Virus record (IMG/VR): IMGVR_UViG_3300047400_000090
Span: 1-64,000 of that record
Strand: one strand, 5' to 3'
Length of the DNA stretch: 64,000 bases
Origin: a virus
Lineage: Duplodnaviria; Caudoviricetes
The translations under genes and the position numbers were made by a program. The notes beneath the pieces were generated by a model. That model was not told the origin of the DNA and made no database searches. It was given only the letters and a program-made list of their open reading frames with translations. Shown piece after piece: positions 1 to 64,000 of the stretch; within the stretch, counting starts at the first letter, position 1; the number at the start of each line of letters is the position of its first letter.

Positions 1-1
1 C

Positions 2-295
2 CGACAGGTCGTAATTCCACATCTTAGCATAAGCCTGATTAGCGTACACCTGTGGATCTGATCCACCCGCAGCAATTGCCTTTTCGTAGGCATCTAGGCT
101 GCCAGCAATGTCACCGTTAGCCTTTAGACGAGCTACACCAAGGGCGTTATAAAGCTCGGCATCACCCACTCCTCCAGTTCCGCTAGAGATTACGTTCTCA
201 AGGATTTGTACCGAGACATCAGGCTTATACTCTCCAATAATGGAGGCAATTTCATAGAGCGACCGATTATCGATTCTTACTGACGTTGAGCCCAC
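2..295 (-). CDS. TPR-repeat protein, runs off the window edge
   Basis: Manual translation from GTG 295: ...AELYNALGVARLKANGDIAGSLDAYEKAIAAGGSDPQVYANQAYAK, a TPR-like pattern; not in the ORF track. Confidence 0.5.
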   Translation of the reverse strand, partial: MGSTSVRIDNRSLYEIASIIGEYKPDVSVQILENVISSGTGGVGDAELYNALGVARLKANGDIAGSLDAYEKAIAAGGSDPQVYANQAYAKMWNYDLS

Positions 296-735
296 TTCAT
301 CACCTCCGCCAATGGTAGTTTCCCCGAGGGATACAACTTAATAGTCATTGCCTTGTGATCCCCTTCTTCCGCCGGAACAATCAGCTTAGGGCCGTTGAAG
401 TTCCTGATGTTGTCATCCTGAATAACCTTGGCCTTAACCAAGTAGTCCAGGACTGTAGTAAAAGCGCCGTCGATATCCATTGCCATCGACTTCTTTGGGA
501 CAATAGCACTAAAGACTACCGCAGGACTCTTTAGGCGCAATCCCTGCATCTCCCAGGGGATCTGAGATAAGGCTTGATCTTCAGCCTCTTTTACGAAGGC
601 AGGTTTATAAGGCCGTCCATTAGCCCCGAAGCGATAGCGGTTCTTCTTTGACTGAGTATCGCCGTAGATTGTAATTACTAACTCTTCTTCCATCGACCTA
701 CCAGTCTGTGCTTCTCTGAGTGACAACCAGCGCAA
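277..735 (-). CDS. rusA: RusA-like Holliday junction resolvase
   Basis: SKKN N-terminal motif, DIDG...D.L...VIQDD acidic motifs typical of RusA. Confidence 0.7.
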   Translation of the reverse strand: MRWLSLREAQTGRSMEEELVITIYGDTQSKKNRYRFGANGRPYKPAFVKEAEDQALSQIPWEMQGLRLKSPAVVFSAIVPKKSMAMDIDGAFTTVLDYLVKAKVIQDDNIRNFNGPKLIVPAEEGDHKAMTIKLYPSGKLPLAEVMKWAQRQ

Positions 736-1055
736 AGCGTCTGAAGGTTATCTAGGTTATCCTTGCCGCCACGGGAGCGCTCTACAACGTGATCACAATG
801 AAGGTCTCGCCTAGACCCACAGTTGCAACAACTCCACTTATCCCTTAGGAAGACCTCGTTTGAGCGATGTCTCCACCACATGTCATACAAAGCCTGCATT
901 GCCCTAGGCTTAGACTTGATAGTTGTACACAGGGCCAACTCTCCAAACTCTTTGTGAGGTATAACAATTGCGTAAGTTGATGATTCTCCAACGCTTATGT
1001 TTGTAGTTACCTTGCCGCCAGTCTTATTCTCCAGGGTTGATTGATTCATAATCAA
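678..1055 (-). CDS. HNH endonuclease
   Basis: RDKWSCCNCG...DHVVERSRGG.D..DNLQTLCAGCHSEKH. Confidence 0.85.
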   Translation of the reverse strand: MIMNQSTLENKTGGKVTTNISVGESSTYAIVIPHKEFGELALCTTIKSKPRAMQALYDMWWRHRSNEVFLRDKWSCCNCGSRRDLHCDHVVERSRGGKDNLDNLQTLCAGCHSEKHRLVGRWKKS

Positions 1056-1896
1056 TTACCGTATTATCGGCCTTTAGCGCCCAGACCGAGAAGCACTCCT
1101 GAATGGCGTATCCGAAAATAACGCTTGGATCCGACGTCCCGCACCGCTCATGGACATCCTTGTTATTTACAAAGGAGTCCCATAGCTTAACTGTCTCTAC
1201 ATCGGTCTTGATCTTAATGATACTAGGCAGCAAGAACGTCTTAGGTGCCACACCAGCCGCGTCCAACTTATCAACAATCTGCCTATAGGTAGCCCCCTCA
1301 GTGATAGGCAAAAGCTCCCTGCGCTTCTTGATTACGGCCTGACGCACCGACTCGTCGGCTTTCTTAGGCAAAGGTACAGCGCGAGAGATCAGAGACAGCT
1401 TATCAATGCCGATGGTGTTGATAATAGAAGGGTTAAAGTCTTCCCATTGCTTACTAAACTGATAGATCCCCCACAGCAGTGACCGGCTAACCCCATAACG
1501 CTTAGGGGCTACATGATTCAGGAATTGGGTATGATTCTCGCAGCCGATAGCCATCATGAGGTCTGGACGATTGAGCATAATAGTCATCATGCGAGCAATC
1601 ATCGGCTTAGTCAACTCCTTGGCGTAATACCACTTATCATGAGCAGTAGATAACAGTTTGAACCCATAGTCGAACTGCTCAAGGGTGATATCCTCAGGGA
1701 TTTTCATGTCGATAACTTCTTTGTTATCTACATTTTTAATGATGTCACACAGGAACTCAGCGTCTTCTCCCGTGATCCCTGCGGCGTTCAGCGCGGCAAG
1801 CTCGGTCTTATCCGTCATGGGGACAAGCTCTACGTCGTCTCGTTTCAGTCTTTGAATTCCAGTTGCCATTAAATCCTCATTGTAGCGATACTGCAA
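1024..1896 (-). CDS. hypothetical protein, possible helical DNA-binding domain; likely start ATG 1869
   Basis: Long ORF in operon orientation; no firm motif. Confidence 0.55.
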   Translation of the reverse strand: MQYRYNEDLMATGIQRLKRDDVELVPMTDKTELAALNAAGITGEDAEFLCDIIKNVDNKEVIDMKIPEDITLEQFDYGFKLLSTAHDKWYYAKELTKPMIARMMTIMLNRPDLMMAIGCENHTQFLNHVAPKRYGVSRSLLWGIYQFSKQWEDFNPSIINTIGIDKLSLISRAVPLPKKADESVRQAVIKKRRELLPITEGATYRQIVDKLDAAGVAPKTFLLPSIIKIKTDVETVKLWDSFVNNKDVHERCGTSDPSVIFGYAIQECFSVWALKADNTVIDYESINPGE

Positions 1897-2900
1897 ACAA
1901 CTTCTAGCCCCTTAGTGGATCCCTTTAAGATAACGTGGTCGGACTTAGCGAGCTTAATTGACTCAGACTCTACCGAACCAAGGAAGTCTAGAACATACTT
2001 AGAGTTTACCTTAAAAACCATCCCTGGAGCAACCTGAGGGCAATCTACCTCGCTATCCACTCCTCCGTCGGCGACATCCTCCGAAGAAACCGACAGACAC
2101 CCTACGTCAGACTTAACTACAAACGGTGCAAAATCCCGCTCCTTCGAGAACTGGGATGCCGCCCTAATCGCCGCCCCGAAGGACCGTACTTCTACTTCAC
2201 TAAACGGCAGGTCGCCCATTAGCTTCGGAACGATCTTCTCAACCTCTACCTGCTTCCTAGATAGCTTCCTATGGGTAAAAGTAACCCCTCCTCCGCGAAC
2301 AGAGATCGAGTTGTCTCCAATAGCTACCTCCAGATTCCCAGTTAGACCACCCATAGCTCGCACCAGACGAACAGGGATAGTATTACCGATCAACTGGTCC
2401 ACCTTTGACATAACACAGAAGGCCATGGCACTACTGTCGTGCCCACAGACTACCATTCCCTTACCTAGCGGCCTAATACTCGCCCCCTCGGAGAAGAAAT
2501 TGCCCTGTAGATTGTCGCGCCTTGGAATGATAGACACAACAGCCATAGCAGCAGTAACGACATCTATTGGAAAATCACTCCAGGACTGGAGTGATTCTGT
2601 CTCAGGTACTGCCGACTCTTCTGACAGCGGTAGCCGAATAACAGACCTACCTACCTTTATTACCGCAGAGCCCTTATTGATTGAGATATCAACCATCCCG
2701 GTAGCAGAACCTTTCAGGACCGATAGCAGCCTAGCCATAGGCAAAACAAAGACCTCCTCACCGGCCCCCTGGATAGCCACAGAGACAGACATCGACGGCC
2801 CCACTGAGGAAATCTTACCAGGAGTTACTTTAACTAGTCCATTGTTACCCAGGGAGCAGTTCTCAAGTGCAGAGAGAAGAATCTTATGGTCTATTTTCAC
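1869..2900 (-). CDS. dnaN: DNA polymerase III beta sliding clamp homolog
   Basis: 343 aa, three-domain pattern, GHDSSAMA (ATDxxRL-like), FKVNSKYVLDFL C-terminal motif. Confidence 0.8.
   Translation of the reverse strand: MKIDHKILLSALENCSLGNNGLVKVTPGKISSVGPSMSVSVAIQGAGEEVFVLPMARLLSVLKGSATGMVDISINKGSAVIKVGRSVIRLPLSEESAVPETESLQSWSDFPIDVVTAAMAVVSIIPRRDNLQGNFFSEGASIRPLGKGMVVCGHDSSAMAFCVMSKVDQLIGNTIPVRLVRAMGGLTGNLEVAIGDNSISVRGGGVTFTHRKLSRKQVEVEKIVPKLMGDLPFSEVEVRSFGAAIRAASQFSKERDFAPFVVKSDVGCLSVSSEDVADGGVDSEVDCPQVAPGMVFKVNSKYVLDFLGSVESESIKLAKSDHVILKGSTKGLEVVCSIATMRI
2573..2596. promoter_or_regulatory. dispersed palindrome copy (perfect)
   Basis: AATCACTCCAG-GA-CTGGAGTGATT, inside clamp gene. Confidence 0.85.
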
Positions 2901-3172
2901 AAGATTAGCTTGGTGGGTGGAGTAAACTCAATAGCCTCAGCGGTTCCCATGTCTGGGATTAACTCAAAGACATTAGCCCCAGGGATCAAGATTGTCCCAT
3001 TGGGAAACTTGGCGGAAGACTTGATGGTAATATCAACATCAGGCGTCCTGAATCGCTCATCGAGCAACTTCTCTAAGAACTTCCAGGCATCCCCAACTTC
3101 CTTCTCTGAGACGTAGGCGGCCTGTACCGTAACACCCCTGGGCGACTTGAACTCCAGTAAAAATCTAAACAT
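2897..3172 (-). CDS. hypothetical protein
   Basis: Overlap-coupled to the clamp gene. Confidence 0.6.
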   Translation of the reverse strand: MFRFLLEFKSPRGVTVQAAYVSEKEVGDAWKFLEKLLDERFRTPDVDITIKSSAKFPNGTILIPGANVFELIPDMGTAEAIEFTPPTKLIL

Positions 3173-3175
3173 TCC

Positions 3176-4543
3176 TTAATCTCCTGTCCTACTCACAAAC
3201 CTAAAGGCATCTCCCTGATAGGTAACCTTTACCACCCCCTGCGGTCCACGGCGTTGCTTTGCAATAATTAACTCGTCACCTGGAGGAGGGATATTAGCCT
3301 TTTTCCAGTTTATACTAGGCCGATGGGTAAAGACAACCAAATCTGCCGCCTGCTCAATTTCGCCGGACTCCCTAAGGTCGCTCAACTGTGGCCGATTATC
3401 CCCACCGATGCGCTGCTCTACGGCACGACTTAATTGAACCGCCGCCATAATAATAGCCTTGAACTCCATCGACAACTCCTTGAGTCCACGGGCGATAGTA
3501 GACACCTCCTGGAAGCGATTGTCTTTATTGTTGGGAGACTTCATTAACTGCAGGTAGTCTACACAAACCATCCCCACCTGCCCAAACTTAGCCTTGGTCC
3601 TAGCTAACTCGCTACGAAGTTGGAGAAGCGTCTTCCCACCTGAGTCTGAGACCCGCAAGTTCCTGGGGGCTGACATCTTAATGTACTGCTTAATTTTCTC
3701 CATCTCGGTAGGAGAAACCGTGTTGTGTTGGATGTCGTGTGATCTTACTAGCCCCTGCTGACAGAGGATTCTTCTCCAAATATCCCAAGCCTCCATCTCA
3801 TGAGAAAAGAACGATACCGGGATGGTCTCTGCAGCCTTAAAGGCACACTGAATAAGGTAGGCAGTCTTACCACCTCCAGGACGAGCGCCGATGCAAATTA
3901 ACTGCCCCTCTCCGAAGCTGGCTACAAGCTCGTTTAGCTCTGGAGTGGGGCTCTTTACCCCGGAATTCTCAGGGCTAAGGATGGACTCAATTGTCCCAGC
4001 CCTTGAGACCATTTGGTCGATATCAAAGAGGGTATCGTTCTTGATCGCCGTACCAGATAGCCGCTTAATAGCCTCTTCGGCTTGGCCGATTAACTCGTCA
4101 CTACTCTTTCCCTCAGAGATAGAGGAATCGATTCTCTTGGCGAATCCCAGAATCTGCCGAATTACGTGCAGGTCGTGGATGGTATGGCACGCCGCCTCGA
4201 CGTCTAATCCCTCGTCTTGCTCCCTTAGGACATTATGAAGCGCCTCATCGTAGTCTTCCGGCTCAATCTCCAGATTGCTTGATCGTTTAGCGTTAGCCAG
4301 GATTACGTCTTTGTCGGGGAATCGTCCCTCCTTGTGGGCCTTCTCAATTAGGCCGTAGAAGACGCTCAGGCGTGGATCCGAGAAGGATTCAGCCTGAAGA
4401 TTAGAGGTTACGGTCTGAAGGCATGATGGACGCCGAAAGCAGGCTGCAATGAGCTTATTTTCTAACGGTTTAGAGGATGTGCGTACTGATCCATCGCCGA
4501 GGGATTCAATAGTATCAGCCTCAATTGCTCTCTTCTTAGGCAT
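3176..4543 (-). CDS. dnaB: replicative DNA helicase DnaB
   Basis: GARPGGGKT Walker A, FSHEM, VDYLQLM, QLSRAVE, DLRESGEIEQAAD, IAKQRRGP. Confidence 0.95.
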   Translation of the reverse strand: MPKKRAIEADTIESLGDGSVRTSSKPLENKLIAACFRRPSCLQTVTSNLQAESFSDPRLSVFYGLIEKAHKEGRFPDKDVILANAKRSSNLEIEPEDYDEALHNVLREQDEGLDVEAACHTIHDLHVIRQILGFAKRIDSSISEGKSSDELIGQAEEAIKRLSGTAIKNDTLFDIDQMVSRAGTIESILSPENSGVKSPTPELNELVASFGEGQLICIGARPGGGKTAYLIQCAFKAAETIPVSFFSHEMEAWDIWRRILCQQGLVRSHDIQHNTVSPTEMEKIKQYIKMSAPRNLRVSDSGGKTLLQLRSELARTKAKFGQVGMVCVDYLQLMKSPNNKDNRFQEVSTIARGLKELSMEFKAIIMAAVQLSRAVEQRIGGDNRPQLSDLRESGEIEQAADLVVFTHRPSINWKKANIPPPGDELIIAKQRRGPQGVVKVTYQGDAFRFVSRTGD

Positions 4544-5156
4544 TGACTAACTTAAGAAATTCATCCTTCCCTCTTTGGCGCACAAAGTCATCTGGATCGA
4601 TCCCTACAGGCAGCCTGACGTAACTAATGGGGTGTTTCTCTTCAGTTAAGCCCTCTACGGCGCGTTGGGCAGCGATTACACCGGCGTTATCCCCATCGTA
4701 GCAGACAATAACTCGCTCACTGAATCTCTTAAGCAATCTTAATTGATGCTTTGAGAAAGATGTTCCGCAGGTCGCTACCACATTCCTAATCCCTGCCTGC
4801 CATAGGGCCATAACATCAAAATAGCCCTCGCAGGCAATAGCTACCCCTGACTTCAGGATGTAGTCCCTAGACTTATCTAGTGCGTAAAGTTGCCGTGATT
4901 TCCTGTAAATTTGTGATTCTGATGAGTTTATCCACTTTGGCTTGTCGTCGCCAAGGGTCCTGGCACCAAAGCCGGTCAAGTCTCCATCGACGCTATAGCA
5001 GGGGATCGTAAGCCTGCCACTAAAAGGTCCAGTAGTTTCACAGAACCCGACCCCAAACTCCTTGGCCGTGGAGGCAGTAATTCCTCGCCCAGACAGGTAC
5101 TCCAGTGCTGTGGTGTTGACTGATTCGTAGGCTTTTTGTTCGTCGTAGAGTGTCAT
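4536..5156 (-). CDS. dnaG: DNA primase catalytic core/Toprim domain, lacking the Zn-finger
   Basis: YLSGRGI, GRLTIP, KWINS, CEGYFDV, YDGDNAG, DPDDF. Confidence 0.9.
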   Translation of the reverse strand: MTLYDEQKAYESVNTTALEYLSGRGITASTAKEFGVGFCETTGPFSGRLTIPCYSVDGDLTGFGARTLGDDKPKWINSSESQIYRKSRQLYALDKSRDYILKSGVAIACEGYFDVMALWQAGIRNVVATCGTSFSKHQLRLLKRFSERVIVCYDGDNAGVIAAQRAVEGLTEEKHPISYVRLPVGIDPDDFVRQRGKDEFLKLVNA

Positions 5157-5335
5157 AAGTACTCATTAAACCTCGCAACGTAAGGAGGCGACTTTAGCCG
5201 TAGAAAGTCGCTTTCTCCACACAGCGTAGTCATAACCTTTCTACCTTGACTAGCCCCACTCCAACCGCCGAACCCGCCACTGGCTCCTAGGTTACGCCAC
5301 CGTGGATTTAAACATGCCCACAAAAGATTGGTCAT
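5153..5335 (-). CDS. array-1 short ORF (MTNLLWACLNPRW)
   Basis: ATGA overlaps on both sides; paralog of the neighbouring ORF. Confidence 0.55.
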   Translation of the reverse strand: MTNLLWACLNPRWRNLGASGGFGGWSGASQGRKVMTTLCGESDFLRLKSPPYVARFNEYL

Positions 5336-5460
5336 GGCTTGTACCTCTGGATATATGGAGCCTTTGTTATCAGATACTTAGCGTAGCAGAGTTTAGTGAG
5401 GTGGGGACCCATAAAAGTGAGACTCCACCTAGGGTTAAAACAAGCCCATAACAAAGTCAT
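5332..5460 (-). CDS. array-1 short ORF (MTLLWACFNPRW)
   Basis: Internal ATG of track ORF 5332..5544; shares LLWAC.NPRW with neighbour. Confidence 0.5.
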   Translation of the reverse strand: MTLLWACFNPRWSLTFMGPHLTKLCYAKYLITKAPYIQRYKP

Positions 5461-5632
5461 AATTCTCTTTAATATCCAATTGGCTATATCTAGCAAAACT
5501 TGCGCCTTCCGTAATGTCGTCGCAACAGCAGTTGACAACTCCAAGACCAGAAACCTTGTTAGCGTTAAGCCTACAACTAGACAAGTATTTCCAACTAGTC
5601 GCCGAGGCTGCCAGCATCATCCATGGCCTCAT
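5435..5632 (-). CDS. array-1 short ORF (MRPWMML)
   Basis: ATGA overlap; M-R-x-W start. Confidence 0.55.
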   Translation of the reverse strand: MRPWMMLAASATSWKYLSSCRLNANKVSGLGVVNCCCDDITEGASFARYSQLDIKENYDFVMGLF

Positions 5633-5811
5633 CGCGTCACCCTGGTGGACATTCCATAAATCGTAATCTGATCAAGCCTAGCCTGCAAGCCATCAAGAAT
5701 AACAGAGCAACCACGACCACCTAGGCCATTAACCAGACTACTGTTAAACTTAGCTGCCGACCAGTATTGTGAGCGAAACACAGATGGGCACAGCGTCATC
5801 CAGCACTTCAT
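5629..5811 (-). CDS. array-1 short ORF (MKCWMTLCPS)
   Basis: ATGA overlap; MKxW..L.PS motif. Confidence 0.6.
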   Translation of the reverse strand: MKCWMTLCPSVFRSQYWSAAKFNSSLVNGLGGRGCSVILDGLQARLDQITIYGMSTRVTR

Positions 5812-6038
5812 CGGCGTACTAGCATCAGCAACTTAGTCTTAGGGAAGTCTCCTTGATTAATGGAAGATTCAAGCATCGGTATCCTAGAGTAGGATATTGG
5901 TAGCATTCTTATTCCCGCCATAAAACACCCTAAAACACCAAGGATATTGCCATTAACATAAGACTGCCGCACGTGCGGAATTGTCTGACAATAGAGTGTT
6001 CGATTGAACGACGGATCCAGTGTAAGCCAAGATTTCAT
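5808..6038 (-). CDS. array-1 short ORF (MKSWLTLDPS)
   Basis: ATGA overlap; MKxW..L.PS motif. Confidence 0.6.
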   Translation of the reverse strand: MKSWLTLDPSFNRTLYCQTIPHVRQSYVNGNILGVLGCFMAGIRMLPISYSRIPMLESSINQGDFPKTKLLMLVRR

Positions 6039-6247
6039 CGCTTCACCAAGCGTAATAATCCAGTAATCACCGTAGCTCCAGTGATGTCTGAATCAAGCGT
6101 TCTGTAAAATGACATGCGGAGACTTGCACAACAAGTGCTACTAGTGAAACCAAAATCTCGCAGGAGCTTAAACATACCAACATAATTCAGGGGAGAATAG
6201 TAGGTAGATGCATGAAACGAAGGAGTTATCATTAGCCATGATTTCAT
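6035..6247 (-). CDS. array-1 short ORF (MKSWLMITPS)
   Basis: MKxW...PS motif. Confidence 0.6.
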   Translation of the reverse strand: MKSWLMITPSFHASTYYSPLNYVGMFKLLRDFGFTSSTCCASLRMSFYRTLDSDITGATVITGLLRLVKR

Positions 6248-6251
6248 GCGT

Positions 6252-6449
6252 CTATCCCCTTACCGGGAAATCGTAACAAGCCAAGAAACACATTTTGCTT
6301 CTATGTAAAACAGCAGTAGGATCAGACGCAAAGCTAGTCATCGATCCATCCTTTAATAAATTACGCCTAACCAACTTGGAATCGAATCTGCAGTACGAGG
6401 CATAACGATTCTTGTATAAGGACGGCAGAAGATAATTCCACACCTTCAT
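6252..6449 (-). CDS. array-1 short ORF (MKVWNYLLPS)
   Basis: ATGA overlap with the CHC2 gene; MKxW...PS motif. Confidence 0.6.
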   Translation of the reverse strand: MKVWNYLLPSLYKNRYASYCRFDSKLVRRNLLKDGSMTSFASDPTAVLHRSKMCFLACYDFPVRG

Positions 6450-7108
6450 GCACTCGCCCCCTTTAGCCTACTAACCATTTCTAGGCGGTGTCCCTTGAGG
6501 CACCATGCAGGGTTCTTCAGTCCCTCCCAGGACTTCCTCGTCCTGAAGTACTCGGTCAGTTCCTTGTCATTGATTTCATCGAGTTGATCCATGGCAGCCT
6601 CTCTACGGGTAGCTTCAGTATAAGCCAACATGGCCTGAGACTCCAACTCCTCGGTAAAGGTCTCCATCAACTGCCGACAGGCGACACGGTAAATCTTCCA
6701 CTGGGCATTAGTATAGATCACCAAGTTCTCCCTCAGTTCCTTCTTCCACGCCCTAACAGCCTTCCTCTCCACCGCCAGCCGCTTACTACGCGCCTCATAG
6801 ACCTCCCTCTGGGATGGAGTCATGAAGTCTGTACTAACCCCAGCAATCACGGCAGCCTGCTTCAGCGCCTCGCTAAAGCTAACCCCCATAATCCCCTGGA
6901 GGTAGGTAATACAATCTCCCTTGGCGTTGCAACTATAGCACTTGTACCGTCCCCAGGAGTCATCTACACAGAAACTGGGGTTCTTCTCCTGGTGAAACGG
7001 ACACAGCCCAACCCATCGGTCTTTGTTGCTAGTTCTCCTCAGTGAGACCTGCTGTGAGACTAACTGGGAAAGAACGATGTTTGACTTGATTAGGTCAATA
7101 TCGACCAT
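6446..7108 (-). CDS. CHC2 zinc-finger protein (DnaG N-terminal domain) with helical C-terminal extension
   Basis: GLCPFHQEKNPSF...YKCYSCNAKGD. Confidence 0.9.
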   Translation of the reverse strand: MVDIDLIKSNIVLSQLVSQQVSLRRTSNKDRWVGLCPFHQEKNPSFCVDDSWGRYKCYSCNAKGDCITYLQGIMGVSFSEALKQAAVIAGVSTDFMTPSQREVYEARSKRLAVERKAVRAWKKELRENLVIYTNAQWKIYRVACRQLMETFTEELESQAMLAYTEATRREAAMDQLDEINDKELTEYFRTRKSWEGLKNPAWCLKGHRLEMVSRLKGASA

Positions 7109-8349
7109 TACAGCCTCTCAATTAAGTACCGCTGCGCCTCAGCCATCGACTTGCCGCAGCAGTCCTGCAGGTAATCCGAATCAACCATCTTGCTTCCGTT
7201 ATTGATTCTGAACCATAACTCTGTTAATTGCAACAGGTTAGCAGGCTTAAACTCAAGGCGATAGTCGATGCGGCCAGGGCGGATGAGGGCCGGATCCAGC
7301 TTATCAATGCGATTAGTAGTCATAAATAGCAAGGTGCCCTCAATGGACCCCATGCCATCTAAGCAGTTAAGAAGCGCAGATAGCGAAACACCCTTGCGCT
7401 CTGGGGATAATTCCCGGTCAGGGGCTACACAGTCTGCGTCTTCGATTAGGATAATTGACCCCTTGCGAATCTCGCTAAAGAGGTACTCCAGGCGGTCGTC
7501 ATCCATGCCACTGCTTCCTAGGCTCAGGACGTACATGTCCATCTTAAGCTCACCAGCCAATGCCGCAATCAGGCTGCTTTTGCCGGAGCCAGCCACCCCA
7601 TGGAAGAGGTACCCACGGTGCCATGGGATACCTAGTTGCTTATACCACTCGCTGGAGTTAATAAACTTCTTGGCGTCTTCCAGGAGGGCATCCTTTTCTC
7701 CCTGGGGAAGAATTACGCTATCCATGGCCCTAGGGCTGACTTCCTTGTAGGATCTCCAGTTCCCGTAGACCGAGTTATAGATTTTGATGCTAGAGCGAAC
7801 CTTGAAAGAAGCCATGGAGGCATCTCGGATGATCTGCTTAGCCTTCTCGGTGGAACGAGTAAAGACTTTAACAGAGATAGTCTCAAGCATCCTTCCACCG
7901 CCAGAGACCTTAGAGGCGGAGCCCATTTCGTCTTTATGGCGGTCAATTCTGATTACTTGTCCGTTGACATAAACCCAATGAATTCCTATAGATGGAGAGA
8001 AAATAACAGTTGGTGGCTCTTTCGCAGCAGGGTCATGATCAGGGATAGCGTCAATGATTGAAGTCACTCCAGTCCTGGAGTTCCCGAAGTTATCCACAGT
8101 GGTAGCCTCAAGCCGCCTAGAACGGCTAGAGTATTCCAACTTCGACATCCACAGGGATAGACTATCAAACAGCGGGTCTGAGTTTCTGACGTGGATATCA
8201 ACACTGATTCTACGGACCAGCCAATAGAAAATCTCCGATGGGATCTTGCGTGCTAGGGCCATTACGGCACCGGCAGCCATGACAATTAGGCCGCCAGAAA
8301 CAAACTGGTTCTGAAGCTGATCGGTTAAGGAGCCAAGAAGAGGAATCAT
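7108..8349 (-). CDS. BCS1-like AAA+ ATPase with N-terminal transmembrane segment
   Basis: GYLFHGVAGSGKSS, LIEDADC, LSALLNCLDG, MTTN, LDPALIRPGRID; hydrophobic GGLIVMAAGAVMALA. Confidence 0.85.
   Translation of the reverse strand: MIPLLGSLTDQLQNQFVSGGLIVMAAGAVMALARKIPSEIFYWLVRRISVDIHVRNSDPLFDSLSLWMSKLEYSSRSRRLEATTVDNFGNSRTGVTSIIDAIPDHDPAAKEPPTVIFSPSIGIHWVYVNGQVIRIDRHKDEMGSASKVSGGGRMLETISVKVFTRSTEKAKQIIRDASMASFKVRSSIKIYNSVYGNWRSYKEVSPRAMDSVILPQGEKDALLEDAKKFINSSEWYKQLGIPWHRGYLFHGVAGSGKSSLIAALAGELKMDMYVLSLGSSGMDDDRLEYLFSEIRKGSIILIEDADCVAPDRELSPERKGVSLSALLNCLDGMGSIEGTLLFMTTNRIDKLDPALIRPGRIDYRLEFKPANLLQLTELWFRINNGSKMVDSDYLQDCCGKSMAEAQRYLIERL
8062..8085. promoter_or_regulatory. dispersed palindrome copy
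   Basis: AGTCACTCCAG-TC-CTGGAGTTCCC, inside BCS1-like gene. Confidence 0.75.
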
Positions 8350-8633
8350 TGAGGAGTGTTGGACTTAAGCGTAGATGGGTGATTCTTTTGATCCATGTAG
8401 TTCTGTAGTGCGCCAAACAACTGAACCGCCTGGACTTTATCCTGCAGGCAAATGGCGTTAGTATCTCCAGCCCATGAGATGTCGTTCCTGATACAGACTA
8501 AGTCACCATGCTCCTCTAGGTAGTATTCCTTAATCCGATGAGAATCGTACACAAACGGAGCAAAGAAGGCCAGTACTAGAACCACCAACAAAGCCAAGAT
8601 TGTCGTGTCTAGTTTCTTTTCGTAATCAGTCAT
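8346..8633 (-). CDS. small membrane protein
   Basis: ILALLVVLVLAFFAPFVY transmembrane segment. Confidence 0.6.
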   Translation of the reverse strand: MTDYEKKLDTTILALLVVLVLAFFAPFVYDSHRIKEYYLEEHGDLVCIRNDISWAGDTNAICLQDKVQAVQLFGALQNYMDQKNHPSTLKSNTPQ

Positions 8634-8943
8634 TCAACAACTCTCTTTCAATAATCTCAAGTGCCTTAGCACGGGCCGCCAGAAGCGCATTAAGAGAGTC
8701 AGTTCCAGGATCCAGATCAGTCCATTCGCGGTTATGTCCAGCCAGTAAAACATCCCTTAGGCGGCGGATAACCGCGCTCCCTGGGCGCGTACTAGAAATT
8801 CCAGACAGGTGCGCTCTATCCTGGTTGGCACTGTTGGCGGCACTAACCAAATTAGAGAAACTAATCCTACCTACAACATTAACCACAGGTTCCTTCTCCA
8901 TTAGTCGGATTGCCCTCCTCGTCTTCCCACTCACTAACGTCAT
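8626..8943 (-). CDS. hypothetical protein
   Basis: Operon position. Confidence 0.5.
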   Translation of the reverse strand: MTLVSGKTRRAIRLMEKEPVVNVVGRISFSNLVSAANSANQDRAHLSGISSTRPGSAVIRRLRDVLLAGHNREWTDLDPGTDSLNALLAARAKALEIIERELLND

Positions 8944-9100
8944 CGATCAGACTCAAGTCTCCACCACAACGCTGGTAAGACAGGCCACCATCGACAAAGA
9001 TCTTACCACATGAGCACCGAACGAAGTCGTGCCGGTGTTTCGAGACAATTACATCTCCGCAAGCCTTACATTTCAAAGCATTTAAGACTAACTTAGCCAT
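8879..9100 (-). CDS. small Zn-binding phage protein
   Basis: CKACGD...HRHDFVRCSCG...VDGG pattern common in phages. Confidence 0.7.
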   Translation of the reverse strand: MAKLVLNALKCKACGDVIVSKHRHDFVRCSCGKIFVDGGLSYQRCGGDLSLIDDVSEWEDEEGNPTNGEGTCG

Positions 9101-10466
9101 TCTTTCTCGCCTCCTCTACGTACTTTCGTGAATCTTCCGAGTAAAAGAACTCGTCCTCGGCTGGTGTGATCCCATCATAGAACTCAAAGTCATCAAACGT
9201 AATCCACTTATCCACCGCTTTGGCCGCCTTGAGAACCGGAAGGAATTCTGAGAGCCTAAAACTATCGACGTAGTGCTTTCTGACCATCTCTGCCAGATCT
9301 AACTGCCCGGTCCTGCGGTAGTGTTGTGAAAGCTCATCACGAAGCATCCCTTTCCGGGTCTTAATCTTCCTCATCCTCGGGGTTAGGTTGCCTTCTGCGT
9401 CTACAAACTGACTAGCAGACACTGGAGTAGTGTTTTTTGCGGCCTGGGACGACGCTGGCTCGATTTGCTGCCCTTGGACGTCCGTAACCGCGTGAGATTC
9501 GCTATTGCTCGTTTCTGGCTCGTTTTCGCACTCCAGGACTGGAGCGATTTGGTCGGCCAGGGAGATGTAGTCAGGAATCGACCTAACAATCCCCCTAGGA
9601 TCGACCTTAATTCCGCTAGAGAGGGTATCCTTGATGGCCGCCGAGGCCGCCGAGGTAATAACTTCTACTTCGTACTGTCTTTCCAAGTTAGAGACGGCGT
9701 CAAGAATTAGACCATCGATAGACTTATCACTCTTCCCTAGAAGGCTAGTAGCTTTCTTAGATTCTGGAACCGAGACCAGTAGTCTGGCAATTCTTCGGGA
9801 GGTAGTCAAGCCCATAGAGTCATCATACCCAACTTCACCTCCGTTATCAACCTCAGATCCTAATCCACAATCTTGATCCGCTATCAAGCTCCCTTGCCCA
9901 TGGCCTGCTACCTTTATTAACTTTTCTACATTATTAACGAAGGTTAATGGTTCTTCTAAGTTCTTCTTTGTTCTTCGTTCTTCTATGCGTGTTGAATTGA
10001 CCACGGTAGCGTGTTGATTTCCACACGGTGGCGTGTTGATTTCCACACGGTGGCGTGTTGAATTGACCACGGTTGACCGTGTTGAATTGACCACGGTTTG
10101 AGTTAATAGGATGTTATTGGCGGTGACTTGTAGTGCGTTCCAATTGACCTTTCCGTTGCCTATTTGTCTATCTACTTCTTTAGATATCTCCTCCATGATT
10201 GGAAGGATTGTCACAAACAGTGGGGCCCCATTCTTGCAGGTCTTGTGGATTAGGCCACGTTTTTCTAGGCTGTTAATGGAGTTCCTGATTGCCTCAGTTG
10301 ATACCCCAAATAAGGCGCTGGAAGCCTCCGTCCTGCGTACATTCCCGCTACCTCCTGGTAGGTTCTTTCTTAGCCAAGAGAGTACTAGCGCATCTCCCCT
10401 ATTCCCCTGGCAGGCAATCATACAGTCGGCAAAGGTTTGCTCAAACCACATCTGATTATCTCCCAT
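9093..10466 (-). CDS. replication initiator-like protein (N-terminal HTH, internal iteron-encoded repeats)
   Basis: GVSTEAIRNSINSLEKRGLI winged-HTH pattern; repeated TVVNSTR; upstream of primase/helicase as for lambda O. Confidence 0.65.
   Translation of the reverse strand: MGDNQMWFEQTFADCMIACQGNRGDALVLSWLRKNLPGGSGNVRRTEASSALFGVSTEAIRNSINSLEKRGLIHKTCKNGAPLFVTILPIMEEISKEVDRQIGNGKVNWNALQVTANNILLTQTVVNSTRSTVVNSTRHRVEINTPPCGNQHATVVNSTRIEERRTKKNLEEPLTFVNNVEKLIKVAGHGQGSLIADQDCGLGSEVDNGGEVGYDDSMGLTTSRRIARLLVSVPESKKATSLLGKSDKSIDGLILDAVSNLERQYEVEVITSAASAAIKDTLSSGIKVDPRGIVRSIPDYISLADQIAPVLECENEPETSNSESHAVTDVQGQQIEPASSQAAKNTTPVSASQFVDAEGNLTPRMRKIKTRKGMLRDELSQHYRRTGQLDLAEMVRKHYVDSFRLSEFLPVLKAAKAVDKWITFDDFEFYDGITPAEDEFFYSEDSRKYVEEARKNG
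9526..9549. promoter_or_regulatory. dispersed palindrome copy
   Basis: TCGCACTCCAG-GA-CTGGAGCGATT, inside initiator gene. Confidence 0.75.
9988..10097. repeat. five ~20-22 bp direct repeats (iterons), putative replication origin
   Basis: CGTGTTGAATTGACCACGGT x3 (9988, 10054, 10078) and CGTGTTGATTTCCACACGGTGG x2 (10010, 10032); adjacent T-rich tract ~9925-9985. Confidence 0.8.
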
Positions 10467-10677
10467 GGTTGCTGTACTCCCCCGTCTTTAGATCCCTGGC
10501 CTTTAGGACACTGATGCGGTCCTCCTGAAGGATAAAGACGTACTCTGCCGTCTCCTCGGTAGTCCCGCCGATGTACAGCGTACTAACGGCTACCGATTCG
10601 CCAGAGGGCGATCTAACGGTCGTAGTGGTGATTTTACGGGCTTGTGTGGTTAGGTCTGATCCTAGTTTGTGTAGCAT
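10456..10677 (-). CDS. hypothetical protein
   Basis: ATG 10677 chosen because the longer ORF overlaps the terminator. Confidence 0.5.
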   Translation of the reverse strand: MLHKLGSDLTTQARKITTTTVRSPSGESVAVSTLYIGGTTEETAEYVFILQEDRISVLKARDLKTGEYSNHGR

Positions 10678-10700
10678 TCTGGTTCCTCTTGGGGATAATA

Positions 10701-10732
10701 ACACAAAAGCCCCAGGGCACAAACCCAAGGGC
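10701..10732 (-). terminator. intrinsic terminator after the tRNA pair
   Basis: Minus strand GCCCTTGGG-TTTGTG-CCCTGGGGC then TTTTGTGT. Confidence 0.65.
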
Positions 10733-10748
10733 TAAACTGTGTCAAAAT

Positions 10749-10824
10749 TGGTACGCTAGCTAGGCTTCGAACCTAGATTCCATCCTTAGGAGTGATGTGT
10801 CCTATCCATTTGAACGACTGGCGC
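10749..10824 (-). tRNA. tRNA-Arg (CCU)
   Basis: Cloverleaf GCGCCAG...CTAGCGT, anticodon loop CT-CCT-AA, TTCGAA T-loop, encoded CCA. Confidence 0.85.
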
Positions 10825-10826
10825 AC

Positions 10827-10902
10827 TGGTATCCCCATCAGGAATCGAACCTGAATTCCCGTCTTAGAAGGGCGGTGCTCTATCCGATTGAGCTATAGGG
10901 AC
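10827..10902 (-). tRNA. tRNA-Arg (UCU)
   Basis: GTCCCTA...TGGGGAT, TAGCTCAATCGGATAGAGC D-arm, loop CT-TCT-AA, TTCGATT, encoded CCA. Confidence 0.9.
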
Positions 10903-10906
10903 AACT

Positions 10907-12013
10907 CTACTGAACTACGCTAACTGCAACAAAAGAAAGGTCTGGATTAAATCTAAGCGCCATCCCTGACAACCCTCTCTGCTGCCCCTTGACCTTGATC
11001 AGCCCTTGATGACCTACGGCGGCCTGCAGCGTAAAGCTAGCCAAGTACTGCCCCATGGCAGGGATGGTTACATTATAGAAGCCGATTTGATTGCCATTCT
11101 CGTCAAAGTATGTCATCAGGACAGACTGATCGTAATTGAGCGAGTTACTAATGGCAAACCCAGTCGTAGCCCCTCCAGTGGAGTCATAGAAGATAGATAG
11201 ATTATCGGACAGTGCCGTACTTCCTCCAATGGACGAAACCTTGCTACCGGTGCCGTTCTGATTGAAGTAGAAAGCCTGTACGCTCACAGGCGGACCTATA
11301 AATGGCAAAACAAGCGCCGTGCCAACCACTGTGTTCTGATTAGACAAGTCGCTGATAACAATTGAGTTAGTTCCATTACCGAAAGTGTTGGCGTAGAACG
11401 AGCTTCCTGTTCTTCCATCGGCTAGCTTAACGGTAAGTTGGCGGCCCTGGGGGTCATAAAACTGCACCAGAGACGTAGACGGAACCTGGGAGGGGTTGAT
11501 GAACTGCAGGGTAGTTACCCACTGCTTCCCTGTGGCGATGTGCGGGATGGCAACTGAGCCACTAATTGGAAGATTGTATGATCGATTGTCTGTAACCTGT
11601 AGAAAAACAAAGCTACTAACAGTTAACCCAGTGCCCTGATCCAGGATTCCGATGGGGACCACGTAACTGCTAATGTCGAGCTTAGATGGATCCACGGTAA
11701 TGTACACACTGGCGGTCTGACTGGTATTCAGCGGGATTGATCGAGTGGTTAGGCTATTAGGGCCGAAGATAGTGTTGGTGCCAAAGGCTGAGTTGGTAAA
11801 TGATCCGGTGTTATCGGTAACGCTGCCGACTTGGATTTGGAAGACCTTAATCCCAGTGGTCTGATTGGTGACCGAGATGGGTGTCTGGATTGTCTGTAGG
11901 CCACCAAATTTATCGACCTGTGCCGTAATTTGGTTAGGAGTTACGGTAAAGCTGTAGGATTGGGCGAAAAGGCCCATGGTAGTCGCTAGGGCGAGTAGTG
12001 TTTTCTTAATCAT
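10907..12013 (-). CDS. exported beta-rich protein with signal peptide, resembling Acidobacteriota exported proteins
   Basis: MIKKTLLALATTMGLFAQ signal; IPHIATG..W.TTLQFINP motif recalled from Bryobacteraceae proteins (unverified). Confidence 0.6.
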   Translation of the reverse strand: MIKKTLLALATTMGLFAQSYSFTVTPNQITAQVDKFGGLQTIQTPISVTNQTTGIKVFQIQVGSVTDNTGSFTNSAFGTNTIFGPNSLTTRSIPLNTSQTASVYITVDPSKLDISSYVVPIGILDQGTGLTVSSFVFLQVTDNRSYNLPISGSVAIPHIATGKQWVTTLQFINPSQVPSTSLVQFYDPQGRQLTVKLADGRTGSSFYANTFGNGTNSIVISDLSNQNTVVGTALVLPFIGPPVSVQAFYFNQNGTGSKVSSIGGSTALSDNLSIFYDSTGGATTGFAISNSLNYDQSVLMTYFDENGNQIGFYNVTIPAMGQYLASFTLQAAVGHQGLIKVKGQQRGLSGMALRFNPDLSFVAVSVVQ

Positions 12014-12054
12014 GATCTGTTCCTTCGTAGGGGATGTGGTGGTAGTAGGTTTCC

Positions 12055-12078
12055 TGTCGCTCCAGTCCTGGAGTGATT
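12055..12078. promoter_or_regulatory. dispersed palindrome copy
   Basis: TGTCGCTCCAG-TC-CTGGAGTGATT, intergenic, downstream of promoter 12129. Confidence 0.8.
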
Positions 12079-12128
12079 TTAGACAGGAATTTCCTAAGTA
12101 GTTTGAATAACTTAACCATTAAGTCTTG

Positions 12129-12157
12129 ATTATAGCCACCGATTCACGGATTGTCAA
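12129..12157 (-). promoter_or_regulatory. sigma70 consensus promoter
   Basis: TTGACA-17bp-TATAAT on the minus strand. Confidence 0.85.
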
Positions 12158-13151
12158 CTGACATCAGTAACTTGCCGCCCTGAACCGAGATGTATGCCTG
12201 CTTCTTCTTGGATAACTTGCCTGCGTTTACTAGTCGGGCCATGGGAAGCGTGATGGACTGGTGGATAAGTCGCTTAATCGGCCTAGCGCCGTACTCTTTG
12301 CTGAATCCGTTATCTATAAGATAATCAACAACTTCCTGATCGTAACTAATCTCCCAGGCCCGATCCTCATGGTTAGTCATTACAAGGTCTTGTACGGCCT
12401 GAATTTCGTTCTCTACAATCATCCCAAGGTTGTCCCTGGAGAGGTCATTGTAGGTAATAATTTCATCCAGTCGATTAATGAACTCTGGCAGTAGGGTCTT
12501 CTTGGCGGCTCCTGTGCCGACATTGCCCATTCCTGCAGAGGTAGTTGGCTTAGAGTAGGCAGAGAACCCGAAACTGGGGTCACTAGCCTGCTTTAGCTCC
12601 TTGGCCCCCAGATTAGAGGTTAGGAAGATTATGGTGTCCTTAAAAGGAACCTTGCTGGCATCGCCCAGCGTTAACTGGGCTTTATCAAAGACGCCAAGTA
12701 GCACGTTTTGAAGGGAGGTGGCAGCCTTCTCGATTTCATCGAAAACGATAATCGCCAGAGAAGAATGTCCTGACCGTGTCTCGTTGATCGTCTTGGCAGA
12801 CAGCAGTGAGGGAGTTTCGCGGTGGCCTAAGTATCCTGCGGGGCTGCCTAAAACCCTAGCAACCTCGTGCTCATTTCTCATCTCTCCACAGTCAATCCGG
12901 GTTAGGCTAGTGGAGGATCCATGGAGGCACTCCGCCAGGACCTCGGCAGTCTTGGTCTTGCCGCAGCCAGTCTTCCCTAGGAGAAGGAATACCCCCACTG
13001 GGCGGGTACTAGGGCACAGTTGAGCCTGATATACCTCAATGTACGGGACGATTCGCTCTAGGGCCGCATCCTGGCCAATAAGGAGTTCCTTGGATCGACT
13101 CAGGAGGTTGGAGTAGCCTACTTCATTTGACTGCCGCTTAGCTGCGCTCAT
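12144..13151 (-). CDS. ClpA/ClpB-like AAA+ ATPase, D2 module only
   Basis: LGKTGCGKT, VLGSPAGYLGH, FDEIEKA, FLTSNLG, PEFINRLD, YGARPIKR. Confidence 0.9.
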   Translation of the reverse strand: MSAAKRQSNEVGYSNLLSRSKELLIGQDAALERIVPYIEVYQAQLCPSTRPVGVFLLLGKTGCGKTKTAEVLAECLHGSSTSLTRIDCGEMRNEHEVARVLGSPAGYLGHRETPSLLSAKTINETRSGHSSLAIIVFDEIEKAATSLQNVLLGVFDKAQLTLGDASKVPFKDTIIFLTSNLGAKELKQASDPSFGFSAYSKPTTSAGMGNVGTGAAKKTLLPEFINRLDEIITYNDLSRDNLGMIVENEIQAVQDLVMTNHEDRAWEISYDQEVVDYLIDNGFSKEYGARPIKRLIHQSITLPMARLVNAGKLSKKKQAYISVQGGKLLMSVDNP

Positions 13152-13159
13152 AACTTAGT

Positions 13160-13978
13160 CTAACTCAAGAGTCCCCTTTCCTGCTCCCATCCGGTGAAAT
13201 TTCCACGCGGCGCGAACAAGGAGGGGGTCGCTACGTGTTCAAATGGGGACCAGTGGGGAGGCTTGGCATCGCGCAGCTTATTGTAAAGCTCTAAGTCTTT
13301 TGCTATGTCTTTCTTCTTTGAGTCGAATGGCTTATAGCTTACCCTGGCACAGCGAGCTACCGAGACCATTTTACGTATTTCTACGTCTGGTTCTTCCTTG
13401 GCGGTGACATAAGGAGTGTGCCACTCGTTGAACCCTAACCTCTTTGGCTTAGACTCCCTAATGGCCTTCTTAATTGCCGAGGCTAAGGCCTTGGTTTCTG
13501 GTTGGGCTAATGGCGAGATGCGTTGCTCGAAGAAGTTATCCCACTCGGTAGAACTAATGAGCATGTGCTGCCACAGGAACGGATCTAGGAGGCGATTAAC
13601 AACTTCTTTGTGGACCCCCTTGTTTAGTAGATCAACGGCCCTATAGGTGGCATCTTCAGAAGCAAACCTCCACTCTTCTTTGCATCGCTCAGAGATTTTT
13701 TTGCCTAGCTTCTTGCCAGCTTGCATCCCTGGCTTGTTTGACCCCCAAGAGATGGGGATAGCGGGATCGGTTAAGACCTCTTCGATTAGCTTCTCCGTAG
13801 GCACAGCCCTATCGGATCGGCCATTCCTACTAAAGGCTCGGTGGGTCAGGACGTGCGGTAGGATAAAGCGGTGGAAGCACACCTGTACGGTGGTCAGACG
13901 GTTATCATTGTGGATGCTATCGGCGATTACGGTTGCGCTTATCATTTTAGAAGTACCACCGATGGAAACGCTTTTCAA
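13160..13978 (-). CDS. thyX: flavin-dependent thymidylate synthase
   Basis: THR-x7-SDR (RHRx7SxR variant), HWSPFEH. Confidence 0.85.
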   Translation of the reverse strand: MKSVSIGGTSKMISATVIADSIHNDNRLTTVQVCFHRFILPHVLTHRAFSRNGRSDRAVPTEKLIEEVLTDPAIPISWGSNKPGMQAGKKLGKKISERCKEEWRFASEDATYRAVDLLNKGVHKEVVNRLLDPFLWQHMLISSTEWDNFFEQRISPLAQPETKALASAIKKAIRESKPKRLGFNEWHTPYVTAKEEPDVEIRKMVSVARCARVSYKPFDSKKKDIAKDLELYNKLRDAKPPHWSPFEHVATPSLFAPRGNFTGWEQERGLLS

Positions 13979-14018
13979 GTATAATCAGCACAAATACTGC
14001 AATCATGAATATTTTCAT

Positions 14019-14513
14019 CTAGAACTCCTCTCCTGTACCTACCTGAAGATCGTCAAGTATCCCAAGATCTCTCCATGCAAGTAGTGTCTTCTCTGTCGGA
14101 TTTACGGTTCTTAAGTGCTCTATTAATTTCTTGTATATAGGAGGCATCATTCTTTTTATTTCTACAAGAGAGAGATTGCTTTTTATGGTGTTCATTCTTT
14201 TTGAACAAATAACTACATTGTCCTCCGTATATCCAAGGGTTGGTATTATCCTATCAAGAGATGGAATCTTGTCACGACTGGATGGGTCAGTAGATAATTC
14301 AGCATCAGAATAGAAGCATCTTCCCTGTTGTTTGCTTAGTAGGCAGGATATGAAGTCTTCTGAAATATTAATAGGTATATCCATCTGCCTGCATCTGTTT
14401 CTTTTTGTCTTAAGGTTAAAGAGTATCCTTCCTAGAAGACTCTCTTTGTACCTGTCAGTAGTCATCTTATACCGGCACTGGTTGCAAGTAGAAAGCATGT
14501 ACTCATATTTCAT
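14019..14513 (-). CDS. HNH-type free-standing (homing) endonuclease
   Basis: QQGRCFYS...PSLDRI...GYTEDNVVICSKRMNTIK; more AT-rich than neighbours. Confidence 0.7.
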   Translation of the reverse strand: MKYEYMLSTCNQCRYKMTTDRYKESLLGRILFNLKTKRNRCRQMDIPINISEDFISCLLSKQQGRCFYSDAELSTDPSSRDKIPSLDRIIPTLGYTEDNVVICSKRMNTIKSNLSLVEIKRMMPPIYKKLIEHLRTVNPTEKTLLAWRDLGILDDLQVGTGEEF

Positions 14514-14554
14514 TCCGCGCCTATTGATAGAAAAACATATAGCCTCTTTCTCCT

Positions 14555-14668
14555 TTAGACATTTATTACAAAGTCTTCATTTCTGGACCCAAAAGAATCA
14601 AGCAGTCTGGTTAAAACAACTTTTCCTGTCGGCGGAAGCTCGTCTGAAGCCTTAATCCATTTAGCCAT
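14555..14668 (-). pseudogene. short or truncated ORF MAKWIKASDELPP (DUF551-like start)
   Basis: Manual translation, 37 aa; stops just upstream of the endonuclease gene. Confidence 0.35.
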
Positions 14669-14939
14669 AAGGATACTCCTTCTTAATCATTCTAATCTCT
14701 CTTCTACTGGCTGCTTTCTTAATGTTCTTCTCTTTCGGCTGGTGACCTACGTGCCAGAAGTTGCAATGTTGACACTGGTAGGCATTTATCCGATTAAAAC
14801 TGCTCAAGTCTTTCCCGGTCATTAAGTCAAGCCAGAATAGCATGCTGATCATCTCTGATGCAACCTCCTCTGAGATGAGTCTATACTTAGAGCACTTCAC
14901 CTGATCCGGCGTCAACCGACTCCTCGGACTCGATATCAA
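14661..14939 (-). CDS. small Zn-binding phage protein
   Basis: NAYQCQHCNFWHVGH. Confidence 0.6.
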   Translation of the reverse strand: MISSPRSRLTPDQVKCSKYRLISEEVASEMISMLFWLDLMTGKDLSSFNRINAYQCQHCNFWHVGHQPKEKNIKKAASRREIRMIKKEYPYG

Positions 14940-16194
14940 CCACGCCCTTGTCTGCCTGTTTTGACTCTAGTAACAAAAAATCAAAATTCTTGATTTTATA
15001 CGCCTCTGAAGTGTGCAAGTGATCGATCCGTACAACTACTCCCTCTGCTGGTATACCTGGGTTGTAGCGGCAGTCTCCTCCGACAAACATATGCTCCAGC
15101 GCCTCTACGTACTGATCTCCGGTGGCACTTTCAAGCCCAGTAATTCTAGAGACCCTTCCCTTGGACCTAAAAGGCACCGTTTCTAGTCCGTGTCGCTCGC
15201 AGAACTCTGTCATTTGACCCCAGGTAAGCTCAATAACGCTGCCGTCTAGGCCAGTTGATGTAACTCGATAGACAAATAGCTTGTGCTTCCCCGGTAGACA
15301 TCCGTAGGTGTAGCACTTCTGAATCTCAGCGCCGTCTGGCGTGTAACCAACGATCTCGCCGTAGATGGTGTATGAGTCAGGAATCTTTGGACCTTCCTCT
15401 CGGGCTACTTCTCCCCATAGGTCCGTCTTGTAGAAGTGTTGCTTGTTCCCCATTGGTTCACCGACGCCCTTGATAACCCTACGGCTAGACCAGACTAACT
15501 CATAAGTCTTATCGTCAACCTTGATACCAAGCCGCTTAGCCAGTCTCTCGGTCCACTTCAGAGGACGTTCCGTTAATAGCTTCCCAAAGCAGATAGAGGT
15601 GCCGTGCAGCTTCTCGGTGATAATCACCTCTTTATTTGGGGTTAATACGTGGGCGTTGCGGCGCAGATTAGCCGTGTCGTAGTGGAAGCGGAACTGTCCC
15701 TCTAGGATTCGATCCTCTGCTCTTGCCGCTCTCGGCTGGTGCTGGCGCAGAGACGTCGGGTTACGTTTGGCTACGTACTTCCGGCAGATGATATGATCGT
15801 CAATTTCATCCAGGTCGGTCAAGACTGGGATATTGTAGTCCCCGAGGTAGCCCAGGAAGGAGATGGGACACCAGAAACCTTCTGACTTGTGGCCTCTCAT
15901 CTTAATGGCCTTAACCCTGCCGGATGGGTCAAAGAAGCCTTTCTGGGGAGGCTGGTCGTCTTTGCCGTACTTCTCCCGAAGAAGACCGTTCTGAATCAGG
16001 AATTCTTCGTCCAGGGCTGTCTCTACCGGGAAGAATAGGCCAATGTCTCCTATCTGGGATGACTTCGAGACGATTACCTGATTGCCGAAGACTCTCGCCC
16101 CACGGGCATTGTCCATACCCTCTAGGGAATAGATGTCTTGTAGAGCCACTACCGTGGCACAGTAGTTCTTATTCTTAGGTGTTGGGATGTTCAT
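14887..16194 (-). CDS. RNA ligase (Rnl2/DRB0094-like) with N-terminal OB-like domain
   Basis: TEKLHGTS (motif I), YGEIVG, FVYRV, EGVVVR, KIKN. Confidence 0.85.
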   Translation of the reverse strand: MNIPTPKNKNYCATVVALQDIYSLEGMDNARGARVFGNQVIVSKSSQIGDIGLFFPVETALDEEFLIQNGLLREKYGKDDQPPQKGFFDPSGRVKAIKMRGHKSEGFWCPISFLGYLGDYNIPVLTDLDEIDDHIICRKYVAKRNPTSLRQHQPRAARAEDRILEGQFRFHYDTANLRRNAHVLTPNKEVIITEKLHGTSICFGKLLTERPLKWTERLAKRLGIKVDDKTYELVWSSRRVIKGVGEPMGNKQHFYKTDLWGEVAREEGPKIPDSYTIYGEIVGYTPDGAEIQKCYTYGCLPGKHKLFVYRVTSTGLDGSVIELTWGQMTEFCERHGLETVPFRSKGRVSRITGLESATGDQYVEALEHMFVGGDCRYNPGIPAEGVVVRIDHLHTSEAYKIKNFDFLLLESKQADKGVVDIESEESVDAGSGEVL

Positions 16195-16207
16195 TCTTGA
16201 CTCCTTG

Positions 16208-16396
16208 TTAAAATCTACTACTAGCGTCGTCGGTAAAGCGAAATTGCGAGGTCTTGGAGGTAGACCTACGCCTCTCGGCGGCAGTATAGAAGATCCACCC
16301 GCTATGTCTGCGTGTTAGGCGATGGGAAAGAGTATTTACCAGCCTTTCGCCATTTAGGCCGGATGTGTTTAATCCAAACATGTAAGAGAATCTCAT
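16208..16396 (-). CDS. array-2 short ORF (MRFSYMFG..LNGE)
   Basis: Paralog of adjacent ORF; 1-bp overlap. Confidence 0.6.
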   Translation of the reverse strand: MRFSYMFGLNTSGLNGERLVNTLSHRLTRRHSGWIFYTAAERRRSTSKTSQFRFTDDASSRF

Positions 16397-16596
16397 TAGT
16401 TAAACCTGTCGCTAGCCTGATCTGCGTACATGTGCTTAGAGTTATGGGAAATAATGATATCAAAAGACATATCTCCGTTAGCTGGCCATAGATGGTGTGA
16501 CCACAGCAGGCATTTGTGCATAAACCTGAATCGCCAGTTAATAGACTCCCCGTTAAGCCACTCCGTGGTGGGACCGAACATGTAAGCAAATCTCAT
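16396..16596 (-). CDS. array-2 short ORF (MRFAYMFG..LNGE)
   Basis: Paralog of adjacent ORF; ATGA overlap. Confidence 0.6.
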   Translation of the reverse strand: MRFAYMFGPTTEWLNGESINWRFRFMHKCLLWSHHLWPANGDMSFDIIISHNSKHMYADQASDRFN

Positions 16597-16856
16597 TTTA
16601 TACGTCCCATGATGCGGTCAATTGTTTTTGCTAACTCTTTAAGTGTTGGATCTTTCGGTTCTATTCTTGAGTAGTGCTTGCAATCGTAGTTGGAATTCCT
16701 GTCTGAGTCGGTGCAGGATTTTCGCTCCGGGACTGCCCCGGCCCTGCAAATCGGACTCTCTTCTGGGTAGCCGCACCTTGCGTCAATGATAGCCGGATTG
16801 CCGAACGCTCTGTACGGCCTGAAATACTTACAGTCTTCGCAGTAGATTTTACTCAT
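16593..16856 (-). CDS. Cys-rich small protein
   Basis: CEDCKYF...C...C...C...C. Confidence 0.6.
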   Translation of the reverse strand: MSKIYCEDCKYFRPYRAFGNPAIIDARCGYPEESPICRAGAVPERKSCTDSDRNSNYDCKHYSRIEPKDPTLKELAKTIDRIMGRIK

Positions 16857-17026
16857 TTATTTCTCCTGGCAGGGAAAGTTAGATAGTTCATTGGACTCGG
16901 ACTGGTTGCTACCTTCTTGCCATAAATAAGCCAAGATAGACTATCTGAATAGACCCTGAAACATTGATAGGTCATAAGTGCTACGCTACCTATGGTCATC
17001 CCTGCCGCCCTAGTTGCGGTAGTCAT
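16853..17026 (-). CDS. array-2 short ORF (MTTATRAAG...SWLIY)
   Basis: Manual translation, 57 aa, ATGA overlaps both ends. Confidence 0.55.
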   Translation of the reverse strand: MTTATRAAGMTIGSVALMTYQCFRVYSDSLSWLIYGKKVATSPSPMNYLTFPARRNK

Positions 17027-17166
17027 GCAGCCCTGCCTGGATAGCGTACAACTACTCCGATAGCTGTTGTCTTTTTATAGATAAGCCATGAAACGCACGA
17101 GAAGGAAATTCGTCCTAACTCTGCGGAACGAATTGCCATTGTCGCTGTCTTTACAGCCGTAGTCAT
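17023..17166 (-). CDS. array-2 short ORF (MTTAVKTAT...SWLIY)
   Basis: Manual translation, 47 aa, ATGA overlaps. Confidence 0.55.
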   Translation of the reverse strand: MTTAVKTATMAIRSAELGRISFSCVSWLIYKKTTAIGVVVRYPGRAA

Positions 17167-17321
17167 TTAGAGAACCTGCGTGGATACCAAACAACACCAC
17201 CGCTAACTGTTACTTCTTGATAAACTAGCCATGACCAGTAGGCGCACGAGTAGTCATTCAACCCAGAGTCACTATAATCAACTCCTGGCATCGCTGTCTT
17301 TACCGCCGTAGATAAGCCCAT
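17163..17321 (-). CDS. array-2 short ORF (MGLSTAVKTA...SWLVY)
   Basis: Manual translation, 52 aa; shares TAVKTA and SWLxY. Confidence 0.5.
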   Translation of the reverse strand: MGLSTAVKTAMPGVDYSDSGLNDYSCAYWSWLVYQEVTVSGGVVWYPRRFSK

Positions 17322-17548
17322 CCAACAACTCCTACCATTTTGTCAACCGGCCTACCATGGCATCTCAGGGATGCAGGCGTCGGGTTATTGAGAAAGCCTA
17401 CCCTCTCATAAAAGAAAAGGCACAAATGCTTCAAGGAAATCTTATGAAGGTCAAGCGGAGCAATGGATGGAATCTTGTAGTTTTTTGATCCGGTAAATCT
17501 TGGAGTCCTGAACCTCCCAATAGAAACGGCCAGTCTCGCAGATGTCAT
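17300..17548 (-). CDS. short hypothetical ORF (MTSARLAV)
   Basis: ATGA overlap with upstream gene. Confidence 0.4.
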   Translation of the reverse strand: MTSARLAVSIGRFRTPRFTGSKNYKIPSIAPLDLHKISLKHLCLFFYERVGFLNNPTPASLRCHGRPVDKMVGVVGWAYLRR

Positions 17549-18297
17549 TTGATTAGGTTCCCCAGTAGCGGGATCCCGTGCTTCGACAGTTCAACTAACT
17601 GACTGATGATAAACTTAACCTGCCCAACCTTCTTGCGGTAGTCTCTTGTGGCCAAATCAAGCGTCTTGGCTACCTCTGACAGAGATCCTGCGCTATCCGC
17701 CACGCTCCCCAGTGCCATCTTGACGTCATCGGAGGCAATTAGGGCATCCAGGTCAGAGATGGTCTTATTCGCCGCTCCCAGGTCTAGTGAGGCTAATTGC
17801 TCATTGGCTGTATCGGCCAGGGCACCCAATTTGGCAAACACATCGGCACTTGAAAGAGTGGCTACCGTGCCAGACTTAAGGAGTTCGTTAGCGGACGCGC
17901 TAATGGTTACCAAGTTTTTATCTATGTCATTGATAACATTGTTTAATGAGTCCAGGACTGGAGTGATTTGCTGGATAGTCTTATCGGCGTCCGAGATGAG
18001 ATTAGCCGCCTCTTTTGCAGCCTTGGCCGTCTCCTCTGAAGCTACCGAGGAGTTAGTAGAGGTCTTCTCGGCTGCCTGGGCAATCTTAGGTGCCGCCTTG
18101 GCAATTGCCCCAGTGGCCGTGTTTATCGATCCAGAGATGGCATCCCACCGAGAGGTGAAGCAGGTGGCGTTACCCTTGCAGTCGGTTAGTCCAAGGATGG
18201 TTTCTCGCAGGGGTTTGATAACCGGATAGAAATAGACAGCCGTGGCCAGTAGGGTTACGAGCAGAGCGATCTTTAAGGATTCTTTAAGTTTGTTCAT
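17545..18297 (-). CDS. membrane-anchored helical/coiled-coil protein (MCE-stalk-like or spanin-like)
   Basis: N-terminal TM then long Ala/Ser/Leu helical region. Confidence 0.55.
   Translation of the reverse strand: MNKLKESLKIALLVTLLATAVYFYPVIKPLRETILGLTDCKGNATCFTSRWDAISGSINTATGAIAKAAPKIAQAAEKTSTNSSVASEETAKAAKEAANLISDADKTIQQITPVLDSLNNVINDIDKNLVTISASANELLKSGTVATLSSADVFAKLGALADTANEQLASLDLGAANKTISDLDALIASDDVKMALGSVADSAGSLSEVAKTLDLATRDYRKKVGQVKFIISQLVELSKHGIPLLGNLIK
17945..17968. promoter_or_regulatory. dispersed palindrome copy
   Basis: AATGAGTCCAG-GA-CTGGAGTGATT, in CDS. Confidence 0.8.
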
Positions 18298-18309
18298 TCT
18301 TAACTCCGG

Positions 18310-18633
18310 TTAGGCGGTTCCTGTGGCTTGGGCTAGTGCGTGGTTTGGCCCTCGCTTTGGCTTTAGGTAGTACCTTTCTGAATCATTATCCTTGCCTGCA
18401 ACCTTATTGTCAACCCTTAGTCCGTTATGGCCAGCCTTCCAGCCGTTTCGGTTGGACATGTATCGGCGAACAGTCTCGTTAGTAGAGACGCTCTCTACTG
18501 TCCCATCGTCCCCACGGCCTTGCTCGGCGATTAGAAGAGGTACTTCCTTGGCGCAGTCAGGGCAGTCGGTAATAAGTCCTGGCTTATTTTTGGTTAAGAT
18601 GAAGTCGGCACCACAGAGTCTACAGGTTTTCAT
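18310..18633 (-). CDS. Zn-finger hypothetical protein
   Basis: CRLCG...CPDC. Confidence 0.55.
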   Translation of the reverse strand: MKTCRLCGADFILTKNKPGLITDCPDCAKEVPLLIAEQGRGDDGTVESVSTNETVRRYMSNRNGWKAGHNGLRVDNKVAGKDNDSERYYLKPKRGPNHALAQATGTA

Positions 18634-20399
18634 CGCGCCTTAAGTGCTCCAATCATGTCTGATACTTGTCCTTGTGTATAGTTTGACATAATGTGTCCAA
18701 AGTAGTCCTGCTTTTTTGGAAACATTTGTCTTGCTTTTTTGTCAAGAGCCCACAGCAAATCCATCTGTGGATTAGTCGGAGGCTTCGACTTCCAGGTAGA
18801 AGTCGCCTTGGTAAAACCGTACTCGGCCTCTGAGAGGTTCTTCTCGGTCTGCAGTACGGCTTCCTTGAGTGAAGGATAAGACCCCTCAAAAGTGATGGTT
18901 CCCTTGCTTAATCGCCTTACATCAAAGTTGCCCAGGGTGTTCTCTTGGATGGTGTAGGAGGCGTTAAGCGTACCTAGGCGCAGCCGATTGTCTTCCTGGA
19001 GCCAGTCTAGGTCGCTAATTCCCTTGACTGCGGTAGCCTTTTGTGGGGGTGAAATTAGGTCAATTTTCTCGATTAGGCCGCTAAGTTTGGCAAGTGAGTC
19101 AATTTGCTCTAGCTTAACGAGTGCCTTCTTGTTGGCCGGGATTTTAGCTAATTGATTCTCAATGTCATGAAGCGTCTCTACGATCTTCTTCCCATTTAGG
19201 TCCATCTTTGGGCTCATGCCAAAGAGCGTAGGAGCCGAGATTAGGGAGTGCTTAGAACAGACGTCTACAAAGTCAATTACGATGCACTTATCCTTCTTGT
19301 TTAAGGGAGGAGTACCTGCCGCAATTAGGGCCGCTTCTTCCTCCGGGGAGGGATTAGGACGTACTCCTCGGCCAATGGATTGGGTGTACACAGTGCCGCT
19401 CCTGGTGTCCCTAGCCATACCAATTACCTCGATAGATGGATCGTCATAACCCTCTACGAACAGCATGGCACTAGTTAGGGCCTGGATGTCTCCTCTACGG
19501 TGGGCCGCTAGGGCCTCCTTGCGTTCTGCCGCAGGGGTCTTCCCAGATAGAGCCTTGGATACAACTCCGTGTTCATTGAGAGTTAGAGCTAGGTCGTGAG
19601 CGTGCTGGACATTAGCACAGAAGAAGATAGCTTTCTTCTTGGGGGCTATCTCAATGTACTTCTCGGCAATTAGGCGATTGCGCTCAGGGATATTGATGGT
19701 CCTGGCGAGATCTTCTGGCTTAAAATCTCCACCCAGACTACCAACACTGGAGATGTCTACATGAGTATTGACTCGGTAGGCTTCAATGTCGCAAAGCCAT
19801 TTATTTTCAATGCCCCAGCGCAGATCGTAATTGAAGGCAATTTTATCGAAAAGCAGATCTAGTCCCTTATTGTCTGCCCTCCTGGGCGTAGCCGTGAAGC
19901 CGACTAATAGCTTTTCTGGGTCATTGTACTCGGGTTCATTCTTGTAGACCCTGAAGTGCTTGCATAGATTAATCGGGCCTGCCGCTATGAATCTATGGGC
20001 CTCATCGGCAATTACTACACTAACCGTCTCTGGATTGATGGTCAGGAGTCGCTTATTGAACTCTGGGGTTCCATCCTCTGCCGTCCTGGTGCTAGAGACG
20101 GTCTGGAGGGAGACTACGATGATATCATCACTGACATCATGGCGTAATCCAGCTTTCTCTACTCCGATCTTGGCGTGAGGATTAGCTGCCTGGGCCTTAT
20201 GGACGGTCTGCCAAACCAACTCCTCGCGATTAACTACTACAACCTGCCGCCCCTTGGTCTTAAGGTGGTTGGGAATCTCCGAGAAGATTACGGTCTTACC
20301 CATCCCCGTGGCAGCTACGCACAGTAGGCGTCTATTGCCCTGGGCATAGTTGTCGCGGATGGATAACAGTCCTTCTTGCTGGTATGGCCGGATCGTCAT
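18630..20399 (-). CDS. SF2 DEAD/DEAH helicase (IRC3/ResIII-like)
   Basis: ATGMGKT, DEAH, FTATP.R.D, QSIGRGVR. Confidence 0.92.
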   Translation of the reverse strand: MTIRPYQQEGLLSIRDNYAQGNRRLLCVAATGMGKTVIFSEIPNHLKTKGRQVVVVNREELVWQTVHKAQAANPHAKIGVEKAGLRHDVSDDIIVVSLQTVSSTRTAEDGTPEFNKRLLTINPETVSVVIADEAHRFIAAGPINLCKHFRVYKNEPEYNDPEKLLVGFTATPRRADNKGLDLLFDKIAFNYDLRWGIENKWLCDIEAYRVNTHVDISSVGSLGGDFKPEDLARTINIPERNRLIAEKYIEIAPKKKAIFFCANVQHAHDLALTLNEHGVVSKALSGKTPAAERKEALAAHRRGDIQALTSAMLFVEGYDDPSIEVIGMARDTRSGTVYTQSIGRGVRPNPSPEEEAALIAAGTPPLNKKDKCIVIDFVDVCSKHSLISAPTLFGMSPKMDLNGKKIVETLHDIENQLAKIPANKKALVKLEQIDSLAKLSGLIEKIDLISPPQKATAVKGISDLDWLQEDNRLRLGTLNASYTIQENTLGNFDVRRLSKGTITFEGSYPSLKEAVLQTEKNLSEAEYGFTKATSTWKSKPPTNPQMDLLWALDKKARQMFPKKQDYFGHIMSNYTQGQVSDMIGALKAR

Positions 20400-20401
20400 G
20401 G

Positions 20402-20956
20402 CTACTTGCCTAGGATGTACGGCAGGATCTCAGCCCATAGTGCTTCTCGGATATCCACCGTGAAGCTAGCATCCTCTAGGGCGTCGGCAAAAGCAGCCTT
20501 CATCCCCTTAACCGTGTCCCAGTTATCCGCCGGGTTGTAGATCGTCACTCCGGCGTGTGCCTTGCCTGATTCTAGGTCAAAGAGTTGGCAGGTAATTACT
20601 TGCCGCAGTTGCGGCTTCTTTCCATCCGTCCAGGGCATTACCTGGAGACCGAAGGTGGCGTAGAGAGTCCCGCCGTCTAGGGGGATAAGACTACCTAGTC
20701 CGTTGAGGTGCTTGTGTTGAATGTTCATTCTTGTTTCCTTTTTAGTAACTTGACAATCCCAGAGGGAGGGTTTATATGGCTTAGGGTAAAATTTAGTTAC
20801 CTGCGAAGCATTGTTGGCGAAGTACCAGATTGCGAATAGCCAGCCAGAATTTGGAGAATTTAAGTTGGTATATGTAGTTGCGTAAGTTTGTCCAATTGAT
20901 CCTCCTTCTTTTATTACGACAGAATAAGCCGGGCCATACATTAGGCTAAGATTCAT
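20402..20956 (-). CDS. hypothetical protein (true start may be MNIQHKH)
   Basis: Operon position. Confidence 0.5.
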   Translation of the reverse strand: MNLSLMYGPAYSVVIKEGGSIGQTYATTYTNLNSPNSGWLFAIWYFANNASQVTKFYPKPYKPSLWDCQVTKKETRMNIQHKHLNGLGSLIPLDGGTLYATFGLQVMPWTDGKKPQLRQVITCQLFDLESGKAHAGVTIYNPADNWDTVKGMKAAFADALEDASFTVDIREALWAEILPYILGK

Positions 20957-21690
20957 CGCCCCAAATGAAGCGTCTTTTCTCGGTACGCCTCTACTCCTGG
21001 GACATTAAACATCTCACCCATGGCCCTAGCCTTGGCCGTAAGAGCCTTCTCGTCTGGAATCCAGTACTCTCGGTACCGGGCATCCTTCATTGCTGCCTCC
21101 CATAGCCGGTCAGGATTGACTACCGTAATTGCCCATGGCTTAAAGCGAGTCCCTGCCGCAGTACTAGCCTTATCAGTGATAGCCAAGATAGCACGATCCT
21201 CAAAGGGGTCATTCTTGGCCGCTACCTCCGCTGCTTTTAGCGCCTTGATCCGAGCCTCTTCGGCTAACTGCCAGTCCAGGCACCTCTTGCGCTGCTCGGC
21301 AATGAATCGAGTAGCTGGTCCAGTAATGGCTTCTTTCTCGGCCTTAAAGGAAGCTGCTGCCGCCTTGATTAACTCTTCTGTCTTGCGGAAAAGCTCATTG
21401 ATTCCCTTGATGAAGGTATCTGCCGCCTTGATTTGTCCGATAGAGTAGTCGTGTGTGGCTTGGTCTACCACCTCAATGGCTGATCGTTCAATCTTAGATA
21501 GTTCGGCCTTGGCCGAGGTTGTGTCTGGCTGCTCAATTTGAAACATCTTCTTCTCCTGTCTTAATTTCTGCCCAAGGATTAATCTTTGGGCCATAAGTTC
21601 TAGTAGTTCCTGAGACCTTGGGGATTGACTTGTCGCCCCACTTCTTAATCCGCTTCCCTGGCTTGAGATTCCGTTGAACAACGAAGGCAC
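20953..21690 (-). CDS. helical phage protein of the recombination module
   Basis: Coiled-coil-like; C-terminal VPGVEAYREK; sits beside exonuclease and ERF. Confidence 0.55.
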   Translation of the reverse strand: MPSLFNGISSQGSGLRSGATSQSPRSQELLELMAQRLILGQKLRQEKKMFQIEQPDTTSAKAELSKIERSAIEVVDQATHDYSIGQIKAADTFIKGINELFRKTEELIKAAAASFKAEKEAITGPATRFIAEQRKRCLDWQLAEEARIKALKAAEVAAKNDPFEDRAILAITDKASTAAGTRFKPWAITVVNPDRLWEAAMKDARYREYWIPDEKALTAKARAMGEMFNVPGVEAYREKTLHLGR

Positions 21691-21925
21691 GGTGGAATTT
21701 CAGGAAGTCATCCCTTAGGTCATTGACATCTTTTCGTAACTGCCTGACGTATGCCCATAGCTTCTGCGATGGCCCTCTCAGCGTGCCACGGTAAGCCTCC
21801 CCTGAGAGCTTGAGCCTAATGGCTCTCCACTCGTAGGTGGTAATACCAAATCGCTCCATAATTTCCTTGGGAGGAACGCCCTGACAGAACCACTCCCAGA
21901 CCTCACGATCTCGCTCTGAAATCAT
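21533..21925 (-). CDS. HTH DNA-binding protein
   Basis: EVWEWFCQGVPPKEIMERFGIT HTH-like pattern. Confidence 0.55.
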   Translation of the reverse strand: MISERDREVWEWFCQGVPPKEIMERFGITTYEWRAIRLKLSGEAYRGTLRGPSQKLWAYVRQLRKDVNDLRDDFLKFHRAFVVQRNLKPGKRIKKWGDKSIPKVSGTTRTYGPKINPWAEIKTGEEDVSN

Positions 21926-22499
21926 TTAGTACCCCTCTCCAGGCTGAAATGTCGGTAAGGTTGTCGCCATAATGAATCAATTTGTAAGAGTTTAGCTTAT
22001 CTGGATTAATCCGAAGACAGGCTCTGCCGGTATTACCCCATCGCCCCTGCTCTACTGCTGCTACTAGGTAAGCTGCCGTCTGGAGCCGTGTCCAGGATGG
22101 TACACTAGACCCGGTTTTGATGTCAACCAAGTACAACTTTCCACTAGGTGTTTCATAGAGTCTGTCAAGCGTCCCGGCGTACCCTAGTTCATCCTCATAG
22201 ACTCTCCACTCAATCTTTACCGGCCTAAGGGAGGAGTCTTTTAGGAAGGCCCTGTAGTGCTCCAAGGCTGCTTCCTGAAATTCCCCCTCTGGGAAGACTG
22301 GATGACCGTTGTCTAGGTCTTCTAGGAGAGAGTGAACCTCAGTTCCGCGCTCTTTGTTGCCGTTGTCCTTGTACCACTTATCTCCTCCGCTCATTGCCCC
22401 AAGGATGGTAGTAACCGAAGGGATAGTCTCCCCTGTTATGGGGTCGATGTAGGAGTGTGTTACCTCATCGAAGGAGATAGGTGGTTGAATCTTAAGCAC
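21903..22499 (-). CDS. PD-(D/E)XK exonuclease
   Basis: PSVTTIL, RGTEVH, YAGTLD, VDIKTG, QTAAY. Confidence 0.85.
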   Translation of the reverse strand: MLKIQPPISFDEVTHSYIDPITGETIPSVTTILGAMSGGDKWYKDNGNKERGTEVHSLLEDLDNGHPVFPEGEFQEAALEHYRAFLKDSSLRPVKIEWRVYEDELGYAGTLDRLYETPSGKLYLVDIKTGSSVPSWTRLQTAAYLVAAVEQGRWGNTGRACLRINPDKLNSYKLIHYGDNLTDISAWRGVLNDFRARS

Positions 22500-23289
22500 T
22501 TGCAGCTAAAGCCTTCCCTGTTTTCTCGATGGCGGCAAGGTCCGCAAAAGCCTTAGCGAGTTCCGATTGAGTCATGCTAAGTAGCGCCGAAAGTGGCTTT
22601 TCGTAGTCGGCTCCAGCCTGTGGCAGGGCAGAGCTATCAGTCTTGCCAAAGTAGGCGCAGTAGAAACGCACAAGGTCTTCTCGACTTACTCCCTTAGCTA
22701 GTACAGAGTCCCGCATCTCCTTAACGGTCACTCCAGGACTGGAGTGATTTGGAGCGAGTTGCCCAGAGCCGTTAGTTGGCTGGGGGGGCGCTTTAGGTGC
22801 CGCCTTGGGCGCTTGCTTTGCTTGCGTAGTCTGCTGAGGAGGAGTGGAGGCTTTATTGGCATCGTCATCGAGTTCTGAGTAGAGGCTAAACATAGCTCCC
22901 AGGCCGTAGCGGCGAGCATAACTAATGGCTGATCCAATGGCCTGTGGCTTGCCGTCTTCGGAGGTAAGGGTAAAGACCGAAGAGAGCCACTGGGAGGAGG
23001 CTGCGTGGAAGACTACGGTCTCTACGGAGATGGTCTTGCCTTCTACTTTGGGAGGCTGCATCATTAGTAACCCAGCCTTAACTAGTGGTGCCTTGATGGC
23101 TTCCATACAGGCAGCAAGGTCGGCGTAATGGCTCTTAAAGTGTGGATTAAGGGAGTCCTTGGTAGCTGCCTCAATCTCAGTCCAGGCGGCAAGGAAGGCC
23201 GGGAGGATTTTGTCAATCTTCTCTGAGGTTCGGAGATTGCTAAAGGGGAGCGAGTTAGGCGGTTGGGCCGGGGTAGTTGAGTCTGTCAT
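22492..23289 (-). CDS. erf: ERF family single-strand annealing recombinase
   Basis: NPHFKSHYADL, QAIGSAISYARRYGL. Confidence 0.9.
   Translation of the reverse strand: MTDSTTPAQPPNSLPFSNLRTSEKIDKILPAFLAAWTEIEAATKDSLNPHFKSHYADLAACMEAIKAPLVKAGLLMMQPPKVEGKTISVETVVFHAASSQWLSSVFTLTSEDGKPQAIGSAISYARRYGLGAMFSLYSELDDDANKASTPPQQTTQAKQAPKAAPKAPPQPTNGSGQLAPNHSSPGVTVKEMRDSVLAKGVSREDLVRFYCAYFGKTDSSALPQAGADYEKPLSALLSMTQSELAKAFADLAAIEKTGKALAASA
22726..22749. promoter_or_regulatory. dispersed palindrome copy
   Basis: GGTCACTCCAG-GA-CTGGAGTGATT, inside erf. Confidence 0.8.
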
Positions 23290-23437
23290 AGGTTATTCCT
23301 TCTTTCTGTGCTTTCAAAATCATTATGTTTTCGTTGACGGGGCCGCTAGGTACTGGCTTGAGAAATGCACGTCCCTTATAGGTTAATGGGTAAACATACA
23401 CCATGTCAAGCATTAAATAGAATCGAATGTCTACCAA
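23255..23437 (-). CDS. array-3 short ORF (..IRFYLMLD)
   Basis: Position and composition; overlaps ERF start. Confidence 0.35.
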   Translation of the reverse strand: MVDIRFYLMLDMVYVYPLTYKGRAFLKPVPSGPVNENIMILKAQKEGITYDRLNYPGPTA

Positions 23438-23628
23438 TTGGGTACGCTCCTAAAGTTTTCCAGATGTCGAACTGCCTGTCGATTAAAGGCGCAGTACCCT
23501 CCTGCTACTATCAGATCAATGGGTCCAGTCCTGAACCTCTCGGAGAATTTGCAGATGCCGAACCGTCCGCCCCAGAAGCTGCTCATGCCGCTCATGTTCT
23601 TACCGTTAAACATCATGAAAATTCTCAT
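23431..23628 (-). CDS. array-3 short ORF (MRIFMMFNG)
   Basis: ATGA overlap; MMFNG shared. Confidence 0.55.
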   Translation of the reverse strand: MRIFMMFNGKNMSGMSSFWGGRFGICKFSERFRTGPIDLIVAGGYCAFNRQAVRHLENFRSVPNW

Positions 23629-23834
23629 GGTCGCCACCCTAGCGGTCCAATGAAGTTTCTCTCATGTTCTCTTCCGTGTTCAGCGAAGGGCGAGTCGCTA
23701 CTGGCTACCAAAACGCACCATCCCATGCGTTTCCTGTATGTACATTTATCGGATAAACTAGAAACCCAGTAGCCATTTACTAGGCTCATGTTAACACCGT
23801 TAAGCATTCTTGTGATCTTCACGTTGGCTACCAT
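23625..23834 (-). CDS. array-3 short ORF (..VKITRMLNG)
   Basis: MLNG shared with neighbours. Confidence 0.5.
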   Translation of the reverse strand: MVANVKITRMLNGVNMSLVNGYWVSSLSDKCTYRKRMGWCVLVASSDSPFAEHGREHERNFIGPLGWRP

Positions 23835-24010
23835 TTACATATCTGGAAGTTGGTCCAGTGCTTTCCTAGTCCACTTGTGCGGAGGCAGTTTTGGCCTGCC
23901 CAGGCGGCGATATTCCCATTGTCTTTCATTGCTCTCTTGGACCAGAGATTGATTGGGTAGTCGTCCTGCGCTGTTACATAGGCCCCGTTAAACATCATAA
24001 GGATTTTCAT
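23828..24010 (-). CDS. array-3 short ORF (MKILMMFNG)
   Basis: Internal ATG of track ORF; MMFNG shared. Confidence 0.55.
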   Translation of the reverse strand: MKILMMFNGAYVTAQDDYPINLWSKRAMKDNGNIAAWAGQNCLRTSGLGKHWTNFQICKW

Positions 24011-24038
24011 TTTGGTAACCAATCTATTTCTGGTCTTC

Positions 24039-24110
24039 TTAAAGTTCATCCGTGAAGCAACTCTTTATGGTAATGCCCCAGATTAGCGGTACGGATAGGT
24101 AGCACTTCAT
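24039..24110 (-). pseudogene. array-3 truncated member (MKCYLSVPLIW, 23 aa)
   Basis: Manual translation; ATGA overlap, early stop. Confidence 0.35.
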
Positions 24111-24253
24111 CTCACACGAGACCCTGGGTCATCCCCCTCTGGTGTTATAGCAAACTCATCCAGTAAAGAATCAACATAGACGTATGTACTCTTTTTTGAG
24201 CGAGTGAACCACCTTGCGCTGGTGTATCCAAAAAGATAAATCCAATGTTTCAT
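24107..24253 (-). CDS. array-3 short ORF (MKHWIYLFGY)
   Basis: Internal ATG of track ORF; MKxW start. Confidence 0.55.
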   Translation of the reverse strand: MKHWIYLFGYTSARWFTRSKKSTYVYVDSLLDEFAITPEGDDPGSRVR

Positions 24254-24257
24254 ATAA

Positions 24258-24425
24258 TTACCACTTCGCAGCTTCTTCTTTGACTCCTTGAGACAAGTAG
24301 AAACGGCGCACCCCGTGTGCAAATCCTTTTCTGATATCCCAGACCATCCTGTCGTGGCACTTTGTGAAGTTAAGCATTAACTCATGGGGATATTCACAGA
24401 ACAACAGGCTCATCCAGCACTTCAT
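24258..24425 (-). CDS. array-3 short ORF (MKCWMSLLFC)
   Basis: Manual translation, 55 aa; ATGA overlap with VWA gene. Confidence 0.55.
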   Translation of the reverse strand: MKCWMSLLFCEYPHELMLNFTKCHDRMVWDIRKGFAHGVRRFYLSQGVKEEAAKW

Positions 24426-25564
24426 TCTATCTCTAGCCTCTCTGCCCAGTCGGGGGTAGACTCCTTGGTGGTAATTGCCACAATCACCGGAACCGCAGGC
24501 TTAGAAGGCCAGTCGGTATAACCATCCGTGATGACAATAATCCCGTCTGCCTTCATCTTTAGCGCCGCCTCAATTCCCATGGTCATGCTAGTTCCGCCGC
24601 CGCCGATGTGCTTCCCCTTGGTGTACCGTGTAACTGCCACATCGCAGTCCAGGATAATCACCGAAGGGAACAGTCGCTTAATTGATGCCAGTACCCCCAG
24701 AACCTTGGCCCCCTCGTTGCCCATTGAACCACTAGTATCGGCAACTGCCACAATCTTAGGGTTGTAGGCGATGAGCGATGGTCGAATGACTTGGTTGGCC
24801 TGCTGACGACGGTGGAGCTTCCTGTATGAGTAATCCATGCGTCCACGGCAGGCTTCTTTGTGGGCACTAGAGATCCATAGCCGCATCAGTCTCGGCCATG
24901 GAGGCGTCATGTGCTTTAACTCGTCATCAGCCCACACCTCCACCCCAGCAGGTACCGATCCTTTGCCGTTCTTTTGAACGTAATCCTTAACGGCATTGGC
25001 GGTAGCCGTGCGTATGCCGTCCCCACTTACCTCATCGATGCCATCTTCTCCTGCCCCACCTTCCTTCTCGTACTCCTGGCGTGGACCACCAGCGCCGCTG
25101 CCGCAGCCTTTTCCGTTTGGCTGGGTATCTTGCGGCAGGTCGCGGTAGTACTCTTCTGCTGTAAGGTTGTCCGGTTGGCCGATTAGTGAAGGCAAAACAG
25201 CGCCATCTGGCAGCTTGCTTTTGTCGGCATCGTCGTTGATTTCACAGTCCCCGCAGATATTAAATAGATTATGATCACGAGGGCCGCAGCGTTTGTGGTG
25301 ACGACGTAGCAGGTGCTCGATTTCGTGGGCAGTAATGACGTAGGCGCGTTTCTCTAGGGACAGGGCAGAGAACCACTCAAAATCGATGTACAGTCGCCAG
25401 TAAGGGTCAACCGCAATGGTTCCTAGGCCATCCACGGCCAGTGGCTTAAGGGGAGCGATGGCTACGGCGTAGTAGGGCCGCATTACCCGCGCTCCCAGGA
25501 GGGCCTCGGTTGCCATGTCTAGTTCGGACTGGGTTGGTTCTCGGTGTTGTAATAGTTGATTCAT
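24422..25564 (-). CDS. metallopeptidase-VWA protein (DUF2201-like)
   Basis: HEIEH, DCEIND, DTSGSM MIDAS, GGGT, ITDG. Confidence 0.88.
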   Translation of the reverse strand: MNQLLQHREPTQSELDMATEALLGARVMRPYYAVAIAPLKPLAVDGLGTIAVDPYWRLYIDFEWFSALSLEKRAYVITAHEIEHLLRRHHKRCGPRDHNLFNICGDCEINDDADKSKLPDGAVLPSLIGQPDNLTAEEYYRDLPQDTQPNGKGCGSGAGGPRQEYEKEGGAGEDGIDEVSGDGIRTATANAVKDYVQKNGKGSVPAGVEVWADDELKHMTPPWPRLMRLWISSAHKEACRGRMDYSYRKLHRRQQANQVIRPSLIAYNPKIVAVADTSGSMGNEGAKVLGVLASIKRLFPSVIILDCDVAVTRYTKGKHIGGGGTSMTMGIEAALKMKADGIIVITDGYTDWPSKPAVPVIVAITTKESTPDWAERLEIE

Positions 25565-25569
25565 TTCAG

Positions 25570-25830
25570 TTATACCTTGCCACTGTCCTTGTTGCGAATT
25601 TTCCGTCTACGGCCTTGGATAGCGTAGAATACCGGAAGGCGTTCGTTTGTCATGGCATAGTAATCAATCCCGCACGGCCTCATGTGCCCTTTGTTTGACA
25701 ACTTGATCGCCGAGACAGTTAGTGTTTTATGCCCCTTGCTTGCCTCCCGGCTAGTGAAAGACAGGCTAATAAGCCATGATGCGATCACCGAGTCTCTTAC
25801 CCTCGTCTGGAACATCGCCAGTGGACTCAA
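25570..25830 (-). CDS. short hypothetical ORF, possible degenerate array member (..IASWLISL)
   Basis: Between AAA and VWA genes; true start probably a GTG further downstream. Confidence 0.35.
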   Translation of the reverse strand: MSPLAMFQTRVRDSVIASWLISLSFTSREASKGHKTLTVSAIKLSNKGHMRPCGIDYYAMTNERLPVFYAIQGRRRKIRNKDSGKV

Positions 25831-26788
25831 TCAGGACGTGCGCCGCCGTAATAACCAAGTCGGGCCGCTGCGCATCTAGGATCTTCCACGCCTTCTTAAT
25901 CCGCAAATCCCGCTCAGGGTGCTCTGCTAAGGCAGCCACAACCATCGAGGAGATAGTAACGCTAGCCTGATCGCCACGGGATGGAATTTTAGCGATCCCA
26001 GCCAGCACTTCCTCAGGGTCCGGCAGGTCGAGCGATTTCTCCCAAGTATGCCACTGTTGTGCCGCCGCATCCCCAACCACTGATCCAACCAAGGCGTAAC
26101 GATCTTGATCGGCAAAGCCATGAGCACGGGATAGCAGCCGAATAGCCGCAGTCCATGAGCGAGGGGAAGGCCATGCCCGTGATGCCGCATCGCCCTTTGG
26201 TGGCGAGAGCAGTGCCGCAGGACTATGTTGAATCCAGCCGGTAATGCTAGTAGTAGCCGCTTGTTCTGCCTTGGTCTTGGGAGCTACTCCCCAGCCTCGT
26301 AGCGTGCCAGCGATCCAATTCTTGGCTTCTACGGTAAACTCAACGTGTGCCCACCGATTAGCAGTAGAGGCAGCCAAATAACCACCATCTGCCGCTGTTT
26401 CGGCGGGATTAGCCGCAGCTACAACACGGCAGCCTGAGATATCACAGTCTCCAACCTTCCGCTCTTGCACCACACGAAGAAGCGCAGCCTGTACCGCAGG
26501 AGGGGCGCAGGATAACTCGTCCAGGAATAGCCAAGCCTGCTGACCACGCTGAAGCGCCTCTCGGATGCGTACTGCCCATGGCGGAGCCGAAGACTTGACG
26601 TTACCCTTGGCGTCCAGGGCGTTAAATCCGCCAACATCAATGGGGTCCATAGTAGAGCCAATAAGGGTCTCCATGTGGGCATTATCTTCCCGCGCTACGG
26701 CCTTAATGCTTTCGGTCTTGCCGGTGCCAGGGGCACCCCACAGAAGCAGCGGGATATCCGACAATAGGTACACTCTGAGATTCTTCAT
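25766..26788 (-). CDS. MoxR-like AAA+ ATPase
   Basis: GAPGTGKT, FLDEL, AANP, NRW, PSPRSW; paired with VWA gene. Confidence 0.88.
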   Translation of the reverse strand: MKNLRVYLLSDIPLLLWGAPGTGKTESIKAVAREDNAHMETLIGSTMDPIDVGGFNALDAKGNVKSSAPPWAVRIREALQRGQQAWLFLDELSCAPPAVQAALLRVVQERKVGDCDISGCRVVAAANPAETAADGGYLAASTANRWAHVEFTVEAKNWIAGTLRGWGVAPKTKAEQAATTSITGWIQHSPAALLSPPKGDAASRAWPSPRSWTAAIRLLSRAHGFADQDRYALVGSVVGDAAAQQWHTWEKSLDLPDPEEVLAGIAKIPSRGDQASVTISSMVVAALAEHPERDLRIKKAWKILDAQRPDLVITAAHVLIESTGDVPDEGKRLGDRIMAY

Positions 26789-26863
26789 TTGATTCCTCTT
26801 TAAAAATTTGGTTTGGGTGGCCTGACCCGTTTTAAGGCAGGTCAGGCCGGTGTTGCGAGTCTT

Positions 26864-27223
26864 CTAGGCCGCTCGCTTAATTGCATCCTTCTGCGCCTTA
26901 CGGGCAAGTACCGTCATGGGAACTTTGCACGGGCTAGCGATAAGGATGGCATCCTTGCGGAGAATGGAACCGTCTGCCATGGTGTAGCAAGCGGTAACCA
27001 ATTCCGACAGCTTGTCGGGGGTCGGGGCCATGGCCGGTGCGCCGATGGTGCTGTTGCCATTGGATACCGACTCCAGGTGGACAATATCTTTCAAAGAGAC
27101 GGACAGGCCGTCGCTAGAGAAAGCGTCTACGGTTGCACCAATCAGCCACCCCGGAGGGATGAACATGATGTATGCCTTCCCGATCTCAAGATCGGCGGTA
27201 AACTCTGATTTGTAACTGCTCAT
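26864..27223 (-). CDS. hypothetical protein, paralog of 29268..29612
   Basis: IGKAYIMFIPPGWLIG vs IGKTYVIHVMPGWIVS. Confidence 0.65.
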   Translation of the reverse strand: MSSYKSEFTADLEIGKAYIMFIPPGWLIGATVDAFSSDGLSVSLKDIVHLESVSNGNSTIGAPAMAPTPDKLSELVTACYTMADGSILRKDAILIASPCKVPMTVLARKAQKDAIKRAA

Positions 27224-27282
27224 TCTGATTTAAGTCTCCTTTTGACTTCACTTCTTCATTCTGACTACTAAACTGTACAGCA

Positions 27283-27453
27283 CTAACAAAACTTTATCAA
27301 CATCTTCTGTCGCATTAAAAGGCTTTCTTTACCTCCTACCGCGTTGCTTCTGCTTGACTCGGCCACGAAGTAGTACTCCCTCTCGACTTGGGCAAACAGT
27401 CTCCAGTGGTTCCCCGCCAAGTCACAGTACATTAAATAGCGATATGGCTTCAT
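27283..27453 (-). CDS. array-4 short ORF (MKPYRYLMYC)
   Basis: Manual translation, 56 aa; ATGA overlap. Confidence 0.55.
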   Translation of the reverse strand: MKPYRYLMYCDLAGNHWRLFAQVEREYYFVAESSRSNAVGGKESLLMRQKMLIKFC

Positions 27454-27641
27454 CTAGACCTGCTGTTGTACTTTACCAGCGCTCTCTGTCTTGGCGTACG
27501 GGAAGCGATGCAGGCACCATTAAACTCCCGAGAATCACTAAGTAAAGATATTATGCAATCCGTGCCGTGCTGGATTGCTAGAGCAAAGCACCCCAGGTCT
27601 CCGCTCTGCCAGTGAAGGCAGTAATGGTATGGCTTCATCAT
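27450..27641 (-). CDS. array-4 short ORF (MMKPYHYCLHW)
   Basis: ATGA overlap; MKPY start. Confidence 0.55.
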   Translation of the reverse strand: MMKPYHYCLHWQSGDLGCFALAIQHGTDCIISLLSDSREFNGACIASRTPRQRALVKYNSRSR

Positions 27642-27796
27642 TTGTAGAATCTCCTGGTCCTTTTGTCATCTGGAAGATCGAAGATTTCCCTCATTATAGA
27701 AACGAAATGAATCGGAATCCATCCCCTGGTATCGATTCTCTGATAGGCTACTCCGCGATGTCTGTAATTGGTTCCATACCAGAGTGACGTTCTCAT
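27638..27796 (-). CDS. array-4 short ORF (MRTSLWYGTNY)
   Basis: Manual translation, 52 aa; overlap-coupled. Confidence 0.5.
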   Translation of the reverse strand: MRTSLWYGTNYRHRGVAYQRIDTRGWIPIHFVSIMREIFDLPDDKRTRRFYK

Positions 27797-27978
27797 TAGC
27801 AATACTTCCTTGCGCTCCTGATTCTTAATTTACCCTTAGCTATCACGCGAAACAGAATCGCTTCGCTGGGAAGTATAGAAACAAGAGAAATCATTGTGCC
27901 CCCATTTCCGTTGACTCTTGAGACGTAGGCGACGTTATGGTATCCGTAATAAAGCGAAGACAACATGGCCGCTCTCAT
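27796..27978 (-). CDS. array-4 short ORF (MRAAMLSSLYYGY)
   Basis: Overlap-coupled; SL[WY]YG...VAY shared with neighbour. Confidence 0.5.
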   Translation of the reverse strand: MRAAMLSSLYYGYHNVAYVSRVNGNGGTMISLVSILPSEAILFRVIAKGKLRIRSARKYC

Positions 27979-28094
27979 TTTGCGACTATCCGCTCCACTA
28001 TGAGGCTAATTACCACGCTCCACGCTACTACAATCAGCGCCAGTACAACCAGCACGATAAGGACGGATGCCCAGTACTTCGCATCTCTCTTCAT
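27975..28094 (-). CDS. 39-aa single-pass membrane peptide
   Basis: Manual translation MKRDAKYWASVLIVLVVLALIVVAWSVVISLIVERIVAK. Confidence 0.55.
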   Translation of the reverse strand: MKRDAKYWASVLIVLVVLALIVVAWSVVISLIVERIVAK

Positions 28095-28294
28095 CTCATT
28101 CTCTCCCCCGCAAAGGTGTGCAGCCTGCGTACCGCCTCGTCATCCTCGATGTCGCCGTTCACTAGGTCAACCATAAACTCCGATAGCCAGCGAGTCTTTA
28201 GGCCGATAACGGGGCTGCTGACCATTACCGAGAAGAACTCGTAGATCTCCCTGGAGCTACGCGCCCTCTTGTGAGTAGAGAATGGCTTAGTCAT
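28091..28294 (-). CDS. hypothetical protein
   Basis: Overlap-coupled. Confidence 0.5.
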   Translation of the reverse strand: MTKPFSTHKRARSSREIYEFFSVMVSSPVIGLKTRWLSEFMVDLVNGDIEDDEAVRRLHTFAGERMR

Positions 28295-28297
28295 GGG

Positions 28298-28465
28298 TTA
28301 CTCGAAGTCTGGTCCGTTCCGCAGTACGGAGATCCCCTTCTCGATTAGGATCTTGTACATGGCCGAGGTGGTAATGTTTCGCATCAGCGCCATGATCTTG
28401 ACCTCTCGGTGCAGGTCTCCCAGGTCTAGGGATAGTTGTGTCTTCTTTGGTTCGTTCTCAGTCAT
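28298..28465 (-). CDS. ribbon-helix-helix-like DNA-binding protein, 55 aa
   Basis: Manual translation MTENEPKKTQLSLDLGDLHREVKIMALMRNITTSAMYKILIEKG: strand-helix-helix pattern. Confidence 0.55.
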   Translation of the reverse strand: MTENEPKKTQLSLDLGDLHREVKIMALMRNITTSAMYKILIEKGISVLRNGPDFE

Positions 28466-28885
28466 TTAGTCCTCCACTTTCTTGTATCCCGCGTGGATAA
28501 AGGTTTTTCTTGCCATTACCGCCTTGTTTAGCGCCGCGTAGAGCATTTCCGAAGCACCTAGGGATAGATCCTTGTCAATCTCTGCTGCGATTTCCCTTAG
28601 GGATTGCTCTACCGTGCTTTCATAGCGCAGTCCGAAACCCTTGTCTTGTTGGTTAAGTTTATAACTCACGTCTGATCCTTCTAATAAAACAATTGGCGGT
28701 GGCTCTCGAATTTGGGAAGCCTCAAACCAATCGATTAGGCAAAGACTATCCGTAGGTGGTACTGGGTCAGGGTTGCCCCACATTCTTACAAGATGGTTCA
28801 TTTGACTCTTTCCTCCATAAATCTCTGGTACTTCCACTTGTCTCACTCGAACATAATAACTGTTTCTGTCATTCTGATTCTCCAC
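28466..28885 (-). CDS. hypothetical protein
   Basis: Operon position. Confidence 0.6.
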   Translation of the reverse strand: MENQNDRNSYYVRVRQVEVPEIYGGKSQMNHLVRMWGNPDPVPPTDSLCLIDWFEASQIREPPPIVLLEGSDVSYKLNQQDKGFGLRYESTVEQSLREIAAEIDKDLSLGASEMLYAALNKAVMARKTFIHAGYKKVED

Positions 28886-29237
28886 GGACTGTCACCGAAA
28901 GAATCTGGGTGTCGTCCTTGTCGGTGTATACGTGCCCTCTCAATCTCAATTTAGTTACCTCTACCTTGGGACTCCCATATTCTTCCAACTCTGCGTTAAG
29001 CTCCTCCGCTTCCCTTACAAGCAGATTGTCGAAGGGAGAGCACTTGAATAGCCTGATGATAGTGTCCCCTTCTTTCCTTTTATCAGTGCGCTTCCAGTTG
29101 TCACGGTTCCAGATTTTATCCCAGTGTTCGTCTTCTCCTGCCGCCAGATCCTGACCGTATTGGTCAGTCAAAAGATATCTATTTAATTGCGTCCAATCTA
29201 CAATGGCCGCTTTGCAGTCCTCACTAGTAATGCTCAT
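28869..29237 (-). CDS. hypothetical protein
   Basis: Operon position, acidic. Confidence 0.6.
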   Translation of the reverse strand: MSITSEDCKAAIVDWTQLNRYLLTDQYGQDLAAGEDEHWDKIWNRDNWKRTDKRKEGDTIIRLFKCSPFDNLLVREAEELNAELEEYGSPKVEVTKLRLRGHVYTDKDDTQILSVTVRGESE

Positions 29238-29267
29238 TTGATCCTCTCTTTTGTGGTGGCGGTAGCC

Positions 29268-29612
29268 CTACATGCCGCGCCGCTTCCCTTTACTATCCCC
29301 TGGCAATCCGGCCATAGATGTTAGGCACTCCACGACTAGGCCGATGGAGTGGTGCGGGAGAATCAATCCATTAGTCCACGGATAATATGTATTGAGTCGG
29401 TCTTTCAGTTCTTGAGTGTCCTTCGCCGTAGAAACCGCGCCTATGGTATCAAACCCATTGACACACGACTCAACAAAAATGACATCCTTAAACTTTGCGG
29501 CAGTTCTGTTTGCTAGGATACTGTCTAAGGTTCCTGAGACAATCCACCCCGGCATGACATGAATGACGTAAGTCTTCCCAATTGTGAGCGATTGCAGTAC
29601 TGTGTTTTCCAT
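29268..29612 (-). CDS. hypothetical protein, paralog of 26864..27223
   Basis: Shared IGK.Y.....PGW motif and ES...NG..TIGA. Confidence 0.65.
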   Translation of the reverse strand: MENTVLQSLTIGKTYVIHVMPGWIVSGTLDSILANRTAAKFKDVIFVESCVNGFDTIGAVSTAKDTQELKDRLNTYYPWTNGLILPHHSIGLVVECLTSMAGLPGDSKGKRRGM

Positions 29613-29614
29613 TG

Positions 29615-30016
29615 TTACTTGATCCTCTCTTCTACGAAATTCTGGTATTTCTTTGTCTCATTTCCGTGGCTGGCAGGTGCGTGTAGCGCCACAATCTGTC
29701 TAACTGTCAATCCATCCGCCAGTCGCCGCGCTATTAGCCGGTGTAGGGCCATCCAGCCGTCTTCTGGCGTCTTGCACTTGGCATACCCGGCACTGCCGCG
29801 TTTACACCCAGGCTGCCCCTTGTAGAGTAGTGCGCCAGGATTGTTGTACCGCTGTGCCATGGTTCCGGGTTTATTGTACCCCTCGTAGTCTGCCATGGCA
29901 AGGCTTACTTTGTAGGCCGTCCGCTCGAACTCCAGCACTGGAGTGATTGGAGCCTCTAGAGTGGCTGGGCCAATGGCCAGGATGGTTAGGTTCGCTATTA
30001 CCGTAGGTAGGTTCAT
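29615..30016 (-). CDS. lysozyme-fold / cell-wall hydrolase-like protein
   Basis: EG...QRYNNPG.L...TPEDG..AL...T..IV..HAP..GNET..Y pattern of phage P5-like muramidase homologs. Confidence 0.55.
   Translation of the reverse strand: MNLPTVIANLTILAIGPATLEAPITPVLEFERTAYKVSLAMADYEGYNKPGTMAQRYNNPGALLYKGQPGCKRGSAGYAKCKTPEDGWMALHRLIARRLADGLTVRQIVALHAPASHGNETKKYQNFVEERIK
29925..29948. promoter_or_regulatory. dispersed palindrome copy
   Basis: TCGAACTCCAG-CA-CTGGAGTGATT, in CDS. Confidence 0.8.
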
Positions 30017-30252
30017 CCAAAAACCTCAATTGGCACCCCAGGGAAGTGATCCATTAAGTATGCCGTCCCAGTACCTGCTGCTGCACGCGCCGTCAGGTCG
30101 AGCCGTTGCGTGTAGGGATAAGTGGCCTCCGGTAGATCCGTGTAAAGGATAATTTGGTCAGCACGTCCGGGTGCCTTTATAACTACCGCTCTTGTGATTT
30201 CTAGTTTCATTTGAAGCCTACTACCTCCACCTTCCGCTGGCAATTTAGACAA
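30013..30252 (-). CDS. hypothetical protein
   Basis: Operon position. Confidence 0.5.
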   Translation of the reverse strand: MSKLPAEGGGSRLQMKLEITRAVVIKAPGRADQIILYTDLPEATYPYTQRLDLTARAAAGTGTAYLMDHFPGVPIEVFG

Positions 30253-30667
30253 ACCGCCATATCGCCGCTAAGATTCCACCAGAGAGATTTAGCCCGGTCT
30301 TTAACCGCCTCTCCTGTGGGTTGCTGACCATCGTAATTGCGGCAGTGCTACCGTTATCGCGCAGAAATTGCGTTGCGCTTTGTCGGTCCCCGCAATAGAC
30401 TACCTCTCCAGCGGGGAATTTGACCTTGCCGCATAGGTCGATGATTGAATCTTTTGAAACCTTAACTACTAGCCATTTGGCGTCACTGTCCCAGTTAGCA
30501 AGGGTTCCATCTCCAGCACCCCAGAGAAAGCCATGTAATCCCTTGCCGCAACTGTTAGACGGTTCCCAGTCTGGTGCCGAAACATCCCCAGAGGTAGGCC
30601 ATTTGAAACCGCCGGAAGACGTCATGTCTTTGGAACAAGTTCGCAGAACTAGTACGTGTTTTTCCAT
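30245..30667 (-). CDS. conserved phage protein (WPxxG..APDW..CGxGLHG..WG.G..KVKFP motif)
   Basis: Widespread phage family recognised by motif; C-terminus looks shortened. Confidence 0.65.
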   Translation of the reverse strand: MEKHVLVLRTCSKDMTSSGGFKWPTSGDVSAPDWEPSNSCGKGLHGFLWGAGDGTLANWDSDAKWLVVKVSKDSIIDLCGKVKFPAGEVVYCGDRQSATQFLRDNGSTAAITMVSNPQERRLKTGLNLSGGILAAIWRFV

Positions 30668-30679
30668 TTCATTTATCCT

Positions 30680-31750
30680 TTAGAAATTCGCCTCTTTGAG
30701 AATCTTACCTGCCGCCTTGTCTAGCTTGGTACGCTCATCAGCGTAGGGAATCGACTGGGAATACCTTGTTACCCCCTGAGCGAAACCCCAAACCGTGCGA
30801 GGGTCACCATCCTCATCCTCGCGTACCGCCTCATAACTGGCATCTAACGCCTTGCGAGTTAAACCAAGGCTACGCTTGCCAAAGAGGGTATCTAAAACCT
30901 CTTCTTTGGTAGCCGCAATCAGCGCCGTCTTGGACCGTTCGATCTGGCCCTCTAGGTCGGACACCGATGCGTCTAACCACTTATTGGCTTGTACTGCCAT
31001 GAGGCTAAAGCGGTTACGTACCGATCCAACGTGACGCAGTGATACGTCCATCACTTCAGAAGCACCCCAAATAATATGGTTGCCACATAGCTCTCTGTAG
31101 AGAAACTTAGTCAACTTTAGCGCCGAAGCACCCACTTCGCTATTCTCGACAATGACGCCTTTCCACATCGGGCTATCGGTTCCTGCCTCATTTACTGACC
31201 GATTATTAGCTCGTAAGAACACAAACATGTCATGGTCTGAGGCATAGAGCGCCGGGAAGTCGCCTAGTGACTTGCGAATGTCAGGACGCGCCGGTTCCCA
31301 GCCCTTAGCCTGCCAGTCTAGCAATCGCTCAGCCACCTCGTGGTTCCAAATTCGCTCGTAACCCGATCCGGTAAAGGCGCGGAGTAGCAGGCTGCCATTA
31401 GCGTGGAATAGCAGTCGCGCCGTGGCGTCTTGTGCGTGCTTAGCTAATCCATGGTTTAGGTTCTGTACTGCCAGGGTAGCGGGGAGGTCGCGGAGGTAGG
31501 ACGCTGGTGCGCCGATGCGGCTTGCCAACTGGCCGAATGCCCAATTGGTTAGCCGTGCGGGAATTCCCGCCTTGCCGGTGAGAATAACATCGCCGTCTTG
31601 TGCCTCAGCACGAATATCAGAGTAGGTTAATTCCTTCTCTCGTGCTTGCTCAGCGTAGTGCTTGGTGTCGGCGTGCAGTTTCTCAAGCGAAGCATAGCGT
31701 TCATCGGAAGGGCGATTCTTCCATTGGTTGTGCGCCTTAAAGAGTTCCAT
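30680..31750 (-). CDS. DUF932-family protein
   Basis: NWAFGQLA..GAPA.YL, YASDHDMFVF, NSEVG..LYR..CGN. Confidence 0.75.
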   Translation of the reverse strand: MELFKAHNQWKNRPSDERYASLEKLHADTKHYAEQAREKELTYSDIRAEAQDGDVILTGKAGIPARLTNWAFGQLASRIGAPASYLRDLPATLAVQNLNHGLAKHAQDATARLLFHANGSLLLRAFTGSGYERIWNHEVAERLLDWQAKGWEPARPDIRKSLGDFPALYASDHDMFVFLRANNRSVNEAGTDSPMWKGVIVENSEVGASALKLTKFLYRELCGNHIIWGASEVMDVSLRHVGSVRNRFSLMAVQANKWLDASVSDLEGQIERSKTALIAATKEEVLDTLFGKRSLGLTRKALDASYEAVREDEDGDPRTVWGFAQGVTRYSQSIPYADERTKLDKAAGKILKEANF

Positions 31751-31816
31751 TTTAATCTCCTACCCTACTGTGCTTTGGCTAGCCACCGTGGGTTACTTGT
31801 CTATCGGAACAGTACT

Positions 31817-31845
31817 ACCTTACTACTAAAAACTGTTATTGTCAA
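31817..31845 (-). promoter_or_regulatory. sigma70-like promoter
   Basis: TTGACA-17bp-TAAGGT. Confidence 0.7.
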
Positions 31846-31849
31846 TACC

Positions 31850-32122
31850 CTACTGCGAATTATTTTCGTCACTAAAAATAAGTGGATTGGGTGCGACGAT
31901 AGCCTCATGCGAGCCTGGATACAGAACCCGTACCCGTAGCGGATTATCCCCAAAAGAGCTAGCCTTTAGAAAATCGGCGAAGGTACGCGCCAACTGTACT
32001 GAATTTACCGGTTCATATCGACTAGTTTCCTCATTGTAACCGTAGAGGCAATAACTACCAGACTCATTCGGCTTGAGAATGTAGTGATAGTTCCAGTCTA
32101 GTGCAATCTTTAATTGGGTCAT
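31850..32122 (-). CDS. hypothetical early protein
   Basis: Operon position. Confidence 0.55.
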   Translation of the reverse strand: MTQLKIALDWNYHYILKPNESGSYCLYGYNEETSRYEPVNSVQLARTFADFLKASSFGDNPLRVRVLYPGSHEAIVAPNPLIFSDENNSQ

Positions 32123-32131
32123 GGATTGATT

Positions 32132-32332
32132 TTACCTGTTGCGGATTCTGGTCAGTAGATCATTGAGCAAGACTAAAGAATTGAATACGTGGTTCTGTTT
32201 TGCCGCATCACTCTCTTGCTCCTCGTAGTCGCGCTGTTCCGAGTCCCAACAGTACTCTACAAGCGACTGCAACGCCTCAACTTCTTGTTCTGTTAGTGTA
32301 ATCTTTAGTTGGTTCATAGTTTTCCTCGACAT
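32132..32332 (-). CDS. small acidic helical protein
   Basis: Operon position. Confidence 0.55.
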   Translation of the reverse strand: MSRKTMNQLKITLTEQEVEALQSLVEYCWDSEQRDYEEQESDAAKQNHVFNSLVLLNDLLTRIRNR

Positions 32333-32640
32333 GCTTTGCAGTACTCAAAGGTGTAGATATCCCTGTAGGTATCGAGACACTTATCACACTTAAAATACCC
32401 GTAATGGTCGCGGTACTCATAGATCGGATCTAGCATCCAATCACTAATACCACAATCTTCCAGTGTTGGCCGACTGTAAAACCCAATACCTAGCCGATCC
32501 TGTATCGCCGTAGCTTCGCGGTAGAGGTCGAAATAATCCTTGCCGCCGCCAAACTCCCCAATAACCCTAGACCGTTGCTGACAGTAGGCACGTAGCAGGT
32601 CGAAAACGGTACTGATTTGGTTTGTCGATAGATCGCTCAT
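32314..32640 (-). CDS. hypothetical protein with C-terminal CxxC...CxxC
   Basis: Start MSDLSTN by ATGA overlap. Confidence 0.55.
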   Translation of the reverse strand: MSDLSTNQISTVFDLLRAYCQQRSRVIGEFGGGKDYFDLYREATAIQDRLGIGFYSRPTLEDCGISDWMLDPIYEYRDHYGYFKCDKCLDTYRDIYTFEYCKACRGKL

Positions 32641-32744
32641 GGCTTGATCCTGTAGTACTTCCATTTCCCGCTAACCATACGTCGATACTGGTTAGAGTTA
32701 GCGAAACCGCCGTCGCGGTAGAATTGCGCTTTGGTTATCTCCAT
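32637..32744 (-). CDS. 35-aa peptide MEITKAQFYRDGGF
   Basis: Manual translation; overlap-coupled. Confidence 0.4.
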   Translation of the reverse strand: MEITKAQFYRDGGFANSNQYRRMVSGKWKYYRIKP

Positions 32745-32746
32745 GG

Positions 32747-33112
32747 CTATTTAACCCGAACCAAGTCAACCCTCTCAGAGTAATACCCGTTACTACATCC
32801 GTACCAGCGTAGGGTTACGCTACCCTTGATTGTGGCAAGCCTATAGAACGTCCATGTAAAAGAATCCTCATAATACCCGCCCTTGGGATTTTCCCTTGAG
32901 GTTTCCGCATAAGCCACAAGTAGCGGACTACCAATAAGATCCTGTAATTCGCCTACAATATCTTCTAGGCGAACCGACTCGCAGCAATCTTGCTCGTGGA
33001 ACATCTTGTAGACTTCGCCGTCACTGGTCGTAAATACTAACTCGTGCGAGTCTTTACCGCCGTCAATGCCGGTTAGGGTTTTACCTTTTATTTCTGAAAT
33101 GTTGATTGCCAT
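32747..33112 (-). CDS. conserved phage protein (HxQDCCE / WYGxSNGYY family)
   Basis: Motifs recognised from a widespread phage hypothetical family. Confidence 0.75.
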   Translation of the reverse strand: MAINISEIKGKTLTGIDGGKDSHELVFTTSDGEVYKMFHEQDCCESVRLEDIVGELQDLIGSPLLVAYAETSRENPKGGYYEDSFTWTFYRLATIKGSVTLRWYGCSNGYYSERVDLVRVK

Positions 33113-33114
33113 GA

Positions 33115-33381
33115 CTACTTACCTACTCTTGGGATTACAACGTCGTGAATGTACTGCTTAGCCGCCTCTAGGCTATCGCACCCTGGAATACACCCTGAGT
33201 ATGAATCCTCAGAATTGCAACCAAAGCTACACGTAAAATTCCACACGGGAGCATAGACTGAACCGATCCATCCCGGACGCAAGTGTAGCCAGACACACCC
33301 ACGTCCCACCTTGATTCGGTAACACTCTAGCGGTTTCTCACCGGCGGTCCATTCCGCCTCTTCCCATTGTCCTAGCTTCAT
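33115..33381 (-). CDS. hypothetical protein
   Basis: Operon position. Confidence 0.55.
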   Translation of the reverse strand: MKLGQWEEAEWTAGEKPLECYRIKVGRGCVWLHLRPGWIGSVYAPVWNFTCSFGCNSEDSYSGCIPGCDSLEAAKQYIHDVVIPRVGK

Positions 33382-34067
33382 GCCTCTACCCCCTTGATTG
33401 TTACCAGTCGCGCCGGTTGGCGTCGCAATGGACCATGGACCGGGAACCCAATAATGACCTCTCTATCCCGCCACGCGCATAGCTTACATGACTCACACGT
33501 TACCCCCTCGTGGGAGATAGCAGGGCAAACTACTACCCGCCGTCCGCTGGGTGTAACCTCACCCTTAGACTGTTCCGGTAATACCACAACTACCGGTGCG
33601 ATCCCTAGATCCTTTAAGGTGTCCGCTTGTTCCAGGGTATCGGCGGATAGATTAACCGTAAACCCGCGCTTGTTAGCCATTAGCACGGCTAGGGCATTGG
33701 TGTTTTCGGTATGATTCAATCCTGTTACCGGCTTATGAGTGTAGGTAAACCCCCGCTTTCCCTCATTCGCCTTGACAATGGCGTTTAGCGCCACCGTATC
33801 GATTTTCTCGTCTTTACCGGGTAAGTCCCCCGCTTGATTGTGCCGCCATAGCTGACCATGAGGCAATGCCGCGACCTTAGCCGTGAAGTCTTCTAGGGAT
33901 AATCCGCCGTCATTCACCTTACGCCAATGGATAGCCAATGGTCCGGCTTTAGCGTAGCATCTATCCCGCGATCCGCACGACTCGGGGCAAGAGTCGCCGC
34001 TAGTAGTCGATACTGGAATAGGTCCAGTCTTAACGTTAGCCGACTTGAGTGTTAGATGGTAGTTCAC
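33378..34067 (-). CDS. Cys-cluster phage protein (GP88-like / radical-SAM-like metal cluster)
   Basis: CPESC....RCYA, RHNQAGD, YTH, CPA...CESCKLC. Confidence 0.6.
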   Translation of the reverse strand: MNYHLTLKSANVKTGPIPVSTTSGDSCPESCGSRDRCYAKAGPLAIHWRKVNDGGLSLEDFTAKVAALPHGQLWRHNQAGDLPGKDEKIDTVALNAIVKANEGKRGFTYTHKPVTGLNHTENTNALAVLMANKRGFTVNLSADTLEQADTLKDLGIAPVVVVLPEQSKGEVTPSGRRVVVCPAISHEGVTCESCKLCAWRDREVIIGFPVHGPLRRQPARLVTIKGVEA

Positions 34068-34267
34068 TTTATGCCTCTCTTTCGTAGCTCCGCGCCGTGA
34101 AAGCGTAGTTCAATTTGATGTTCTATCCCGTTATCTGCCACTACTTGAAAGATCGGCGGTAGTGAATCAGGATCTAGAAGGATGTTTTGTACTGCCTTAG
34201 CGGCATTATACGCGCTAGTCGCATCTATATCAATAGCGTAGGTAACGCGGTAGTTCTTTAGTTCCAT
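34064..34267 (-). CDS. hypothetical protein (MELKNYRV)
   Basis: Internal ATG of track ORF. Confidence 0.5.
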   Translation of the reverse strand: MELKNYRVTYAIDIDATSAYNAAKAVQNILLDPDSLPPIFQVVADNGIEHQIELRFHGAELRKRGIK

Positions 34268-34437
34268 GGACTCTTCCCATCCTTTAGTGACTCGTGCAAC
34301 TCTGCCATTGCGTCTACTGTGTCCGCGCCGTCTGCGTCCATGTCCTGATCTGTAAGCCATGAGCATCGCGCCTCAAGCCGTTTGGCAATCTCTTTTCGCG
34401 CCATAATGGCGGATACTTCGCTAGTGGTTTTAGGCAT
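34258..34437 (-). CDS. hypothetical protein, 59 aa (MPKTTSEV)
   Basis: Manual translation; fills the gap with overlaps at both ends. Confidence 0.5.
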   Translation of the reverse strand: MPKTTSEVSAIMARKEIAKRLEARCSWLTDQDMDADGADTVDAMAELHESLKDGKSPWN

Positions 34438-34987
34438 TTGCCGTTACCCCCATCTCTAGCGCCGGTAGCTTGACTGCTACGGCTAAGTGTCGCGGTTTTA
34501 GCCGATACAGGCTATAGTTCCCGCTAATAGCCCATACCTTACCATCCTCAATCCGCACAACCTTAACCGGACCATTGGTCCGATACCCTGGCAACTCGTA
34601 ATAGTCGCCAATAGCCACCTTAGCCGCCATGGTTCGCGCCTTGCGTGCCTTATTGCGCTTGTCGGCGTGGTACTGGTAGACCTTGTCGCGCCATTCTTGG
34701 CTAGTTACCGGTGCCATATCCAAAAACCTGATCGGACAATCGTAATAGTAAGGGTGCATGGATTCGTCCATGTCTTTGTAAGACCATTCGCCGCCGTGTT
34801 TTTCTAGCAGGTCGAAAGCGATAAAACGGCGAAATGTCCCATCTTCGCCTTTAGTCGATTCCAGGACGCGCCATAATCCCTTACCCCCTACGTGGTGCGC
34901 TATCGTCTTGCCGTAATAGTCACTTCGCAAGAAGTCTGCAATTACGTCTTGTTTCGTAACCCATCGCTCGCATGAAGTCCACCCCAT
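34430..34987 (-). CDS. conserved phage protein (YKDMDESM.PYYYDCP motif)
   Basis: Motif recognised. Confidence 0.7.
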   Translation of the reverse strand: MGWTSCERWVTKQDVIADFLRSDYYGKTIAHHVGGKGLWRVLESTKGEDGTFRRFIAFDLLEKHGGEWSYKDMDESMHPYYYDCPIRFLDMAPVTSQEWRDKVYQYHADKRNKARKARTMAAKVAIGDYYELPGYRTNGPVKVVRIEDGKVWAISGNYSLYRLKPRHLAVAVKLPALEMGVTANA

Positions 34988-35293
34988 ATCCCATCTCCTT
35001 TGATTGTAATAACTTAGCTAATAACGCTTACTCAAGCCTAATGGTAGCTTACGAGATCGGCGAAAGCTAACCCATAACGCCTACTACAGGGCAAGTGTTA
35101 TTAACTAAACTCATTAGAATCAATAGCCTAGACTGGTAAAGCTAAGCTGAAGCTAGAAGTTTAGTTCTGGACTAATTACTGAGTGCTAGGTACAGTAGTA
35201 CCACGGCTAGGGCAAGTAGTCCAGTATCGCGTAAGGCTTCGCGTAGTCGCCGTCGCCGGTCGATCCGCCGGTATAGTTCGCGTAGGTCGTGGT

Positions 35294-35794
35294 TCATTGT
35301 GCTAACTCCCTTAGTTGCTCTATCTCGGACGGGCTAAAGAATAGCCGCGCTTGCCGCGCTTGCTCGTTGCAAGCCTCAAAGGTCGCATAAGCCTTGCGGC
35401 TATCAGTGTCGCATCCAAAGTCGCTACACCATGCCGCGAAGTCGCCGTCTATGTCCCAAGTAAGGCATGACAAAACATCGTAGGCGGTAGGCGTGCGCTT
35501 GTAATCATCGCGTACCCTTAGGTTATGTTCCTCATCTAAGTAACTATTCCAGAAGTCTACGGTTAGAGTATCTTTATAGCCTACTTGTGGCATTTGGTAA
35601 GTTCTATTGAAGATACCGGCGTAATGCTTGCCATGGATGTGGACCTTGCGCGGGTAGACTCCCAGCTTGTCGATATGCTTGCCCTTGTGTTCGCAGTACA
35701 TGGGACAATCATTCCCAATTGGCACCGCTTGGAAGGTAACGCCGATAGACTTTAGGTAGTCATTAACCGGCGTGTTGTAGTCGTATTGTGGCAT
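35294..35794 (-). CDS. hypothetical early protein
   Basis: PTAYDVLSCL...WCSDFG.D.DSRKA motif seen in phage early proteins. Confidence 0.65.
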   Translation of the reverse strand: MPQYDYNTPVNDYLKSIGVTFQAVPIGNDCPMYCEHKGKHIDKLGVYPRKVHIHGKHYAGIFNRTYQMPQVGYKDTLTVDFWNSYLDEEHNLRVRDDYKRTPTAYDVLSCLTWDIDGDFAAWCSDFGCDTDSRKAYATFEACNEQARQARLFFSPSEIEQLRELAQ

Positions 35795-35807
35795 GGTTAT
35801 ACCGCCC

Positions 35808-36011
35808 CTACTTCACACTGACCAAGTAACCGTCTTTCATAATCCCTTGGGCATACCACGCATGAGGCGCGGGATAATGCGGTCCCTCAAGCGTAATCGG
35901 TCCATTCTCTGGTACACGTCCAAAGCCCGGAGCATAGCACGTTTCGCGCTTACCCGCCTTAATCGCATCCTTAAGCGACTTCTTAGTCTTGTAATTCGTG
36001 TGAGTGTACAT
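35808..36011 (-). CDS. small phage protein (NYKTKKSLKDAI...GPHYP)
   Basis: Start downstream of promoter at 36038. Confidence 0.6.
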   Translation of the reverse strand: MYTHTNYKTKKSLKDAIKAGKRETCYAPGFGRVPENGPITLEGPHYPAPHAWYAQGIMKDGYLVSVK

Positions 36012-36037
36012 GGTTTTATGTTTCCTCTGTGTGGGAT

Positions 36038-36066
36038 AGTGTCCCATAGTTCCCATTGGTTGTCAA
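36038..36066 (-). promoter_or_regulatory. sigma70-like promoter
   Basis: TTGACA-17bp-GACACT. Confidence 0.55.
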
Positions 36067-36083
36067 TAGGGAACTACGCGATA

Positions 36084-36299
36084 CTAGCCTTTACGGATAG
36101 CAGCTATAGATTCGCTTGCCCAAACTACCCTAGGGTTATGCCTTGGGTGTTTCCGTTCCAGTGTCGCACGTTCTAACAGGCGTGCCTTGAATCGCTCGTT
36201 TTCCTCACTGGCGCACTGATAGCAGGGTATCATATCGGCGGTAACTCCTACCCGTTGACTGAGTAACGGGTTAAATGTTCGCTTGTGATTGCATGCCAT
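36084..36299 (-). CDS. hypothetical protein
   Basis: Operon position. Confidence 0.5.
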   Translation of the reverse strand: MACNHKRTFNPLLSQRVGVTADMIPCYQCASEENERFKARLLERATLERKHPRHNPRVVWASESIAAIRKG

Positions 36300-36302
36300 G
36301 GG

Positions 36303-36875
36303 TTAAGCCTCACTTTCGTCTGACTCAAAGGTTAGTACAATATCAAGATCGGCCTGTAACTCTGGAGTCAATAGGTCCAAAGAATCTCCGTTCAAATCCT
36401 TGGCATAGATACCATGCCCTAGCTTGTCGCTAGCGTTAGGACCATTAGGCCGAAACCCGTAAGACTCACAGAATAACTCGTTTTCCGTCCACGCGTCCGT
36501 GTCTGGAGTCTCGATTGTCTTCCATCGTAGAAACGTAGGCGCTAGCCTACCCTTAGGGTAGTCTTCAGGGTATCGCTCGAAACGTTCCCCTACTCCACAG
36601 TGTTCCGTAGCAGCCAGTACACTATCGTCAATCACAATTTTGACGTGTTCGCGCCGATAACCGTATTCCTTGCGTAATTCTTCGATTGTTTCGCTAGCTT
36701 CAGGCATGAATTCGTCTTCAGAGATGGAGTAGGCGTCTTCCCATGATTTGGCGCGAACTATCCCAAGAATCCCCATTGAATCCCGATGTACGAATATCTT
36801 CCCATCGTCATAGTCCCAGTCGTCATACACTGGTATCTCAAATCCGTTTCGTGTTGCCTTTAGTAATGCTCCCAT
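36303..36875 (-). CDS. acidic hypothetical protein
   Basis: Operon position. Confidence 0.6.
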   Translation of the reverse strand: MGALLKATRNGFEIPVYDDWDYDDGKIFVHRDSMGILGIVRAKSWEDAYSISEDEFMPEASETIEELRKEYGYRREHVKIVIDDSVLAATEHCGVGERFERYPEDYPKGRLAPTFLRWKTIETPDTDAWTENELFCESYGFRPNGPNASDKLGHGIYAKDLNGDSLDLLTPELQADLDIVLTFESDESEA

Positions 36876-36885
36876 TGCCCCCCCC

Positions 36886-37170
36886 CTAGTGGACTAGTCC
36901 CAACCAGTCGCCTTGTTCTGAGATATCGCCACACGCCAACCAAAGTACCGTTTCAGCTAGGCGCGTATCGCTGAAACCTGCTAATTCTTCAGGGGGCCAT
37001 GCTCCGTACTCTCTCAGAAACCCTATCGCCAATTGGCGCGGTACACTAAAGTCTAACTTAGTACGCCAAAACTCTACATCGGCGTCACATTGTCCGCTAT
37101 GGTGGCAATCCGCCACGCAATCCGCCGGTATTTCACCTTGTAACCATCCGTGTTTATCGAACCATTCCAT
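36886..37170 (-). CDS. acidic hypothetical protein
   Basis: CHHSGQCDADV, LREYGAW motifs. Confidence 0.6.
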   Translation of the reverse strand: MEWFDKHGWLQGEIPADCVADCHHSGQCDADVEFWRTKLDFSVPRQLAIGFLREYGAWPPEELAGFSDTRLAETVLWLACGDISEQGDWLGLVH

Positions 37171-37172
37171 GA

Positions 37173-37445
37173 TTAGTTATCCCCCTTCCAGACGTACAAG
37201 TGATAATGCGCTGTTCCCTTGGGTGGCCGATAGGTATTAGCTTGTACCACGTTGACGTATTGCATCTCGGAACGCGAACGCACCATAGCCTCTACTGCGT
37301 CAATATCTTCTGGCTTACATGCCCATCCGCATCGAGAGTACCCACCCGTAGCGCCGCCCCATCCGCTTAGGAATTTATCTCGCCCTACTACCGCCCAAGT
37401 ATGGGTTAGGAGTTGTTCCAGCGTCCGATCATCTTTGATAATCAT
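37173..37445 (-). CDS. hypothetical protein
   Basis: DKFLSGWG motif; operon position. Confidence 0.6.
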   Translation of the reverse strand: MIIKDDRTLEQLLTHTWAVVGRDKFLSGWGGATGGYSRCGWACKPEDIDAVEAMVRSRSEMQYVNVVQANTYRPPKGTAHYHLYVWKGDN

Positions 37446-37642
37446 GCCTCATTCTCCAATTCTTGACAATCGCAGTACTCCCCTACTTCTACCTCACATC
37501 CACACTCGAAACAAGGCACATACTTGACCCATTGCTCCCGTTCTTTGTCCCAAGTTTTACCGCTATTGGGACAGCCAGTCTCATGGCAAAAGACGCCTTG
37601 AATCATGGCCGCTTGGCAAGAATCGCACGCTCTGTTAGTCAT
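37442..37642 (-). CDS. Cys-rich protein (IQG..CHETGCPN)
   Basis: CDSC...CHETGCPN...CFECG. Confidence 0.6.
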   Translation of the reverse strand: MTNRACDSCQAAMIQGVFCHETGCPNSGKTWDKEREQWVKYVPCFECGCEVEVGEYCDCQELENEA

Positions 37643-37950
37643 ACTGCAAACTCCATTTCAGCGTCTAATTCCAGTGCCGATTGTTTCGCTTGTTCCAGCG
37701 TAGGGTACACGTCCCAGTCAGTACAGTCTAAGTACCCTGGTGCCGATAATCGCACGCCATAACCTTTGACTATTTCGTAGTTTTCAGGCTTCCCGGGATA
37801 GTACGCTCGCAAGTAATTAAACTGGGACTCATAATTCCAAATCAGGAAATTTCGGTCAATATCGACCATCGGCACGTTAAAAATCCCCTGATTGCCGTCT
37901 ATCGCTAGCCAACGTTGCTTTTCTGTTACTTGTGATTGCATGAATGACAT
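37639..37950 (-). CDS. hypothetical protein (RLSAPGYLDCTDW)
   Basis: Motif seen in phage early proteins. Confidence 0.6.
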   Translation of the reverse strand: MSFMQSQVTEKQRWLAIDGNQGIFNVPMVDIDRNFLIWNYESQFNYLRAYYPGKPENYEIVKGYGVRLSAPGYLDCTDWDVYPTLEQAKQSALELDAEMEFAV

Positions 37951-37961
37951 TGCCGTGTCTC

Positions 37962-38363
37962 CTATCGCGTTTTCCGCGTAACTGATTGATAAATCGACAG
38001 TTGTTCGTCTTCCGTGAACCCATACAAGTGGTAGCTGTAGCTTGTTTCGCTGCTATCGCTTGGGTTTCTCTTAGGGTACGCACAGTACCAGACACCAGGA
38101 TAGAAGAATGACGCCGATGGTTCAACGCCTTGACTTAACAGACACTCACGGGCGATATCGACCGAACTATCGTAATCGTCCTCAGTGCAATCATACCCGA
38201 TTAGGTTAGGGTCGAAGTCGAAGTCAGTTTTACCCGGTAACATCGGGTAGTGATTACCGCTAAAATCAGCATAGCCATGCTCGGACGGTTCTCCATGTTC
38301 CGCCGATTCAGGTGTTACTACCTGATACGTTCTCAAGATGTACTTAGTCATTGAACCCTCCAT
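37962..38363 (-). CDS. acidic hypothetical protein (VTPESAEHG)
   Basis: Operon position. Confidence 0.6.
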   Translation of the reverse strand: MEGSMTKYILRTYQVVTPESAEHGEPSEHGYADFSGNHYPMLPGKTDFDFDPNLIGYDCTEDDYDSSVDIARECLLSQGVEPSASFFYPGVWYCAYPKRNPSDSSETSYSYHLYGFTEDEQLSIYQSVTRKTR

Positions 38364-38372
38364 CCTACATAA

Positions 38373-38633
38373 CTACCCTCTGTAGTCTGTTTCAAACGTC
38401 CTGTAGTCTGTTTCAATCGTAACTAGCTTAGTTGATAACCTTGCCAGTCGCTCCGCTCTGTGGATATCTCCACGAGATACCGCTGATCCAAAGTCTACCG
38501 ACAAGATATCTCTCAGTAGAGCGATATCTTCATGGTCTAGAGTATTTCTATTACCGCATGCGTTTATAGCTGCTAGTATCTCACCAGGTGAGTACTCTAC
38601 TGCCATGTCTTCCATCACTTCAAGTAGTACCAT
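38373..38633 (-). CDS. hypothetical protein
   Basis: First gene after promoter 38773. Confidence 0.55.
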   Translation of the reverse strand: MVLLEVMEDMAVEYSPGEILAAINACGNRNTLDHEDIALLRDILSVDFGSAVSRGDIHRAERLARLSTKLVTIETDYRTFETDYRG

Positions 38634-38772
38634 CGAACTGTTCCTCCTACATAACTACCCTGTATCCCAAGGTACTTAGGTAGAACCATAGCACTTATAG
38701 CTATGTTTGGTCCTAGATCGTCCTATTTAGTCCAGATTGGCCCTCAGTTTTCGGCCAACATTGGCAATTCCA

Positions 38773-38801
38773 GTTATACAGCACTAGCAGGGGGATTGCA
38801 A
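38773..38801 (-). promoter_or_regulatory. sigma70-like promoter
   Basis: TTGCAA-17bp-TATAAC. Confidence 0.65.
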
Positions 38802-38808
38802 GCGGTTT

Positions 38809-38997
38809 TCACACCGGCAAACGTGAAGAATTAGGCCATGAAAGATAGCAAAAATCGTCCAAATCGGCCACGCGATACCCTGAAACGGTACGAATTGACC
38901 GGTATGCTTGGATCAATTCGCCAATATTCGCGTCTACCCGATCCCCCAAGGCGTCAAAACTCCGCGTTGAACACTCGCTAACAAAGTTAATCGTCAT
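38809..38997 (-). CDS. hypothetical protein
   Basis: ORF with GGGAG SD-like element upstream. Confidence 0.4.
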   Translation of the reverse strand: MTINFVSECSTRSFDALGDRVDANIGELIQAYRSIRTVSGYRVADLDDFCYLSWPNSSRLPV

Positions 38998-39311
38998 TTT
39001 CCCATCTCCCTATCTTGTTGAAAACAAAGAACCAAAATGCCCTTTTCTCGTTTTAGGCAAATTGCAAGTACTAACAGGACGGCTAGCGGTAGAGTCTAAC
39101 GTATTCCTCAGTGATATTGCAGTTCGATAAGACGATCCATTGGGACACTTTGCCCTAGGCTATCGCTTATATCTGGGGCCCACAAGGTATCCTTACTGCT
39201 ACCGCGTCGCCGTGCCTTACTTACACTCCCATCATGCCCTAGATACGTTCCAGTGTCAAGTGGTTTTACATACGTCTATATATCTCATGTATTTTCTGCA
39301 TCTTGTGCGTC

Positions 39312-39648
39312 TTATGTACCTGCTATCTCTTATGTACTTACATGTCTTTATGTATCGACATAATGGCGCAACTGAAGGGCCAAAGTTAGGCGGAGAGGGT
39401 ATGGTGGCTTCAGTGGTGGTGGGGTGGAGAGGGCAAGCCCCAACATGCGTAGAAAAATAAAAATTAAAAAATCATGCAGAATCAACAACTTACTCGGCCT
39501 ACCTGACAAATCAGTAAAACCATAAAGCACATAAAGAAATATGTTTACATAAAGCACATAATTGGCATGAGAACCAGTAAGGTATACAAATAGGATTATG
39601 CACTTATGTAAGATGCAGTAAGTTATGTAAGTTATTTGAAAGACATAA
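39312..39648. repeat. cluster of ten TTATGT/ACATAA hexamers, often 18-19 bp apart
   Basis: Copies at 39312, 39330, 39348, 39358, 39529, 39547, 39556, 39604, 39623, 39643. Confidence 0.75.
39480..39492 (+). promoter_or_regulatory. IHF consensus site
   Basis: AATCAACAACTTA matches WATCAANNNNTTR, with an upstream A-tract. Confidence 0.6.
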
Positions 39649-39881
39649 AGACAATAAAGAACATAGAGGCTAGTGGTAGGGATTGGAGGAGTAGGGAGAT
39701 AGTTTATTGGGCAGTAGGGGTTATGGTCTATATGGGGGATAAGTAGCCATGGGTGATAGCGGCGAGGGCGGCAAAATCCACGGAAGTTAGCGGCGGTTGA
39801 CGAGGTTTCTATCCCTTATAGGCTACGGTCTATGGGATGGGTACGGAGCTATCGGTTCTGGTCTATTAGAGGCGGCCCAGG

Positions 39882-39910
39882 TTGATAAAAAGATGGACTG
39901 GTGGTACACT
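39882..39910 (+). promoter_or_regulatory. sigma70-like promoter, probably leaderless transcript
   Basis: TTGATA-17bp-TACACT, ATG 7 nt downstream. Confidence 0.6.
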
Positions 39911-39917
39911 GTGCTAG

Positions 39918-40319
39918 ATGACCGACTTAACCAAGACTGACCTATCAATGACTTCTTCTGACTTGGAGTACTGCTTACGGGAATGGCAGAAGGTATTACG
40001 GTTGCAGGATTGGGATATCAAGGCCGAGATGTGTAATGCGGCGCGACTTCCAGGGAAACTCGGCTCCTGTAGTGTATCTTTCTCGAAGAAGGCAGCTAAG
40101 ATACTTATTCTTGATAGAGTTAGCCATGATGCCACACTGGATACTGACTGGCCTTATGACCCTGAGTTGACGTTGGTACATGAGCTACTGCACTGTCATG
40201 CTGGGTTTATGGATGGCCGTACGGACTATTCTGAGACATTTGAGGAGCACATGGTAGAGTCAATAGCTACTGGATTGGTTGGCCTGCGGCGGTTTTTGCC
40301 CAGTGCGCCGTCCTTCTAA
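39918..40319 (+). CDS. HEXXH metallopeptidase-like protein
   Basis: LVHELLH; paralog of 47812..48276. Confidence 0.65.
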   Translation: MTDLTKTDLSMTSSDLEYCLREWQKVLRLQDWDIKAEMCNAARLPGKLGSCSVSFSKKAAKILILDRVSHDATLDTDWPYDPELTLVHELLHCHAGFMDGRTDYSETFEEHMVESIATGLVGLRRFLPSAPSF

Positions 40320-41044
40320 AATCTTTGAATGGCTAGATTTCCGTGGAAGTCTTCTATAATGAATGACATAGACTCAACCATATCACCACAATTTAGGTAG
40401 GTTATGCCATTGATAACGGAGTGTTCTGGGGTATGGATATGCCCACAGATAACGCCATTACACCCAGCGGCCTTTGCGGCCATAGCCAAGGTAGTCTCAA
40501 ATGAGCTAATAAACGAGGTAGCCGCCTTAGTCTTCTTCTTAAGGGCTGCGGCTAGGGAGAAGTGGGAAGAAATTCCCAGGAGTCGCCGGACTGCGTTTAT
40601 TGGCCCATTGATCCAGAGTAGCAGGTCGTAGATCCATGCCCCAAGGACTGCCAGCCACTTAATTTTTGAGACAATGGAATCGAACTGGTCGCCGTGGATA
40701 ACTAGGTATTTCTCTCCCTTGGCTGAGACATGAATGGCTCTGTCTATAATGGTTATATTCCCGAAGTCAATGGGACTGACGGTTCTAAGGAAGTCATCAT
40801 GGTTCCCTGGTAAGTAGACTACCTTGGTGCCATTATGGGCTAACTTAAGTAGGCGGCGGATGACCTGATTTGCGGGTTCTGGCCAGTGAGGAGATGACTT
40901 CATGGCCCAAAGATCGATTATATCTCCAACTAAGTAAATGAAATCAAACGAGTTATCTTTTAGTAGGCGAAGTACTTTGTCTGGGTTTGAGCCATTAAAG
41001 CTTAGGTGGATATCGCTAATAAAGAGGGAACGGTAGTGTGGCAC
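40316..41044 (-). CDS. calcineurin-like metallophosphoesterase, LpxH/UDP-2,3-diacylglucosamine hydrolase-like
   Basis: SDIHL, GDIID, GNHD, HGD, CGHIH, NCGD..ES. Confidence 0.85.
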   Translation of the reverse strand: MPHYRSLFISDIHLSFNGSNPDKVLRLLKDNSFDFIYLVGDIIDLWAMKSSPHWPEPANQVIRRLLKLAHNGTKVVYLPGNHDDFLRTVSPIDFGNITIIDRAIHVSAKGEKYLVIHGDQFDSIVSKIKWLAVLGAWIYDLLLWINGPINAVRRLLGISSHFSLAAALKKKTKAATSFISSFETTLAMAAKAAGCNGVICGHIHTPEHSVINGITYLNCGDMVESMSFIIEDFHGNLAIQRF

Positions 41045-41088
41045 TACTCTTAGGGTAGCAGGAGAATGTTTAGGTGGAGTTACTGTGA

Positions 41089-41112
41089 AATTAGTCCAGT
41101 ACTGGAGTAATT
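41089..41112. promoter_or_regulatory. dispersed palindrome copy
   Basis: AATTAGTCCAG-TA-CTGGAGTAATT, intergenic. Confidence 0.8.
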
Positions 41113-41130
41113 ATTCAGTAGTGAATAAAA

Positions 41131-43038
41131 CTATTTTGACTGTCCCCAAAGTTTGTCATATAGCTTATCTCTTGCTTCCTTGTAATTTTGATTGGTTTTA
41201 TCGCCACCACCTAGGAAGTTTTTCAGCAGGCTCTGGAAGTGTCCAAGTTGAACGTGATCGCCGTCAAGTTGGGCAGGATTAGCTATCATGTCGGAGATGA
41301 ACTGATGTACTTTCCCGCTTAGTAGTTGGTTTACTTTTTTACCTTCTGATGCAGAAATTGCAGACAGTGGCCAGAGGTTATTTCCAACCTGAGATCCATA
41401 CCCGGAACCTTCTGGATGAAGACCAATGATGGCTCCGTTGTCTAGCATTTCCTGTGTTGGCTTTAATCCAACCCATGATCCAGATTGAGTAGTTGGTCCA
41501 GTAGAAGGAATCGGCTGTTCCTCCCATCCACCGCTGAGGTTGCCTGGTTCTTGTGCCGACTTCTTGGCAGAACTCCTTATTTCTCCTAAGTTTGGCCGCT
41601 CCTTAGGCATGCCTGGGGTGAAGTTTTCTGGCTGTAATCTCGGCAATTGGCGCAAGAACTCTGGGTCGAGCTTGCTGCGGATGGCCTGGGCCATGTTTTC
41701 CAGGGTTGGCTCAAAACTGGACGAGTAGGGATCCTTTGACTTAAAAATTGGCTTCCCATAGACAGCCTTATTGAACACCTCGGCGGCCTGACCTGGGTCT
41801 ATCTTGAAATAACTTGCTATTGGTCCGCCGTCCATGGCGTAATAGTCAACAGGACCGCTGAATCTTCCGTCCCTAATGGCGTCCGGCAGTCCATTTACAA
41901 AAGTTCTTAGCCTATCCTGGTCACTAATTGCCTTAGCCATGCCGTTAGAGTTAAGTACTACTGAAGGCAGATCCGCTGGCTTAACTCTATCGGCCAGGAA
42001 GGGATCAAACATCTTACTACCTTGACGAACCCTATCGGTAATCATGTCGTGGAGCGACATTGACCTCTCAACTGGAATATCTAATCCGTTTTGAATGAAC
42101 GACTTAACGTGATCGAAGGTGATTGGATTATCCATCCACTTCTCAGCTTCTGATGTAAGTAGGTCTTTAGTCCAGGCGGCTAGTGGAGACTTTCCGATAT
42201 CTTCCCTGAGCACCTTGGCGGCATCGATCATCTGCGGAGTACCGAACGCAGCTTCTACGTGGGGTTGATTTAAGACTACCTTCTGTAGGGTATTGGGGTT
42301 AAGCTGTACTGGATTCTTGGTCTGATACTCAAACTCAAAGTCTGGGTTCATTTTTGCAAGATACGCAGGCGTATCGAAGCCAGTGCGCTGCGTCTTCCCG
42401 TACCCTGGATAGACAAACGGTTCCCCACCCGCCTCGGTAATAGCCGACGTCGGTAAGACTAGGCTAACATCGGTCCCAGTAGCCGAAGCCTTGGGGTTAA
42501 TTGCCCCTACCCTAGAAACTGAGACCGGCCCCTTGAGCCTCATCCCACGGACAATCCCCTCTAGGTTAGGTAGCTTTGTAGCGTGGTAGACCGTATCACG
42601 GGCATTAATTAGCTGGTTCAAGACCTCAGGAGATAGCTTATCCTTGGCTATCTGGCTCATGGCCCTTAGGACGTCATAACTCGGGAATCTACGCTCTGCT
42701 CCACCCTCTAGAACCTCTCCGGTAGGCGCTTCCTTGGTCAAAAGAGAGGCCAGGGAGGTAGCGGTACCCCATCCTGGGCTGGCCGACATTGCCATACCGG
42801 CCTGAATCCCATTAATTACGTCCTGTAACCCAGGAACCGGTGCCGGAGTAGCTACTTCGTTCTTCTGGGACTGTAGTCCCTGGGGTTGGTTCTTGCGGTT
42901 GACCACGACAGGAGGCGTGGCTGCTGCGGTACGTTGCGGTGATTGGGTTACTTGGGAGAGATAGGACTTATATTCCCCGTTGGGGTCCAGATAGAAGGCT
43001 AGAGGAGGGCCTTGCGGTTGTGGAGGATAACTAGCCAT
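41131..43038 (-). CDS. large protein, Pro/Gln-rich N-terminus and ADP-ribosyltransferase-like motif
   Basis: VYHATKLPNLEGIVRG resembles the YHxTxxxNLxxIxxG strand-1 motif of H-Y-E/DarT-type ARTs. Confidence 0.5.
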   Translation of the reverse strand: MASYPPQPQGPPLAFYLDPNGEYKSYLSQVTQSPQRTAAATPPVVVNRKNQPQGLQSQKNEVATPAPVPGLQDVINGIQAGMAMSASPGWGTATSLASLLTKEAPTGEVLEGGAERRFPSYDVLRAMSQIAKDKLSPEVLNQLINARDTVYHATKLPNLEGIVRGMRLKGPVSVSRVGAINPKASATGTDVSLVLPTSAITEAGGEPFVYPGYGKTQRTGFDTPAYLAKMNPDFEFEYQTKNPVQLNPNTLQKVVLNQPHVEAAFGTPQMIDAAKVLREDIGKSPLAAWTKDLLTSEAEKWMDNPITFDHVKSFIQNGLDIPVERSMSLHDMITDRVRQGSKMFDPFLADRVKPADLPSVVLNSNGMAKAISDQDRLRTFVNGLPDAIRDGRFSGPVDYYAMDGGPIASYFKIDPGQAAEVFNKAVYGKPIFKSKDPYSSSFEPTLENMAQAIRSKLDPEFLRQLPRLQPENFTPGMPKERPNLGEIRSSAKKSAQEPGNLSGGWEEQPIPSTGPTTQSGSWVGLKPTQEMLDNGAIIGLHPEGSGYGSQVGNNLWPLSAISASEGKKVNQLLSGKVHQFISDMIANPAQLDGDHVQLGHFQSLLKNFLGGGDKTNQNYKEARDKLYDKLWGQSK

Positions 43039-43075
43039 CTACCTCTATTATAAGGATTTAGTGGCTCAAGCCTAA

Positions 43076-43243
43076 CTAAATTGTGGGTCGGTAGTAGAAG
43101 CGCCGCCTATCCCCGAACTCGCGGAACATGTGGGTGATGATGCGGTTGTTAAATCTGCACCTCATTTCAAACGACCAGTGGAACATTGGATTCTTGCTTG
43201 ATATCATTCTTCCCATGGTTAGTCCAGAAATCCAAGTCTTCAT
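43076..43243 (-). CDS. array-5 short ORF (MKTWISGLTM)
   Basis: Manual translation, 55 aa; ATGA overlap. Confidence 0.55.
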   Translation of the reverse strand: MKTWISGLTMGRMISSKNPMFHWSFEMRCRFNNRIITHMFREFGDRRRFYYRPTI

Positions 43244-43476
43244 GTGTACAGTTCCGGCATCTTGACTGGAGCTTTAATGATCGACCTTGCAGGAAGTGGA
43301 CTAAACGTATCACTTGCAACTATGTAGCAACGATGCTTACCGGGCTCCCGGCACTGCCTACTTAGGGTAGATTCTAGTGTTCTAGATCCGTCAACTGACT
43401 CCGTTATGGCGAAGATGCTACAGCCATTAAAGATGAACTGAGATGGTATGTTTAGGCTTCTTATCCATGGTTTCAT
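43240..43476 (-). CDS. array-5 short ORF (MKPWIRSL)
   Basis: ATGA overlap. Confidence 0.6.
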   Translation of the reverse strand: MKPWIRSLNIPSQFIFNGCSIFAITESVDGSRTLESTLSRQCREPGKHRCYIVASDTFSPLPARSIIKAPVKMPELYT

Positions 43477-43697
43477 TTTGTGTACATCCTAACTCTCCCC
43501 ATAAATCCAATTCCGTCTCTGGAGTAGACATCAAAGCAATGAAGCATTGAGGCATACACTACTCGCCTATAGTGACCACCCATGGTTCTTCCTCCGGTTG
43601 TACAGCACCACGGATCACGACTTCTCATTGGGCCGTTCTTGATATTTACATATGGCTGGTAGTGGACGTAACTAATTGATGATATCCAGGGCTTCAT
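43473..43697 (-). CDS. array-5 short ORF (MKPWISSISY...GRVRMYTK)
   Basis: One of three tandem paralogs. Confidence 0.7.
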   Translation of the reverse strand: MKPWISSISYVHYQPYVNIKNGPMRSRDPWCCTTGGRTMGGHYRRVVYASMLHCFDVYSRDGIGFMGRVRMYTK

Positions 43698-43936
43698 TTT
43701 GTGTACATCCTGACCCTACCGATAAATCCAGGGCCGTTTTTACAGTAGACATCTAGTAGTCCGCAGTTCTCAAATCCATGACGCATTGAGGCAAACACTA
43801 CGTTCCTCTTTGATCCTCCAATGGTTATTCCTCCTGATTTCCCGCACCACGGATCTCTACTAATCATTACCCTGTTCCTAATTTTAAAGTATGGCTCGTA
43901 GTGGTTGTAGCTAATTGTAGACAGATATGGCTTCAT
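43694..43936 (-). CDS. array-5 short ORF (MKPYLSTISY...GRVRMYTK)
   Basis: Tandem paralog. Confidence 0.7.
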   Translation of the reverse strand: MKPYLSTISYNHYEPYFKIRNRVMISRDPWCGKSGGITIGGSKRNVVFASMRHGFENCGLLDVYCKNGPGFIGRVRMYTK

Positions 43937-44154
43937 TTTGTGTACATCCTGACTCTACCGACAAAGCAGTGTGGGTCTTTTAGTGGATCCATAACCAATG
44001 GAAACAGCGATGCATAAACTAAGTACCTCCCGGATCCTGTCCACGTTTTACCTCCAGACTTGGTAATGTACGGCATTATGTTCTTCATTGGCCCATCTCT
44101 GTTTGACAGGTGCCTATAGTTAACGTAGGTAATTGTCGATATCCAGGGTTTCAT
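43933..44154 (-). CDS. array-5 short ORF (MKPWISTITY...GRVRMYTK)
   Basis: Tandem paralog. Confidence 0.7.
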   Translation of the reverse strand: MKPWISTITYVNYRHLSNRDGPMKNIMPYITKSGGKTWTGSGRYLVYASLFPLVMDPLKDPHCFVGRVRMYTK

Positions 44155-44387
44155 TTTGATCTGTTATAGGTCCTTATAAATGTCTGCCTGGATGATCCGT
44201 CTTTTGATCTATCCAAGACTCGAATCACTGCCGAGGCGCAGGTCGCAACTACTCCATTAGCTGACTTAGCAGGACTTGACTTAAAGATATAATGCCTCTC
44301 GTTGCCGATTGGATAACACGCCAGACATTGGTATACCGCCAAGGAGTTAATGTAGTGCGGGAGTGTCCAGCAGTAGTAGTGTTTCAT
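44151..44387 (-). CDS. array-5 short ORF (MKHYYCWTLP)
   Basis: ATGA overlap. Confidence 0.6.
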   Translation of the reverse strand: MKHYYCWTLPHYINSLAVYQCLACYPIGNERHYIFKSSPAKSANGVVATCASAVIRVLDRSKDGSSRQTFIRTYNRSK

Positions 44388-44584
44388 CGGTTCCTCATAA
44401 TAACGCCTCTACGGTGACATGGTAATGCGCTCCAGCAAGAGGCGTAGCAGGCGAAAAAATAATCGCTCATTGATATCAGGTCAACTGTGTAATTGGCTCC
44501 ATTTTGGTTTCCGATTTTAGACCAATGAAAATGTGTGGATATATTGCATGCGTCCCTGGTCGTCCAGCAGTAGTAGTGTTTCAT
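44384..44584 (-). CDS. array-5 short ORF (MKHYYCWTTRDA)
   Basis: TTRD...CYAS...GxxxR subfamily. Confidence 0.65.
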   Translation of the reverse strand: MKHYYCWTTRDACNISTHFHWSKIGNQNGANYTVDLISMSDYFFACYASCWSALPCHRRGVIMRNR

Positions 44585-44811
44585 CGGTTTCTGAGTAGCA
44601 TCCCTCCCTTAGTGTGATACGGATGGGTGTAGCCTGAAGCGTAGCATGAACAAATGGTACCGGCGGAGGTTGACAAAGTATCAATGTGGGTATCTACTCC
44701 ATGGATTTTGCCGACCTTTGTAAACATGTCGTACACCACGGAGAGCCTCCCCTCTATGGCTTGGGAAATAATTGCGTCCCTGGTAGTCCAGCAGTAGAGA
44801 AAGTTCTTCAT
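44581..44811 (-). CDS. array-5 short ORF (MKNFLYCWTTRDA)
   Basis: Internal ATG with ATGA overlap; TTRD subfamily. Confidence 0.65.
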   Translation of the reverse strand: MKNFLYCWTTRDAIISQAIEGRLSVVYDMFTKVGKIHGVDTHIDTLSTSAGTICSCYASGYTHPYHTKGGMLLRNR

Positions 44812-44993
44812 TTTGTCCTTAGTATCATGCCAGATCTCCATGGGATGGCGTCCCTATAGCACGAGGCCCACTCCACTAGAACACCATCTCTTGACTGAGT
44901 TGATGTCCAGATAGACTTAGCGGTTAGTGCCATGGTCCATAAATTGGCATAGGTAGAGTCTCTGGTGGTTAGCCCCTGCAGGTAACTCTTCAT
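44808..44993 (-). CDS. array-5 short ORF (MKSYLQGLTTRDS)
   Basis: TTRD...ASCY subfamily. Confidence 0.65.
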   Translation of the reverse strand: MKSYLQGLTTRDSTYANLWTMALTAKSIWTSTQSRDGVLVEWASCYRDAIPWRSGMILRTK

Positions 44994-45172
44994 ACGACCC
45001 TAGTGTGCATCCCTCTACGGCCTGCCGGAACCGACCTATAGCACGAGGCGAACTCAGCCACAATTCCATTGCCTGAAGAATATGAATTGAAGAAACTCCA
45101 TTGAAGATCAACAAGAGAACTATACACAATTTTAGAGTCTCTGTAGGTTATCGATCTAAGCCACTGCCTCAA
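44990..45172 (-). CDS. array-5 short ORF (MRQWLRSITYRDS)
   Basis: TTGA overlap; ASCY subfamily. Confidence 0.6.
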   Translation of the reverse strand: MRQWLRSITYRDSKIVYSSLVDLQWSFFNSYSSGNGIVAEFASCYRSVPAGRRGMHTRVV

Positions 45173-45441
45173 AATTCACCTACCTTGCTAGATCTCCAGC
45201 CAATCTTTGGGTAATAGTGCCATGCCATGCTGTCTGTTCTGGCGTAAGACGCCAAGACGCATCCATATAACCCATTCAAAATGCTAGCTTTACTCTGCAT
45301 TGAGACAAGTATCTTGCTTTGCTGTGTGACGCTCCCAGACAGATAGATCGTCGCCTTGGTAGTGGCACACCATACTGGAATCTCTCCCGTTGACCAGTAC
45401 CTGTGGCCAGCAAACGGTAATGCTGTAATCCAGTGTTTCAT
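45169..45441 (-). CDS. array-5 short ORF (MKHWITALPF)
   Basis: First ORF after internal promoter and palindrome. Confidence 0.6.
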   Translation of the reverse strand: MKHWITALPFAGHRYWSTGEIPVWCATTKATIYLSGSVTQQSKILVSMQSKASILNGLYGCVLASYARTDSMAWHYYPKIGWRSSKVGEF

Positions 45442-45445
45442 TACA

Positions 45446-45469
45446 GATTAGTCCAGTACTGGAGTGATT
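45446..45469. promoter_or_regulatory. dispersed palindrome copy
   Basis: GATTAGTCCAG-TA-CTGGAGTGATT, between promoter 45493 and start codon 45441. Confidence 0.85.
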
Positions 45470-45492
45470 CTGAGGTGCCAACCATAAGCTGA

Positions 45493-45521
45493 AGTATAGC
45501 CAGTTATTATCTACATGTCAA
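45493..45521 (-). promoter_or_regulatory. sigma70-like promoter inside array 5
   Basis: TTGACA-17bp-TATACT. Confidence 0.8.
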
Positions 45522-45523
45522 CC

Positions 45524-45646
45524 TTAATCACGTCCTGTCTTTACTGGAGGGAATAGAAACAGGAGTAAACATTCAAGAGAGCAGCACCGGATCGCAGCGT
45601 TGCTTATGCTGCTTCTGACTGGGCCGAAATAAAGATACGATCTCAC
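45524..45646 (-). CDS. array-5 short ORF (GTG start, MRSYLYFG)
   Basis: Manual translation, 40 aa. Confidence 0.4.
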   Translation of the reverse strand: MRSYLYFGPVRSSISNAAIRCCSLECLLLFLFPPVKTGRD

Positions 45647-45687
45647 GTCTATCGAGACAGGCTCTCATTGGTAATTACAATACTACC

Positions 45688-45861
45688 CTAGACATCAAAC
45701 TTTGGCAACCATTGCCACTCTAGGCTGGCATAGCTAGCCGCTCCGAATGGACTAGTTAGAGAGCTTGCGTTGGGAGCCACCCTGTGCGCTAAAACCCAGG
45801 ACATAATTTCGCAAGGGCCAGTGCCCCATACATGGCATGACGACATTAAGAAGTGTTTCAT
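45688..45861 (-). CDS. array-5 short ORF (MKHFLMSSCH)
   Basis: Manual translation, 57 aa; ATGA overlap. Confidence 0.55.
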   Translation of the reverse strand: MKHFLMSSCHVWGTGPCEIMSWVLAHRVAPNASSLTSPFGAASYASLEWQWLPKFDV

Positions 45862-46064
45862 AATACGTAGTACGGGAACCTGCCTTTAAAGGACGTATAG
45901 CAGCAATAGGCACCTAGTGACCCATTGCTGCCGTGCCTAGAGACAGTGCTAAGTAGTTCTATTCCAATTCCTGACTGATGGGCAGATGTAACCCATTTCT
46001 TATGCGCTCCCGGTATTCCCTTGCGGTAGTGCGGACTAACTAGTCCGATTAGGTATGGTTTCAT
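45858..46064 (-). CDS. array-5 short ORF (MKPYLIGL)
   Basis: ATGA overlap. Confidence 0.6.
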   Translation of the reverse strand: MKPYLIGLVSPHYRKGIPGAHKKWVTSAHQSGIGIELLSTVSRHGSNGSLGAYCCYTSFKGRFPYYVL

Positions 46065-46222
46065 AAGAATCTACTAGATCTAAACCACCAACCGGCTTGG
46101 CAGAATGATACCGCCTTACTGTCCCATCCTGGGTCTTCTAAGAACACCTGACGCAAATAAGTGCAGTACCTGTAGCACTTATTTGCGGTATCCATTACAG
46201 GGCAGTACATCCAGATCTTCAA
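46061..46222 (-). CDS. array-5 short ORF (TTG start, MKIWMYCP)
   Basis: Internal start of track ORF. Confidence 0.5.
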   Translation of the reverse strand: MKIWMYCPVMDTANKCYRYCTYLRQVFLEDPGWDSKAVSFCQAGWWFRSSRFL

Positions 46223-46224
46223 AG

Positions 46225-46410
46225 TCACCCCACCCTCTCCGCGTACACCTGCTCTTCCGCCGCCGAGAACCTGTGCCCGTCTCGAATAACCTTTACAGAG
46301 GCCCCGTTCGCCCATCCTTTGCCGGTAATACAATGAGACTCTATTTGAAATCCATCCATTGAACAAGTTTCGCTTGTTCTCATCCACGGTAAATACATCC
46401 AGGCTTTCAA
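46225..46410 (-). CDS. array-5 short ORF (TTG start, MKAWMYLP)
   Basis: TTGA overlap. Confidence 0.5.
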   Translation of the reverse strand: MKAWMYLPWMRTSETCSMDGFQIESHCITGKGWANGASVKVIRDGHRFSAAEEQVYAERVG

Positions 46411-46616
46411 TATGCCCTCCTTGGGAAGACTCTCATGGATCCTACGTGATGGGCGTGCTGTCGAGTAGGTTGACAGTACGCCCATGACTGTAGCCCAATA
46501 TTGTTTGTGTATGCTCTCGATAACATAGAGACACCCTCATGAAAGCCTCTTGCGGTTACCATTACACTTCGGGTTGACGGCTCATAGCCGTGGAATAGAG
46601 CCATGTAGACTTTCAT
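46407..46616 (-). CDS. array-5 short ORF (MKVYMALF)
   Basis: Internal ATG. Confidence 0.55.
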   Translation of the reverse strand: MKVYMALFHGYEPSTRSVMVTARGFHEGVSMLSRAYTNNIGLQSWAYCQPTRQHAHHVGSMRVFPRRAY

Positions 46617-46617
46617 C

Positions 46618-46800
46618 CTAGTCGGTATCCCAGTGGTAAAGTCTTTTCTTCCATAGCCTCTCATTGTTATCTATAACCAAATAAAGCAGCGAGGCCGCCA
46701 GAGCAAGCCATCGCCCTCTGGCCCTGCTCTTTCTGGCGTATAGGTTGAACCACTTGGCAGACTGCTCATGGCTCATAACGGTCATTAGGTAGGCTTTCAT
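46618..46800 (-). CDS. array-5 short ORF (MKAYLMTV...LWKKRLYHW)
   Basis: Shared LWKxRLYxW C-terminus. Confidence 0.6.
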   Translation of the reverse strand: MKAYLMTVMSHEQSAKWFNLYARKSRARGRWLALAASLLYLVIDNNERLWKKRLYHWDTD

Positions 46801-46985
46801 ACCTCGTGCAACCAGTGATACAGTCGATTTTTCCACAATTCATCACTTTTTATTGTGAATTGCTTAATTGATGCAGCAGTGGAATAGTAAGACGAGGATG
46901 CACTTTCGAAGGTGTACATTACCAATCCCTTACTTAGCAATTTCGTCCAGCTTGGGCCGATCCCGGTCATGTTATAAACTTTCAT
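46797..46985 (-). CDS. array-5 short ORF (MKVYNMTG...LWKNRLYHW)
   Basis: Shared LWKxRLYxW C-terminus. Confidence 0.6.
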   Translation of the reverse strand: MKVYNMTGIGPSWTKLLSKGLVMYTFESASSSYYSTAASIKQFTIKSDELWKNRLYHWLHEV

Positions 46986-46986
46986 G

Positions 46987-47154
46987 TTAGCCCCATCGGT
47001 ACAACCGCTCCTTCCATAGCTTCTTATCAGGCGGAACAAGACTAACTATCGATGGACTCATAACTGTCCACATTGCAATGGAGCTAATCCTTGTATACCA
47101 GCAAAAGCGGTCTGATATCATCTTCTCCGGCCCTGCCATGTTATAGACTTTCAT
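46987..47154 (-). CDS. array-5 short ORF (MKVYNMAG...LWKERLYRW)
   Basis: Shared LWKxRLYxW C-terminus. Confidence 0.6.
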   Translation of the reverse strand: MKVYNMAGPEKMISDRFCWYTRISSIAMWTVMSPSIVSLVPPDKKLWKERLYRWG

Positions 47155-47155
47155 T

Positions 47156-47347
47156 CTATCTCTCAAATCTCCCAGGGAAGTCAATAATAGCCTTGGCCCA
47201 GTGTGTAAATAACTGTCCACCATAAGCATAACTACAGGAGGTGGAGATGCAAGAAATTGGTAGATTGTAAGATGTTGCAGACAGCCGCATAGCCATGTGC
47301 CTACTAGTAACTACAAGGCCAGCCGGGAGAACCAAGTGCGATTTCAC
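47156..47347 (-). CDS. array-5 first ORF (GTG start, MKSHLVLP), probably leaderless
   Basis: GTG 7 nt after the -10 box. Confidence 0.5.
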   Translation of the reverse strand: MKSHLVLPAGLVVTSRHMAMRLSATSYNLPISCISTSCSYAYGGQLFTHWAKAIIDFPGRFER

Positions 47348-47354
47348 AAATCTA

Positions 47355-47383
47355 ATCTTATAGCTAGACGGATGGCCTGTCAA
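47355..47383 (-). promoter_or_regulatory. sigma70-like promoter driving array 5
   Basis: TTGACA-17bp-TAAGAT. Confidence 0.7.
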
Positions 47384-47389
47384 CTTGGA

Positions 47390-47398
47390 TGATATAAT
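47390..47398 (+). promoter_or_regulatory. extended -10 promoter, divergent, probably leaderless
   Basis: TG-A-TATAAT, ATG 5 nt downstream. Confidence 0.65.
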
Positions 47399-47403
47399 TA
47401 GGC

Positions 47404-47763
47404 ATGGCTAAAACGCCTAAGTATCTCTGCGACAACCCTAATCCCCATGTCCGCAGGAGATGCAAAGACTGCATCAGGATCTACAATAAACTCCACCTTG
47501 AGCGAAAGAAAGCCACTACCAAAGCCAGAAAAGAAGCCGCCAAGGCTCTCGGCCTAGATCGACTCCCTAGAATCAAGAAACCTAGAAAGATTACTACCCC
47601 ACGGCCAGTCTATAGAGACCTCATGGAAGAGTGGATTAGAATCAAGTCTCACATGGAGCTTAACCCCGAGGACAAGAGGATCCTAACCGGAGCCATTACC
47701 GAGGCAACCAAGGTGGATCTCTTGGATGAAATAGCGGCAGAATTTAGTCCAGTCCTGGAGTGA
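47404..47763 (+). CDS. basic hypothetical protein, possible nucleic-acid binder
   Basis: Lys/Arg-rich; C..H...CxxC; stop codon lies inside a palindrome copy. Confidence 0.6.
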   Translation: MAKTPKYLCDNPNPHVRRRCKDCIRIYNKLHLERKKATTKARKEAAKALGLDRLPRIKKPRKITTPRPVYRDLMEEWIRIKSHMELNPEDKRILTGAITEATKVDLLDEIAAEFSPVLE

Positions 47764-47765
47764 TT
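47742..47765. promoter_or_regulatory. dispersed palindrome copy
   Basis: ATTTAGTCCAG-TC-CTGGAGTGATT, spans a stop codon. Confidence 0.8.
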
Positions 47766-47811
47766 TAGACTCTTTGTTTTCAATAACTTAAGAAATAACA
47801 ATCCGCCCATC

Positions 47812-48276
47812 TTGGGGCGTGCTACCCTTCGTGTAGGAGTTTTAATGTCCCTATCCAAGGCAGACTTCAAGGCCACGACTAAGCGACTAGAGGCCTTAAT
47901 CCGAAAGTGGCACGTTCCCCTAGGACTACAGAAGTGGAGGGTCTGTTATAGTTACGACGATACTCCCCCTGCTATGGATGATGAAGAGTGGCAAAGAACC
48001 GCCTGCACCTCCTCTAAGTGGCAGTACCTAGAGGCAAGCATTAGCTTCAATATCGAAGCCTGCTCTGAGTTAAACGACAACGAGTTAGAAGAGGTATTTG
48101 TCCATGAGTGCTGTCACATTCTAGTGGCGGAGATGCATGGGGTTATCGATACGGAGCGAGAGTGGAGCAAAGAGCAGGTCGCCCACGAGGAGAGAGTGGT
48201 TGTTCAATTGGCTCGGGCTTTTATTGATGTAATGGATAGAGGTTGCAAGTTAAGCAAGATTAAGGTAGAGTCTTAA
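47812..48276 (+). CDS. HEXXH metallopeptidase-like protein
   Basis: FVHECCH; W...LGLQKW like 39918 paralog. Confidence 0.65.
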   Translation: MGRATLRVGVLMSLSKADFKATTKRLEALIRKWHVPLGLQKWRVCYSYDDTPPAMDDEEWQRTACTSSKWQYLEASISFNIEACSELNDNELEEVFVHECCHILVAEMHGVIDTEREWSKEQVAHEERVVVQLARAFIDVMDRGCKLSKIKVES

Positions 48277-48278
48277 TT

Positions 48279-48470
48279 ATGGACAACAACTCCGTCCCGG
48301 AAGAAACTCAACCACCGCAGCAAGTAGCGCCCTTTGACCTACCAGGACACTACTGGGTAGAAGATGAAAGCGTTCCCCGAGAGTGCCTCTTTCGGGGATT
48401 CAAGGATGCTGCCTCTAGGGCTCAGGTGATTTGTATGACCTGCAACTGTTCAAGGTGCTCTCCCCAATGA
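48279..48470 (+). CDS. Cys-rich small protein
   Basis: CMTCNCSRC. Confidence 0.5.
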   Translation: MDNNSVPEETQPPQQVAPFDLPGHYWVEDESVPRECLFRGFKDAASRAQVICMTCNCSRCSPQ

Positions 48471-48592
48471 AGACCACAAGATCGCCCAAGGGGCCGCAGG
48501 TGGTGTGGACGGTGGGACTTCTACTGGGGTGTGTAATTATTCCCTGGTGGCTGGTTTACTTAATTGTCAAATCTGTAGTAGGATTGTTCTAG
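48467..48592 (+). CDS. 41-aa membrane peptide
   Basis: Manual translation; hydrophobic VVWTVGLLLGCVIIPWWLVYLIV. Confidence 0.5.
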   Translation: MKTTRSPKGPQVVWTVGLLLGCVIIPWWLVYLIVKSVVGLF

Positions 48593-48593
48593 A

Positions 48594-48758
48594 ATGACTA
48601 AACAGCCTTGCGAGAAGTGCAATAAAAAGAGCGACTTACTGACCTATAGGGCCTCCGGGGTTGTTTTGCACCTATGCCCTACATGTCTAAATGAGTGGCT
48701 AAGCAAGAGAGACGCCGCCGTCAATGCCGCCTTCTGCGAGTGGACCAAGTCTAAATGA
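48594..48758 (+). CDS. 54-aa Zn-finger (CxxC...CxxC)
   Basis: Manual translation MTKQPCEKC...LCPTCL. Confidence 0.55.
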   Translation: MTKQPCEKCNKKSDLLTYRASGVVLHLCPTCLNEWLSKRDAAVNAAFCEWTKSK

Positions 48759-48934
48759 CACACCTCTTTGCCTGTGCCCTAGGAGACGAGCTAACCAATA
48801 AGACCCTTCGCTGGTGCTACCGCTGCCAGCAATGGATCTGTGAAATTGAGGATTGCTCCGCCCAAGAGTGTACTCCCTACGAACCGCCGTGCCACGTCTG
48901 TCAATGCTTCGATACTCAGGTTAATAAATGTTAA
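48755..48934 (+). CDS. 59-aa Cys-rich protein
   Basis: Manual translation; ATGA overlap. Confidence 0.5.
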   Translation: MTHLFACALGDELTNKTLRWCYRCQQWICEIEDCSAQECTPYEPPCHVCQCFDTQVNKC

Positions 48935-49152
48935 TCTTTTCAATCATCGCCTACTTCGTTATATCCGTCTGGTTCTACTTTGACGGTATCTTCAAGTGGC
49001 ACTATTGGGTTCAGATTAGGTCAGCAGCAGGCAGGGAGACCGCTCCTTTTGATTGGTCTGATAACTTTGCCATGTTTATGATGGCTCTGTTCTGGCCGCT
49101 TCAGGTCTTGGTTGAAGTAGTTATTAATCTGTATCATAACATTTTTCAATAA
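48928..49152 (+). CDS. small membrane protein
   Basis: Two hydrophobic segments, LFWPL. Confidence 0.6.
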   Translation: MLIFSIIAYFVISVWFYFDGIFKWHYWVQIRSAAGRETAPFDWSDNFAMFMMALFWPLQVLVEVVINLYHNIFQ

Positions 49153-49415
49153 TGCCTACCTACGAGTATAAGTGCGAAAGATGCGGCTATGGAGAAGAAG
49201 TCAAGATGCCCATAACCAGCTTCATCTCCGATGACCACTGGTGTCCAGAGTGCGGAAAGACCTTCGGCGAAGAGACTCTTGGATTTGGATTAAAGGAGCC
49301 GGGAGACCGGACACTTAAGCTGGTGGTTCATGCCCCTGCGATCAAGTTTAACGGAAAGGGATTTTATGTCAATGACTACCCATCAGGAAGTAAGCCTGCC
49401 AGTAGACGTAATTAA
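49152..49415 (+). CDS. FmdB-family zinc-ribbon protein
   Basis: MPTYEYKCERCG...CPECG...IKFNGKGFYVND. Confidence 0.85.
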   Translation: MPTYEYKCERCGYGEEVKMPITSFISDDHWCPECGKTFGEETLGFGLKEPGDRTLKLVVHAPAIKFNGKGFYVNDYPSGSKPASRRN

Positions 49416-49575
49416 GATTCTCGAAGACTTTGTCTCAAGGGTTGGTCCAGTTACCCTCTGGTCTGGAAAGGGCTGTTACCCAGGCAGAGCGGTCTCAATG
49501 CCTATCCCTAATGGCTTAAGGCCAGCCGCCGAGATGCTCTCCCGTAGTGCCTTCATTGAAAACTTAGGAAAGTAG
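49330..49575 (+). CDS. hypothetical protein
   Basis: Operon position; start uncertain. Confidence 0.4.
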   Translation: MPLRSSLTERDFMSMTTHQEVSLPVDVIKILEDFVSRVGPVTLWSGKGCYPGRAVSMPIPNGLRPAAEMLSRSAFIENLGK

Positions 49576-49648
49576 TTAAGTCTATTGCTATAATGGAGTT
49601 AACCAGGGAGTAGGTCTCCCAACTTACCCGACAACCGGGGATTCTTGG

Positions 49649-50317
49649 ATGGATCCCCGGCCCCTACAAGGAGGCAACGTGAAGTTAGACCAGACGACAC
49701 ATCGACTCCAGGATGGATGCTTCTTTCCAGAGAAGCAAGCAAAAGACCTACTCGTGCTACACTTTACCTCTGGCTATGGTGCAGCCTCCTCTATCTCTGG
49801 CTGGAACGCCGTAAAGAATGGTGTATCTACCCCGTACATTCTCGACCTAGATGGAACACTCTATGAGACTTATGACCCATCGTTGTGGTCGTATCACCTA
49901 GGGATCCCAGGATCCGACTCAGGGAACCATAAGCACGATAAGCGAAGCATCGGGCTAGAGATTGCAAATATTGGACCCCTTAAAAAAATAGGGAATGATC
50001 TCCTCTGCTGGCCGAAGAACTTTACCCAAAGGTACTGTTCTGCGTCCGATAAGGGGAGTTTTGTACAGAAATCCTACCGTGGATTTGACTACTATGCAGC
50101 CTTTACCGAGGCACAAAAGAAGGCTATCCCTGAGGCGGTAAAGATGATCTGTGATAAATTTGGCATACCCATGGTTATGCCACCCAAGGATAAGTGGTTG
50201 GAGTTTGACTTGCCGTACTACTCTAAGTGGAAAGGAATGTCCAATCACGGGAATTTTCGAGCCGACAAGTACGATTTAGGTCCAGCACTGGAGTATGATG
50301 AAATTTTAGCAGTTTAG
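49649..50317 (+). CDS. N-acetylmuramoyl-L-alanine amidase (endolysin)
   Basis: VLHFT, SIGLEI, HG...KYDLGP Amidase_2 motifs. Confidence 0.85.
   Translation: MDPRPLQGGNVKLDQTTHRLQDGCFFPEKQAKDLLVLHFTSGYGAASSISGWNAVKNGVSTPYILDLDGTLYETYDPSLWSYHLGIPGSDSGNHKHDKRSIGLEIANIGPLKKIGNDLLCWPKNFTQRYCSASDKGSFVQKSYRGFDYYAAFTEAQKKAIPEAVKMICDKFGIPMVMPPKDKWLEFDLPYYSKWKGMSNHGNFRADKYDLGPALEYDEILAV
50275..50298. promoter_or_regulatory. dispersed palindrome copy
   Basis: TTTAGGTCCAG-CA-CTGGAGTATGA, 3' end of amidase. Confidence 0.65.
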
Positions 50318-50354
50318 GCTAAACGCCGGAAAGGAGCGTGGTCCTAGTTGGTAT

Positions 50355-50392
50355 GGCTGTACCTGGGATAACCGGTGCAGCCTTTTGTTTTT
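50355..50392 (+). terminator. intrinsic terminator
   Basis: GGCTGTACC...GGTGCAGCC then TTTTGTTTTT. Confidence 0.65.
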
Positions 50393-50413
50393 GAATCAGA
50401 GAAAGGAGGTAGA

Positions 50414-50572
50414 ATGGCAAAACATCCAGGATTTAAGAAGGTTCAGGAGAAAATTGAGGCCAAGGAAGGCGTTTCAAAGAAGGCGGCAGGAGCAATCCTA
50501 GCCAGTGCGACTAGAAACGCCGGTAAAGCGGCCAAGGCTGCAAATCCTAACCTGAAAAGAGTTAAGGGCTAA
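50414..50572 (+). CDS. small basic phage protein (KHPGFKKVQ...GAILAS.TRNA)
   Basis: GGAGGT SD upstream; motif common in phages. Confidence 0.7.
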   Translation: MAKHPGFKKVQEKIEAKEGVSKKAAGAILASATRNAGKAAKAANPNLKRVKG

Positions 50573-50630
50573 TTTTTAGAGTAACTTACGGTTCTCTTGT
50601 GCAAAAATAGTAGGAGAGGACCGTAAGACT

Positions 50631-50993
50631 TTGATTGCAACAGCCAGTTTAATGACCCCTTGGGGCGCTGCCGATAAGGTAGGAACGTTAGCCATCTCCA
50701 ATAGCGCGTCTGGGGATACCACTCTAATTTCCGGCACATCTGGATCCTTTATTGTGGTCCTCGGAATGGTCCTTGTAGCCGCCGGAACCGTAGTAGTCAC
50801 CTTCAAGGACAGCACCCCTGCCACTATCTCTGGGCCTTTTACCATGGGAACAAGCACCGGTAATGTCGGTGACTGTTCTGTTAATGGTCTCCACTTCGCC
50901 TGCGGAGCGGGTAAGGATCTAGTTATGAATCTAGGTTCTGCGGTTAATGTAGGTGGACACTTAGTCTATGCCTTAGTCAAGGGCGGCCAGTAA
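50631..50993 (+). CDS. probable virion/tail-associated beta-rich protein
   Basis: Gly/Ser/Thr-rich, directly before the tail fibre. Confidence 0.55.
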   Translation: MIATASLMTPWGAADKVGTLAISNSASGDTTLISGTSGSFIVVLGMVLVAAGTVVVTFKDSTPATISGPFTMGTSTGNVGDCSVNGLHFACGAGKDLVMNLGSAVNVGGHLVYALVKGGQ

Positions 50994-51010
50994 CCTAAGG
51001 GGAGGGTAAA

Positions 51011-54000
51011 TTGGCCTTAGACGCCACTAAAAATTTCGCCAAGGCTACTGTCTCTCAGGGATACAGTTCCTCGGCAACGACCATTGTTCTCAAGACTGGC
51101 GATGGGGCCAAGATGCCTACGGCACCGTTCAATGCCGTCTGGTGGAACGATACAACCTACGCCGACCCATCTGATGACCCATATGTTGAAATAGTTAGGG
51201 TTACTGCTGTCTCTGGGGATACTTTAACTATTACCAGAGCGCAGGAAAGTACGGCTGCGGCTGACCATAACATCACTGGACGTGTTTATAAGTTTGTGGC
51301 TGGTGTTACCGCCCTACTGCCCCAGACCATCAACACCTATATCGGTCCTCTACTTACCCCGCAGAACGCCAACACCGTACTAGCTGGACCCACGACTGGC
51401 TCTGCCGCCGTAGCGGCCTTCAGGGCACTGGTTGCCGCAGACATGCCTGCTGGCGTAGTTACTTCGGTAGTCAACGACACTAACGTCACTGGTACAGTTG
51501 TCTCTGGGGTAATGACCCTGGGATGGACTGGGACCCTAGCAGCGGCACGACTTAACTCTAATGTCGTACAGTCGGTAACCAATGACACTAACATCACTGG
51601 ATCGATCTCTGCCCAGGCCCTCACCCTGGGATGGACCGGCACTCTAGCCAAGGCTCGCCAGTACTCGGGGACGGTCTATAACGATCAGGCTAATACCTTT
51701 GGATCCGGCCTAAAGCAGACCTTTACCACTAGCGCCACTACTGCTGGACTCAATCTAGTGGCCGTTACTGCCAATCCTTCCTCCCCTGCCTCGGGGGATA
51801 TTTGGTTTAGGAGCGATACCGGGCAGGTCTACTTCTATGACACCGCCGTCAGGCAACTTGTCAGGACCGATGTAGCCACCCTCTCCAGCCTTGCCTCCAT
51901 TGGGACTATTACTACAGGAATCTGGAATGGCACTGTAGTTGCAGTAACTTACGGTGGAACAGGGGTATCTACCGCCTCAGCTAACGTAGTCTTCTCAGGG
52001 CCTACTACCGGAGCGGCTGCTGCCCCCTCGTTCCGTGCTCTAGTTACGGCTGATATGCCCAGTTCGGTGGCTACCTCGGTGGTCAATGACACGAACGTCA
52101 CTGGTTCGATTGCCTCAAATGTCTTCACTCTTGGCTGGACAGGCACTCTTGCCGTCAATCGTGGTGGAATTGGGACTGGTACGGCTGGGATTGGTGCCTT
52201 TAACAACATAACTGGCTATACCGCCGCAGGGGCAACGGGAACCACCTCTACCAACCTAGTTTTCTCGACTAGCCCAGCACTAACCACCCCCACGGTAACC
52301 ACCTCTGCGATTCTGTCTAATAACAGCCTTGGAGCGGCTACCGCCGATGGTTATGTACTACAGAACACTACGGCGGCGGCGGCAGGGGCGCAGCAATGGT
52401 CTCCAAATCTTCACTTCAAGGGGCAGGGATGGAAGACAAACGCTACTGCAGCCTCGCAAGCTGTTGAATTTAGGGAATATCTAGTCCCGGTTCAGGGTGC
52501 AGCCAATCCCAGTGGAACGTTGTACTGGGATTCTCAGGTTAATAGTGGCGGCTGGGTCAATCAAATGACCCTAACATCTTCCGGGGTACTCAGTGTGCCC
52601 ACTGGTGGATCTTATCAGATTAATGGCGCTAATGTCCTAACGGCAACCACTCTTGGATCTGGAGTGATTAACTCCTCACTGACGTCCCTGGGAACGATTG
52701 CCACAGGTGTCTGGAATGGCACAAAGATTGGCTTGGCCTATGGCGGCACAAACGCAGACCTAAGCGCCACCGGCGGGACGAGTCGAGTCCTGATGCAGAC
52801 CTCCACCGGGGCTAACATCTCTGTGGCTCAATTGGCAGCTTCGGACCTGAGTAACGGAGTAACCGGCTCTGGATTGGTGGTTCTTGGGACTAGTCCGACC
52901 TTAACGACTAGCGGTACGGTTAGCTCGACGTCAATTGGCACTGCCCAGACTGCTGGATGGACCGTACAAAACACCACCGCTGCAGCGGCGGGAGCCCAGC
53001 AGTTCTCTCCCATGGTGGTCTTAACGGGCTATGGCTGGAAGACTAATGCCACAGCGGCGTCTCAGGAAGTTGATTTTGCACTCCAAACCCAACCAGTGCA
53101 GGGAGCAGCCAACCCCACGGGAAATCTGATTCTCTATAATCAGGTCAATGGCGGTGGCTGGAACACGCTACTGACTGTCCCTAGTGGCGGGAACCTTAAC
53201 CTAAACTCAGGATCCTACCAAATCGGCGGGACATCGGTACTTAGTTCATCTACTCTTGGATCTGGAGTAACCGCCTCCTCTTTGACCTCGGTAGGCACTA
53301 TTGCTACCGGAACCTGGAATGGTTCTGTAATTACGGTGGCTTATGGCGGAACTGGGCAGTCTACCTTTACTAAAGGTGACATCCTGGTCGCTACCGGGTC
53401 TACGACTCTTACTAAGCTGGCAGTAGGCACGGATAATTACATCCTAACTGCCGACTCGGCGCAGGCGTCTGGCGTGAAGTGGGCAGCCAATACTGGTGGA
53501 GCGGCTGCTAGTCAGGCTCTTGATAACCTAGTCTCGGTAAACATCAACGCTTCGCTTCTTTTCCAGACCGGACTAGATGTCGGTTCTGCTGCCAAGGCCG
53601 CTAGGAATTTGTACCTTTATGGGGCTGGCACTTATGGGACAACTAGCTTTAAGCTTGATGGTACACCTACCGCCGCAAGAACGTTAACCTTTCAGGATGC
53701 TTCCTACACGGTCATTGGTCGAGATACCACCGATACCCTAACCAATAAGACCTACGATACAGCTGGCACGGGCAATACCTTTAAGATCAATGGAACTACG
53801 ATCTCTGCCGTTACTGGCACGGGGTCGGTGGTCTTGGCTACGTCACCTACTCTGGTTACGCCGGTCTTGGGCACGCCAACCAGCGGCACTCTGACTAATT
53901 GCACTGGGCTGCCTATCTCTACTGGAGTTAGCGGGCTTGGAACTGGTGTCGCAACTTTCCTTGCTACCCCTTCCAGCGCGAATCTAGCATCGGCGTTGAC

Positions 54001-56146
54001 GGACAAGACTGGAACGGGGGTAAGCGTATTCGGGACTGCTCCGACATTGTCGAGCGTCACTTCAGACAGAATTACTCTTACTGGTGCCGTTTCCGCGACG
54101 GCTTGGGGCACTGCGGGTATCCCTCTTAGAGTGGTGGCGTCCACTTACACCGACACGTCAAGCAGTGGAACCGTGGCGACCGCAATGATGAATACTATTG
54201 GTATTCCAACCATAGCGGCGTCCTCTACTGTAACTTTTACCGATGCGGCAACCTTCTATATTGCTGATAAGCCTACGGCTGGATCTAACGTAACACTAAC
54301 CAACTCCTGGGCTGCATATTTTGCTTCTGGTAACAGTTACATGGCTGGCGGCCTTCAAATCGGGTCGGGAAGTTTCCCTGATAAGCTCACAGTCAACGGC
54401 GATCAAGGCCTATATGGAACGTCCGGCACTAGGAAATTTACAATCAAAAACACGGGCAGCGGTACGGGCGATAATGCCCGTTTGATACTCCAGAATGATA
54501 GTGGCGCGAATAACCAAGCGATATGGGCAAACTACTCCTCTGGGTATACCGGGACGGCCTTCGGTATCACGGTAGCAAACTGGGTTCTGCTAGACATTTC
54601 AGGAGGGTCTAATCAAGGATTAATTATCGGCAATGAGTCAAACAAGCCAATCGTCTTTGGCACCAATAACGCCGAGCAAATGCGCCTCATGGCCACCGGG
54701 AATTTGGTATCTGGGTCTACGACAGACGGGAACTACAGGTTGGATGTAGCCAAGAGTGGATCTAGCGGAACTTTCCGTGTTTATGATGCGACCGCCACAA
54801 CAGGAGTAACGCAGTGCATCGTGAAGGCTGGAGCAGGGCAAAGCACAACGTCGATCTTCTCCGTACAAGATAATAGTGCAAACACTTTGTTGTCTGTCGT
54901 ATCCAGTGGAACTAGTTATTACGCCCCATCGAGCAACTCCACCACGGCATGGCAATTCCGAACCGCTGCCGGTGGAAACATCTTCAACGTAGATTCAACT
55001 AACGGAAGAATTGGGATTGGGACAAACGCTCCTGGAGCACTTCTAGACATAAATGCAAACAGTGTTTCACTTAGCCCAGGTGCGCGCCTGTTGAGCGGTA
55101 ACACTGCTAACTATATCGGATTTTCAGTAGGTCGAGCGGCGGAGGAGATTAGTATTGCGGCTGCTGCTGGCGCGGACCAATTCCTAACTGGAACAGTGGC
55201 CGGAAGCGGCGTAGTTGCTTCAAAAAATGACCTGTACCTAGGGACTGGACTGACTGTTGGATCTGTTGTAGGAACGGCCCAAATGAAATTGTCTACTGGT
55301 TCGGGGACATCGTGGATTAGACCCGTAACCAACTCTACTACGGCGTGGCAGTTCCAGAACGCGGCGGGAACCTCCTTTGCAAATTTCGACTCCACGAACG
55401 CTGTTGCGACTTTAGCAAACAACGGCACAGTCGGTGTCGGAATATCCTTCCAGAGAATTTCTTCTCAGTACGGGCAATTGGCATGGAATACATATGGCAG
55501 TTCATATTCAGCAGGGGCCACAGGTTATGGTGCAATTTTTGAGCTTAATGAATCATCCGGAACATTTTCATACTACACAGGTAGCAGCGTTACGGCGGGC
55601 AGCAATCACGTAAATACAAACACCTTCAGCTTAGCTGCTGGATCTGGGACAACTTGGTTTCGGCCAGTAACAGATTCTACTACGGCGTTCCAGTTGAGGA
55701 ATGCAGCAGGAACTGGCATTTTCACTGTCGATACGACTAATAGTCTAATACTGATTGGAGCTACCTCCGCCCTTCATAATACGGTATCCAAGCTAGAGGT
55801 TCGCGGAGGAAGAACCTATATCTCCTCTGGTGGCGATACCTACGCCCTAGGATTATTATATAACGACGCGGCCAATGGGCAATTCTTCCTTGGAGCGTCA
55901 AATAGTGCTACCCCAGACCTAATATTATCAAACAATGCCGGAACAGAGATTGCCCGTTTCGCTAACAGCGGTAACGTGGGAATAGGGGTTTCTTCTTTCG
56001 GTACTTCTGCGGTAGGCGTTATAGGCATTGCTAACGGGACCGCGCCATCTTCTTCTCCGGCCAGCATGGGACAGCTTTATGTCGAATCTGGTGCTCTGAA
56101 GTATAGAGGATCTGGAGGCACGGTAACTACAATTGCAGCAGCCTAA
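51011..56146 (+). CDS. tail fibre / receptor-binding protein, 1711 aa
   Basis: EIVRVTAVSGDTLTITRAQE N-terminal anchor, Thr/Gly/Ser/Ala-rich internal repeats, GNVGIG motifs. Confidence 0.85.
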   Translation: MALDATKNFAKATVSQGYSSSATTIVLKTGDGAKMPTAPFNAVWWNDTTYADPSDDPYVEIVRVTAVSGDTLTITRAQESTAAADHNITGRVYKFVAGVTALLPQTINTYIGPLLTPQNANTVLAGPTTGSAAVAAFRALVAADMPAGVVTSVVNDTNVTGTVVSGVMTLGWTGTLAAARLNSNVVQSVTNDTNITGSISAQALTLGWTGTLAKARQYSGTVYNDQANTFGSGLKQTFTTSATTAGLNLVAVTANPSSPASGDIWFRSDTGQVYFYDTAVRQLVRTDVATLSSLASIGTITTGIWNGTVVAVTYGGTGVSTASANVVFSGPTTGAAAAPSFRALVTADMPSSVATSVVNDTNVTGSIASNVFTLGWTGTLAVNRGGIGTGTAGIGAFNNITGYTAAGATGTTSTNLVFSTSPALTTPTVTTSAILSNNSLGAATADGYVLQNTTAAAAGAQQWSPNLHFKGQGWKTNATAASQAVEFREYLVPVQGAANPSGTLYWDSQVNSGGWVNQMTLTSSGVLSVPTGGSYQINGANVLTATTLGSGVINSSLTSLGTIATGVWNGTKIGLAYGGTNADLSATGGTSRVLMQTSTGANISVAQLAASDLSNGVTGSGLVVLGTSPTLTTSGTVSSTSIGTAQTAGWTVQNTTAAAAGAQQFSPMVVLTGYGWKTNATAASQEVDFALQTQPVQGAANPTGNLILYNQVNGGGWNTLLTVPSGGNLNLNSGSYQIGGTSVLSSSTLGSGVTASSLTSVGTIATGTWNGSVITVAYGGTGQSTFTKGDILVATGSTTLTKLAVGTDNYILTADSAQASGVKWAANTGGAAASQALDNLVSVNINASLLFQTGLDVGSAAKAARNLYLYGAGTYGTTSFKLDGTPTAARTLTFQDASYTVIGRDTTDTLTNKTYDTAGTGNTFKINGTTISAVTGTGSVVLATSPTLVTPVLGTPTSGTLTNCTGLPISTGVSGLGTGVATFLATPSSANLASALTDKTGTGVSVFGTAPTLSSVTSDRITLTGAVSATAWGTAGIPLRVVASTYTDTSSSGTVATAMMNTIGIPTIAASSTVTFTDAATFYIADKPTAGSNVTLTNSWAAYFASGNSYMAGGLQIGSGSFPDKLTVNGDQGLYGTSGTRKFTIKNTGSGTGDNARLILQNDSGANNQAIWANYSSGYTGTAFGITVANWVLLDISGGSNQGLIIGNESNKPIVFGTNNAEQMRLMATGNLVSGSTTDGNYRLDVAKSGSSGTFRVYDATATTGVTQCIVKAGAGQSTTSIFSVQDNSANTLLSVVSSGTSYYAPSSNSTTAWQFRTAAGGNIFNVDSTNGRIGIGTNAPGALLDINANSVSLSPGARLLSGNTANYIGFSVGRAAEEISIAAAAGADQFLTGTVAGSGVVASKNDLYLGTGLTVGSVVGTAQMKLSTGSGTSWIRPVTNSTTAWQFQNAAGTSFANFDSTNAVATLANNGTVGVGISFQRISSQYGQLAWNTYGSSYSAGATGYGAIFELNESSGTFSYYTGSSVTAGSNHVNTNTFSLAAGSGTTWFRPVTDSTTAFQLRNAAGTGIFTVDTTNSLILIGATSALHNTVSKLEVRGGRTYISSGGDTYALGLLYNDAANGQFFLGASNSATPDLILSNNAGTEIARFANSGNVGIGVSSFGTSAVGVIGIANGTAPSSSPASMGQLYVESGALKYRGSGGTVTTIAAA

Positions 56147-56154
56147 GGAATAAA

Positions 56155-56526
56155 ATGGATAACTCTCCAATTACCGCACAAGACGAAAAAGACGTCCTAA
56201 TTTTAACCATCGAAATGCCTTTCCGTGGCATCACTACCACAGTAACGGTCCCCGCCATCCAGGTAGCCATGGGAGAGGTCTTTGTAGCCGACCAAGGAGA
56301 TAAGTATAGCGGTCTTATCGATATGATTATAAAGCACTTAAAAGAAAGCCTTATCAATCCTATCAATAAAACCTATGGCCCAAGGACCCCGCTCTTTGCC
56401 GACGTAGTTGCCGCCTATCAGTTACTTGAAGAGAAGAAGGCAGCCGCCGAAGCCCTTAAGACGAGTCTATTCAAGGTAGAGACGGTAGTTACTCCTCCAG
56501 TCGCGCCAGACGTTCCTCCGCAGTAG
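56155..56526 (+). CDS. hypothetical protein, possible fibre chaperone
   Basis: Directly after tail fibre. Confidence 0.55.
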   Translation: MDNSPITAQDEKDVLILTIEMPFRGITTTVTVPAIQVAMGEVFVADQGDKYSGLIDMIIKHLKESLINPINKTYGPRTPLFADVVAAYQLLEEKKAAAEALKTSLFKVETVVTPPVAPDVPPQ

Positions 56527-56574
56527 ACATTTTCTTTCAGTAGTGCTAGACTGTCATTAGGTTTAATTAACTCA

Positions 56575-56952
56575 ATGACTATTACACTAACAAAGATGGC
56601 GAGAATTGCCATTAGTAAGAACATGATGGCCAAGACCGGCCTTTCTGCTAAGGACATCAAGATGGCTATTGGGATCGATAATAAGATCGCCGTCCCCGAG
56701 GCGGAGATTAAGGAAATGCACGTTGATTCCTGCCCTGTCTGCCAGCAGCCCGTTGGCTTCGACAAGAAGATGGCTATTGCCGGAGAACCCAAGTCGGTTG
56801 ATCTTGAGTCCTCTGAGATCCGCTTCCTTAAGGAACTTCTGGATGAGTTGATTAAGGGTATTACCCCGCAACTCTACAAGGACTGGTACGGAGAAGCCCT
56901 GGCAAAGTTCGAGGAAGCAGTCAAGGCAATCGATTCTCCAACCACGGCCTAA
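56575..56952 (+). CDS. hypothetical protein
   Basis: Operon position; CPVC. Confidence 0.55.
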   Translation: MTITLTKMARIAISKNMMAKTGLSAKDIKMAIGIDNKIAVPEAEIKEMHVDSCPVCQQPVGFDKKMAIAGEPKSVDLESSEIRFLKELLDELIKGITPQLYKDWYGEALAKFEEAVKAIDSPTTA

Positions 56953-56975
56953 ATCACTCCAGCACTGGACTAAAT
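56952..56975. promoter_or_regulatory. dispersed palindrome copy
   Basis: AATCACTCCAG-CA-CTGGACTAAAT, immediately before the dut start codon. Confidence 0.85.
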
Positions 56976-56976
56976 T

Positions 56977-57483
56977 ATGAATGAAACACCGAAACTAATG
57001 GACAGGGCTCCTGGTAAGCCTGTAGTAAAGTTCAAGAAACTTGAACCAACTGCCGTTATCCCAACTTTTGCCAAAGACGGAGACGCGGGACTCGACTTAA
57101 CGGCTACGTGGTTCGAGAAGAAGGATTTTACCATCATTGCCCATACCGGAATCTCAATGGAACTACCTCCCGGCTACGAAGCCCAGGTACGCTGTCGCTC
57201 AGGACTGGCCGTTAAGGGAGTAACAATCGTCAATAGCCCAGGAACTATCGATCAAGGCTACCGTGGCGAGATTATGGTTATCATTGGCTCTGTCTCGGGG
57301 ATTGCTCCATCGATCTATGGTACGCGCTACGAGGCAAATTGTGCATCTACTAGCCTAAGAGCAGGGGACAGAATTGCCCAACTGGTAATCAGTAAGCTGG
57401 ATCCGTTCAAGATCGAAGAAGTTGAGGATCTTGACGAGTCTACTGAGAGAGGTGCTGGCGGAATGGGGTCCACAGGTGCATAA
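56977..57483 (+). CDS. dut: dUTPase
   Basis: AGLDL, RSGLA, GTIDQGYRGEI, RIAQLV, RGAGGMGSTG. Confidence 0.95.
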   Translation: MNETPKLMDRAPGKPVVKFKKLEPTAVIPTFAKDGDAGLDLTATWFEKKDFTIIAHTGISMELPPGYEAQVRCRSGLAVKGVTIVNSPGTIDQGYRGEIMVIIGSVSGIAPSIYGTRYEANCASTSLRAGDRIAQLVISKLDPFKIEEVEDLDESTERGAGGMGSTGA

Positions 57484-57663
57484 GTGCCGATTAGACCAAC
57501 GAAAGAAGACCAGCTTTCAATTAGCATCTCAGAGTCGGTAAGGCTCCTTGATGAAAAGTTCCCGCATCTAAGGGACGTAACTTGGTCCGAGACGGAAGAT
57601 CGCAAGGCTCGGGCCATCAAAAGAAGACTAGAACAGGAAGAAAACAAGAATGAAAACACTTAA
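57484..57663 (+). CDS. 59-aa hypothetical protein (GTG start)
   Basis: Manual translation; fills the dut-ssb gap. Confidence 0.45.
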   Translation: MPIRPTKEDQLSISISESVRLLDEKFPHLRDVTWSETEDRKARAIKRRLEQEENKNENT

Positions 57664-58027
57664 TCAAGTAACGCTGCTTGGCCGCCTAGGCCGTGATGCA
57701 GAAACCTCTTTCACTGCCAATGGGAAATCAGTAACCAAGTTCTCCATTGCCACTGAAAATTCCTACAAGGTGGGAGATGAATGGAAGACCGATACCTCCT
57801 GGAATAACTGCGTAGCCTGGGGTAAAGACAAGGTTGCAACCTATATGACAAAGGGTTCGCAAGTTCTAGTAACCGGGAGACTTAACACTCGATCATACGA
57901 GAAGGATGGAGAAAAGAAGTACGTAACAGAGGTGGTTGTGGATAACATTGTCCTCTGTGGAGGCAAGGGAGGTTCGGATAGCAGCGGTGGCGGTGGAGCT
58001 TTCGATGATGATGGAGCACCGTTCTAA
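57650..58027 (+). CDS. ssb: single-stranded DNA-binding protein
   Basis: NQVTLLGRLGRD, WNNCVAWG, VTGRLNTRSYE, acidic DDDGAPF tail. Confidence 0.95.
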   Translation: MKTLNQVTLLGRLGRDAETSFTANGKSVTKFSIATENSYKVGDEWKTDTSWNNCVAWGKDKVATYMTKGSQVLVTGRLNTRSYEKDGEKKYVTEVVVDNIVLCGGKGGSDSSGGGGAFDDDGAPF

Positions 58028-58233
58028 TGGATTCAACTTTTGCTGCTAATCTGCAGTCCACTGAGCAACTCCTTCCTGCCGGATCCTCTAGGCAGGTCGT
58101 CAGGGCCGAGTTGCGCCGTAGAGCCTTTCGTAATATTACAGAGCGCGTCAATGGCTCAAGGGCCGACCGAAGGGAGTTGGCACGTAGGATTTCGTCTGAC
58201 ATGTACAAGACAGGAGAGCGACTAAGTAAATAA
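58027..58233 (+). CDS. Arg-rich hypothetical protein
   Basis: 1-bp overlap with ssb. Confidence 0.5.
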   Translation: MDSTFAANLQSTEQLLPAGSSRQVVRAELRRRAFRNITERVNGSRADRRELARRISSDMYKTGERLSK

Positions 58234-58255
58234 AATCAACAAAATAATGGATTTA

Positions 58256-58290
58256 GCCCTGCGGAGACGATCCGTAGGGCATTTTTATTT
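58256..58290 (+). terminator. intrinsic terminator
   Basis: GCCCTGCGGA-GACGA-TCCGTAGGGC then T-run. Confidence 0.75.
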
Positions 58291-58306
58291 GCTATTATAT
58301 TGGTTA

Positions 58307-58549
58307 ATGAGCATTAATGAAACAGAATGCCATGCGCCGTTCAGTCTGGATCAAGTACGGTCATTTAACCAGTGCCAGCAGGATGGCCGCATTGTAGGAC
58401 TTCTGTGCCAGAACTGTAAGACTGGTAGAATGTACGCCAGTGAGGATAACCTAAAGTGTCCTGAGTGTTATGATACTGTTAGCAGGTGTCCCGTAGCGAT
58501 GACAAATTGGGCCTGGACTAAATTCAAATATCCGGCAAATAAGGAATAG
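58307..58549 (+). CDS. Zn-ribbon hypothetical protein
   Basis: CQNC...CPEC; start placed after the terminator. Confidence 0.5.
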   Translation: MSINETECHAPFSLDQVRSFNQCQQDGRIVGLLCQNCKTGRMYASEDNLKCPECYDTVSRCPVAMTNWAWTKFKYPANKE

Positions 58550-58861
58550 ATGGAATCATTAAATCTAGTAGTTCTTTCTGGACAAATCGAGTCTTCTGCC
58601 GACATTTTCCTAATGGACGACGGCAAAGAAGCCTGTAATTTCTCCATCAAAACCTTCAAGACGACTGGCCGTGGGCCGGAAAAGACCAGAACCCCACAAC
58701 TTCACACGGTTACCATGATCAATCCTGGAACCATTGGACGTCACCTCCTCAAGGGCAAGGCTGTCGTAATTCAGGGGAGGCTTGAGCCGTGTCCAGGTGG
58801 TCCGTTTGATATGATAGTAGCGACTACTATTCACTTCCCAGTGTCGGAGAAGAGGTCCTAG
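58550..58861 (+). CDS. second SSB-like OB-fold protein without acidic tail
   Basis: NLVVLSGQI, KGKAVVIQGRL. Confidence 0.7.
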   Translation: MESLNLVVLSGQIESSADIFLMDDGKEACNFSIKTFKTTGRGPEKTRTPQLHTVTMINPGTIGRHLLKGKAVVIQGRLEPCPGGPFDMIVATTIHFPVSEKRS

Positions 58862-58862
58862 A

Positions 58863-59309
58863 ATGACAAATCTTTACCTAATCCCCGTTGGCATGGCTAT
58901 CCCGCCGATCTTTTGGGCTGTCTACTGGGCATTTCAGCAGTTCCGGTCTATGACTGCGGCTATTTCGTCCCTAAAAGAGGCTGTAGAGCAACTTTCCGCC
59001 AAGGAAGTGGGGGCTATTGAGGCAAAAGTTGACCTTTCTCCACTGCTGGCTTCGCTCAAGGGCCTGAATCAGTCCATTACTGGACTAAAAGACGTGATGT
59101 TTACACCACCGGAGCCCCATCAAGACCCTCCGATGAGCGAATTACGGCTAAGGGACGACCGTCAGGCTTATGACTTGTTCGATACCTACTACAGGGACCT
59201 ACTGGAGCAGGGAATGGATCCAGAAGAAGCAAAGAACAAGGCAGGGATGTACGCTAATGAGGTGGTTGCCGCCAGCCTGAGTGGTGGTGGCATTGGATTT
59301 TCAGAATAG
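58863..59309 (+). CDS. membrane-anchored coiled-coil protein
   Basis: N-terminal hydrophobic segment. Confidence 0.55.
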   Translation: MTNLYLIPVGMAIPPIFWAVYWAFQQFRSMTAAISSLKEAVEQLSAKEVGAIEAKVDLSPLLASLKGLNQSITGLKDVMFTPPEPHQDPPMSELRLRDDRQAYDLFDTYYRDLLEQGMDPEEAKNKAGMYANEVVAASLSGGGIGFSE

Positions 59310-59321
59310 AAAGAGGAAAGA

Positions 59322-59732
59322 ATGAACAGATTTAGATATTGGCTTTACGAACGACTGATGAAATTGGCCTTCTTGGTCTATCCGGCACAAAAGGAACAGG
59401 AATTGGACCAAGAATCACTGGAATGGCTAAATCTATACACTAATCCGCCAGAAAATGGCTGCGAGTGCGACATCTGCCGCGACCTCAAGGCGAAAGAGGA
59501 ACGATTGAGTTTCGGAAACGTGTCTGAAACCGTCACTGGCCTCACGGGGGAGGAACTTAAGCCCACCTCTATTGGGACTATCGCAGTGGATAACCAATCC
59601 AATTTGTTTGTCGCGCCCAGGTTAGAGCAAGGCACACCCAAGGCCAATAAGGCCAAGGCAACCACCACAAAGAAGAAGGTAGCCAAGAAGACCCCCAAGA
59701 AGTCTCCACTTAGGCCGGTAAGGATTAAGTAG
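59322..59732 (+). CDS. hypothetical protein with Lys/Ala-rich basic tail
   Basis: KANKAKATTTKKKVAKKTPKK. Confidence 0.55.
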   Translation: MNRFRYWLYERLMKLAFLVYPAQKEQELDQESLEWLNLYTNPPENGCECDICRDLKAKEERLSFGNVSETVTGLTGEELKPTSIGTIAVDNQSNLFVAPRLEQGTPKANKAKATTTKKKVAKKTPKKSPLRPVRIK

Positions 59733-59734
59733 CC

Positions 59735-60343
59735 ATGAATAAGAATGCCATTATCAAGGCCCTTAAACGGGCTGCTGAACGAAAGCTGGACATCTCCAGT
59801 ACCGCCGACCTGATTATCGACTATCTGGACCTTCTGTGCGATACCGCTCCATTCCAGGATCAAGAAGTTTCACAGGCAGTAGACACTGGAGCCTTGACCG
59901 AACTACTAGCCCGCAAGGATATCACCAAGAAGACTCCTTCTCCGCCTATTACCAAGCCCCTAGAGCTTGCCACTGAGTTGGGCGAAGAAAGGACACCCTG
60001 GGAGACGGAAGACATGCTAAAGGCTCTCAGCGATGTCTCGTGGACCTTTACGGCCAATCCTCCCGGAACTACTCTGTCCCTGAACTACAGAGGGACGGCG
60101 GTGCCAGATCCAAAGAACATGAAGGGGGTAATGGTCTATTTTAAGTGCCCTGATGTCAAGACCCCGGCAGAGATTCCGGTTTTTTTCCCGTGTTCCGAGG
60201 CAGAACTTGATCCACAGGCCAAGATCAAGGAAGCAAAGGATGTAGTAGAGATGCTTTTCAAGGCTAGAAATACCCCCGTTGTAGCCAATACGCCCAGACC
60301 CACTGGGCCGCCTGCTTTTGGCTTCAGTGAGGGTTTCCTGTAG
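59735..60343 (+). CDS. hypothetical protein
   Basis: Operon position. Confidence 0.6.
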   Translation: MNKNAIIKALKRAAERKLDISSTADLIIDYLDLLCDTAPFQDQEVSQAVDTGALTELLARKDITKKTPSPPITKPLELATELGEERTPWETEDMLKALSDVSWTFTANPPGTTLSLNYRGTAVPDPKNMKGVMVYFKCPDVKTPAEIPVFFPCSEAELDPQAKIKEAKDVVEMLFKARNTPVVANTPRPTGPPAFGFSEGFL

Positions 60344-60405
60344 AAAAAGTATTGTAGCACAAGATTCGAGACTATACTAGAAGTAGGGCACGACCCGGAG
60401 GATTT

Positions 60406-60753
60406 ATGAGCATTAAGGATTTTTTCAGTTTCAAATGGCTGACCTCGTTTGTTGACGGCCCAAAGGCGCAGAAGATCGTGGAAGATATCGAGACGGTTGC
60501 CCATGTTGCCATCCCGGTAATCGAGTACATCGCCAAACTTACTCCCAATAAGGCCGATGACGAAATTGCTGCTGTTCTTAAACAGTACGGAGTAGCAGAG
60601 GCCGAGAAGTTTTTGGCACTACCCGCAGAACACAGAGGAATGGCTCTACTGGCTGCGGCCACTACTGGGGTACAGAAATTGCTGCCGCATATCCCGGTGT
60701 CTTCGATTCAGACCGGTATCCAGATTGCTTTAGCTGGATTCAAGTCCAAGTAG
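60406..60753 (+). CDS. hypothetical protein
   Basis: GGAGG SD; operon position. Confidence 0.6.
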   Translation: MSIKDFFSFKWLTSFVDGPKAQKIVEDIETVAHVAIPVIEYIAKLTPNKADDEIAAVLKQYGVAEAEKFLALPAEHRGMALLAAATTGVQKLLPHIPVSSIQTGIQIALAGFKSK

Positions 60754-60765
60754 GCGGGATGAATA

Positions 60766-61029
60766 GTGCCCATCGGACCGGGAGACATTCAGGCCCTGCT
60801 GAAGCTGGGTGGATTTGGAATCTTGATGCTTTTCCAGTCATTTGCTATCGTGGTTCTATGGAGACTAATTAAGTCTAAAGACCTAGAACTAAAGGATGAA
60901 AGGACAAAGCGAGAAGACTTAATGAAGGAAGCCATCAAATCAGCAATGGGGATGGAAGAAGCCGCCAATAAAATGAGTGAATGCTTGGCGAGACTAGAGG
61001 TGGGGATTGCGCGTGCGAGAATTGATTAG
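60766..61029 (+). CDS. holin-like small membrane protein
   Basis: Single TM GGFGILMLFQSFAIVVLW then charged helix. Confidence 0.45.
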   Translation: MPIGPGDIQALLKLGGFGILMLFQSFAIVVLWRLIKSKDLELKDERTKREDLMKEAIKSAMGMEEAANKMSECLARLEVGIARARID

Positions 61030-61204
61030 CGATATTTTGAAGATAGAAAAACCCCAGGTTACCCAGGTTGTTACCTTGGAAATGGATAAGCGGCAACAAG
61101 AGGCCATTGGGAAACTGCGCCAGAGCAGAGATAAATTCATGTCTCAAGTGTCTCAGGCCGCCAAGATTGTTCCCAGTGGGCTAAATGATGCCAGGGCCGT
61201 CTAA
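61007..61204 (+). CDS. hypothetical protein
   Basis: Operon position. Confidence 0.45.
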   Translation: MRVRELISDILKIEKPQVTQVVTLEMDKRQQEAIGKLRQSRDKFMSQVSQAAKIVPSGLNDARAV

Positions 61205-61598
61205 AGCCAAGGGAACCGAACTAGCCGTAATCGAGTCTACCGCCCTAGCTCCTCAAGGGCCAAAGCCAGGGGAACTACAGAAGTGGACACAAGAGCGCCT
61301 GTGCGAAGACGCCGTTGAGCTTTACGGATCATTCATCTCCTCCCTAAAGCAGCAGATGAAGCCCTATACCATGGCTAATGGTGACATTGTAATGCCCAGT
61401 GTCAAGATCATGGAATTGGCGGCAGATGTTCTAAAGCTGCGAGATACGGCGGGGATCAATATCAATCAGAACTTCGGTAGCACGACGATCAATAATGGCG
61501 GGACAAACTTCTCCCCGGAAGACATTCTCCGTAGGCAGGCAGAGAGAGATAGTAAGCCTGTTATCATAGACGTAGAGGTAATTGAAGATGCAAAGTAG
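61185..61598 (+). CDS. possible terminase small subunit
   Basis: Helical protein upstream of terL, ININQNFG tail; positional inference. Confidence 0.4.
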   Translation: MMPGPSKAKGTELAVIESTALAPQGPKPGELQKWTQERLCEDAVELYGSFISSLKQQMKPYTMANGDIVMPSVKIMELAADVLKLRDTAGININQNFGSTTINNGGTNFSPEDILRRQAERDSKPVIIDVEVIEDAK

Positions 61599-61770
61599 CG
61601 CCGATAGCGCCAAGATCGCCAAAGTTCTCAAGGAATTCAAGGAGGGCAGCCTGCACTCCACCTCAAAGAATGGACCTAGGGTCAAGACTCGCCAGCAAGC
61701 CATTGCCATCGCCCTTAGTGAGCAACGCAAAGCCGGTGGAGGGACCATGAACCTTAGCAAATCTAAGTAG
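61582..61770 (+). CDS. small basic protein (KV.xEFKxGxLHS...QAIAIALSE, DUF6496-like)
   Basis: Motif recognised. Confidence 0.7.
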   Translation: MKMQSSADSAKIAKVLKEFKEGSLHSTSKNGPRVKTRQQAIAIALSEQRKAGGGTMNLSKSK

Positions 61771-63947
61771 TGATTGACCTTTCCTCTAGAGATAAACTAG
61801 TAGCCGATATCATTGCCTACTTTGACTCCGATAAATTCCTAGTCAAGGACGCAAAGAACCCAGATGACCTACGCCTTCGCCGCTTAGGTCTACTCTCCCC
61901 GTCAGATGCCAAGATCATCGAGAGTGAACTACTAAAGTGCTCAGAAGATTATAGATACGCCGCAGGAAACTACTTCTGTATCTCCGATAAAGACGGCAAC
62001 GATCAGTTAATGAGCCTCTGGGATGGTCAGGAGTTGTTGCTCCAGCGAATGGAGGACATGAAGGCCCGTGGCAAGCCCCAGTTAGTCATCGCCATCAAGG
62101 CTAGGCAGTTAGGGTTGTCGATGTTTGGCTGCTCCATGGTCTTCTGGAATAGCGTCTTTAAGCGCAACAAGAAGGGTCTGATCGTCTCGGAAGACTTAGT
62201 CCAGTCGCAGAACCTATTTTCATCCTACCTTTCCCCACTCTATAGGCAGCTTCCCTGGTGGCTAAAGCCGCAATCCTCTGTCTTTAAGGAAGATGGAATC
62301 GTCTTTGACAAGCCAGCCAAGGAAGGCGGAATGGGACTAAACTCCTCCATTGCCGTGCAATGGGCCTCTCGCAAGGGCGGTCTAGGCCAGGGCTACAAGC
62401 TCAATGCCTTCCATGGGTCAGAGTTCACGGCCTGGGATAACCTAGCCGAGAGCCTGGAACAAGACCTCAAGTATGCCCTAGTGCGGCAGCCTTCTACTAT
62501 TGGCATCCTTGAGTCCACGGCCAAGGGTGCAGGTACGCCTAGTCATGCCTTCTACAACAAGTGCGAGGCACTAGCGGAACAGTCTGACTGGGAGGCGGTA
62601 TTCTTGCCGTACTTCTTTGAAAAGACTAGGGTTATGGCTCCAAGGAAGGGTTGGAGACCGGAGAAAGAAGACCTTCGGATGCGCGAGGTGGTCTATGCCA
62701 ACTGGACCGTCTGCGACAATAAGAAGTGCCTGCGCTATGTCAACAGGAAGTCCAGTACTGGAGTTCGAGATGGAGAAAAGTGCCCCTCGTGTAAGATTGG
62801 CACTCTGGGACCGTACACCTTAACCGATGAACAGATTTACTTCATGGTTAATGAGCGGCTAAACTCCTCTGCCCAGAGGAACATCGACCAGGAGCTTGCC
62901 CTAACCGTAGAAGAAGCCTTCGTCGCCGAGGGTGAGCAGGTCTTCTCAAAACAATCTATCAAGGCCCTAGAGTACATGGTCCAGACGGCTAATCCTCCGC
63001 TACCTGGGTTTATGGATAAGCATGGCTTCTTCCATGGCTACAGGGAGGACGACCTTGACCGGAAGTGCCACCTAGATGGCTGTAAAATTTGGCATGGTGG
63101 AGAAATCCAGAACATAAGAGTCTGGGAAAAGCCCAGGACTGGAGAGTCGTACCAAATCGGTGCCGATATCGGCTATGGAAAGGGTAAAGACTACTCTGTT
63201 GCCACCGTCATTAGAGTCGGCAGGAGCGGTGGACGAGATTATCAATGCGCCACGCTTAGGTCTAACATCATAGAACCATTGGAATTCGCCTATCTCATTG
63301 CCAAGTTAGCTAAGTGGTACAATGAGGCCCAGGTAGCCATTGAGTACAACACTCCGGGTAATTCCACGGCTGATCACCTAGCCAAAGTCTTGAATTATCC
63401 GAACATCTACCGAGAAAGAGCAACCAATAGCACCCTCCACTGGGTAACTAATCAAAAGTCTAAGCCTAAGATTATCATCACGTTAGACCGATGGCTAAAG
63501 GAAGAGATCTTCATTGCTAGGGATAAGCTGCTCCTGGACGAAATAAAGGTCTTCACTAAGGCGGTTGACTCGGTATCTACGGGGGCAGAACAGGGATTTA
63601 ATGATGACTGCCTAATGTCGGCTATGATTGCCCTCTATACGGCCCATGCCGGGGACTACGAGGACAATCTTGGGATCGTGCCCCAGAAGATCGACAAAGA
63701 CCCGACAACTTGCCTCTATCGGATGGACTGTACGGCCTGTCATAAGATGTGGGGATCTGACAACCCTCGGATGATGGATAACTGTCCGTTCTGCAAGTCT
63801 ATGATGATTAGGGCTACCAGAAACATGTCAGTTCAGATGGATACAAGCTCCGATTATAGGGAGTCTTCTATGTTCACTCCAGACATGCTGGACGTTTACA
63901 GTAAAAATGATTCTCATTGGTACGAACCGTCCTACGAATCTCTTTAA
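61770..63947 (+). CDS. terL: terminase large subunit
   Basis: KARQLGLS Walker A, ILESTAKG, GADIGYG and NDDCLMS nuclease motifs. Confidence 0.92.
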   Translation: MIDLSSRDKLVADIIAYFDSDKFLVKDAKNPDDLRLRRLGLLSPSDAKIIESELLKCSEDYRYAAGNYFCISDKDGNDQLMSLWDGQELLLQRMEDMKARGKPQLVIAIKARQLGLSMFGCSMVFWNSVFKRNKKGLIVSEDLVQSQNLFSSYLSPLYRQLPWWLKPQSSVFKEDGIVFDKPAKEGGMGLNSSIAVQWASRKGGLGQGYKLNAFHGSEFTAWDNLAESLEQDLKYALVRQPSTIGILESTAKGAGTPSHAFYNKCEALAEQSDWEAVFLPYFFEKTRVMAPRKGWRPEKEDLRMREVVYANWTVCDNKKCLRYVNRKSSTGVRDGEKCPSCKIGTLGPYTLTDEQIYFMVNERLNSSAQRNIDQELALTVEEAFVAEGEQVFSKQSIKALEYMVQTANPPLPGFMDKHGFFHGYREDDLDRKCHLDGCKIWHGGEIQNIRVWEKPRTGESYQIGADIGYGKGKDYSVATVIRVGRSGGRDYQCATLRSNIIEPLEFAYLIAKLAKWYNEAQVAIEYNTPGNSTADHLAKVLNYPNIYRERATNSTLHWVTNQKSKPKIIITLDRWLKEEIFIARDKLLLDEIKVFTKAVDSVSTGAEQGFNDDCLMSAMIALYTAHAGDYEDNLGIVPQKIDKDPTTCLYRMDCTACHKMWGSDNPRMMDNCPFCKSMMIRATRNMSVQMDTSSDYRESSMFTPDMLDVYSKNDSHWYEPSYESL
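62745..62768. promoter_or_regulatory. dispersed palindrome copy
   Basis: AGGAAGTCCAG-TA-CTGGAGTTCGA, inside terL. Confidence 0.6.
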
Positions 63948-64000
63948 TCTGTTGTAAATAAAGTACATTGTTATGCCATAATTAAGTTATGGCTAAGAAT

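Follow-up and report, generated by a model that had tools for sequence, protein, structure and literature searches.

The stoperators of the Cluster A mycobacteriophages are bound by one phage protein, L5 gp71; they are 13 bases long, asymmetric and aligned with the direction of transcription, and in these temperate phages it is the immunity repressor that reads them. KorB-OB and ParB-parS act genome-wide via one symmetric protein. Ribbon-helix-helix (RHH) proteins with dyad or repeated sites are those of the P22 Arc and Mnt operators, the omega heptads, the ParG/ParR centromeres and MatP-matS, and operators of about 21-24 bp are typical when two RHH units bind. MatP is a host protein that recognises 23 dispersed 13-bp palindromes and thereby organises a domain of the chromosome. 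The closest published analogue of the array described here is the repeat of the Cluster O mycobacteriophages, TGTTCGG-NNN-CCGAACA, a 17-bp dyad (Cresawn et al., 2015, PMC4351075). Its authors considered it the site of a dimeric protein with a role not obviously transcriptional, left its function unexplained, and found indels in the Cluster O genomes bounded by the repeats (PMC4351075).

Here we analysed a stretch of 64 kb (the window) taken from an 86-kb record, 85% complete, of an uncultured phage whose genome is about 97 kb; about 11 kb of the genome falls outside the record. The phage belongs to an uncultured family of podophages of about 100 kb. A 24-bp palindrome is dispersed along its DNA, and the phage has this word even where it costs a change in its own proteins. 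What is new here is that family relatives bear the same type of array with different words.

The palindrome and its copies

An earlier note on this DNA had reported 13 exact copies of the core TCCAG-NN-CTGGA in the window, and all of them are where it placed them (Table 1), against 0.09 expected from shuffled sequences, which never held more than one. Its numbers are the starts of the 24-mers; the core starts six bases later. The 86-kb record contains 19 exact copies and none of a reversed control word, one more copy lies to the left of the record at L008:16819, and the average density is one per ~4.5 kb of genome. The arms TCCAG and CTGGA are invariant in 19/19 copies, with a 2-bp centre that is TA in eight, GA/TC in seven, CA/TG in three and AC in one. 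The half-site consensus is AAT(C/T)A(C/G)TCCAG(T), and the flanks fall into discrete variants (AATCAC, ATTTAG, GAAG).

The two degenerate copies described before, at 440 and 59067, are genuine one-mismatch copies with good flanks. Two further one-mismatch matches, at 23524 and 63132, are poorly flanked and probably due to chance, since about 2.5 such matches are expected. The half-site word TTAGTCCAG occurs 16 times against ~0.7 expected, nine of them outside full sites. Half-sites had been reported at 35167 and 38725; we located them at 35167(-) and 38728(+), together with a third at 35217(+). The pair of TAGTCCAG half-sites is intergenic and lies inside an 11-kb gap that has no full site.

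Table 1. Copies of the palindrome and related features in the window (core start: first base of TCCAG-NN-CTGGA or of its one-mismatch form)
Feature	Positions	Strand	Core start	Context
One-mismatch copy TCCAGGACTGTA	440..463		446	Within RusA-like 152-aa gene
Site 1	2573..2596		2579	Perfect 24-bp palindrome AATCAC-TCCAG-GA-CTGGA-GTGATT; in 343-aa clamp-like gene
Site 2	8062..8085		8068	Within BCS1-type AAA gene
Site 3	9526..9549		9532	Within 457-aa gene P0122, N-terminal winged-helix-like segment
Site 4	12055..12078		12061	Intergenic leader, ~56 nt past the expected start of the 12/12 sigma70 promoter
Sigma70-type promoter, consensus TTGACA-17-TATAAT, 12/12 matches	12129..12157	-		Upstream of site 4
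Site 5	17945..17968		17951	Within 250-aa gene
130-aa ORF	21533..21925	-		Overlaps conserved N-terminal extension of next gene
Site 6	22726..22749		22732	Erf recombinase gene, variable linker; 2-aa insertion vs relatives
55-aa ORF	28298..28465	-		Candidate binder of the earlier note
Site 7	29925..29948		29931	Within 133-aa gene
Two lone TAGTCCAG half-sites, ~42 bp apart	35167..35224			Inside-out: TCCAG ends point outward
Lone TTAGTCCAG half-site	38728..38735	+		Intergenic
Site 8	41089..41112		41095	Intergenic, between 635-aa orphan gene and metallophosphoesterase gene
Site 9	45446..45469		45452	Intergenic, between 11/12 sigma70 promoter and start codon 45441
Near-consensus sigma70-type promoter TTGACA-17-TATACT, 11/12	45493..45521	-		Upstream of site 9
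Site 10	47742..47765		47748	Overlaps last codons and stop of 119-aa Cys-rich basic protein P0121
Site 11	50275..50298		50281	36 nt before amidase gene stop codon
Site 12	56952..56975		56958	Intergenic, fills gap between stop at 56952 and dUTPase start at 56977
One-mismatch copy TCCATTACTGGA	59067..59090		59073	Flanks AATCAG, TTTTAG; within 148-aa gene
Site 13	62745..62768		62751	Within large terminase gene
Start of 181-aa protein gene, two predicted RHH modules	63989..64000 (to 64534)	+		L006:12220-12765

Selection on double-stranded DNA

The in-gene copies use all three reading frames (five in frame 0, five in frame 2 and two in frame 1), as had been observed before. Site 13 encodes KSSTG where relatives have KTPTG, KIKGG or KVQSG, the TPTG to SSTG replacement falling at positions conserved in relatives, and in a 2034-aa protein a site was made by changing AKQTF to QVQTW, also at positions conserved in relatives. 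Since these replacements occurred without an indel, the sites are not insertions of mobile elements. Flank position -1 is equal in both arms in 8/19 sites against ~9 expected without a pairing constraint, so the flanks of the two half-sites vary independently. The earlier claim that the constraint is on DNA and not on protein is borne out by the frames, the non-synonymous origin, the independent half-sites and the weak hairpins described below, and we conclude that the constraint acts on double-stranded DNA.

A REP element, extragenic and marked by a stable hairpin with a GTAG or CGTC tag and by a RAYT transposase gene, was also considered and rejected; 12/19 copies are in genes without an indel against relatives, the hairpins are weak and no transposase was seen.

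Arrays of related phages

The collections hold no relative of this phage (G000) at 70-95% identity; a 99.4% variant keeps 4/4 of the sites compared. Relatives of the same family carry dispersed dyads of their own, namely TCCGA-N2, TCCAA-N2, TCCGCC-N1, ACTTT-N5 and ACTGCA-N5, at a similar density and in genes that are partly the same as in G000, and the words differ even among phages otherwise close in gene order. In G006, a relative, the amidase gene bears that phage's own motif at the same end as site 11, and in G005 two sites flank a 604-aa gene absent from the other relatives. This loose agreement in where the sites lie suggests an influence of the local context, which would not be expected if coverage were all that counted. 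Between G003 and G004 (85% identity) the motif columns are 7-8% divergent against 16% for the flanks (P = 8e-4, 2e-5); the alignment indicates that this sister motif is under purifying selection, which also backs a constraint at the level of DNA.

Candidate reader proteins

The most concrete candidate for the reader, weakly supported, is a 181-aa protein of the family core, whose gene lies between those of the large terminase and the portal and carries a site 63 nt before its own stop codon. The predicted structure (pLDDT 90.8) contains the RHH fold twice: residues 92-144 and 10-54 align to whole RHH domains with Z of 5.0-5.5, those of PutA (Z 5.5, rmsd 1.9, 44/44 residues), Arc (5.2), CopG (5.1) and AtaR2 (5.1) among them, and such middling values are to be expected of domains of 45 residues. 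A Foldseek search with the protein gave E-values that were not significant, and Pfam RHH families match 25/106 of its family members. In 7 of 11 loci with different motifs, a site lies in the RHH gene or at most 122 bp from it. No co-variation of the RHH strand residues with the motif was seen; G000 and L121 both have TCCAG and their strands are unlike, and so are those of L106 and L110, both with TCCAA. The outer heptad of the palindrome, AATCACT, happens to fit the omega heptad consensus, WATCACW. We know of no two-module RHH protein from a packaging module.

The binders proposed earlier (28298..28465, 21533..21925 and 47404..47763) gained no support from family searches and have no detectable homologue in array-bearing relatives. 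The first is RHH-like, and the N-terminus of the second helix-turn-helix-like, by eye only and with no family match. A six-frame search of the 86-kb record for the ParB N-terminal domain PF02195 gave no match at E<=1, with positive controls, and a ParB/KorB-type system was rejected on the absence of a PF02195 protein from that record, outside which ~11 kb of the genome lies. Searches with Pfam and PHROGs of the genes examined in the 86 kb and the left extension, where most early genes are orphans, found no integrase, immunity repressor or partition gene. The phage does encode HNH-type, endonuclease VII-type and RusA-like nucleases, an Erf annealing protein and a PD-(D/E)XK exonuclease.

Placement of the sites and their possible role

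We tentatively favour the explanation that a DNA-binding protein with two-fold symmetry, encoded by the phage and acting genome-wide, would dock at the copies. From the earlier inference of sites for a dimeric protein, this retains targets of a symmetric protein spread over the genome and leaves out the binders then named. The sites would have been built one by one through point mutation wherever the sequence could bear change, as between genes, at their ends and in variable loops of the proteins. Thus placed, they leave no part of the record farther than ~11 kb from a copy; most stretches are within ~3.5 kb. The array may serve the genome as a whole, for example by marking or organising phage DNA for packaging, compaction or protection, and control of individual promoters would not be its main purpose. 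When occupied, copies in the leaders of the two strongest early promoters or next to start codons would block expression at those places too. The sites and their statistics, the selection on the DNA and the recurrence of such arrays with other words across the family are shown, whereas that a protein binds the sites, which protein reads them and to what end are points that we infer.

The spacing is over-even, with a CV of 0.54 and a smallest gap of 1464 bp (P = 0.003 and P = 0.001 by simulation; P = 0.004 and P = 0.0002 with the two one-mismatch copies added). A coverage role accounts for the even spacing and for the mid-gene sites of late genes better than promoter control does. As for the position relative to genes, 7/19 sites are intergenic against 11% of intergenic DNA (P = 0.004), the other 12 are in genes, and by the gene list about half of all sites have a gene end no more than some 70 nt away. 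The two promoters pointed out in the earlier note (12129 and 45493) are the best sigma70-type matches, running from 12157 to 12129 and from 45521 to 45493, each with a site in its leader centred at about +56 and +29, respectively, from the expected start. The sites said to precede the start codons at 45441 and 56977 are present, and a third abuts a start codon at 67266, outside the window. The enrichment in intergenic DNA and at gene ends and the two promoter-proximal copies also fit a transcriptional role.

The main rival builds on precisely these features. It is a stoperator-like operator network, in which a phage repressor on the sites would stop host RNA polymerase and block elongation or initiation, for instance in early-gene shut-off or prophage silencing; the L5 stoperators, the P1 C1 operators and the conserved inverted repeats of phiC31 are precedents, and the promoters with leader sites, the three sites abutting start codons, and the gene-end and intergenic copies speak for it. 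We regard it as rather unlikely. Such a network does not predict even spacing, and many copies lie in the middle of late structural genes, where the phage would suffer from a roadblock, and nonetheless arose by non-synonymous change. Moreover, the sites are palindromic and their asymmetric G/C flank variants are split 5 vs 5 relative to the direction of transcription, with no consistent polarity; most intergenic regions and the other strong promoter matches are without a site; and the searches described above found none of the lysogeny or partition genes.

As targets of a site-specific nuclease or of recombination, the copies could be points where nicks or breaks start recombination-dependent replication, or hot spots for module exchange between co-infecting relatives, in line with the Cluster O indels bounded by repeats (PMC4351075). 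Several sites fall at junctions of family-conserved and lineage-specific genes, the gene found only in G005 has a site on both sides, and the phage has the nucleases and the Erf protein listed above. Nevertheless, we consider this improbable: cutting at a palindrome present 20 times would break the genome into pieces, the known nick sites of phages are asymmetric, no nuclease is linked to the motif, and the alignments of in-gene sites are free of indels and mosaic boundaries.

A hairpin signal in RNA or single-stranded DNA (such as a terminator, an element for processing or stability, or an operator recognised by an RNA-binding protein) is very improbable, even though any palindrome can fold in principle, many copies are at gene ends and in leaders, and the dyads of relatives with 5-nt spacers would be plausible stem-loops. 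Only the perfect copy (core at 2579) folds well among eight sites tried (-15.5 kcal/mol, z = -3.9); the other seven, with z from 0.3 to -2.7, are not or barely better than shuffles, and the core can form only a 4-bp stem with a 4-nt loop. No pairing covariation between the arms was seen in the 19 sites, those of the AATCAC/CTAAAT type oppose C-C, C-A and A-A, and mid-gene copies lie on both coding strands. The sites have no T-run downstream, no conserved flank and no Rfam match, and an intrinsic terminator or structured RNA was rejected on these grounds.

In other genomes the extended word is at chance level, with single matches only in IMG/VR and 185,579 species genomes. Just as improbable as the hairpin is a host factor exploited by the phage (a regulator, a nucleoid protein, or a restriction-modification or other defence component): no phage reader is established and the different words of related phages could mirror different hosts, but the 18-specified-base form has 5 single matches in 596 Gb of species genomes, again the chance level, restriction targets are usually avoided and not enriched, and the words differ between phages close in gene order.

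Comparison with known systems

Returning to the putative docking sites for a phage protein, the array shares with the Cluster A stoperators of L5 gp71 one short word dispersed in and between genes, with some copies just downstream of promoters; unlike them, it is a palindrome with no consistent polarity (5 vs 5), in a phage in which no lysogeny genes were found. It resembles KorB-OB of the IncP plasmid RK2 and ParB-parS in having a dozen or more palindromes at about one per 5 kb of replicon, but its word is unrelated to OB and the 86-kb record has no ParB N-terminal domain. The candidate reader, predicted to have the RHH fold twice, is like the RHH systems in this respect, whereas its strand residues do not change along with the motif; it is phage-encoded, unlike the host protein MatP. 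With the Cluster O dyad, the palindrome has in common the inverted invariant arms around a free spacer (19 copies here), tens of copies in short intergenic regions, gene ends and gene interiors, and a word that is at chance level elsewhere, much as the Cluster O repeat is absent from the host and from other phages. It differs in its length of 24 bp with a 2-bp centre, its word, its unrelated phage group, its discrete flank variants (AATCAC, ATTTAG, GAAG) and its over-even spacing, and, whereas Cluster O has one shared word, sister lineages here have different words.

Dispersed copies of one palindromic word

An earlier note on the window had counted 13 copies of TCCAG-NN-CTGGA, and this count holds, against 0.09 expected and at most one in any of 100 shuffles. 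The whole record contains 19 copies and none of the reversed control word, and one further copy lies in the left extension of the record. The two degenerate copies that the note had listed each carry one mismatch within proper flanks; two other one-mismatch matches in the window look like chance. The half-site reaches about 12 bp, AAT(C/T)A(C/G)TCCAG(T), with flanks of the types AATCAC, (A/T)TTAG or TTAC, and (G)AAG in five copies. Lone half-sites, also reported earlier, were found as well, the nine-mer TTAGTCCAG occurring nine times by itself, and an inverted pair of this nine-mer, about 42 bp apart, sits inside the sole long gap without a full site.

The gaps between sites have a mean of 4.5 kb and a coefficient of variation of 0.54, and none is shorter than 1464 bp. 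Sites placed at random were as evenly spread in 0.3% of trials and kept as large a minimum gap in 0.1%; adding the two one-mismatch copies alters this little. Seven of the 19 copies are strictly intergenic, compared with about 11% intergenic DNA (P = 0.004), and for another three the distance to a stop codon is at most 65 nt. In agreement with the earlier note, each of the two best sigma70-type promoters is followed by a site in its leader (Table), and copies stand against start codons, at three sites where two had been named. Most intergenic regions have no site, nor do the other good promoter matches. Outside the window, a site placed after a 152-aa gene has a good intrinsic terminator directly behind it (AGGGAG...CTCCCT and a T-run), followed by the adaptor gene's ribosome-binding site.

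The phage and its record

The window covers the first 64 kb of an IMG/VR record of 86,007 bp with an estimated completeness of 85%; other assemblies of the phage reach up to about 97 kb and supply a left extension of about 6.8 kb with glycosyltransferase and ribonucleotide reductase genes. The phage encodes a P22-type portal, SU10-type adaptors and a large terminase. Among its other genes are those for DnaB, a split primase and Erf with an exonuclease, as well as two tRNA-Arg genes, and many early genes are orphans; transcription units point leftward to about 47.3 kb and rightward beyond. No cultured relative was found among 50,697 phage records, where the best terminase match has 25-27% identity, and neither megablast against phage records nor a terminase pattern scan gave a close relative. 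Identity among the terminase homologues drops from 100% straight to 62% with nothing between, and variants of the phage in other samples are 99.4-100% identical.

Two gene products deserve mention. P0123 (368 aa), encoded behind a long leader and a perfect TTGACA-17-TATAAT promoter, has a clear signal peptide, a beta-rich body rich in Thr, Ser and Asn and no counterpart in relatives, features that give it the look of a moron product, secreted or on the surface. P0122 (457 aa) has an N-terminal winged-helix-like segment with a weak HTH_DeoR match and the peptide TVVNSTR three times; its gene belongs to the replication module, contains a copy of the motif, and may encode an origin-binding protein.

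Constraint on double-stranded DNA

What is constrained is the double-stranded DNA, and neither the protein nor the RNA. As the earlier note had argued, the in-gene copies fall in all three reading frames. In the terminase and 181-aa genes the same 15 bases are translated as KSSTG, with no indel relative to the relatives, which have TPTG, IKGG, VQSG, EAAG or KATK at these positions, and a block that is conserved in the 2034-aa virion protein, DGVAKQTFTVNT, reads DGTQVQTWTVNT in this phage, the change lying exactly over the site. Because indels are missing and conserved residues are replaced, the sites arose by point mutation and not by insertion, at some protein cost, and this is direct evidence that they are paid for by amino-acid changes in conserved proteins.

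With respect to RNA, the base adjacent to the core is identical in both arms at 8 of 19 sites, which is the prediction under independence, so the arms do not co-vary, and at many sites one arm is of the AATCAC type and the other of the ATTTAG type, a combination unable to extend a stem. Upon folding, only the perfect copy was stable (-15.5 kcal/mol, z = -3.9), seven other sites giving z from 0.3 to -2.7. An Rfam search returned two tRNAs only, and within 60 nt on either side of the sites there was no further conserved element at fixed distance, of the kind that a promoter or activator site would show.

Different words in related phages

The word is peculiar to this phage; the phenomenon is not. 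A literature search for the motif gave primer coincidences only, the extended word occurs at chance level only in IMG/VR and in 185,579 species (one genome each), and three near-complete relatives, whose terminases are about 60% identical, contain 0-1 cores each. Counting dyads de novo revealed that relatives carry arrays of words of their own (Table). The looser word of G002-G004, three genomes of relatives, has five exact copies of TACTG-N9-CAGTA in G003, and its 19-mer, allowing up to three mismatches, occurs 17-21 times per genome against 3.9 expected. Several relatives' words share an outer GTCC...GGAC with the ATTTAG-type half-site of our phage, so the system looks old, with its inner specificity drifting. 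Site locations are, in addition, loosely common to lineages with different words.

At the 18 alignable sites of G003 and G004, two genomes with a DNA identity of 85%, the motif columns diverge by 7-8% and the flanks of 60 bp on each side by 16% (P = 8e-4; counting the spacer as well, P = 2e-5). This contrast demonstrates that the DNA word is under purifying selection in the podophage family, for the motif of these two sister genomes and not for the word of our own phage.

Some relatives presented particular features. In G005, a 604-aa gene unique to this genome (L069/L088-L090) is inserted between the terminase gene and the ribbon-helix-helix (RHH) gene and is flanked by two of its dyads, each 7 nt past a stop codon, such that the arrangement looks like a cassette. 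The contig L005 (Logan SRR29078105, 59% terminase identity) has none of four dyad classes in its whole 18 kb and contains CACGGC 36 times against about 9 expected, 26 of them on one strand and mostly as TCACGGC, perhaps a polar word, perhaps a codon effect. An 18-bp dyad, CTGAAACGC(A/T)C(G/A)TTTCAG, has four copies clustered within 3 kb, not dispersed, in L158 and L163, whose terminases are distantly related (about 28% identity) and for which no homologue of the RHH protein was detected. Both ends of the G004 record carry tandem CCGGAGCCG/CCGTAGCCG repeats of the glycine-rich type, which may belong to a repeat-rich gene split by assembly or be the sign of a circular contig.

Table. Positions and sequences of sites and associated features in the subject phage (G000) and its relatives
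Feature	Genome or contig	Position	Description
sigma70-type promoter	G000	12157-12129	12/12 matches; site in leader
sigma70-type promoter	G000	45521-45493	11/12 matches; site in leader
Degenerate copies	G000	446, 59073	core starts
Perfect copy	G000	2579	core start
Inverted nine-mer pair	G000	35167/35217	
P0122 gene	G000	9093-10466 (-)	
P0123 gene	G000	10907-12013 (-)	
ORF conserved over 243 aa	G000	20953-21690 (-)	GTG start
Binder candidates of the earlier note	G000	28298-28465, 21533-21925, 47404-47763	
Site and terminator	G000	71487-71545 (L006 ~19718-19780)	
181-aa protein gene	G000	L006:12220-12765	
Dyad	G005		TAG-TCCGA-NN-TCGGA-CTA; 6 in 42 kb
Dyads flanking 604-aa gene	G005	21618, 23489	
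Dyad	L121		AG-TCCAG-AA-CTGGA-CT; 5 in 23 kb
Dyad	L106, L110		G-TCCAA-NN-TTGGA-C; 6 in 19.5 kb (L106)
Dyad	L101		G-TCCGCC-N-GGCGGA-C; 4 in 12.7 kb
Dyad	G006, L003		C-ACTTT-N5-AAAGT-G; 9 in 31 kb (G006)
Dyad	L095		AGTCT-N6-AGACT; 4 in 22 kb
Dyad, looser	G002-G004		T-ACTG(C/A)A-N5-T(G/T)CAGT-A
End repeats	G004	1-120, 93780-94360	
Shared site locations	several lineages	inside genes	Erf, RusA-like gene, 148-aa gene
Shared site locations	several lineages	3' ends	181-aa gene, amidase gene
Shared site locations	several lineages	upstream	YAcAr gene, adaptor gene
Shared site location	several lineages	gene start	giant gene

Candidate readers of the word

The three binders that the earlier note had put forward did not gain support: neither they nor other site-adjacent proteins gave a Pfam or PHROGs match or had detectable homologues in relatives. 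For P0121, a 119-aa Cys-rich basic protein, no usable information came from the protein atlas. One of the three, a separately called 130-aa ORF, overlaps by about 158 nt an ORF conserved over 243 aa in relatives, so one of these two gene calls is probably wrong. The 86-kb record encodes no ParB N-terminal domain (ParB_N), which speaks against a ParB-type reader, and choosing the reader by gene content gave no discrimination, since nearly all early genes are lineage-specific.

The core module of the wider family consists of the terminase, a 181-aa protein, a 124-aa zinc-ribbon protein and the portal. The 181-aa protein resembled a pair of RHH units. A word-based homologue search with it found only itself; with full HMMER, 288 relatives were recovered. 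AlphaFold modelled it with a pLDDT of 90.8 using 106 relatives, and of 50 using an alignment of 8 sequences. Two segments of the predicted structure, residues 92-144 and 10-54, match complete RHH domains of PutA, Arc, CopG, AtaR and ParG (Z 4.2-5.5, rmsd 1.6-2.6 A), and Pfam RHH families match 25 of 106 members of the family. As the Foldseek E-values are not significant and a Z near 5 is middling, the presence of two RHH folds is likely but not certain. At 7 of the 11 loci compared, which differ in their words, a copy of the local motif lies inside the 181-aa gene or at most 122 bp from it, frequently at the 3' end of the gene; an estimate that disregards shared ancestry puts the probability of this by chance at about 0.2%. 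Comparing RHH strand residues with the motif as a way to choose the reader gave no correlation: the strands are unlike despite the same word in our phage and L121 (TCCAG), and in L106 and L110 (TCCAA). As the strand residues fail to follow the word, the 181-aa protein is put forward as a candidate reader only.

Discussion

We consider it quite probable that a symmetric DNA-binding protein, produced by the phage, docks at these sites. As for what the docking accomplishes, we tentatively favor a role at the level of the whole genome, in which the phage's own DNA would be marked, organized, packaged or protected, because the sites are evenly spaced and include costly mid-gene copies in late genes, and because the words are lineage-private and the candidate reader sits in the packaging module. 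A bolder proposal, which we regard as rather improbable, is that of a fast-diverging identity-tag system across a family of uncultured podophages of about 100 kb, read by the packaging-module RHH protein. Each lineage would write its own dyad word into the chromosome every few kb, and the dedicated two-module RHH protein of the terminase/RHH/zinc-ribbon/portal module would read it; the phage would thereby recognize, organize or package its own DNA, excluding that of the host or of rival phages, and dispersed symmetric packaging or identity marks would replace a single pac or cos site.

Among the other explanations, a stoperator-like network of roadblocks is conceivable, if doubtful: the promoter-proximal and start-codon copies, the preference for gene ends and the loose positional conservation across lineages agree with it, but compared with stoperators the sites fail on asymmetry and polarity. 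Nuclease or recombination targets seem unlikely. Hairpin signals are very improbable, and host-factor sites merit just as little credence. As REP elements or terminators the sites fail on two counts, their in-gene location and their weak hairpins.

Should the array serve to mark phage DNA for packaging, organization or protection, it would represent a new level in the biology of phage genomes and a source of orthogonal protein-DNA pairs. A concrete candidate reader, the family-core two-module RHH protein of the packaging module, can now be named.

The array belongs to a known and still unexplained kind, the genome-wide dyad arrays of phages (Cluster O, 2015). ParB/KorB systems are set apart from it in that the record has no ParB domain. 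The closest published case is that of the Cluster O mycobacteriophages, where a 17-bp dyad occurs in 34 copies in and between genes and is absent elsewhere; it was read as the site of a dimeric protein, a transcriptional role was judged unlikely, and it was left unexplained (PMC4351075). The array described here differs from it in word, length and phage group, and in the even spacing demonstrated for it. What is new is an array kept throughout a phage family while the word changes, the pattern expected for a system of self-versus-non-self recognition, and it is above all this switching of words between sister lineages that distinguishes it from the Cluster O dyad.

Follow-up and report, generated by a model that had tools for sequence, protein, structure and literature searches.

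A DnaG-type phage primase encoded by two genes, with a chain of seven micro-ORFs at their junction

We conclude, with a probability of roughly 0.6, that an 86-kb phage encodes a long-split primase whose two subunit genes border a variable slot, into which seven co-translated accessory micro-genes have been inserted. The DnaG-type primase of this clade would long have consisted of two polypeptides, a Zn ribbon with a helical tail and a Toprim protein without a helicase-binding domain, encoded within a single leftward replication operon (initiator-like gene, Zn-ribbon [ZBD] gene, Toprim gene, and DnaB). The ZBD/Toprim junction would serve as a permissive slot, the content of which turns over between lineages. 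In this phage, the slot would hold seven micro-protein genes from two paralogue families (A to E and F to G) that probably grew by local tandem duplication. The micro-genes would be translated as members of the operon, with ATGA overlaps handing ribosomes from gene to gene; therefore, translation of Toprim and DnaB would stay coupled to that of the genes before them despite the cargo. Their products appear to be fast-evolving and lineage-restricted, of the same class as about 20 further signature-bearing units at two other sites in the genome. Most likely, these micro-proteins are accessory and act on the host rather than forming parts of the primase.

Within the window (positions 1 to 64,000 of the phage record), the primase is encoded by two minus-strand genes, 6446-7108 and 4536-5156, and the 1.29 kb between them is filled by seven ORFs of 42 to 76 aa on the same strand. 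The preliminary description of CHC2 and Toprim genes separated by seven micro-ORFs, and of a primase in two genes flanking this array, was confirmed by Pfam domain assignments, ORF coordinates, and ATGA overlaps. Subunit 1 (220 aa; 6446-7108) matches Zn_ribbon_DnaG (PF01807; E = 1.5e-24) over residues 4 to 94, and C36, H39, C57, and C60 of its CHC2 Zn ribbon are unchanged across 24 sequences. Its AF2 model (pLDDT 89) was matched by Foldseek to 1d0q (TM target, 0.80) and 2au3. The ribbon is followed by a 125-aa helical tail (helices at residues 98 to 149, 153 to 178, 181 to 194, and 207 to 219 of the model) that is conserved within the split clade; comparison of the tail with the PDB, both by Foldseek and by sequence, gave no convincing match. 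Subunit 2 (206 aa; 4536-5156) is the RNA-polymerase core, with matches to Toprim_2 (3e-24) and DNAG_N (7e-20), the latter falling in two stretches of a shortened subdomain. Its conserved Glu and DxD residues (E110, D154, and D156) are unchanged across 12 homologues. The protein ends ∼15 residues past the Toprim domain, and Pfam recognizes no helicase-binding domain; the helical tail of the ZBD subunit might take over that role.

The flanking genes also lie on the minus strand. The DnaB-type replicative helicase (3176-4543; DnaB_C, E = 6.9e-68) shares 8 nt with the Toprim gene. A BCS1-like AAA ATPase gene (7108-8349; BCS1_N, 2e-23; AAA, 3e-20) is located directly 5' of the ZBD gene, with TAA and ATG sharing one A (TAATG, a 1-nt overlap). 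This gene is missing at the corresponding site in relatives, where an initiator-like gene adjoins the ZBD gene. A scan of the coding strand from 9761 to 3918 found no promoter-like or terminator-like sites; the operon is probably co-transcribed.

The age of the split can be read from the nine closest relatives. All of them (Toprim identity, 44 to 51%) carry two separate primase genes, and a Toprim tree computed without mycobacteriophage L5 unites the adjacent-split loci in a single clade (SH-aLRT 96). Between the genes lies as little as 5 nt or as much as a 1-kb insert. In one relative (L069), the ZBD and Toprim genes are 5 nt apart with no cargo; five loci carry a single 73-aa gene unrelated to the array, and three (L007, L068, and L066) carry a 335-aa AAA_2 ATPase gene. 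No homologue of the array was found in these relatives. DnaB lies downstream of Toprim in all of them, directly so in most; a NUMOD3 gene intervenes in L068, and the DnaB of L004 contains an intein. A second Toprim-only clade has a stand-alone Zn-ribbon ORF (200 to 228 aa) ∼20 to 24 kb from the Toprim gene in three of four records. Stand-alone ZBD families annotated as DNA primase are also present in PHROGs, and many of the top 150 representatives are ZBD proteins of 105 to 260 aa.

Many more distant viral relatives have fused ZBD-Toprim genes, and the break between the subunits falls at the natural ZBD/RPD domain boundary. Both observations would fit an array that landed in the linker of a single-chain DnaG and split it in the array-bearing lineage. 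That scenario is extremely unlikely, as every member of the clade has the split, even at 44% Toprim identity, the clade includes a cargo-free member and members with unrelated cargo, and no relative has an array homologue; the cargo-free L069 and the Toprim tree clade contradict it. The suggestion that the array inserted into a gene tolerant of fission was thus not supported, nor was a tie between array and fission; the search for adjacent split genes without an array, which the preliminary description had proposed, succeeded with L069. The relatives show two independent proteins, which is the first of the two outcomes that the preliminary description had itself counted against its proposal. 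Taken together, these comparisons indicate that the split predates the array and that the array did not cause the fission but is cargo, carried in a permissive slot flanked by the subunit genes.

The array itself is a nearly gapless minus-strand chain. Micro-ORF A (65 aa, MKVWNYLLPS...; 6252-6449) starts in an ATGA overlap with the ZBD stop, downstream of AAGGGGG, and B (70 aa, MKSWLMITPS...; 6035-6247) starts 4 nt past the A stop, downstream of AAGGGGA. ATGA overlaps then join B to C (76 aa, MKSWLTLDPS...; 5808-6038), C to D (60 aa, MKCWMTLCPS...; 5629-5811), and D to E (65 aa, MRPWMMLAAS...; 5435-5632). Micro-ORF F (42 aa from its ATG, MTLLWACFNPRW...; 5332-5460) overlaps E by 26 nt, and an alternative longer frame is open from a TTG start at 5544. 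The last member, G (60 aa, MTNLLWACLNPRW...; 5153-5335), has ATGA overlaps with both F and the Toprim gene. In all, 6/8 junctions (ZBD/A, B/C, C/D, D/E, F/G, and G/Toprim) are 4-nt ATGA overlaps. The previously noted motif MKxW....PS is indeed present in four members (A to D), and LLWAC.NPRW is shared by two, F and G, as LLWAC[FL]NPRW; these two are paralogous over their whole length (E = 6e-7).

Several lines of evidence indicate that the micro-ORFs are very probably translated. The seven-member chain spans 99.2% of a 1,303-nt stretch, while the best of 3,000 dinucleotide-preserving shuffles reached 70% with five members, and coverage on the antisense strand is only 20%. The annotated frame ranks best of six in all seven micro-ORFs, and A, B, E, and G each have a Shine-Dalgarno-like sequence 5' of the start. 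At K2, P9, S10, and Y16 of A to E, copies that keep the residue differ at third codon positions only (AAG/AAA; CCG/CCT/CCA; TCC/TCG/TCT; TAT/TAC), and the same is true of A, N, P, and R in F and G. These motifs are thus kept at the amino-acid level while their codons vary synonymously, which places the peptides under selection. Strain variants preserve length and frame. Identical A proteins occur on 34 contigs, the B protein on 30, and the G protein on 32, with one G variant (1/60 residues changed). A variant of C has 86% identity at unchanged length, while those of D (each 60 aa) have 93 to 100% identity (0 to 4 of 60 residues changed). Micro-ORF E starts with MKPWMMLSAS in other strains; its variants differ at 8/65 residues, only in the N-terminal half and in mosaic combinations.

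Other properties of the array are less typical of genes. The composition of the micro-ORFs is atypical for this phage, with a codon log-likelihood of ∼0 (0.28 ± 0.11 in long genes) and a first-position G frequency of 0.22 (0.35 in long genes); GC is lower and AT skew is shifted across 5250-6500. No match was found in Pfam or PHROG, no homologues were found outside the phage's own species, and AF2 and ESM Atlas predicted no fold (for C, pLDDT of 44.5 and 0.44, respectively). These features could be explained if the ORFs were incidental and the stretch did not code for protein, being instead a replication origin, an RNA element, or decayed DNA. We regard this as very unlikely given the chain statistic, which exceeded all 3,000 shuffles, the confinement of variation at conserved residues to third codon positions, and the preservation of frames among strains. 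In addition, the array contains no tRNA gene and no Rfam family at gathering score, and its sole tandem repeat (Tandem Repeats Finder) is a two-copy, 19-nt unit. Five copies of a 22-nt repeat at 9987-10097 constitute a better candidate for a replication origin than the array does.

A further possibility is that the array acts mainly as a ribosome relay or attenuator that sets ribosome flow to Toprim and DnaB through successive rounds of termination and re-initiation and tunes subunit stoichiometry; the preliminary description had proposed such a tunable relay. The peptides would then be by-products. The arrangement of starts and stops is what translational coupling looks like. Besides the six ATGA junctions, the Toprim ATG overlaps the G stop codon and has no Shine-Dalgarno sequence at good spacing, and in every relative the Toprim start directly follows or lies within the end of the preceding gene (a 5-nt gap in L069; overlaps of 32 to 35 nt in the others). 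The absent fold and atypical composition of the peptides could be taken the same way. Nevertheless, we consider it unlikely that this is the main role of the array. Relatives work with zero, one, or different intervening genes, the primase genes lie ∼20 kb apart in another clade, the Shine-Dalgarno-like sites permit fresh initiation within the chain, and the same class of micro-ORF forms arrays in unrelated contexts of the genome. Codon-level selection on the peptides suggests that the array is more than a ribosome conduit. A relay to Toprim and DnaB is compatible with the anatomy as ordinary translational coupling, probably by re-initiation; as such, the idea is not new, and neither is the split primase.

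Under the favored reading, that of accessory genes in a permissive slot, array 1 would belong with the other arrays of the phage. These resemble it in strand, ATGA chaining, 50- to 90-aa basic, aromatic-rich ORFs with an M-K-x-[WYF]-[ILM] start, and lack of relatives. Genome-wide, 22 of the 23 ORFs starting with M[KR]x[WYF][ILMVN] fall in the arrays. Detectable likeness to the A to E and F to G families is limited to the first ∼5 residues (searched with an A to E profile, the other arrays gave no hit better than E = 0.35), and the ATGA overlap in part dictates the K at position 2, which weakens the inter-array signature. Unlike the others, only array 1 sits within the operon of an essential two-subunit enzyme. 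A RiPP precursor array, in which a conserved leader precedes a variable core, is not indicated: Radical_SAM and YcaO were not found in the 86-kb record (the LanC search had no control), and the genes neighboring array 1 encode replication proteins and AAA ATPases, with no RiPP modifying enzyme among them.

The shared N terminus could also be an address tag. By analogy with T4, the M-K-x-aromatic-x-x-aliphatic start of 22 micro-ORFs in three arrays might be a targeting propeptide through which basic micro-proteins are packaged into the capsid and injected with the DNA, the primase slot being one expression site. T-even internal proteins are diverse and basic with only a targeting tag in common, and in the T4 tag, residues 4 and 7 determine targeting (PMC9026906; PMC3012670). 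The tag is about 10 residues long, and T4 IPIII and IPII start with MKTYQEFIAE (NC_000866). The micro-proteins are likewise small, basic (pI 9.7 to 10 in six of seven), and diverse, rich in aromatic residues and Cys, and have W/Y/F at residue 4 and mostly L/I at residue 7. We nonetheless judge this explanation to be rather improbable. The resemblance to T4 spans only ∼4 residues, one of them the partly forced K2; the I/L-x-E processing motif is absent at positions 8 to 10, with no Glu10 in any unit; and array 1 is part of a replication operon rather than lying among head genes. The S78 prohead protease (Peptidase_S78) was not found in the record, and the corresponding S77 search lacked a working positive control. 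The T4 comparison is one of resemblance only, with no cleavage motif and another genomic context. If true, the tag would fill the virion with a large repertoire of basic micro-proteins that diversifies rapidly and is injected together with the DNA.

This clade shows that a DnaG-type primase works, and has long worked in evolution, with its Zn ribbon and its catalytic domain on two chains. It also offers a natural experiment, with zero, one, or seven intervening genes or a large ATPase gene, that could be compared biochemically. The junction of co-translated subunit genes appears to be a recurrent landing site for accessory genes and sits near other mobile-element traffic in the module (the L004 DnaB intein and the L068 NUMOD3 endonuclease gene). 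Finally, the seven micro-ORFs, with their detectable amino-acid constraint, enlarge the phage's unexplained class of orphan micro-proteins and bear on how phages create and express "dark matter" genes.

The two-gene arrangement is already known and old. In mycobacteriophage L5, a cultured phage with an annotated two-gene primase, the Zn ribbon is confined to gp58 and Toprim to gp57. As here, the Zn_ribbon_DnaG-only gene lies 5' of the Toprim-only gene on the same strand of a replication module, the split falls between ZBD and RPD, and both genes are annotated as DNA primase (Cluster A mycobacteriophages). In L5, however, the genes are 1 nt apart and encode 130 and 152 aa, while here seven ORFs and 1.29 kb separate larger subunits, and the ZBD subunit has a 125-aa helical tail unlike that of L5. 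Compared with canonical single-chain DnaG and T7 gp4, the Zn-ribbon and Toprim domains and their invariant residues are the same. The domains, which share one polypeptide in DnaG-type primases, are encoded here by two genes, as in the nine relatives; the catalytic chain has no recognizable helicase-binding domain, and no structure matched the ZBD tail. In DnaG and in gp4, the ZBD of one subunit is reported to work with the RNA-polymerase domain of a second subunit (Corn et al. 2005; Qimron et al. 2006); such action in trans would make a two-chain primase mechanistically plausible.

The preliminary description placed an array of seven micro-ORFs (array 1) between the halves of a split DnaG primase, and this arrangement was confirmed by Pfam domains, invariant residues, and the anatomy of the chain; the accompanying interpretation found partial support. 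The 220-aa product of the upstream gene (6446-7108, minus strand) matched Zn_ribbon_DnaG over residues 4-94 (E 1.5e-24), and the 206-aa product of the downstream gene (4536-5156, minus strand) matched Toprim_2 (3e-24) and DNAG_N (7e-20). All four zinc ligands were invariant across 24 sequences, as were the Toprim Glu and DxD across 12 homologues. In the AF2 model of the zinc-binding (ZBD) protein (pLDDT 89), the N-terminal part matched 1d0q (TM target 0.80), the zinc-binding domain of Bacillus stearothermophilus primase.

The remainder of the ZBD protein (residues 95-220; 6449-6826) is a conserved tail specific to the split clade, with the motifs W27, YTN, W43, YR, and NPxW in alignment A3. 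Its full-length relatives numbered only 3 among 1.84 billion representatives. Sequence matches to the tail in the PDB were dismissed as spurious short PPR repeats. AF2 modeled it as a long helical hairpin followed by two helices, and the catalytic (Toprim) subunit has no helicase-binding domain; a conserved helical tail in this setting suggests that it may serve as a dock between the ZBD subunit and either its partner or DnaB. Because Foldseek returned no convincing match for the tail, we only infer this docking role.

The 1.29 kb between the two primase genes is tiled by seven minus-strand ORFs of 42-76 aa (A, 6252-6449; B, 6035-6247; C, 5808-6038; D, 5629-5811; E, 5435-5632; F, 5332-5460; and G, 5153-5335). 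At six of the eight junctions, stop and start overlap as ATGA; the others are a 4-nt gap and a 26-nt overlap. This chain covers 99.2% of the stretch, compared with 70% in the best of 3,000 dinucleotide-preserving shuffles. An RNA or repeat element was rejected as an explanation, as within the array Rfam (at the gathering score) and ARAGORN retrieved no RNA element or tRNA, and the only repeat reported by Tandem Repeats Finder was a 19-nt, two-copy one. Nucleotide alignments between the units extend over no more than their first ~30 nt.

Micro-ORFs A to E share M1, K2, W4, L7, P9, S10, and Y16, while the remainder of each protein has diverged (27-36% identity). Codon variation at the retained residues is confined to the third base (Pro, CCG/CCT/CCG/CCA; Ser, TCC/TCG/TCG/TCT/TCG; Tyr, TAT/TAC). 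The same pattern extends across the LLWAC[FL]NPRW motif of F and G, two ORFs whose products can be aligned from end to end (E 6e-7). For all seven micro-ORFs, the best-scoring frame of six was the annotated one, and four of them (A, B, E, and G) have a Shine-Dalgarno-like sequence upstream. The exact proteins were found on 25-34 contigs, and strain variants kept both length and frame. The micro-ORFs are thus very probably translated, and at least their N-terminal motifs are, as judged from codon patterns, under amino-acid selection.

Identity between strain variants was uneven (C, 86%; E, ~88%; D, 97%; G, 98%), with the ZBD protein in the variant cluster at 98.6%. The strain variants P0019, P0023, P0025-P0031, and P0039 come from contigs of 35,928, 52,398, and 96,954 nt. 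Three variants of micro-ORF E (P0025, P0026, and P0027) are mosaics of window-like and variant-like segments. All eight differences in E (5435-5632) fall in its N-terminal half, the C-terminal 31 aa being identical; the C-terminal part overlaps a long, TTG-started frame of F. This pattern is indicative of recombination among strains, or possibly of a dual-frame constraint.

In composition, the micro-ORFs depart from the long genes of the phage. Their codon log-likelihood is ~0 (versus 0.28 +/- 0.11), first-position G is 0.22 (versus 0.35), and Glu makes up 1.1% of residues (versus 6.8%); six of the seven micro-proteins have a pI of 9.7-10. Searches of Pfam and PHROGs gave nothing credible, and a profile of A to E run against 5.8 billion proteins retrieved only the phage's own species and its strain variants. 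No match was obtained by tblastn against all relatives retrieved, nor for the strain variant P0019 against viral contigs; a search of genome contigs returned only distant cellular DnaG. For micro-ORF C, AF2 (13 sequences) gave a pLDDT of 44.5 and no secondary structure, and the ESM Atlas gave a pLDDT of 0.44 and no neighbors. The micro-ORFs are fast-evolving orphans.

Two readings of their function were considered. That they encode RiPP precursors was rejected, as the 86-kb record holds neither a radical SAM nor a YcaO gene. The second, that the N terminus acts as a T4-like capsid-targeting tag, draws on the T4 internal proteins IPIII and IPII, which begin MKTYQEFIAE. The targeting determinants in T4 are residues 4 and 7 (PMC9026906), and the tag is the only common feature of the T-even internal proteins (PMC3012670). 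With an aromatic residue at position 4, an aliphatic one at position 7, and basic proteins, the resemblance is suggestive; however, the micro-ORFs contain no cleavage motif, no S78 protease was found in the record, and the genomic context of the array differs from that in T4, so that a capsid tag would be a low-probability reading by analogy.

Across the genome, 572 ORFs of 38-110 aa start with ATG, and 23 of them begin with M[KR]x[WYF][ILMVN]. All but one of these 23 lie in arrays (14 at 43-47 kb, 5 in array 1, and 3 at 23.4-24.4 kb). The ATGA overlap itself partly dictates the K or R at position 2. A search of the complete phage in six-frame translation with the A-to-E profile gave self hits only (next best, E 0.35). 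Any link between array 1 and the other arrays, as read from these sequences, is limited to those few N-terminal residues.

The suggestion that the array is tied to fission of the primase was not borne out by related viruses. We retrieved 63 viral loci with an alignment of Toprim homologues and four metagenome loci with a ZBD-tail profile; alignment queries reached members of the split clade, while single-protein searches reached none. The closest relatives among these loci (Toprim, 44-51% identical; ZBD, 41-48%) all encode ZBD (213-228 aa) and Toprim (213-225 aa) as two genes, with DnaB after them. A closer Toprim relative, the protein P0002 (57% identical), is encoded on a 102-kb contig. In the loci, the slot separating the two primase genes is empty or holds unrelated cargo: 5 nt in L069, a single conserved gene of 73 aa with no relation to the micro-ORFs in L003, L004, L005, L006, and L067, and a 335-aa AAA_2 ATPase in L007, L068, and L066. 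A homologue of this ATPase (335 aa; 30% identity, E 5e-28) is encoded at 12144-13151 of the window; the same gene is therefore placed elsewhere in this phage. A quick maximum-likelihood tree built on the Toprim region grouped the window with eight adjacent-split loci in one clade (SH-aLRT 96), with L069 nested among the 73-aa-gene loci. The array is later cargo.

Insertions also occur nearby in these relatives. The DnaB of L004 has an in-frame insert of ~237 aa directly after the P-loop (L004:9300-10060; GARPATGK|AQPL...VTHN|TALL), whose end, HN then Thr, is typical of an intein by its sequence. In L068, Toprim is separated from DnaB by an inserted 254-aa gene with NUMOD3 motifs (8047-8811; Pfam E 4.5e-10), which resembles a homing endonuclease and is absent from the near-identical L007.

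The source record (IMG/VR; 86,007 bp, estimated 85% complete) contributes its first 64 kb to the window. Here, a minus-strand run opens with a helix-turn-helix initiator-like gene (9093-10466) and continues through three small genes (73, 105, and 95 aa), a BCS1-like AAA ATPase gene (7108-8349), the ZBD gene that directly follows it, the array, the Toprim gene, and DnaB (3176-4543). In the relatives, the initiator-like gene abuts the ZBD gene. The four extra genes at 7108-9100, together with the array, therefore indicate that cargo was taken up at both junctions flanking the ZBD gene. Within the initiator-like gene, a 22-nt unit repeated five times in tandem (9987-10097; 85% matches) encodes a repeated TVVNSTR peptide; as this arrangement looks iteron-like, it may be considered a candidate origin of replication lying within the initiator gene, a situation also seen in lambda O. 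Two adjoining tRNA-Arg genes (anticodons CCT and TCT; 10749-10902, minus strand) separate the replication module from a gene for a 368-aa protein (10907-12013).

On the coding strand from 9761 to 3918, we found no sigma-70-like promoter or intrinsic-terminator-like site; thus, a single long transcript is the simplest reading of the run. Most likely, the two primase subunits are coexpressed from one operon whose subunit junction would tolerate insertions provided that translation is not interrupted. Across the relatives, the start of Toprim adjoins or overlaps the upstream gene in every case and lacks a well-placed Shine-Dalgarno sequence, and the seven micro-genes would obey the same rule through their ATGA overlaps. 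The kernel of truth in the proposed relay of serial reinitiation would be ordinary translational coupling, and the Shine-Dalgarno-like sites inside the chain would let ribosomes initiate there afresh.

Separate primase genes extend beyond the closest relatives. Sixteen Toprim-only loci formed a second clade (SH-aLRT 99), with fused forms placed elsewhere in the tree; in three of four records, a stand-alone Zn-ribbon ORF (200-228 aa) lay ~20-24 kb from the Toprim gene. Fused primases are encoded by two cultured cyanophages, S-CRES1 and S-CBS2. A literature search on split primases retrieved no paper directly on the subject, the precedent being the annotation of mycobacteriophage L5, which has an adjacent two-gene primase (gp58, Zn ribbon only; gp57, Toprim only). 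PHROGs already contains stand-alone ZBD families named "DNA primase." Taken together, fission of the primase is therefore old, has recurred among phages, and is already present in annotations. The split primase is of a known kind; what is new is the variable cargo slot and the seven constrained orphan micro-genes within it.

Follow-up and report, generated by a model that had tools for sequence, protein, structure and literature searches.

Arrays of tandemly duplicated small orphan genes in a Caudoviricetes virus and their possible host-directed role

Much coding capacity in phage genomes is unexplained, and rows of tiny orphan genes make up one of its largest portions; they are often overlooked or doubted in annotation. 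Multigene families and gene accordions are known from several viruses, for example at poxvirus K3L and in the ASFV MGF. Jumbo phages G and 121Q carry tandem arrays of >30 similar genes (Hua et al. 2017, PMC5646251), and in the hyperplastic regions of T4-type phages small non-essential ORFan genes are shuffled via PeSL regulatory cassettes (Arbiol et al. 2010, PMC2839356). In crAss-like phages, a counter-defence role is suspected for blocks of short orphan genes (Yutin et al. 2021, PMC7886860). The T-even internal proteins IPI, IPII and IPIII and their polymorphic replacements have only a capsid targeting sequence in common (PMC3012670). Here we describe five gene arrays in a 64,000-nt window, the whole stretch of DNA that was analysed, taken from an 86,007-bp viral record.

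Layout and composition of the five arrays

The initial annotation had located five blocks of small ORFs on the minus strand, and all five are present in the window sequence. They comprise ~44 units of 42–90 aa, together 8.8 kb or 10% of the record. As a measure of ORF cover, we used the fraction of each block lying under minus-strand ORFs of at least 45 aa, with 300 shuffles as controls. Cover in blocks 1 to 5 was 1.00, 1.00, 0.95, 1.00 and 0.95, compared with a mean of 0.25–0.35 and a maximum of 0.63–0.81 in shuffled blocks (0.76 for array 1). ATGA junctions with open frames of at least 40 codons on both flanks numbered 24, against two at most in the shuffles. The proposed chain of overlapping units was likewise borne out: once starts had been curated, 4-nt overlaps (ATGA or TTGA) made up 29 of 47 junctions, two were 1-nt overlaps and seven were gaps of 0–10 nt. 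The blocks are rows of real protein-coding genes, not chance ORFs.

Array 1 (5153..6449, minus strand) consists of seven units of 42–76 aa, five from a MKxW...PS family and two from a LLWAC.NPRW family, and lies between the two halves of a split DnaG primase. Its upstream border is the primase Zn-ribbon gene (6446..7108, minus strand), in whose orthologs from relatives Zn_ribbon_DnaG was found; downstream, an ATGA overlap joins it to the Toprim (catalytic) gene (4536..5156, minus strand). Relatives at ~50% DnaB identity have a primase split likewise, with one to seven unrelated small genes between the halves, and this interval appears to be a plastic slot. Array 2 (16208..17548, minus strand) also has seven units: an 82-aa singleton, three MTTA-type paralogs, two MRF.YMFG paralogs and a gene at 16593-16856 that has normal composition and looks like an ordinary Cys-rich small gene. 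Compared by eye, this last ORF resembles small C-x-x-C genes of relative L002.

The six units of array 3 (23255..24425, minus strand) are linked by an ATGA overlap to the VWA gene that precedes them and run up to an ERF recombinase gene, and the four units of array 4 (27283..27978, minus strand; 51–63 aa) lie upstream of MoxR-VWA genes. Arrays 1, 3 and 4 adjoin AAA+ genes. Array 5 is divided by a 246-nt gap. Its upper block (45688..47154, minus strand) has eight units, namely three MKVYN/MKAYL units with a LWK.RLY.W tail, followed by MKVYM, two K.WMY units with TTG starts, MKPYL and MKHFL. The lower block (43076..45441, minus strand) has twelve units of 55–90 aa, and all 11 internal junctions are 4-nt overlaps; alignments reveal a loose common architecture, in which the proteins begin with MK.[WY], carry a Trp in mid-sequence and a (Y/C)-A-S motif, and finish in a basic tail.

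The array proteins had been described as rich in Trp, Tyr, Cys, Met, Ser, Gly and Arg and poor in Glu and Asp. Measured against the long genes of the phage, this was upheld for W (3.3% vs 1.6%), Y (6.0% vs 3.7%), M (3.6% vs 1.7%), E (2.5% vs 4.7%) and D (3.3% vs 5.8%). Taken as a whole, the composition departs less from random-sequence expectation (distance 0.093) than from the long genes (0.155). The proteins have a mean pI of 9.5, a mean net charge of +5 and an aromatic content of 13.7%, and no membrane segments were predicted in them. Codon usage is weakly gene-like, and coding potential scores are weak.

As the initial annotation had supposed, the units match no named family. A Pfam and PHROGs scan of 23 units gave no match below E = 0.1, a PDB sequence search gave none at E ≤ 10, and an Atlas search gave none to array units; an exhaustive profile search returned only the phage's own lineage and one weak repeat protein (hhalign probability 22%). 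Two structure predictions yielded no confident fold (pLDDT 37 and 46). Profile–profile comparison links ~15 local families via their first 9–18 residues only. The motif M-[KR]-x-[WYF]-[ILMV] is found on 26 ORFs of at least 40 codons on both strands of the whole genome, and 22 of these are array units; the M-K-x-aromatic-aliphatic form is absent from array 2 and part of array 1. The arrays had been proposed to form one system. This is not supported: beyond their N-termini the units represent ~15 unrelated small families.

Coding status, selection, duplication and turnover of the array ORFs

Ortholog comparison of 11 pairs from arrays 1 and 5, the check suggested at the outset, gave dN/dS values of 0.03–0.32, far from 1, at a synonymous divergence of 0.4–4. 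Differences at codon positions 1, 2 and 3 numbered 107, 102 and 233 over eight pairs. Together, the third-position excess and low dN/dS indicate that the peptide sequence matters. Relatives L019, L020 and L021 share 69–83% nucleotide identity in array 5, with the compared ORFs open and the junctions kept. Here dN/dS was 0.03–0.32 for the lower block against L019 and L021, and 0.15–0.25 for the upper block against L020, again with open frames. A TTG start is also present in the ortholog. In array 1, divergent alleles of strains L022–L024 gave 0.08–0.24 (one pair was saturated), and the reading frame stays open across an 18-SNP tract of L014.

The divergent tract of L022 extends into the last 61 codons of the primase Zn-ribbon gene, where dN is 0.021 and dS 1.32; micro-ORFs of the same recombinant tract have dN values of 0.085, 0.38 and 0.53. 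Array genes thus evolve 4–25 times faster than the neighbouring primase gene, yet they are constrained. Elsewhere, array 2 was found only as near-identical copies, array 3 is 100% identical in other assemblies and array 4 in one other assembly; for arrays 2–4, coding status is indicated by ORF statistics, ribosome-binding sites and paralogy, and family E has no third-position excess. Although their composition is near random, their codon bias weak and their fold not predictable, the array ORFs can still be long-lived selected genes.

The suspected duplication was confirmed. Adjacent units are paralogs at 21–64% amino acid identity with indels in multiples of 3, and almost all significant paralog pairs are between neighbours. 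Unit number differs between relatives, in line with the accordion-like expansion that had been put forward: L019 and L021 lack unit 44384-44584, L019 also lacks two family-A units (43694-44154), and L020 has one extra K.WM unit in the array 5 upper block. In L022–L024, divergent alleles replace three array 1 units, with the replacement boundary 10 nt upstream of a unit start. Synonymous divergence is also lower at the two unit ends (dS 0.52 and 0.70) than mid-unit (1.33). The arrays illustrate in detail how such rows are remodelled, with whole units gained, lost or exchanged for other alleles at the junctions. A 31-aa remnant at 45573-45668, corresponding to a 69-aa ORF in L020, is a decayed unit, as is a 10-codon stub in L019.

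By contrast, the arrays are not hypervariable within the population, as the initial annotation had them: array 5 is 100% identical across six independent assemblies. Diversification by positive selection or hypermutation fared no better, as no window-versus-relative comparison exceeded a dN/dS of 0.6, the population is nearly invariant and the 86-kb record has no match to a reverse transcriptase (RVT_1). The last two observations also led us to reject a diversity-generating retroelement target.

Proposed role and alternative explanations

On balance, we favour the view that the arrays are lineage-specific small accessory genes, tandemly duplicated in plastic slots of early/replication operons, with a putative host-directed role. 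Their products would be soluble, basic, aromatic-rich proteins of 42–90 residues, from families confined to this phage lineage. In the leftward early/replication operons, every row would sit in a plastic slot; families would be enlarged through tandem duplication, and recombination at the conserved stop/start junctions would delete, duplicate or replace whole units.

Consensus scanning identified only two good promoter-like sites in the 4.3 kb of array 5, both putative, sigma-70-like and on the minus strand. One (47355..47383; TTGACA/17-nt spacer/TAAGAT, 10/12 positions) heads the leftward operon, in a divergent region facing plus-strand genes; the other (45493..45521; TTGACA/17-nt spacer/TATACT, 11/12 positions) lies inside the 246-nt gap. 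These host-type promoters, at ~47.37 kb and ~45.5 kb, would start transcription, and array 5, upper block first, would be the first stretch transcribed downstream of the divergent region. A copy of the dispersed palindrome TCCAGTACTGGA is located at 45452..45463, between the second putative promoter and the first lower-block ORF; the window contains 14 copies at ≤1 mismatch, against 0.13 expected.

Shine-Dalgarno sequences, which had seemed lacking, are in fact as frequent as in other genes: a SD-like 4-mer lies 4–18 nt upstream of 63% of units (mean duplex energy -4.8), compared with 58–65% of the phage's ordinary genes and 19% of random positions inside the arrays. Each unit would thus have a weak SD, often an AGG or GGA codon within the basic tail of the preceding unit, and because most units start 4 nt ahead of the preceding stop, translation would be coupled along the row. 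The sole tRNAs of the window, tRNA-Arg(CCU) and tRNA-Arg(UCU) (10749..10902, minus strand), decode AGG and AGA, codons enriched in the arrays (AGR, 53 per 1000 in array units vs 19 per 1000 in long genes). The array proteins would act on host components early in infection, in host takeover or counter-defence. Most likely they are dispensable, host-directed early accessory effectors; as the searches gave no homolog of known function and no confident fold, it is position and analogy that suggest this role. Because none of them has a recognised relative, any that turned out to serve in host takeover or counter-defence would represent novel factors.

Weak codon usage and near-random composition would also suit young, marginally functional genes, born de novo out of non-genic DNA in plastic slots, multiplied by unequal recombination and kept cheaply by coupling, with no common function. 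The lack of a predicted fold and of relatives outside the lineage is compatible with such an origin, as are the remnant and the L019 stub. So is the finding that array units, compared in every frame, resemble nothing else in the genome and nothing in relatives L002 and L004. We nevertheless consider it unlikely, because the low dN/dS at such synonymous divergence reflects long-term purifying selection on the peptides. Aromatic residues, moreover, exceed random expectation (13.8% vs 8.8%) while E and Q fall below it, and 10% of a size-limited genome would be a large cost if useless.

The N-terminal motif could instead be a transferable targeting signal on ~25 otherwise unrelated microproteins, addressing a cargo library either to the prohead or capsid for injection or to an AAA+ ATPase (Bcs1-like, MoxR-VWA or ClpB-D2-like); the phage's own tRNAs for AGG and AGA would help this library to be expressed. 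The motif joins unrelated families, is almost confined to array units and is under tighter constraint than the rest of the proteins (dN 0.069 vs 0.298 mid-protein). That W, Y and F are interchangeable at position 4 suggests a property of the protein, and AAA+ genes adjoin three arrays. However, synonymous sites of the first nine codons are conserved too (dS 0.52 vs 1.33 in the middle), and unit starts are nearly identical at the DNA level from array to array, so the motif may in part reflect recombination or the start region of the mRNA. Against a capsid destination, the arrays lie in early/replication operons away from head genes, alignments show no L/I-x-E protease site after the motif, and a whole-genome scan placed the motif on no structural protein. 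Against an ATPase destination, the Bcs1-like ATPases of phiTE and KASIA have no adjoining rows, and relatives L002 and L004 have no ATPase at this place. An address tag is therefore doubtful, slightly more so than a recent marginal origin; constrained in protein and DNA alike, the motif is directly testable as a tag or a start-region signal.

The initial annotation had also raised the possibility of cis-acting ribosome relays. In such relays, open frames would only hold ribosomes on the mRNA, for example against polarity, and the peptides would be irrelevant. Dense 4-nt overlaps, random-like composition and the position of the arrays within operons of essential replication genes would suit this idea. 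It is very improbable given the protein-level purifying selection, with substitutions concentrated at third positions, dN/dS well below 1 and conservative amino acid changes; relatives couple the primase halves with one small ORF, so a 1.3 kb relay is not needed. Despite weak coding potential scores, chance ORFs, an RNA or repeat array, an alternative genetic code or an assembly artefact can be dismissed almost entirely, as the shuffle tests contradict them, the sequence is identical in >20 independent assemblies, frames are conserved in diverged relatives, and the three stop codons are about equally frequent in all three minus-strand frames, so that a reassigned stop would not open a long frame. 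A structured RNA or repeat array was rejected separately: Rfam matched the two tRNAs and nothing else, and array folding z-scores (means -0.75 to +0.33) resemble those of control genes (-0.08 to -0.43).

Comparison with known small-gene rows

Like the T-even internal proteins, the array proteins are small, basic and fast-diverging, and a short conserved motif at the N-terminus is all that otherwise unrelated members have in common. The T4 capsid targeting sequence starts M-K-x-Y. In T-even phages, however, this sequence is a ~10-residue leader with a prohead-protease site (L/I-x-E) at its end, whereas the array motif spans five residues with no conserved Glu after it, and the array genes are placed in early/replication operons rather than near head genes. 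The internal proteins are also a handful of genes, against ~44 units here.

With crAss-like blocks the arrays share rows of short genes, no homologs outside the lineage and a suspected, by analogy, anti-defence role. Unlike those blocks and anti-CRISPR loci, they have a composition and an N-terminal motif particular to this phage. In anti-CRISPR-type loci, a conserved HTH (Aca) regulator gene comes after the small genes; a Pfam scan of the flanking genes tested detected no HTH family, Aca-like or other, next to the arrays. Growth by tandem duplication and copy number that differs between relatives are features in common with jumbo-phage arrays and gene accordions. Rather than one large family of similar copies, however, the arrays hold many small families of 2–5 members at 21–64% identity; the genome is 86–97 kb, unlike those of jumbo phages, and recent amplification under selection, as in gene accordions, is not evident.

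The arrays differ from T4-type hyperplastic regions in that most neighbours are mutual paralogs, joined by 4-nt overlaps without a promoter-plus-stem-loop cassette; no stem-loops were found between units of array 5, and the conserved junction consists of RBS, stop and start. As in those regions, small orphan genes are clustered in plastic slots amid conserved replication genes, whole genes are inserted, deleted and replaced between close relatives, and exchange occurs at short conserved intergenic sequences. The arrays are a further example of a known, poorly understood pattern of phage small-gene rows.

Genomic setting and layout of the arrays

The window covers the initial 64 kb of an IMG/VR virus record of 86,007 bp (CheckV completeness, 85%), and more than 20 contigs, obtained from many different samples, match the phage at 98.4–100% identity. 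Replication and nucleotide genes occupy the minus strand from approximately 47.38 kb down to position 1. They include genes for DnaB, a split DnaG primase, an RNA ligase, a SNF2-type helicase, an ERF recombinase, MoxR plus VWA, and Bcs1-like and ClpB-D2-like AAA+ ATPases, while amidase, terminase, portal and major head protein are among the products of the plus-strand genes from 47.40 kb onward. Three late genes are very large (1711, 2034 and 1499 aa; window 51011–56146, L025 11277–17381, and L025 17354 onward into L026, respectively); a PHROGs scan of the first gave no match, and distant similarity links it to the third. SNPs between strains (window 1–1000 and 2000–3000 compared with L013, L014 and L016) are not evenly spread but clustered, with 82 and 21 SNPs falling in a handful of short tracts, a pattern that suggests recombination with diverged relatives throughout the genome, beyond the arrays as well.

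The initial annotation described five minus-strand blocks packed with overlapping micro-ORFs: array 1 (5153–6449), array 2 (16208–17548), array 3 (23255–24425), array 4 (27283–27978) and array 5 (43076–47347). The core of this description held up. In each block, 95–100% of the bases lie within minus-strand ORFs of 45 aa or longer, compared with a mean of 25–35% and a maximum of 63–81% in shuffled blocks. The overlap coupling was likewise confirmed, with two open frames joined at 24 ATGA sites versus at most two in shuffles; once start positions had been curated, 4-nt overlaps accounted for 29 of the 47 junctions. The set of orphan microprotein gene arrays is real and well supported. The start motif M-[KR]-x-[WYF]-[ILMV] is found at the head of 22 array units; elsewhere in the genome only about four ORFs begin with it.

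As had been claimed, the units are enriched in W, Y, M and F and depleted in E, D and Q. Their composition is nearer to that encoded by random DNA of equal base composition than to that of the long genes of the phage. First-position G amounts to 25% in the units versus 34% in long genes, and codon-usage scores are weak. The unit proteins have a mean pI of 9.5, a net charge of +5 and 13.7% aromatic residues, compared with a mean pI of 6.4 for ordinary small genes of the same operon, and contain no membrane segments. One array 2 member (16593–16856) is an ordinary-looking Cys-rich protein of 87 aa with normal composition; by eye, it resembles small C-x-x-C genes located between the primase halves of L002, a wider-group relative.

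Arrays 1, 3 and 4 adjoin AAA+ genes, which form three systems on the same strand as the arrays: Bcs1-like (7108–8349), ClpB-D2-like (12144–13151) and MoxR with a DUF2201/VWA partner (24422–26788). The DnaG primase is encoded by two separate genes (Zn-ribbon and Toprim; 4536–7108), a split that recurs in L002 and L004, relatives at about 50% DnaB identity. In relatives, the slot between the halves holds one to seven unrelated, ordinary-looking small genes; it is plastic across the wider group.

Coding status and selection

ALTERNATIVES to coding, namely a reassigned stop, RNA genes and structured RNA, were excluded. The three stop codons are about equally frequent in all three frames of every block, which rules out an alternative genetic code as well as a single long recoded frame. 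Rfam matches were limited to two tRNAs, and the folding z-scores of the arrays were like those of control genes, with no excess structure. A frame-shifted origin found no support in tblastx comparisons of the arrays with the rest of the genome and with L002 and L004, which returned no matches, and a DGR was rejected, as no reverse transcriptase was found in the record.

Most population contigs are 100% identical and therefore uninformative on selection. The units had been called hypervariable, a term that fails within the population, where array 5 is identical in six assemblies. Diverged relatives are rare and were found by profile searches seeded with the units themselves. Three of them (L019, L020 and L021) match array 5 at 69–83% nucleotide identity, and in all three the orthologous units are still open, with the ATGA junctions and even one TTG start retained. 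Differences at codon positions 1, 2 and 3 numbered 107, 102 and 233, and dN/dS was 0.03–0.32 across eight array 5 ortholog pairs.

Strain L022 shares 99.7% identity with the window over 9.6 kb and has a divergent tract that takes in the final 61 codons of the primase Zn-ribbon gene and extends through three array 1 units. Within this tract, the primase codons show a dN of 0.021 at a dS of 1.32, and the three units show dN values of 0.085, 0.38 and 0.53 (dN/dS of 0.08, 0.24 and saturated, respectively). The units therefore evolve 4–25 times faster than the neighbouring essential gene, yet under purifying selection. In strain L014, a tract of 18 SNPs leaves the ORF open, with mostly conservative changes. 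For arrays 2–4 the database copies are all identical, and their coding status therefore rests on ORF statistics, ribosome-binding sites and paralogy. Taken as a whole, the units are almost certainly protein-coding genes.

Family turnover and expression signals

Significant similarity is found nearly always between neighbouring units, which fall into about 15 local families of one to five members, with 21–64% identity and indels in multiples of three. Profile–profile matches between families cover the first 9–18 residues only, and the proposal that the arrays form one genome-wide system could not be established. The units of the array 5 lower block (43076–45441) share a loose architecture of start motif, mid Trp, (Y/C)-A-S motif and basic tail. 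Relatives differ by whole units: two of the three units of family A, from the same block, are missing in L019, and L020 has an extra K.WM unit. The unit at 44384–44584, missing in L019 and L021, is mosaic-like, its first eight residues matching the unit at 44151–44387 and its remainder resembling that at 44581–44811. Decayed unit stubs are present, and recombination end-points are located at junctions. Across ten ortholog pairs, dS was 0.52 in the first nine codons, 0.70 in the last eight and 1.33 in the middle; the low values at the unit ends are compatible with selection on the ribosome-binding site and start region, with gene conversion at junctions, or with a combination of the two. At the protein level, too, constraint is strongest at the N-terminus (dN 0.069 versus 0.298 in the middle). 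We regard it as very probable that the units have been turned over and expanded by duplication. In L021 (462–593), a ligase-like ORF with a K-x-D-G motif follows a 44151-type unit via an ATGA overlap; it has no homolog in this phage genome, so gene content beside the array differs.

Contrary to the initial annotation, which saw no obvious Shine-Dalgarno sequences, an SD-like 4-mer lies 4–18 nt upstream of 63% of units, a frequency comparable to the 58–65% of ordinary genes of the phage and above the within-array background of 19%. In many cases an AGG or GGA codon in the basic C-terminus of the unit before supplies this element, which accounts for part of the conserved “tail”. The window encodes just two tRNAs, tRNA-Arg(CCU) and tRNA-Arg(UCU) (10749–10902), which decode AGG and AGA. 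These codons occur at 53 per 1000 in units versus 19 per 1000 in long genes (2.8 times) and make up 67% versus 43% of Arg codons. Many junctions, such as those at 43694–43702, 43933–43941 and 44808–44816, have an A-rich stretch and then ATGA, ACAAAATGA being one example; conceivably, tRNA-Lys positioned on AAA could shift back by one base, re-pair and carry on in the frame of the next unit, giving fused products.

Array 5 is the first stretch downstream of a divergent promoter region, with a putative sigma-70-like promoter at 47383–47355 on the minus strand. A better putative promoter lies on the same strand at 45521–45493 and is followed by a copy of the palindrome TCCAGTACTGGA (45452–45463), which thus sits between this promoter and the array 5 lower block. 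The palindrome occurs at 14 sites with zero or one mismatch (window 2579–62762, including 41095–41106 and 62751–62762), where 0.13 would be expected. A number of copies directly precede gene starts, and the dispersed element may act as an operator or form an RNA hairpin.

Candidate functions of the unit proteins

Homology searches and structural models were uninformative, and unit function was therefore inferred from context. The units had no match in Pfam, PHROG or PDB, and the ESM Atlas yielded no usable match. Array 5 and the neighbouring 635-aa gene gave no match by blastn and tblastn in 50,697 phage records; IMG/VR scans with the primase, the 635-aa protein and two micro-ORF alignments, and a metagenome scan with a profile query, returned none either. 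A degenerate DNA pattern for MKHYY.WT matched seven metagenome sequences unrelated to the phage, attributable to chance. An exhaustive HMMER search (20-sequence profile, 1.84 billion representatives) recovered this lineage only, plus one weak repeat protein (P0139; hhalign probability 22%, without a Pfam family), which we took as a chance match. AlphaFold2 models were unreliable (pLDDT of 37 for family A and 46 for a 90-aa unit).

In many phages, small genes for host takeover and counter-defence are located downstream of a divergent promoter region, as array 5 is. From this position, together with comparable rows of genes in other phages, we propose that the arrays are lineage-specific accessory effector genes expanded by duplication. 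The chances of a host-directed role for the units appear about even.

The most interesting rival holds that the common start motif is an address tag. T-even internal proteins provide a precedent, being diverse, unrelated small basic proteins that have an N-terminal targeting sequence alone in common (PMC3012670). The specificity of the motif to unit genes and the position of arrays 1, 3 and 4 beside AAA+ genes speak for such a tag, but the arrays occupy an early-operon position, the motif is without a protease site, and the start region is conserved at the DNA level too. A small sample gave no support for a link to the Bcs1-like ATPase: tagged rows were not found beside its homologs in the two phages phiTE and KASIA, and its gene is missing at the corresponding place in two relatives, L002 and L004. 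Alternatively, the units could be young genes of marginal function; their random-like composition fits, but their low dN/dS does not. The ribosome relay proposed in the initial annotation is contradicted by the selection acting on units at the protein level.

For the accessory-effector reading, parallels exist: orphan microprotein arrays are a phenomenon already known from the literature. Comparable rows of short orphan genes have been described in the hyperplastic regions of T4-type phages (PMC2839356) and in crAss-like phages (PMC7886860), and phages G and 121Q are reported to carry large tandem arrays (PMC5646251).
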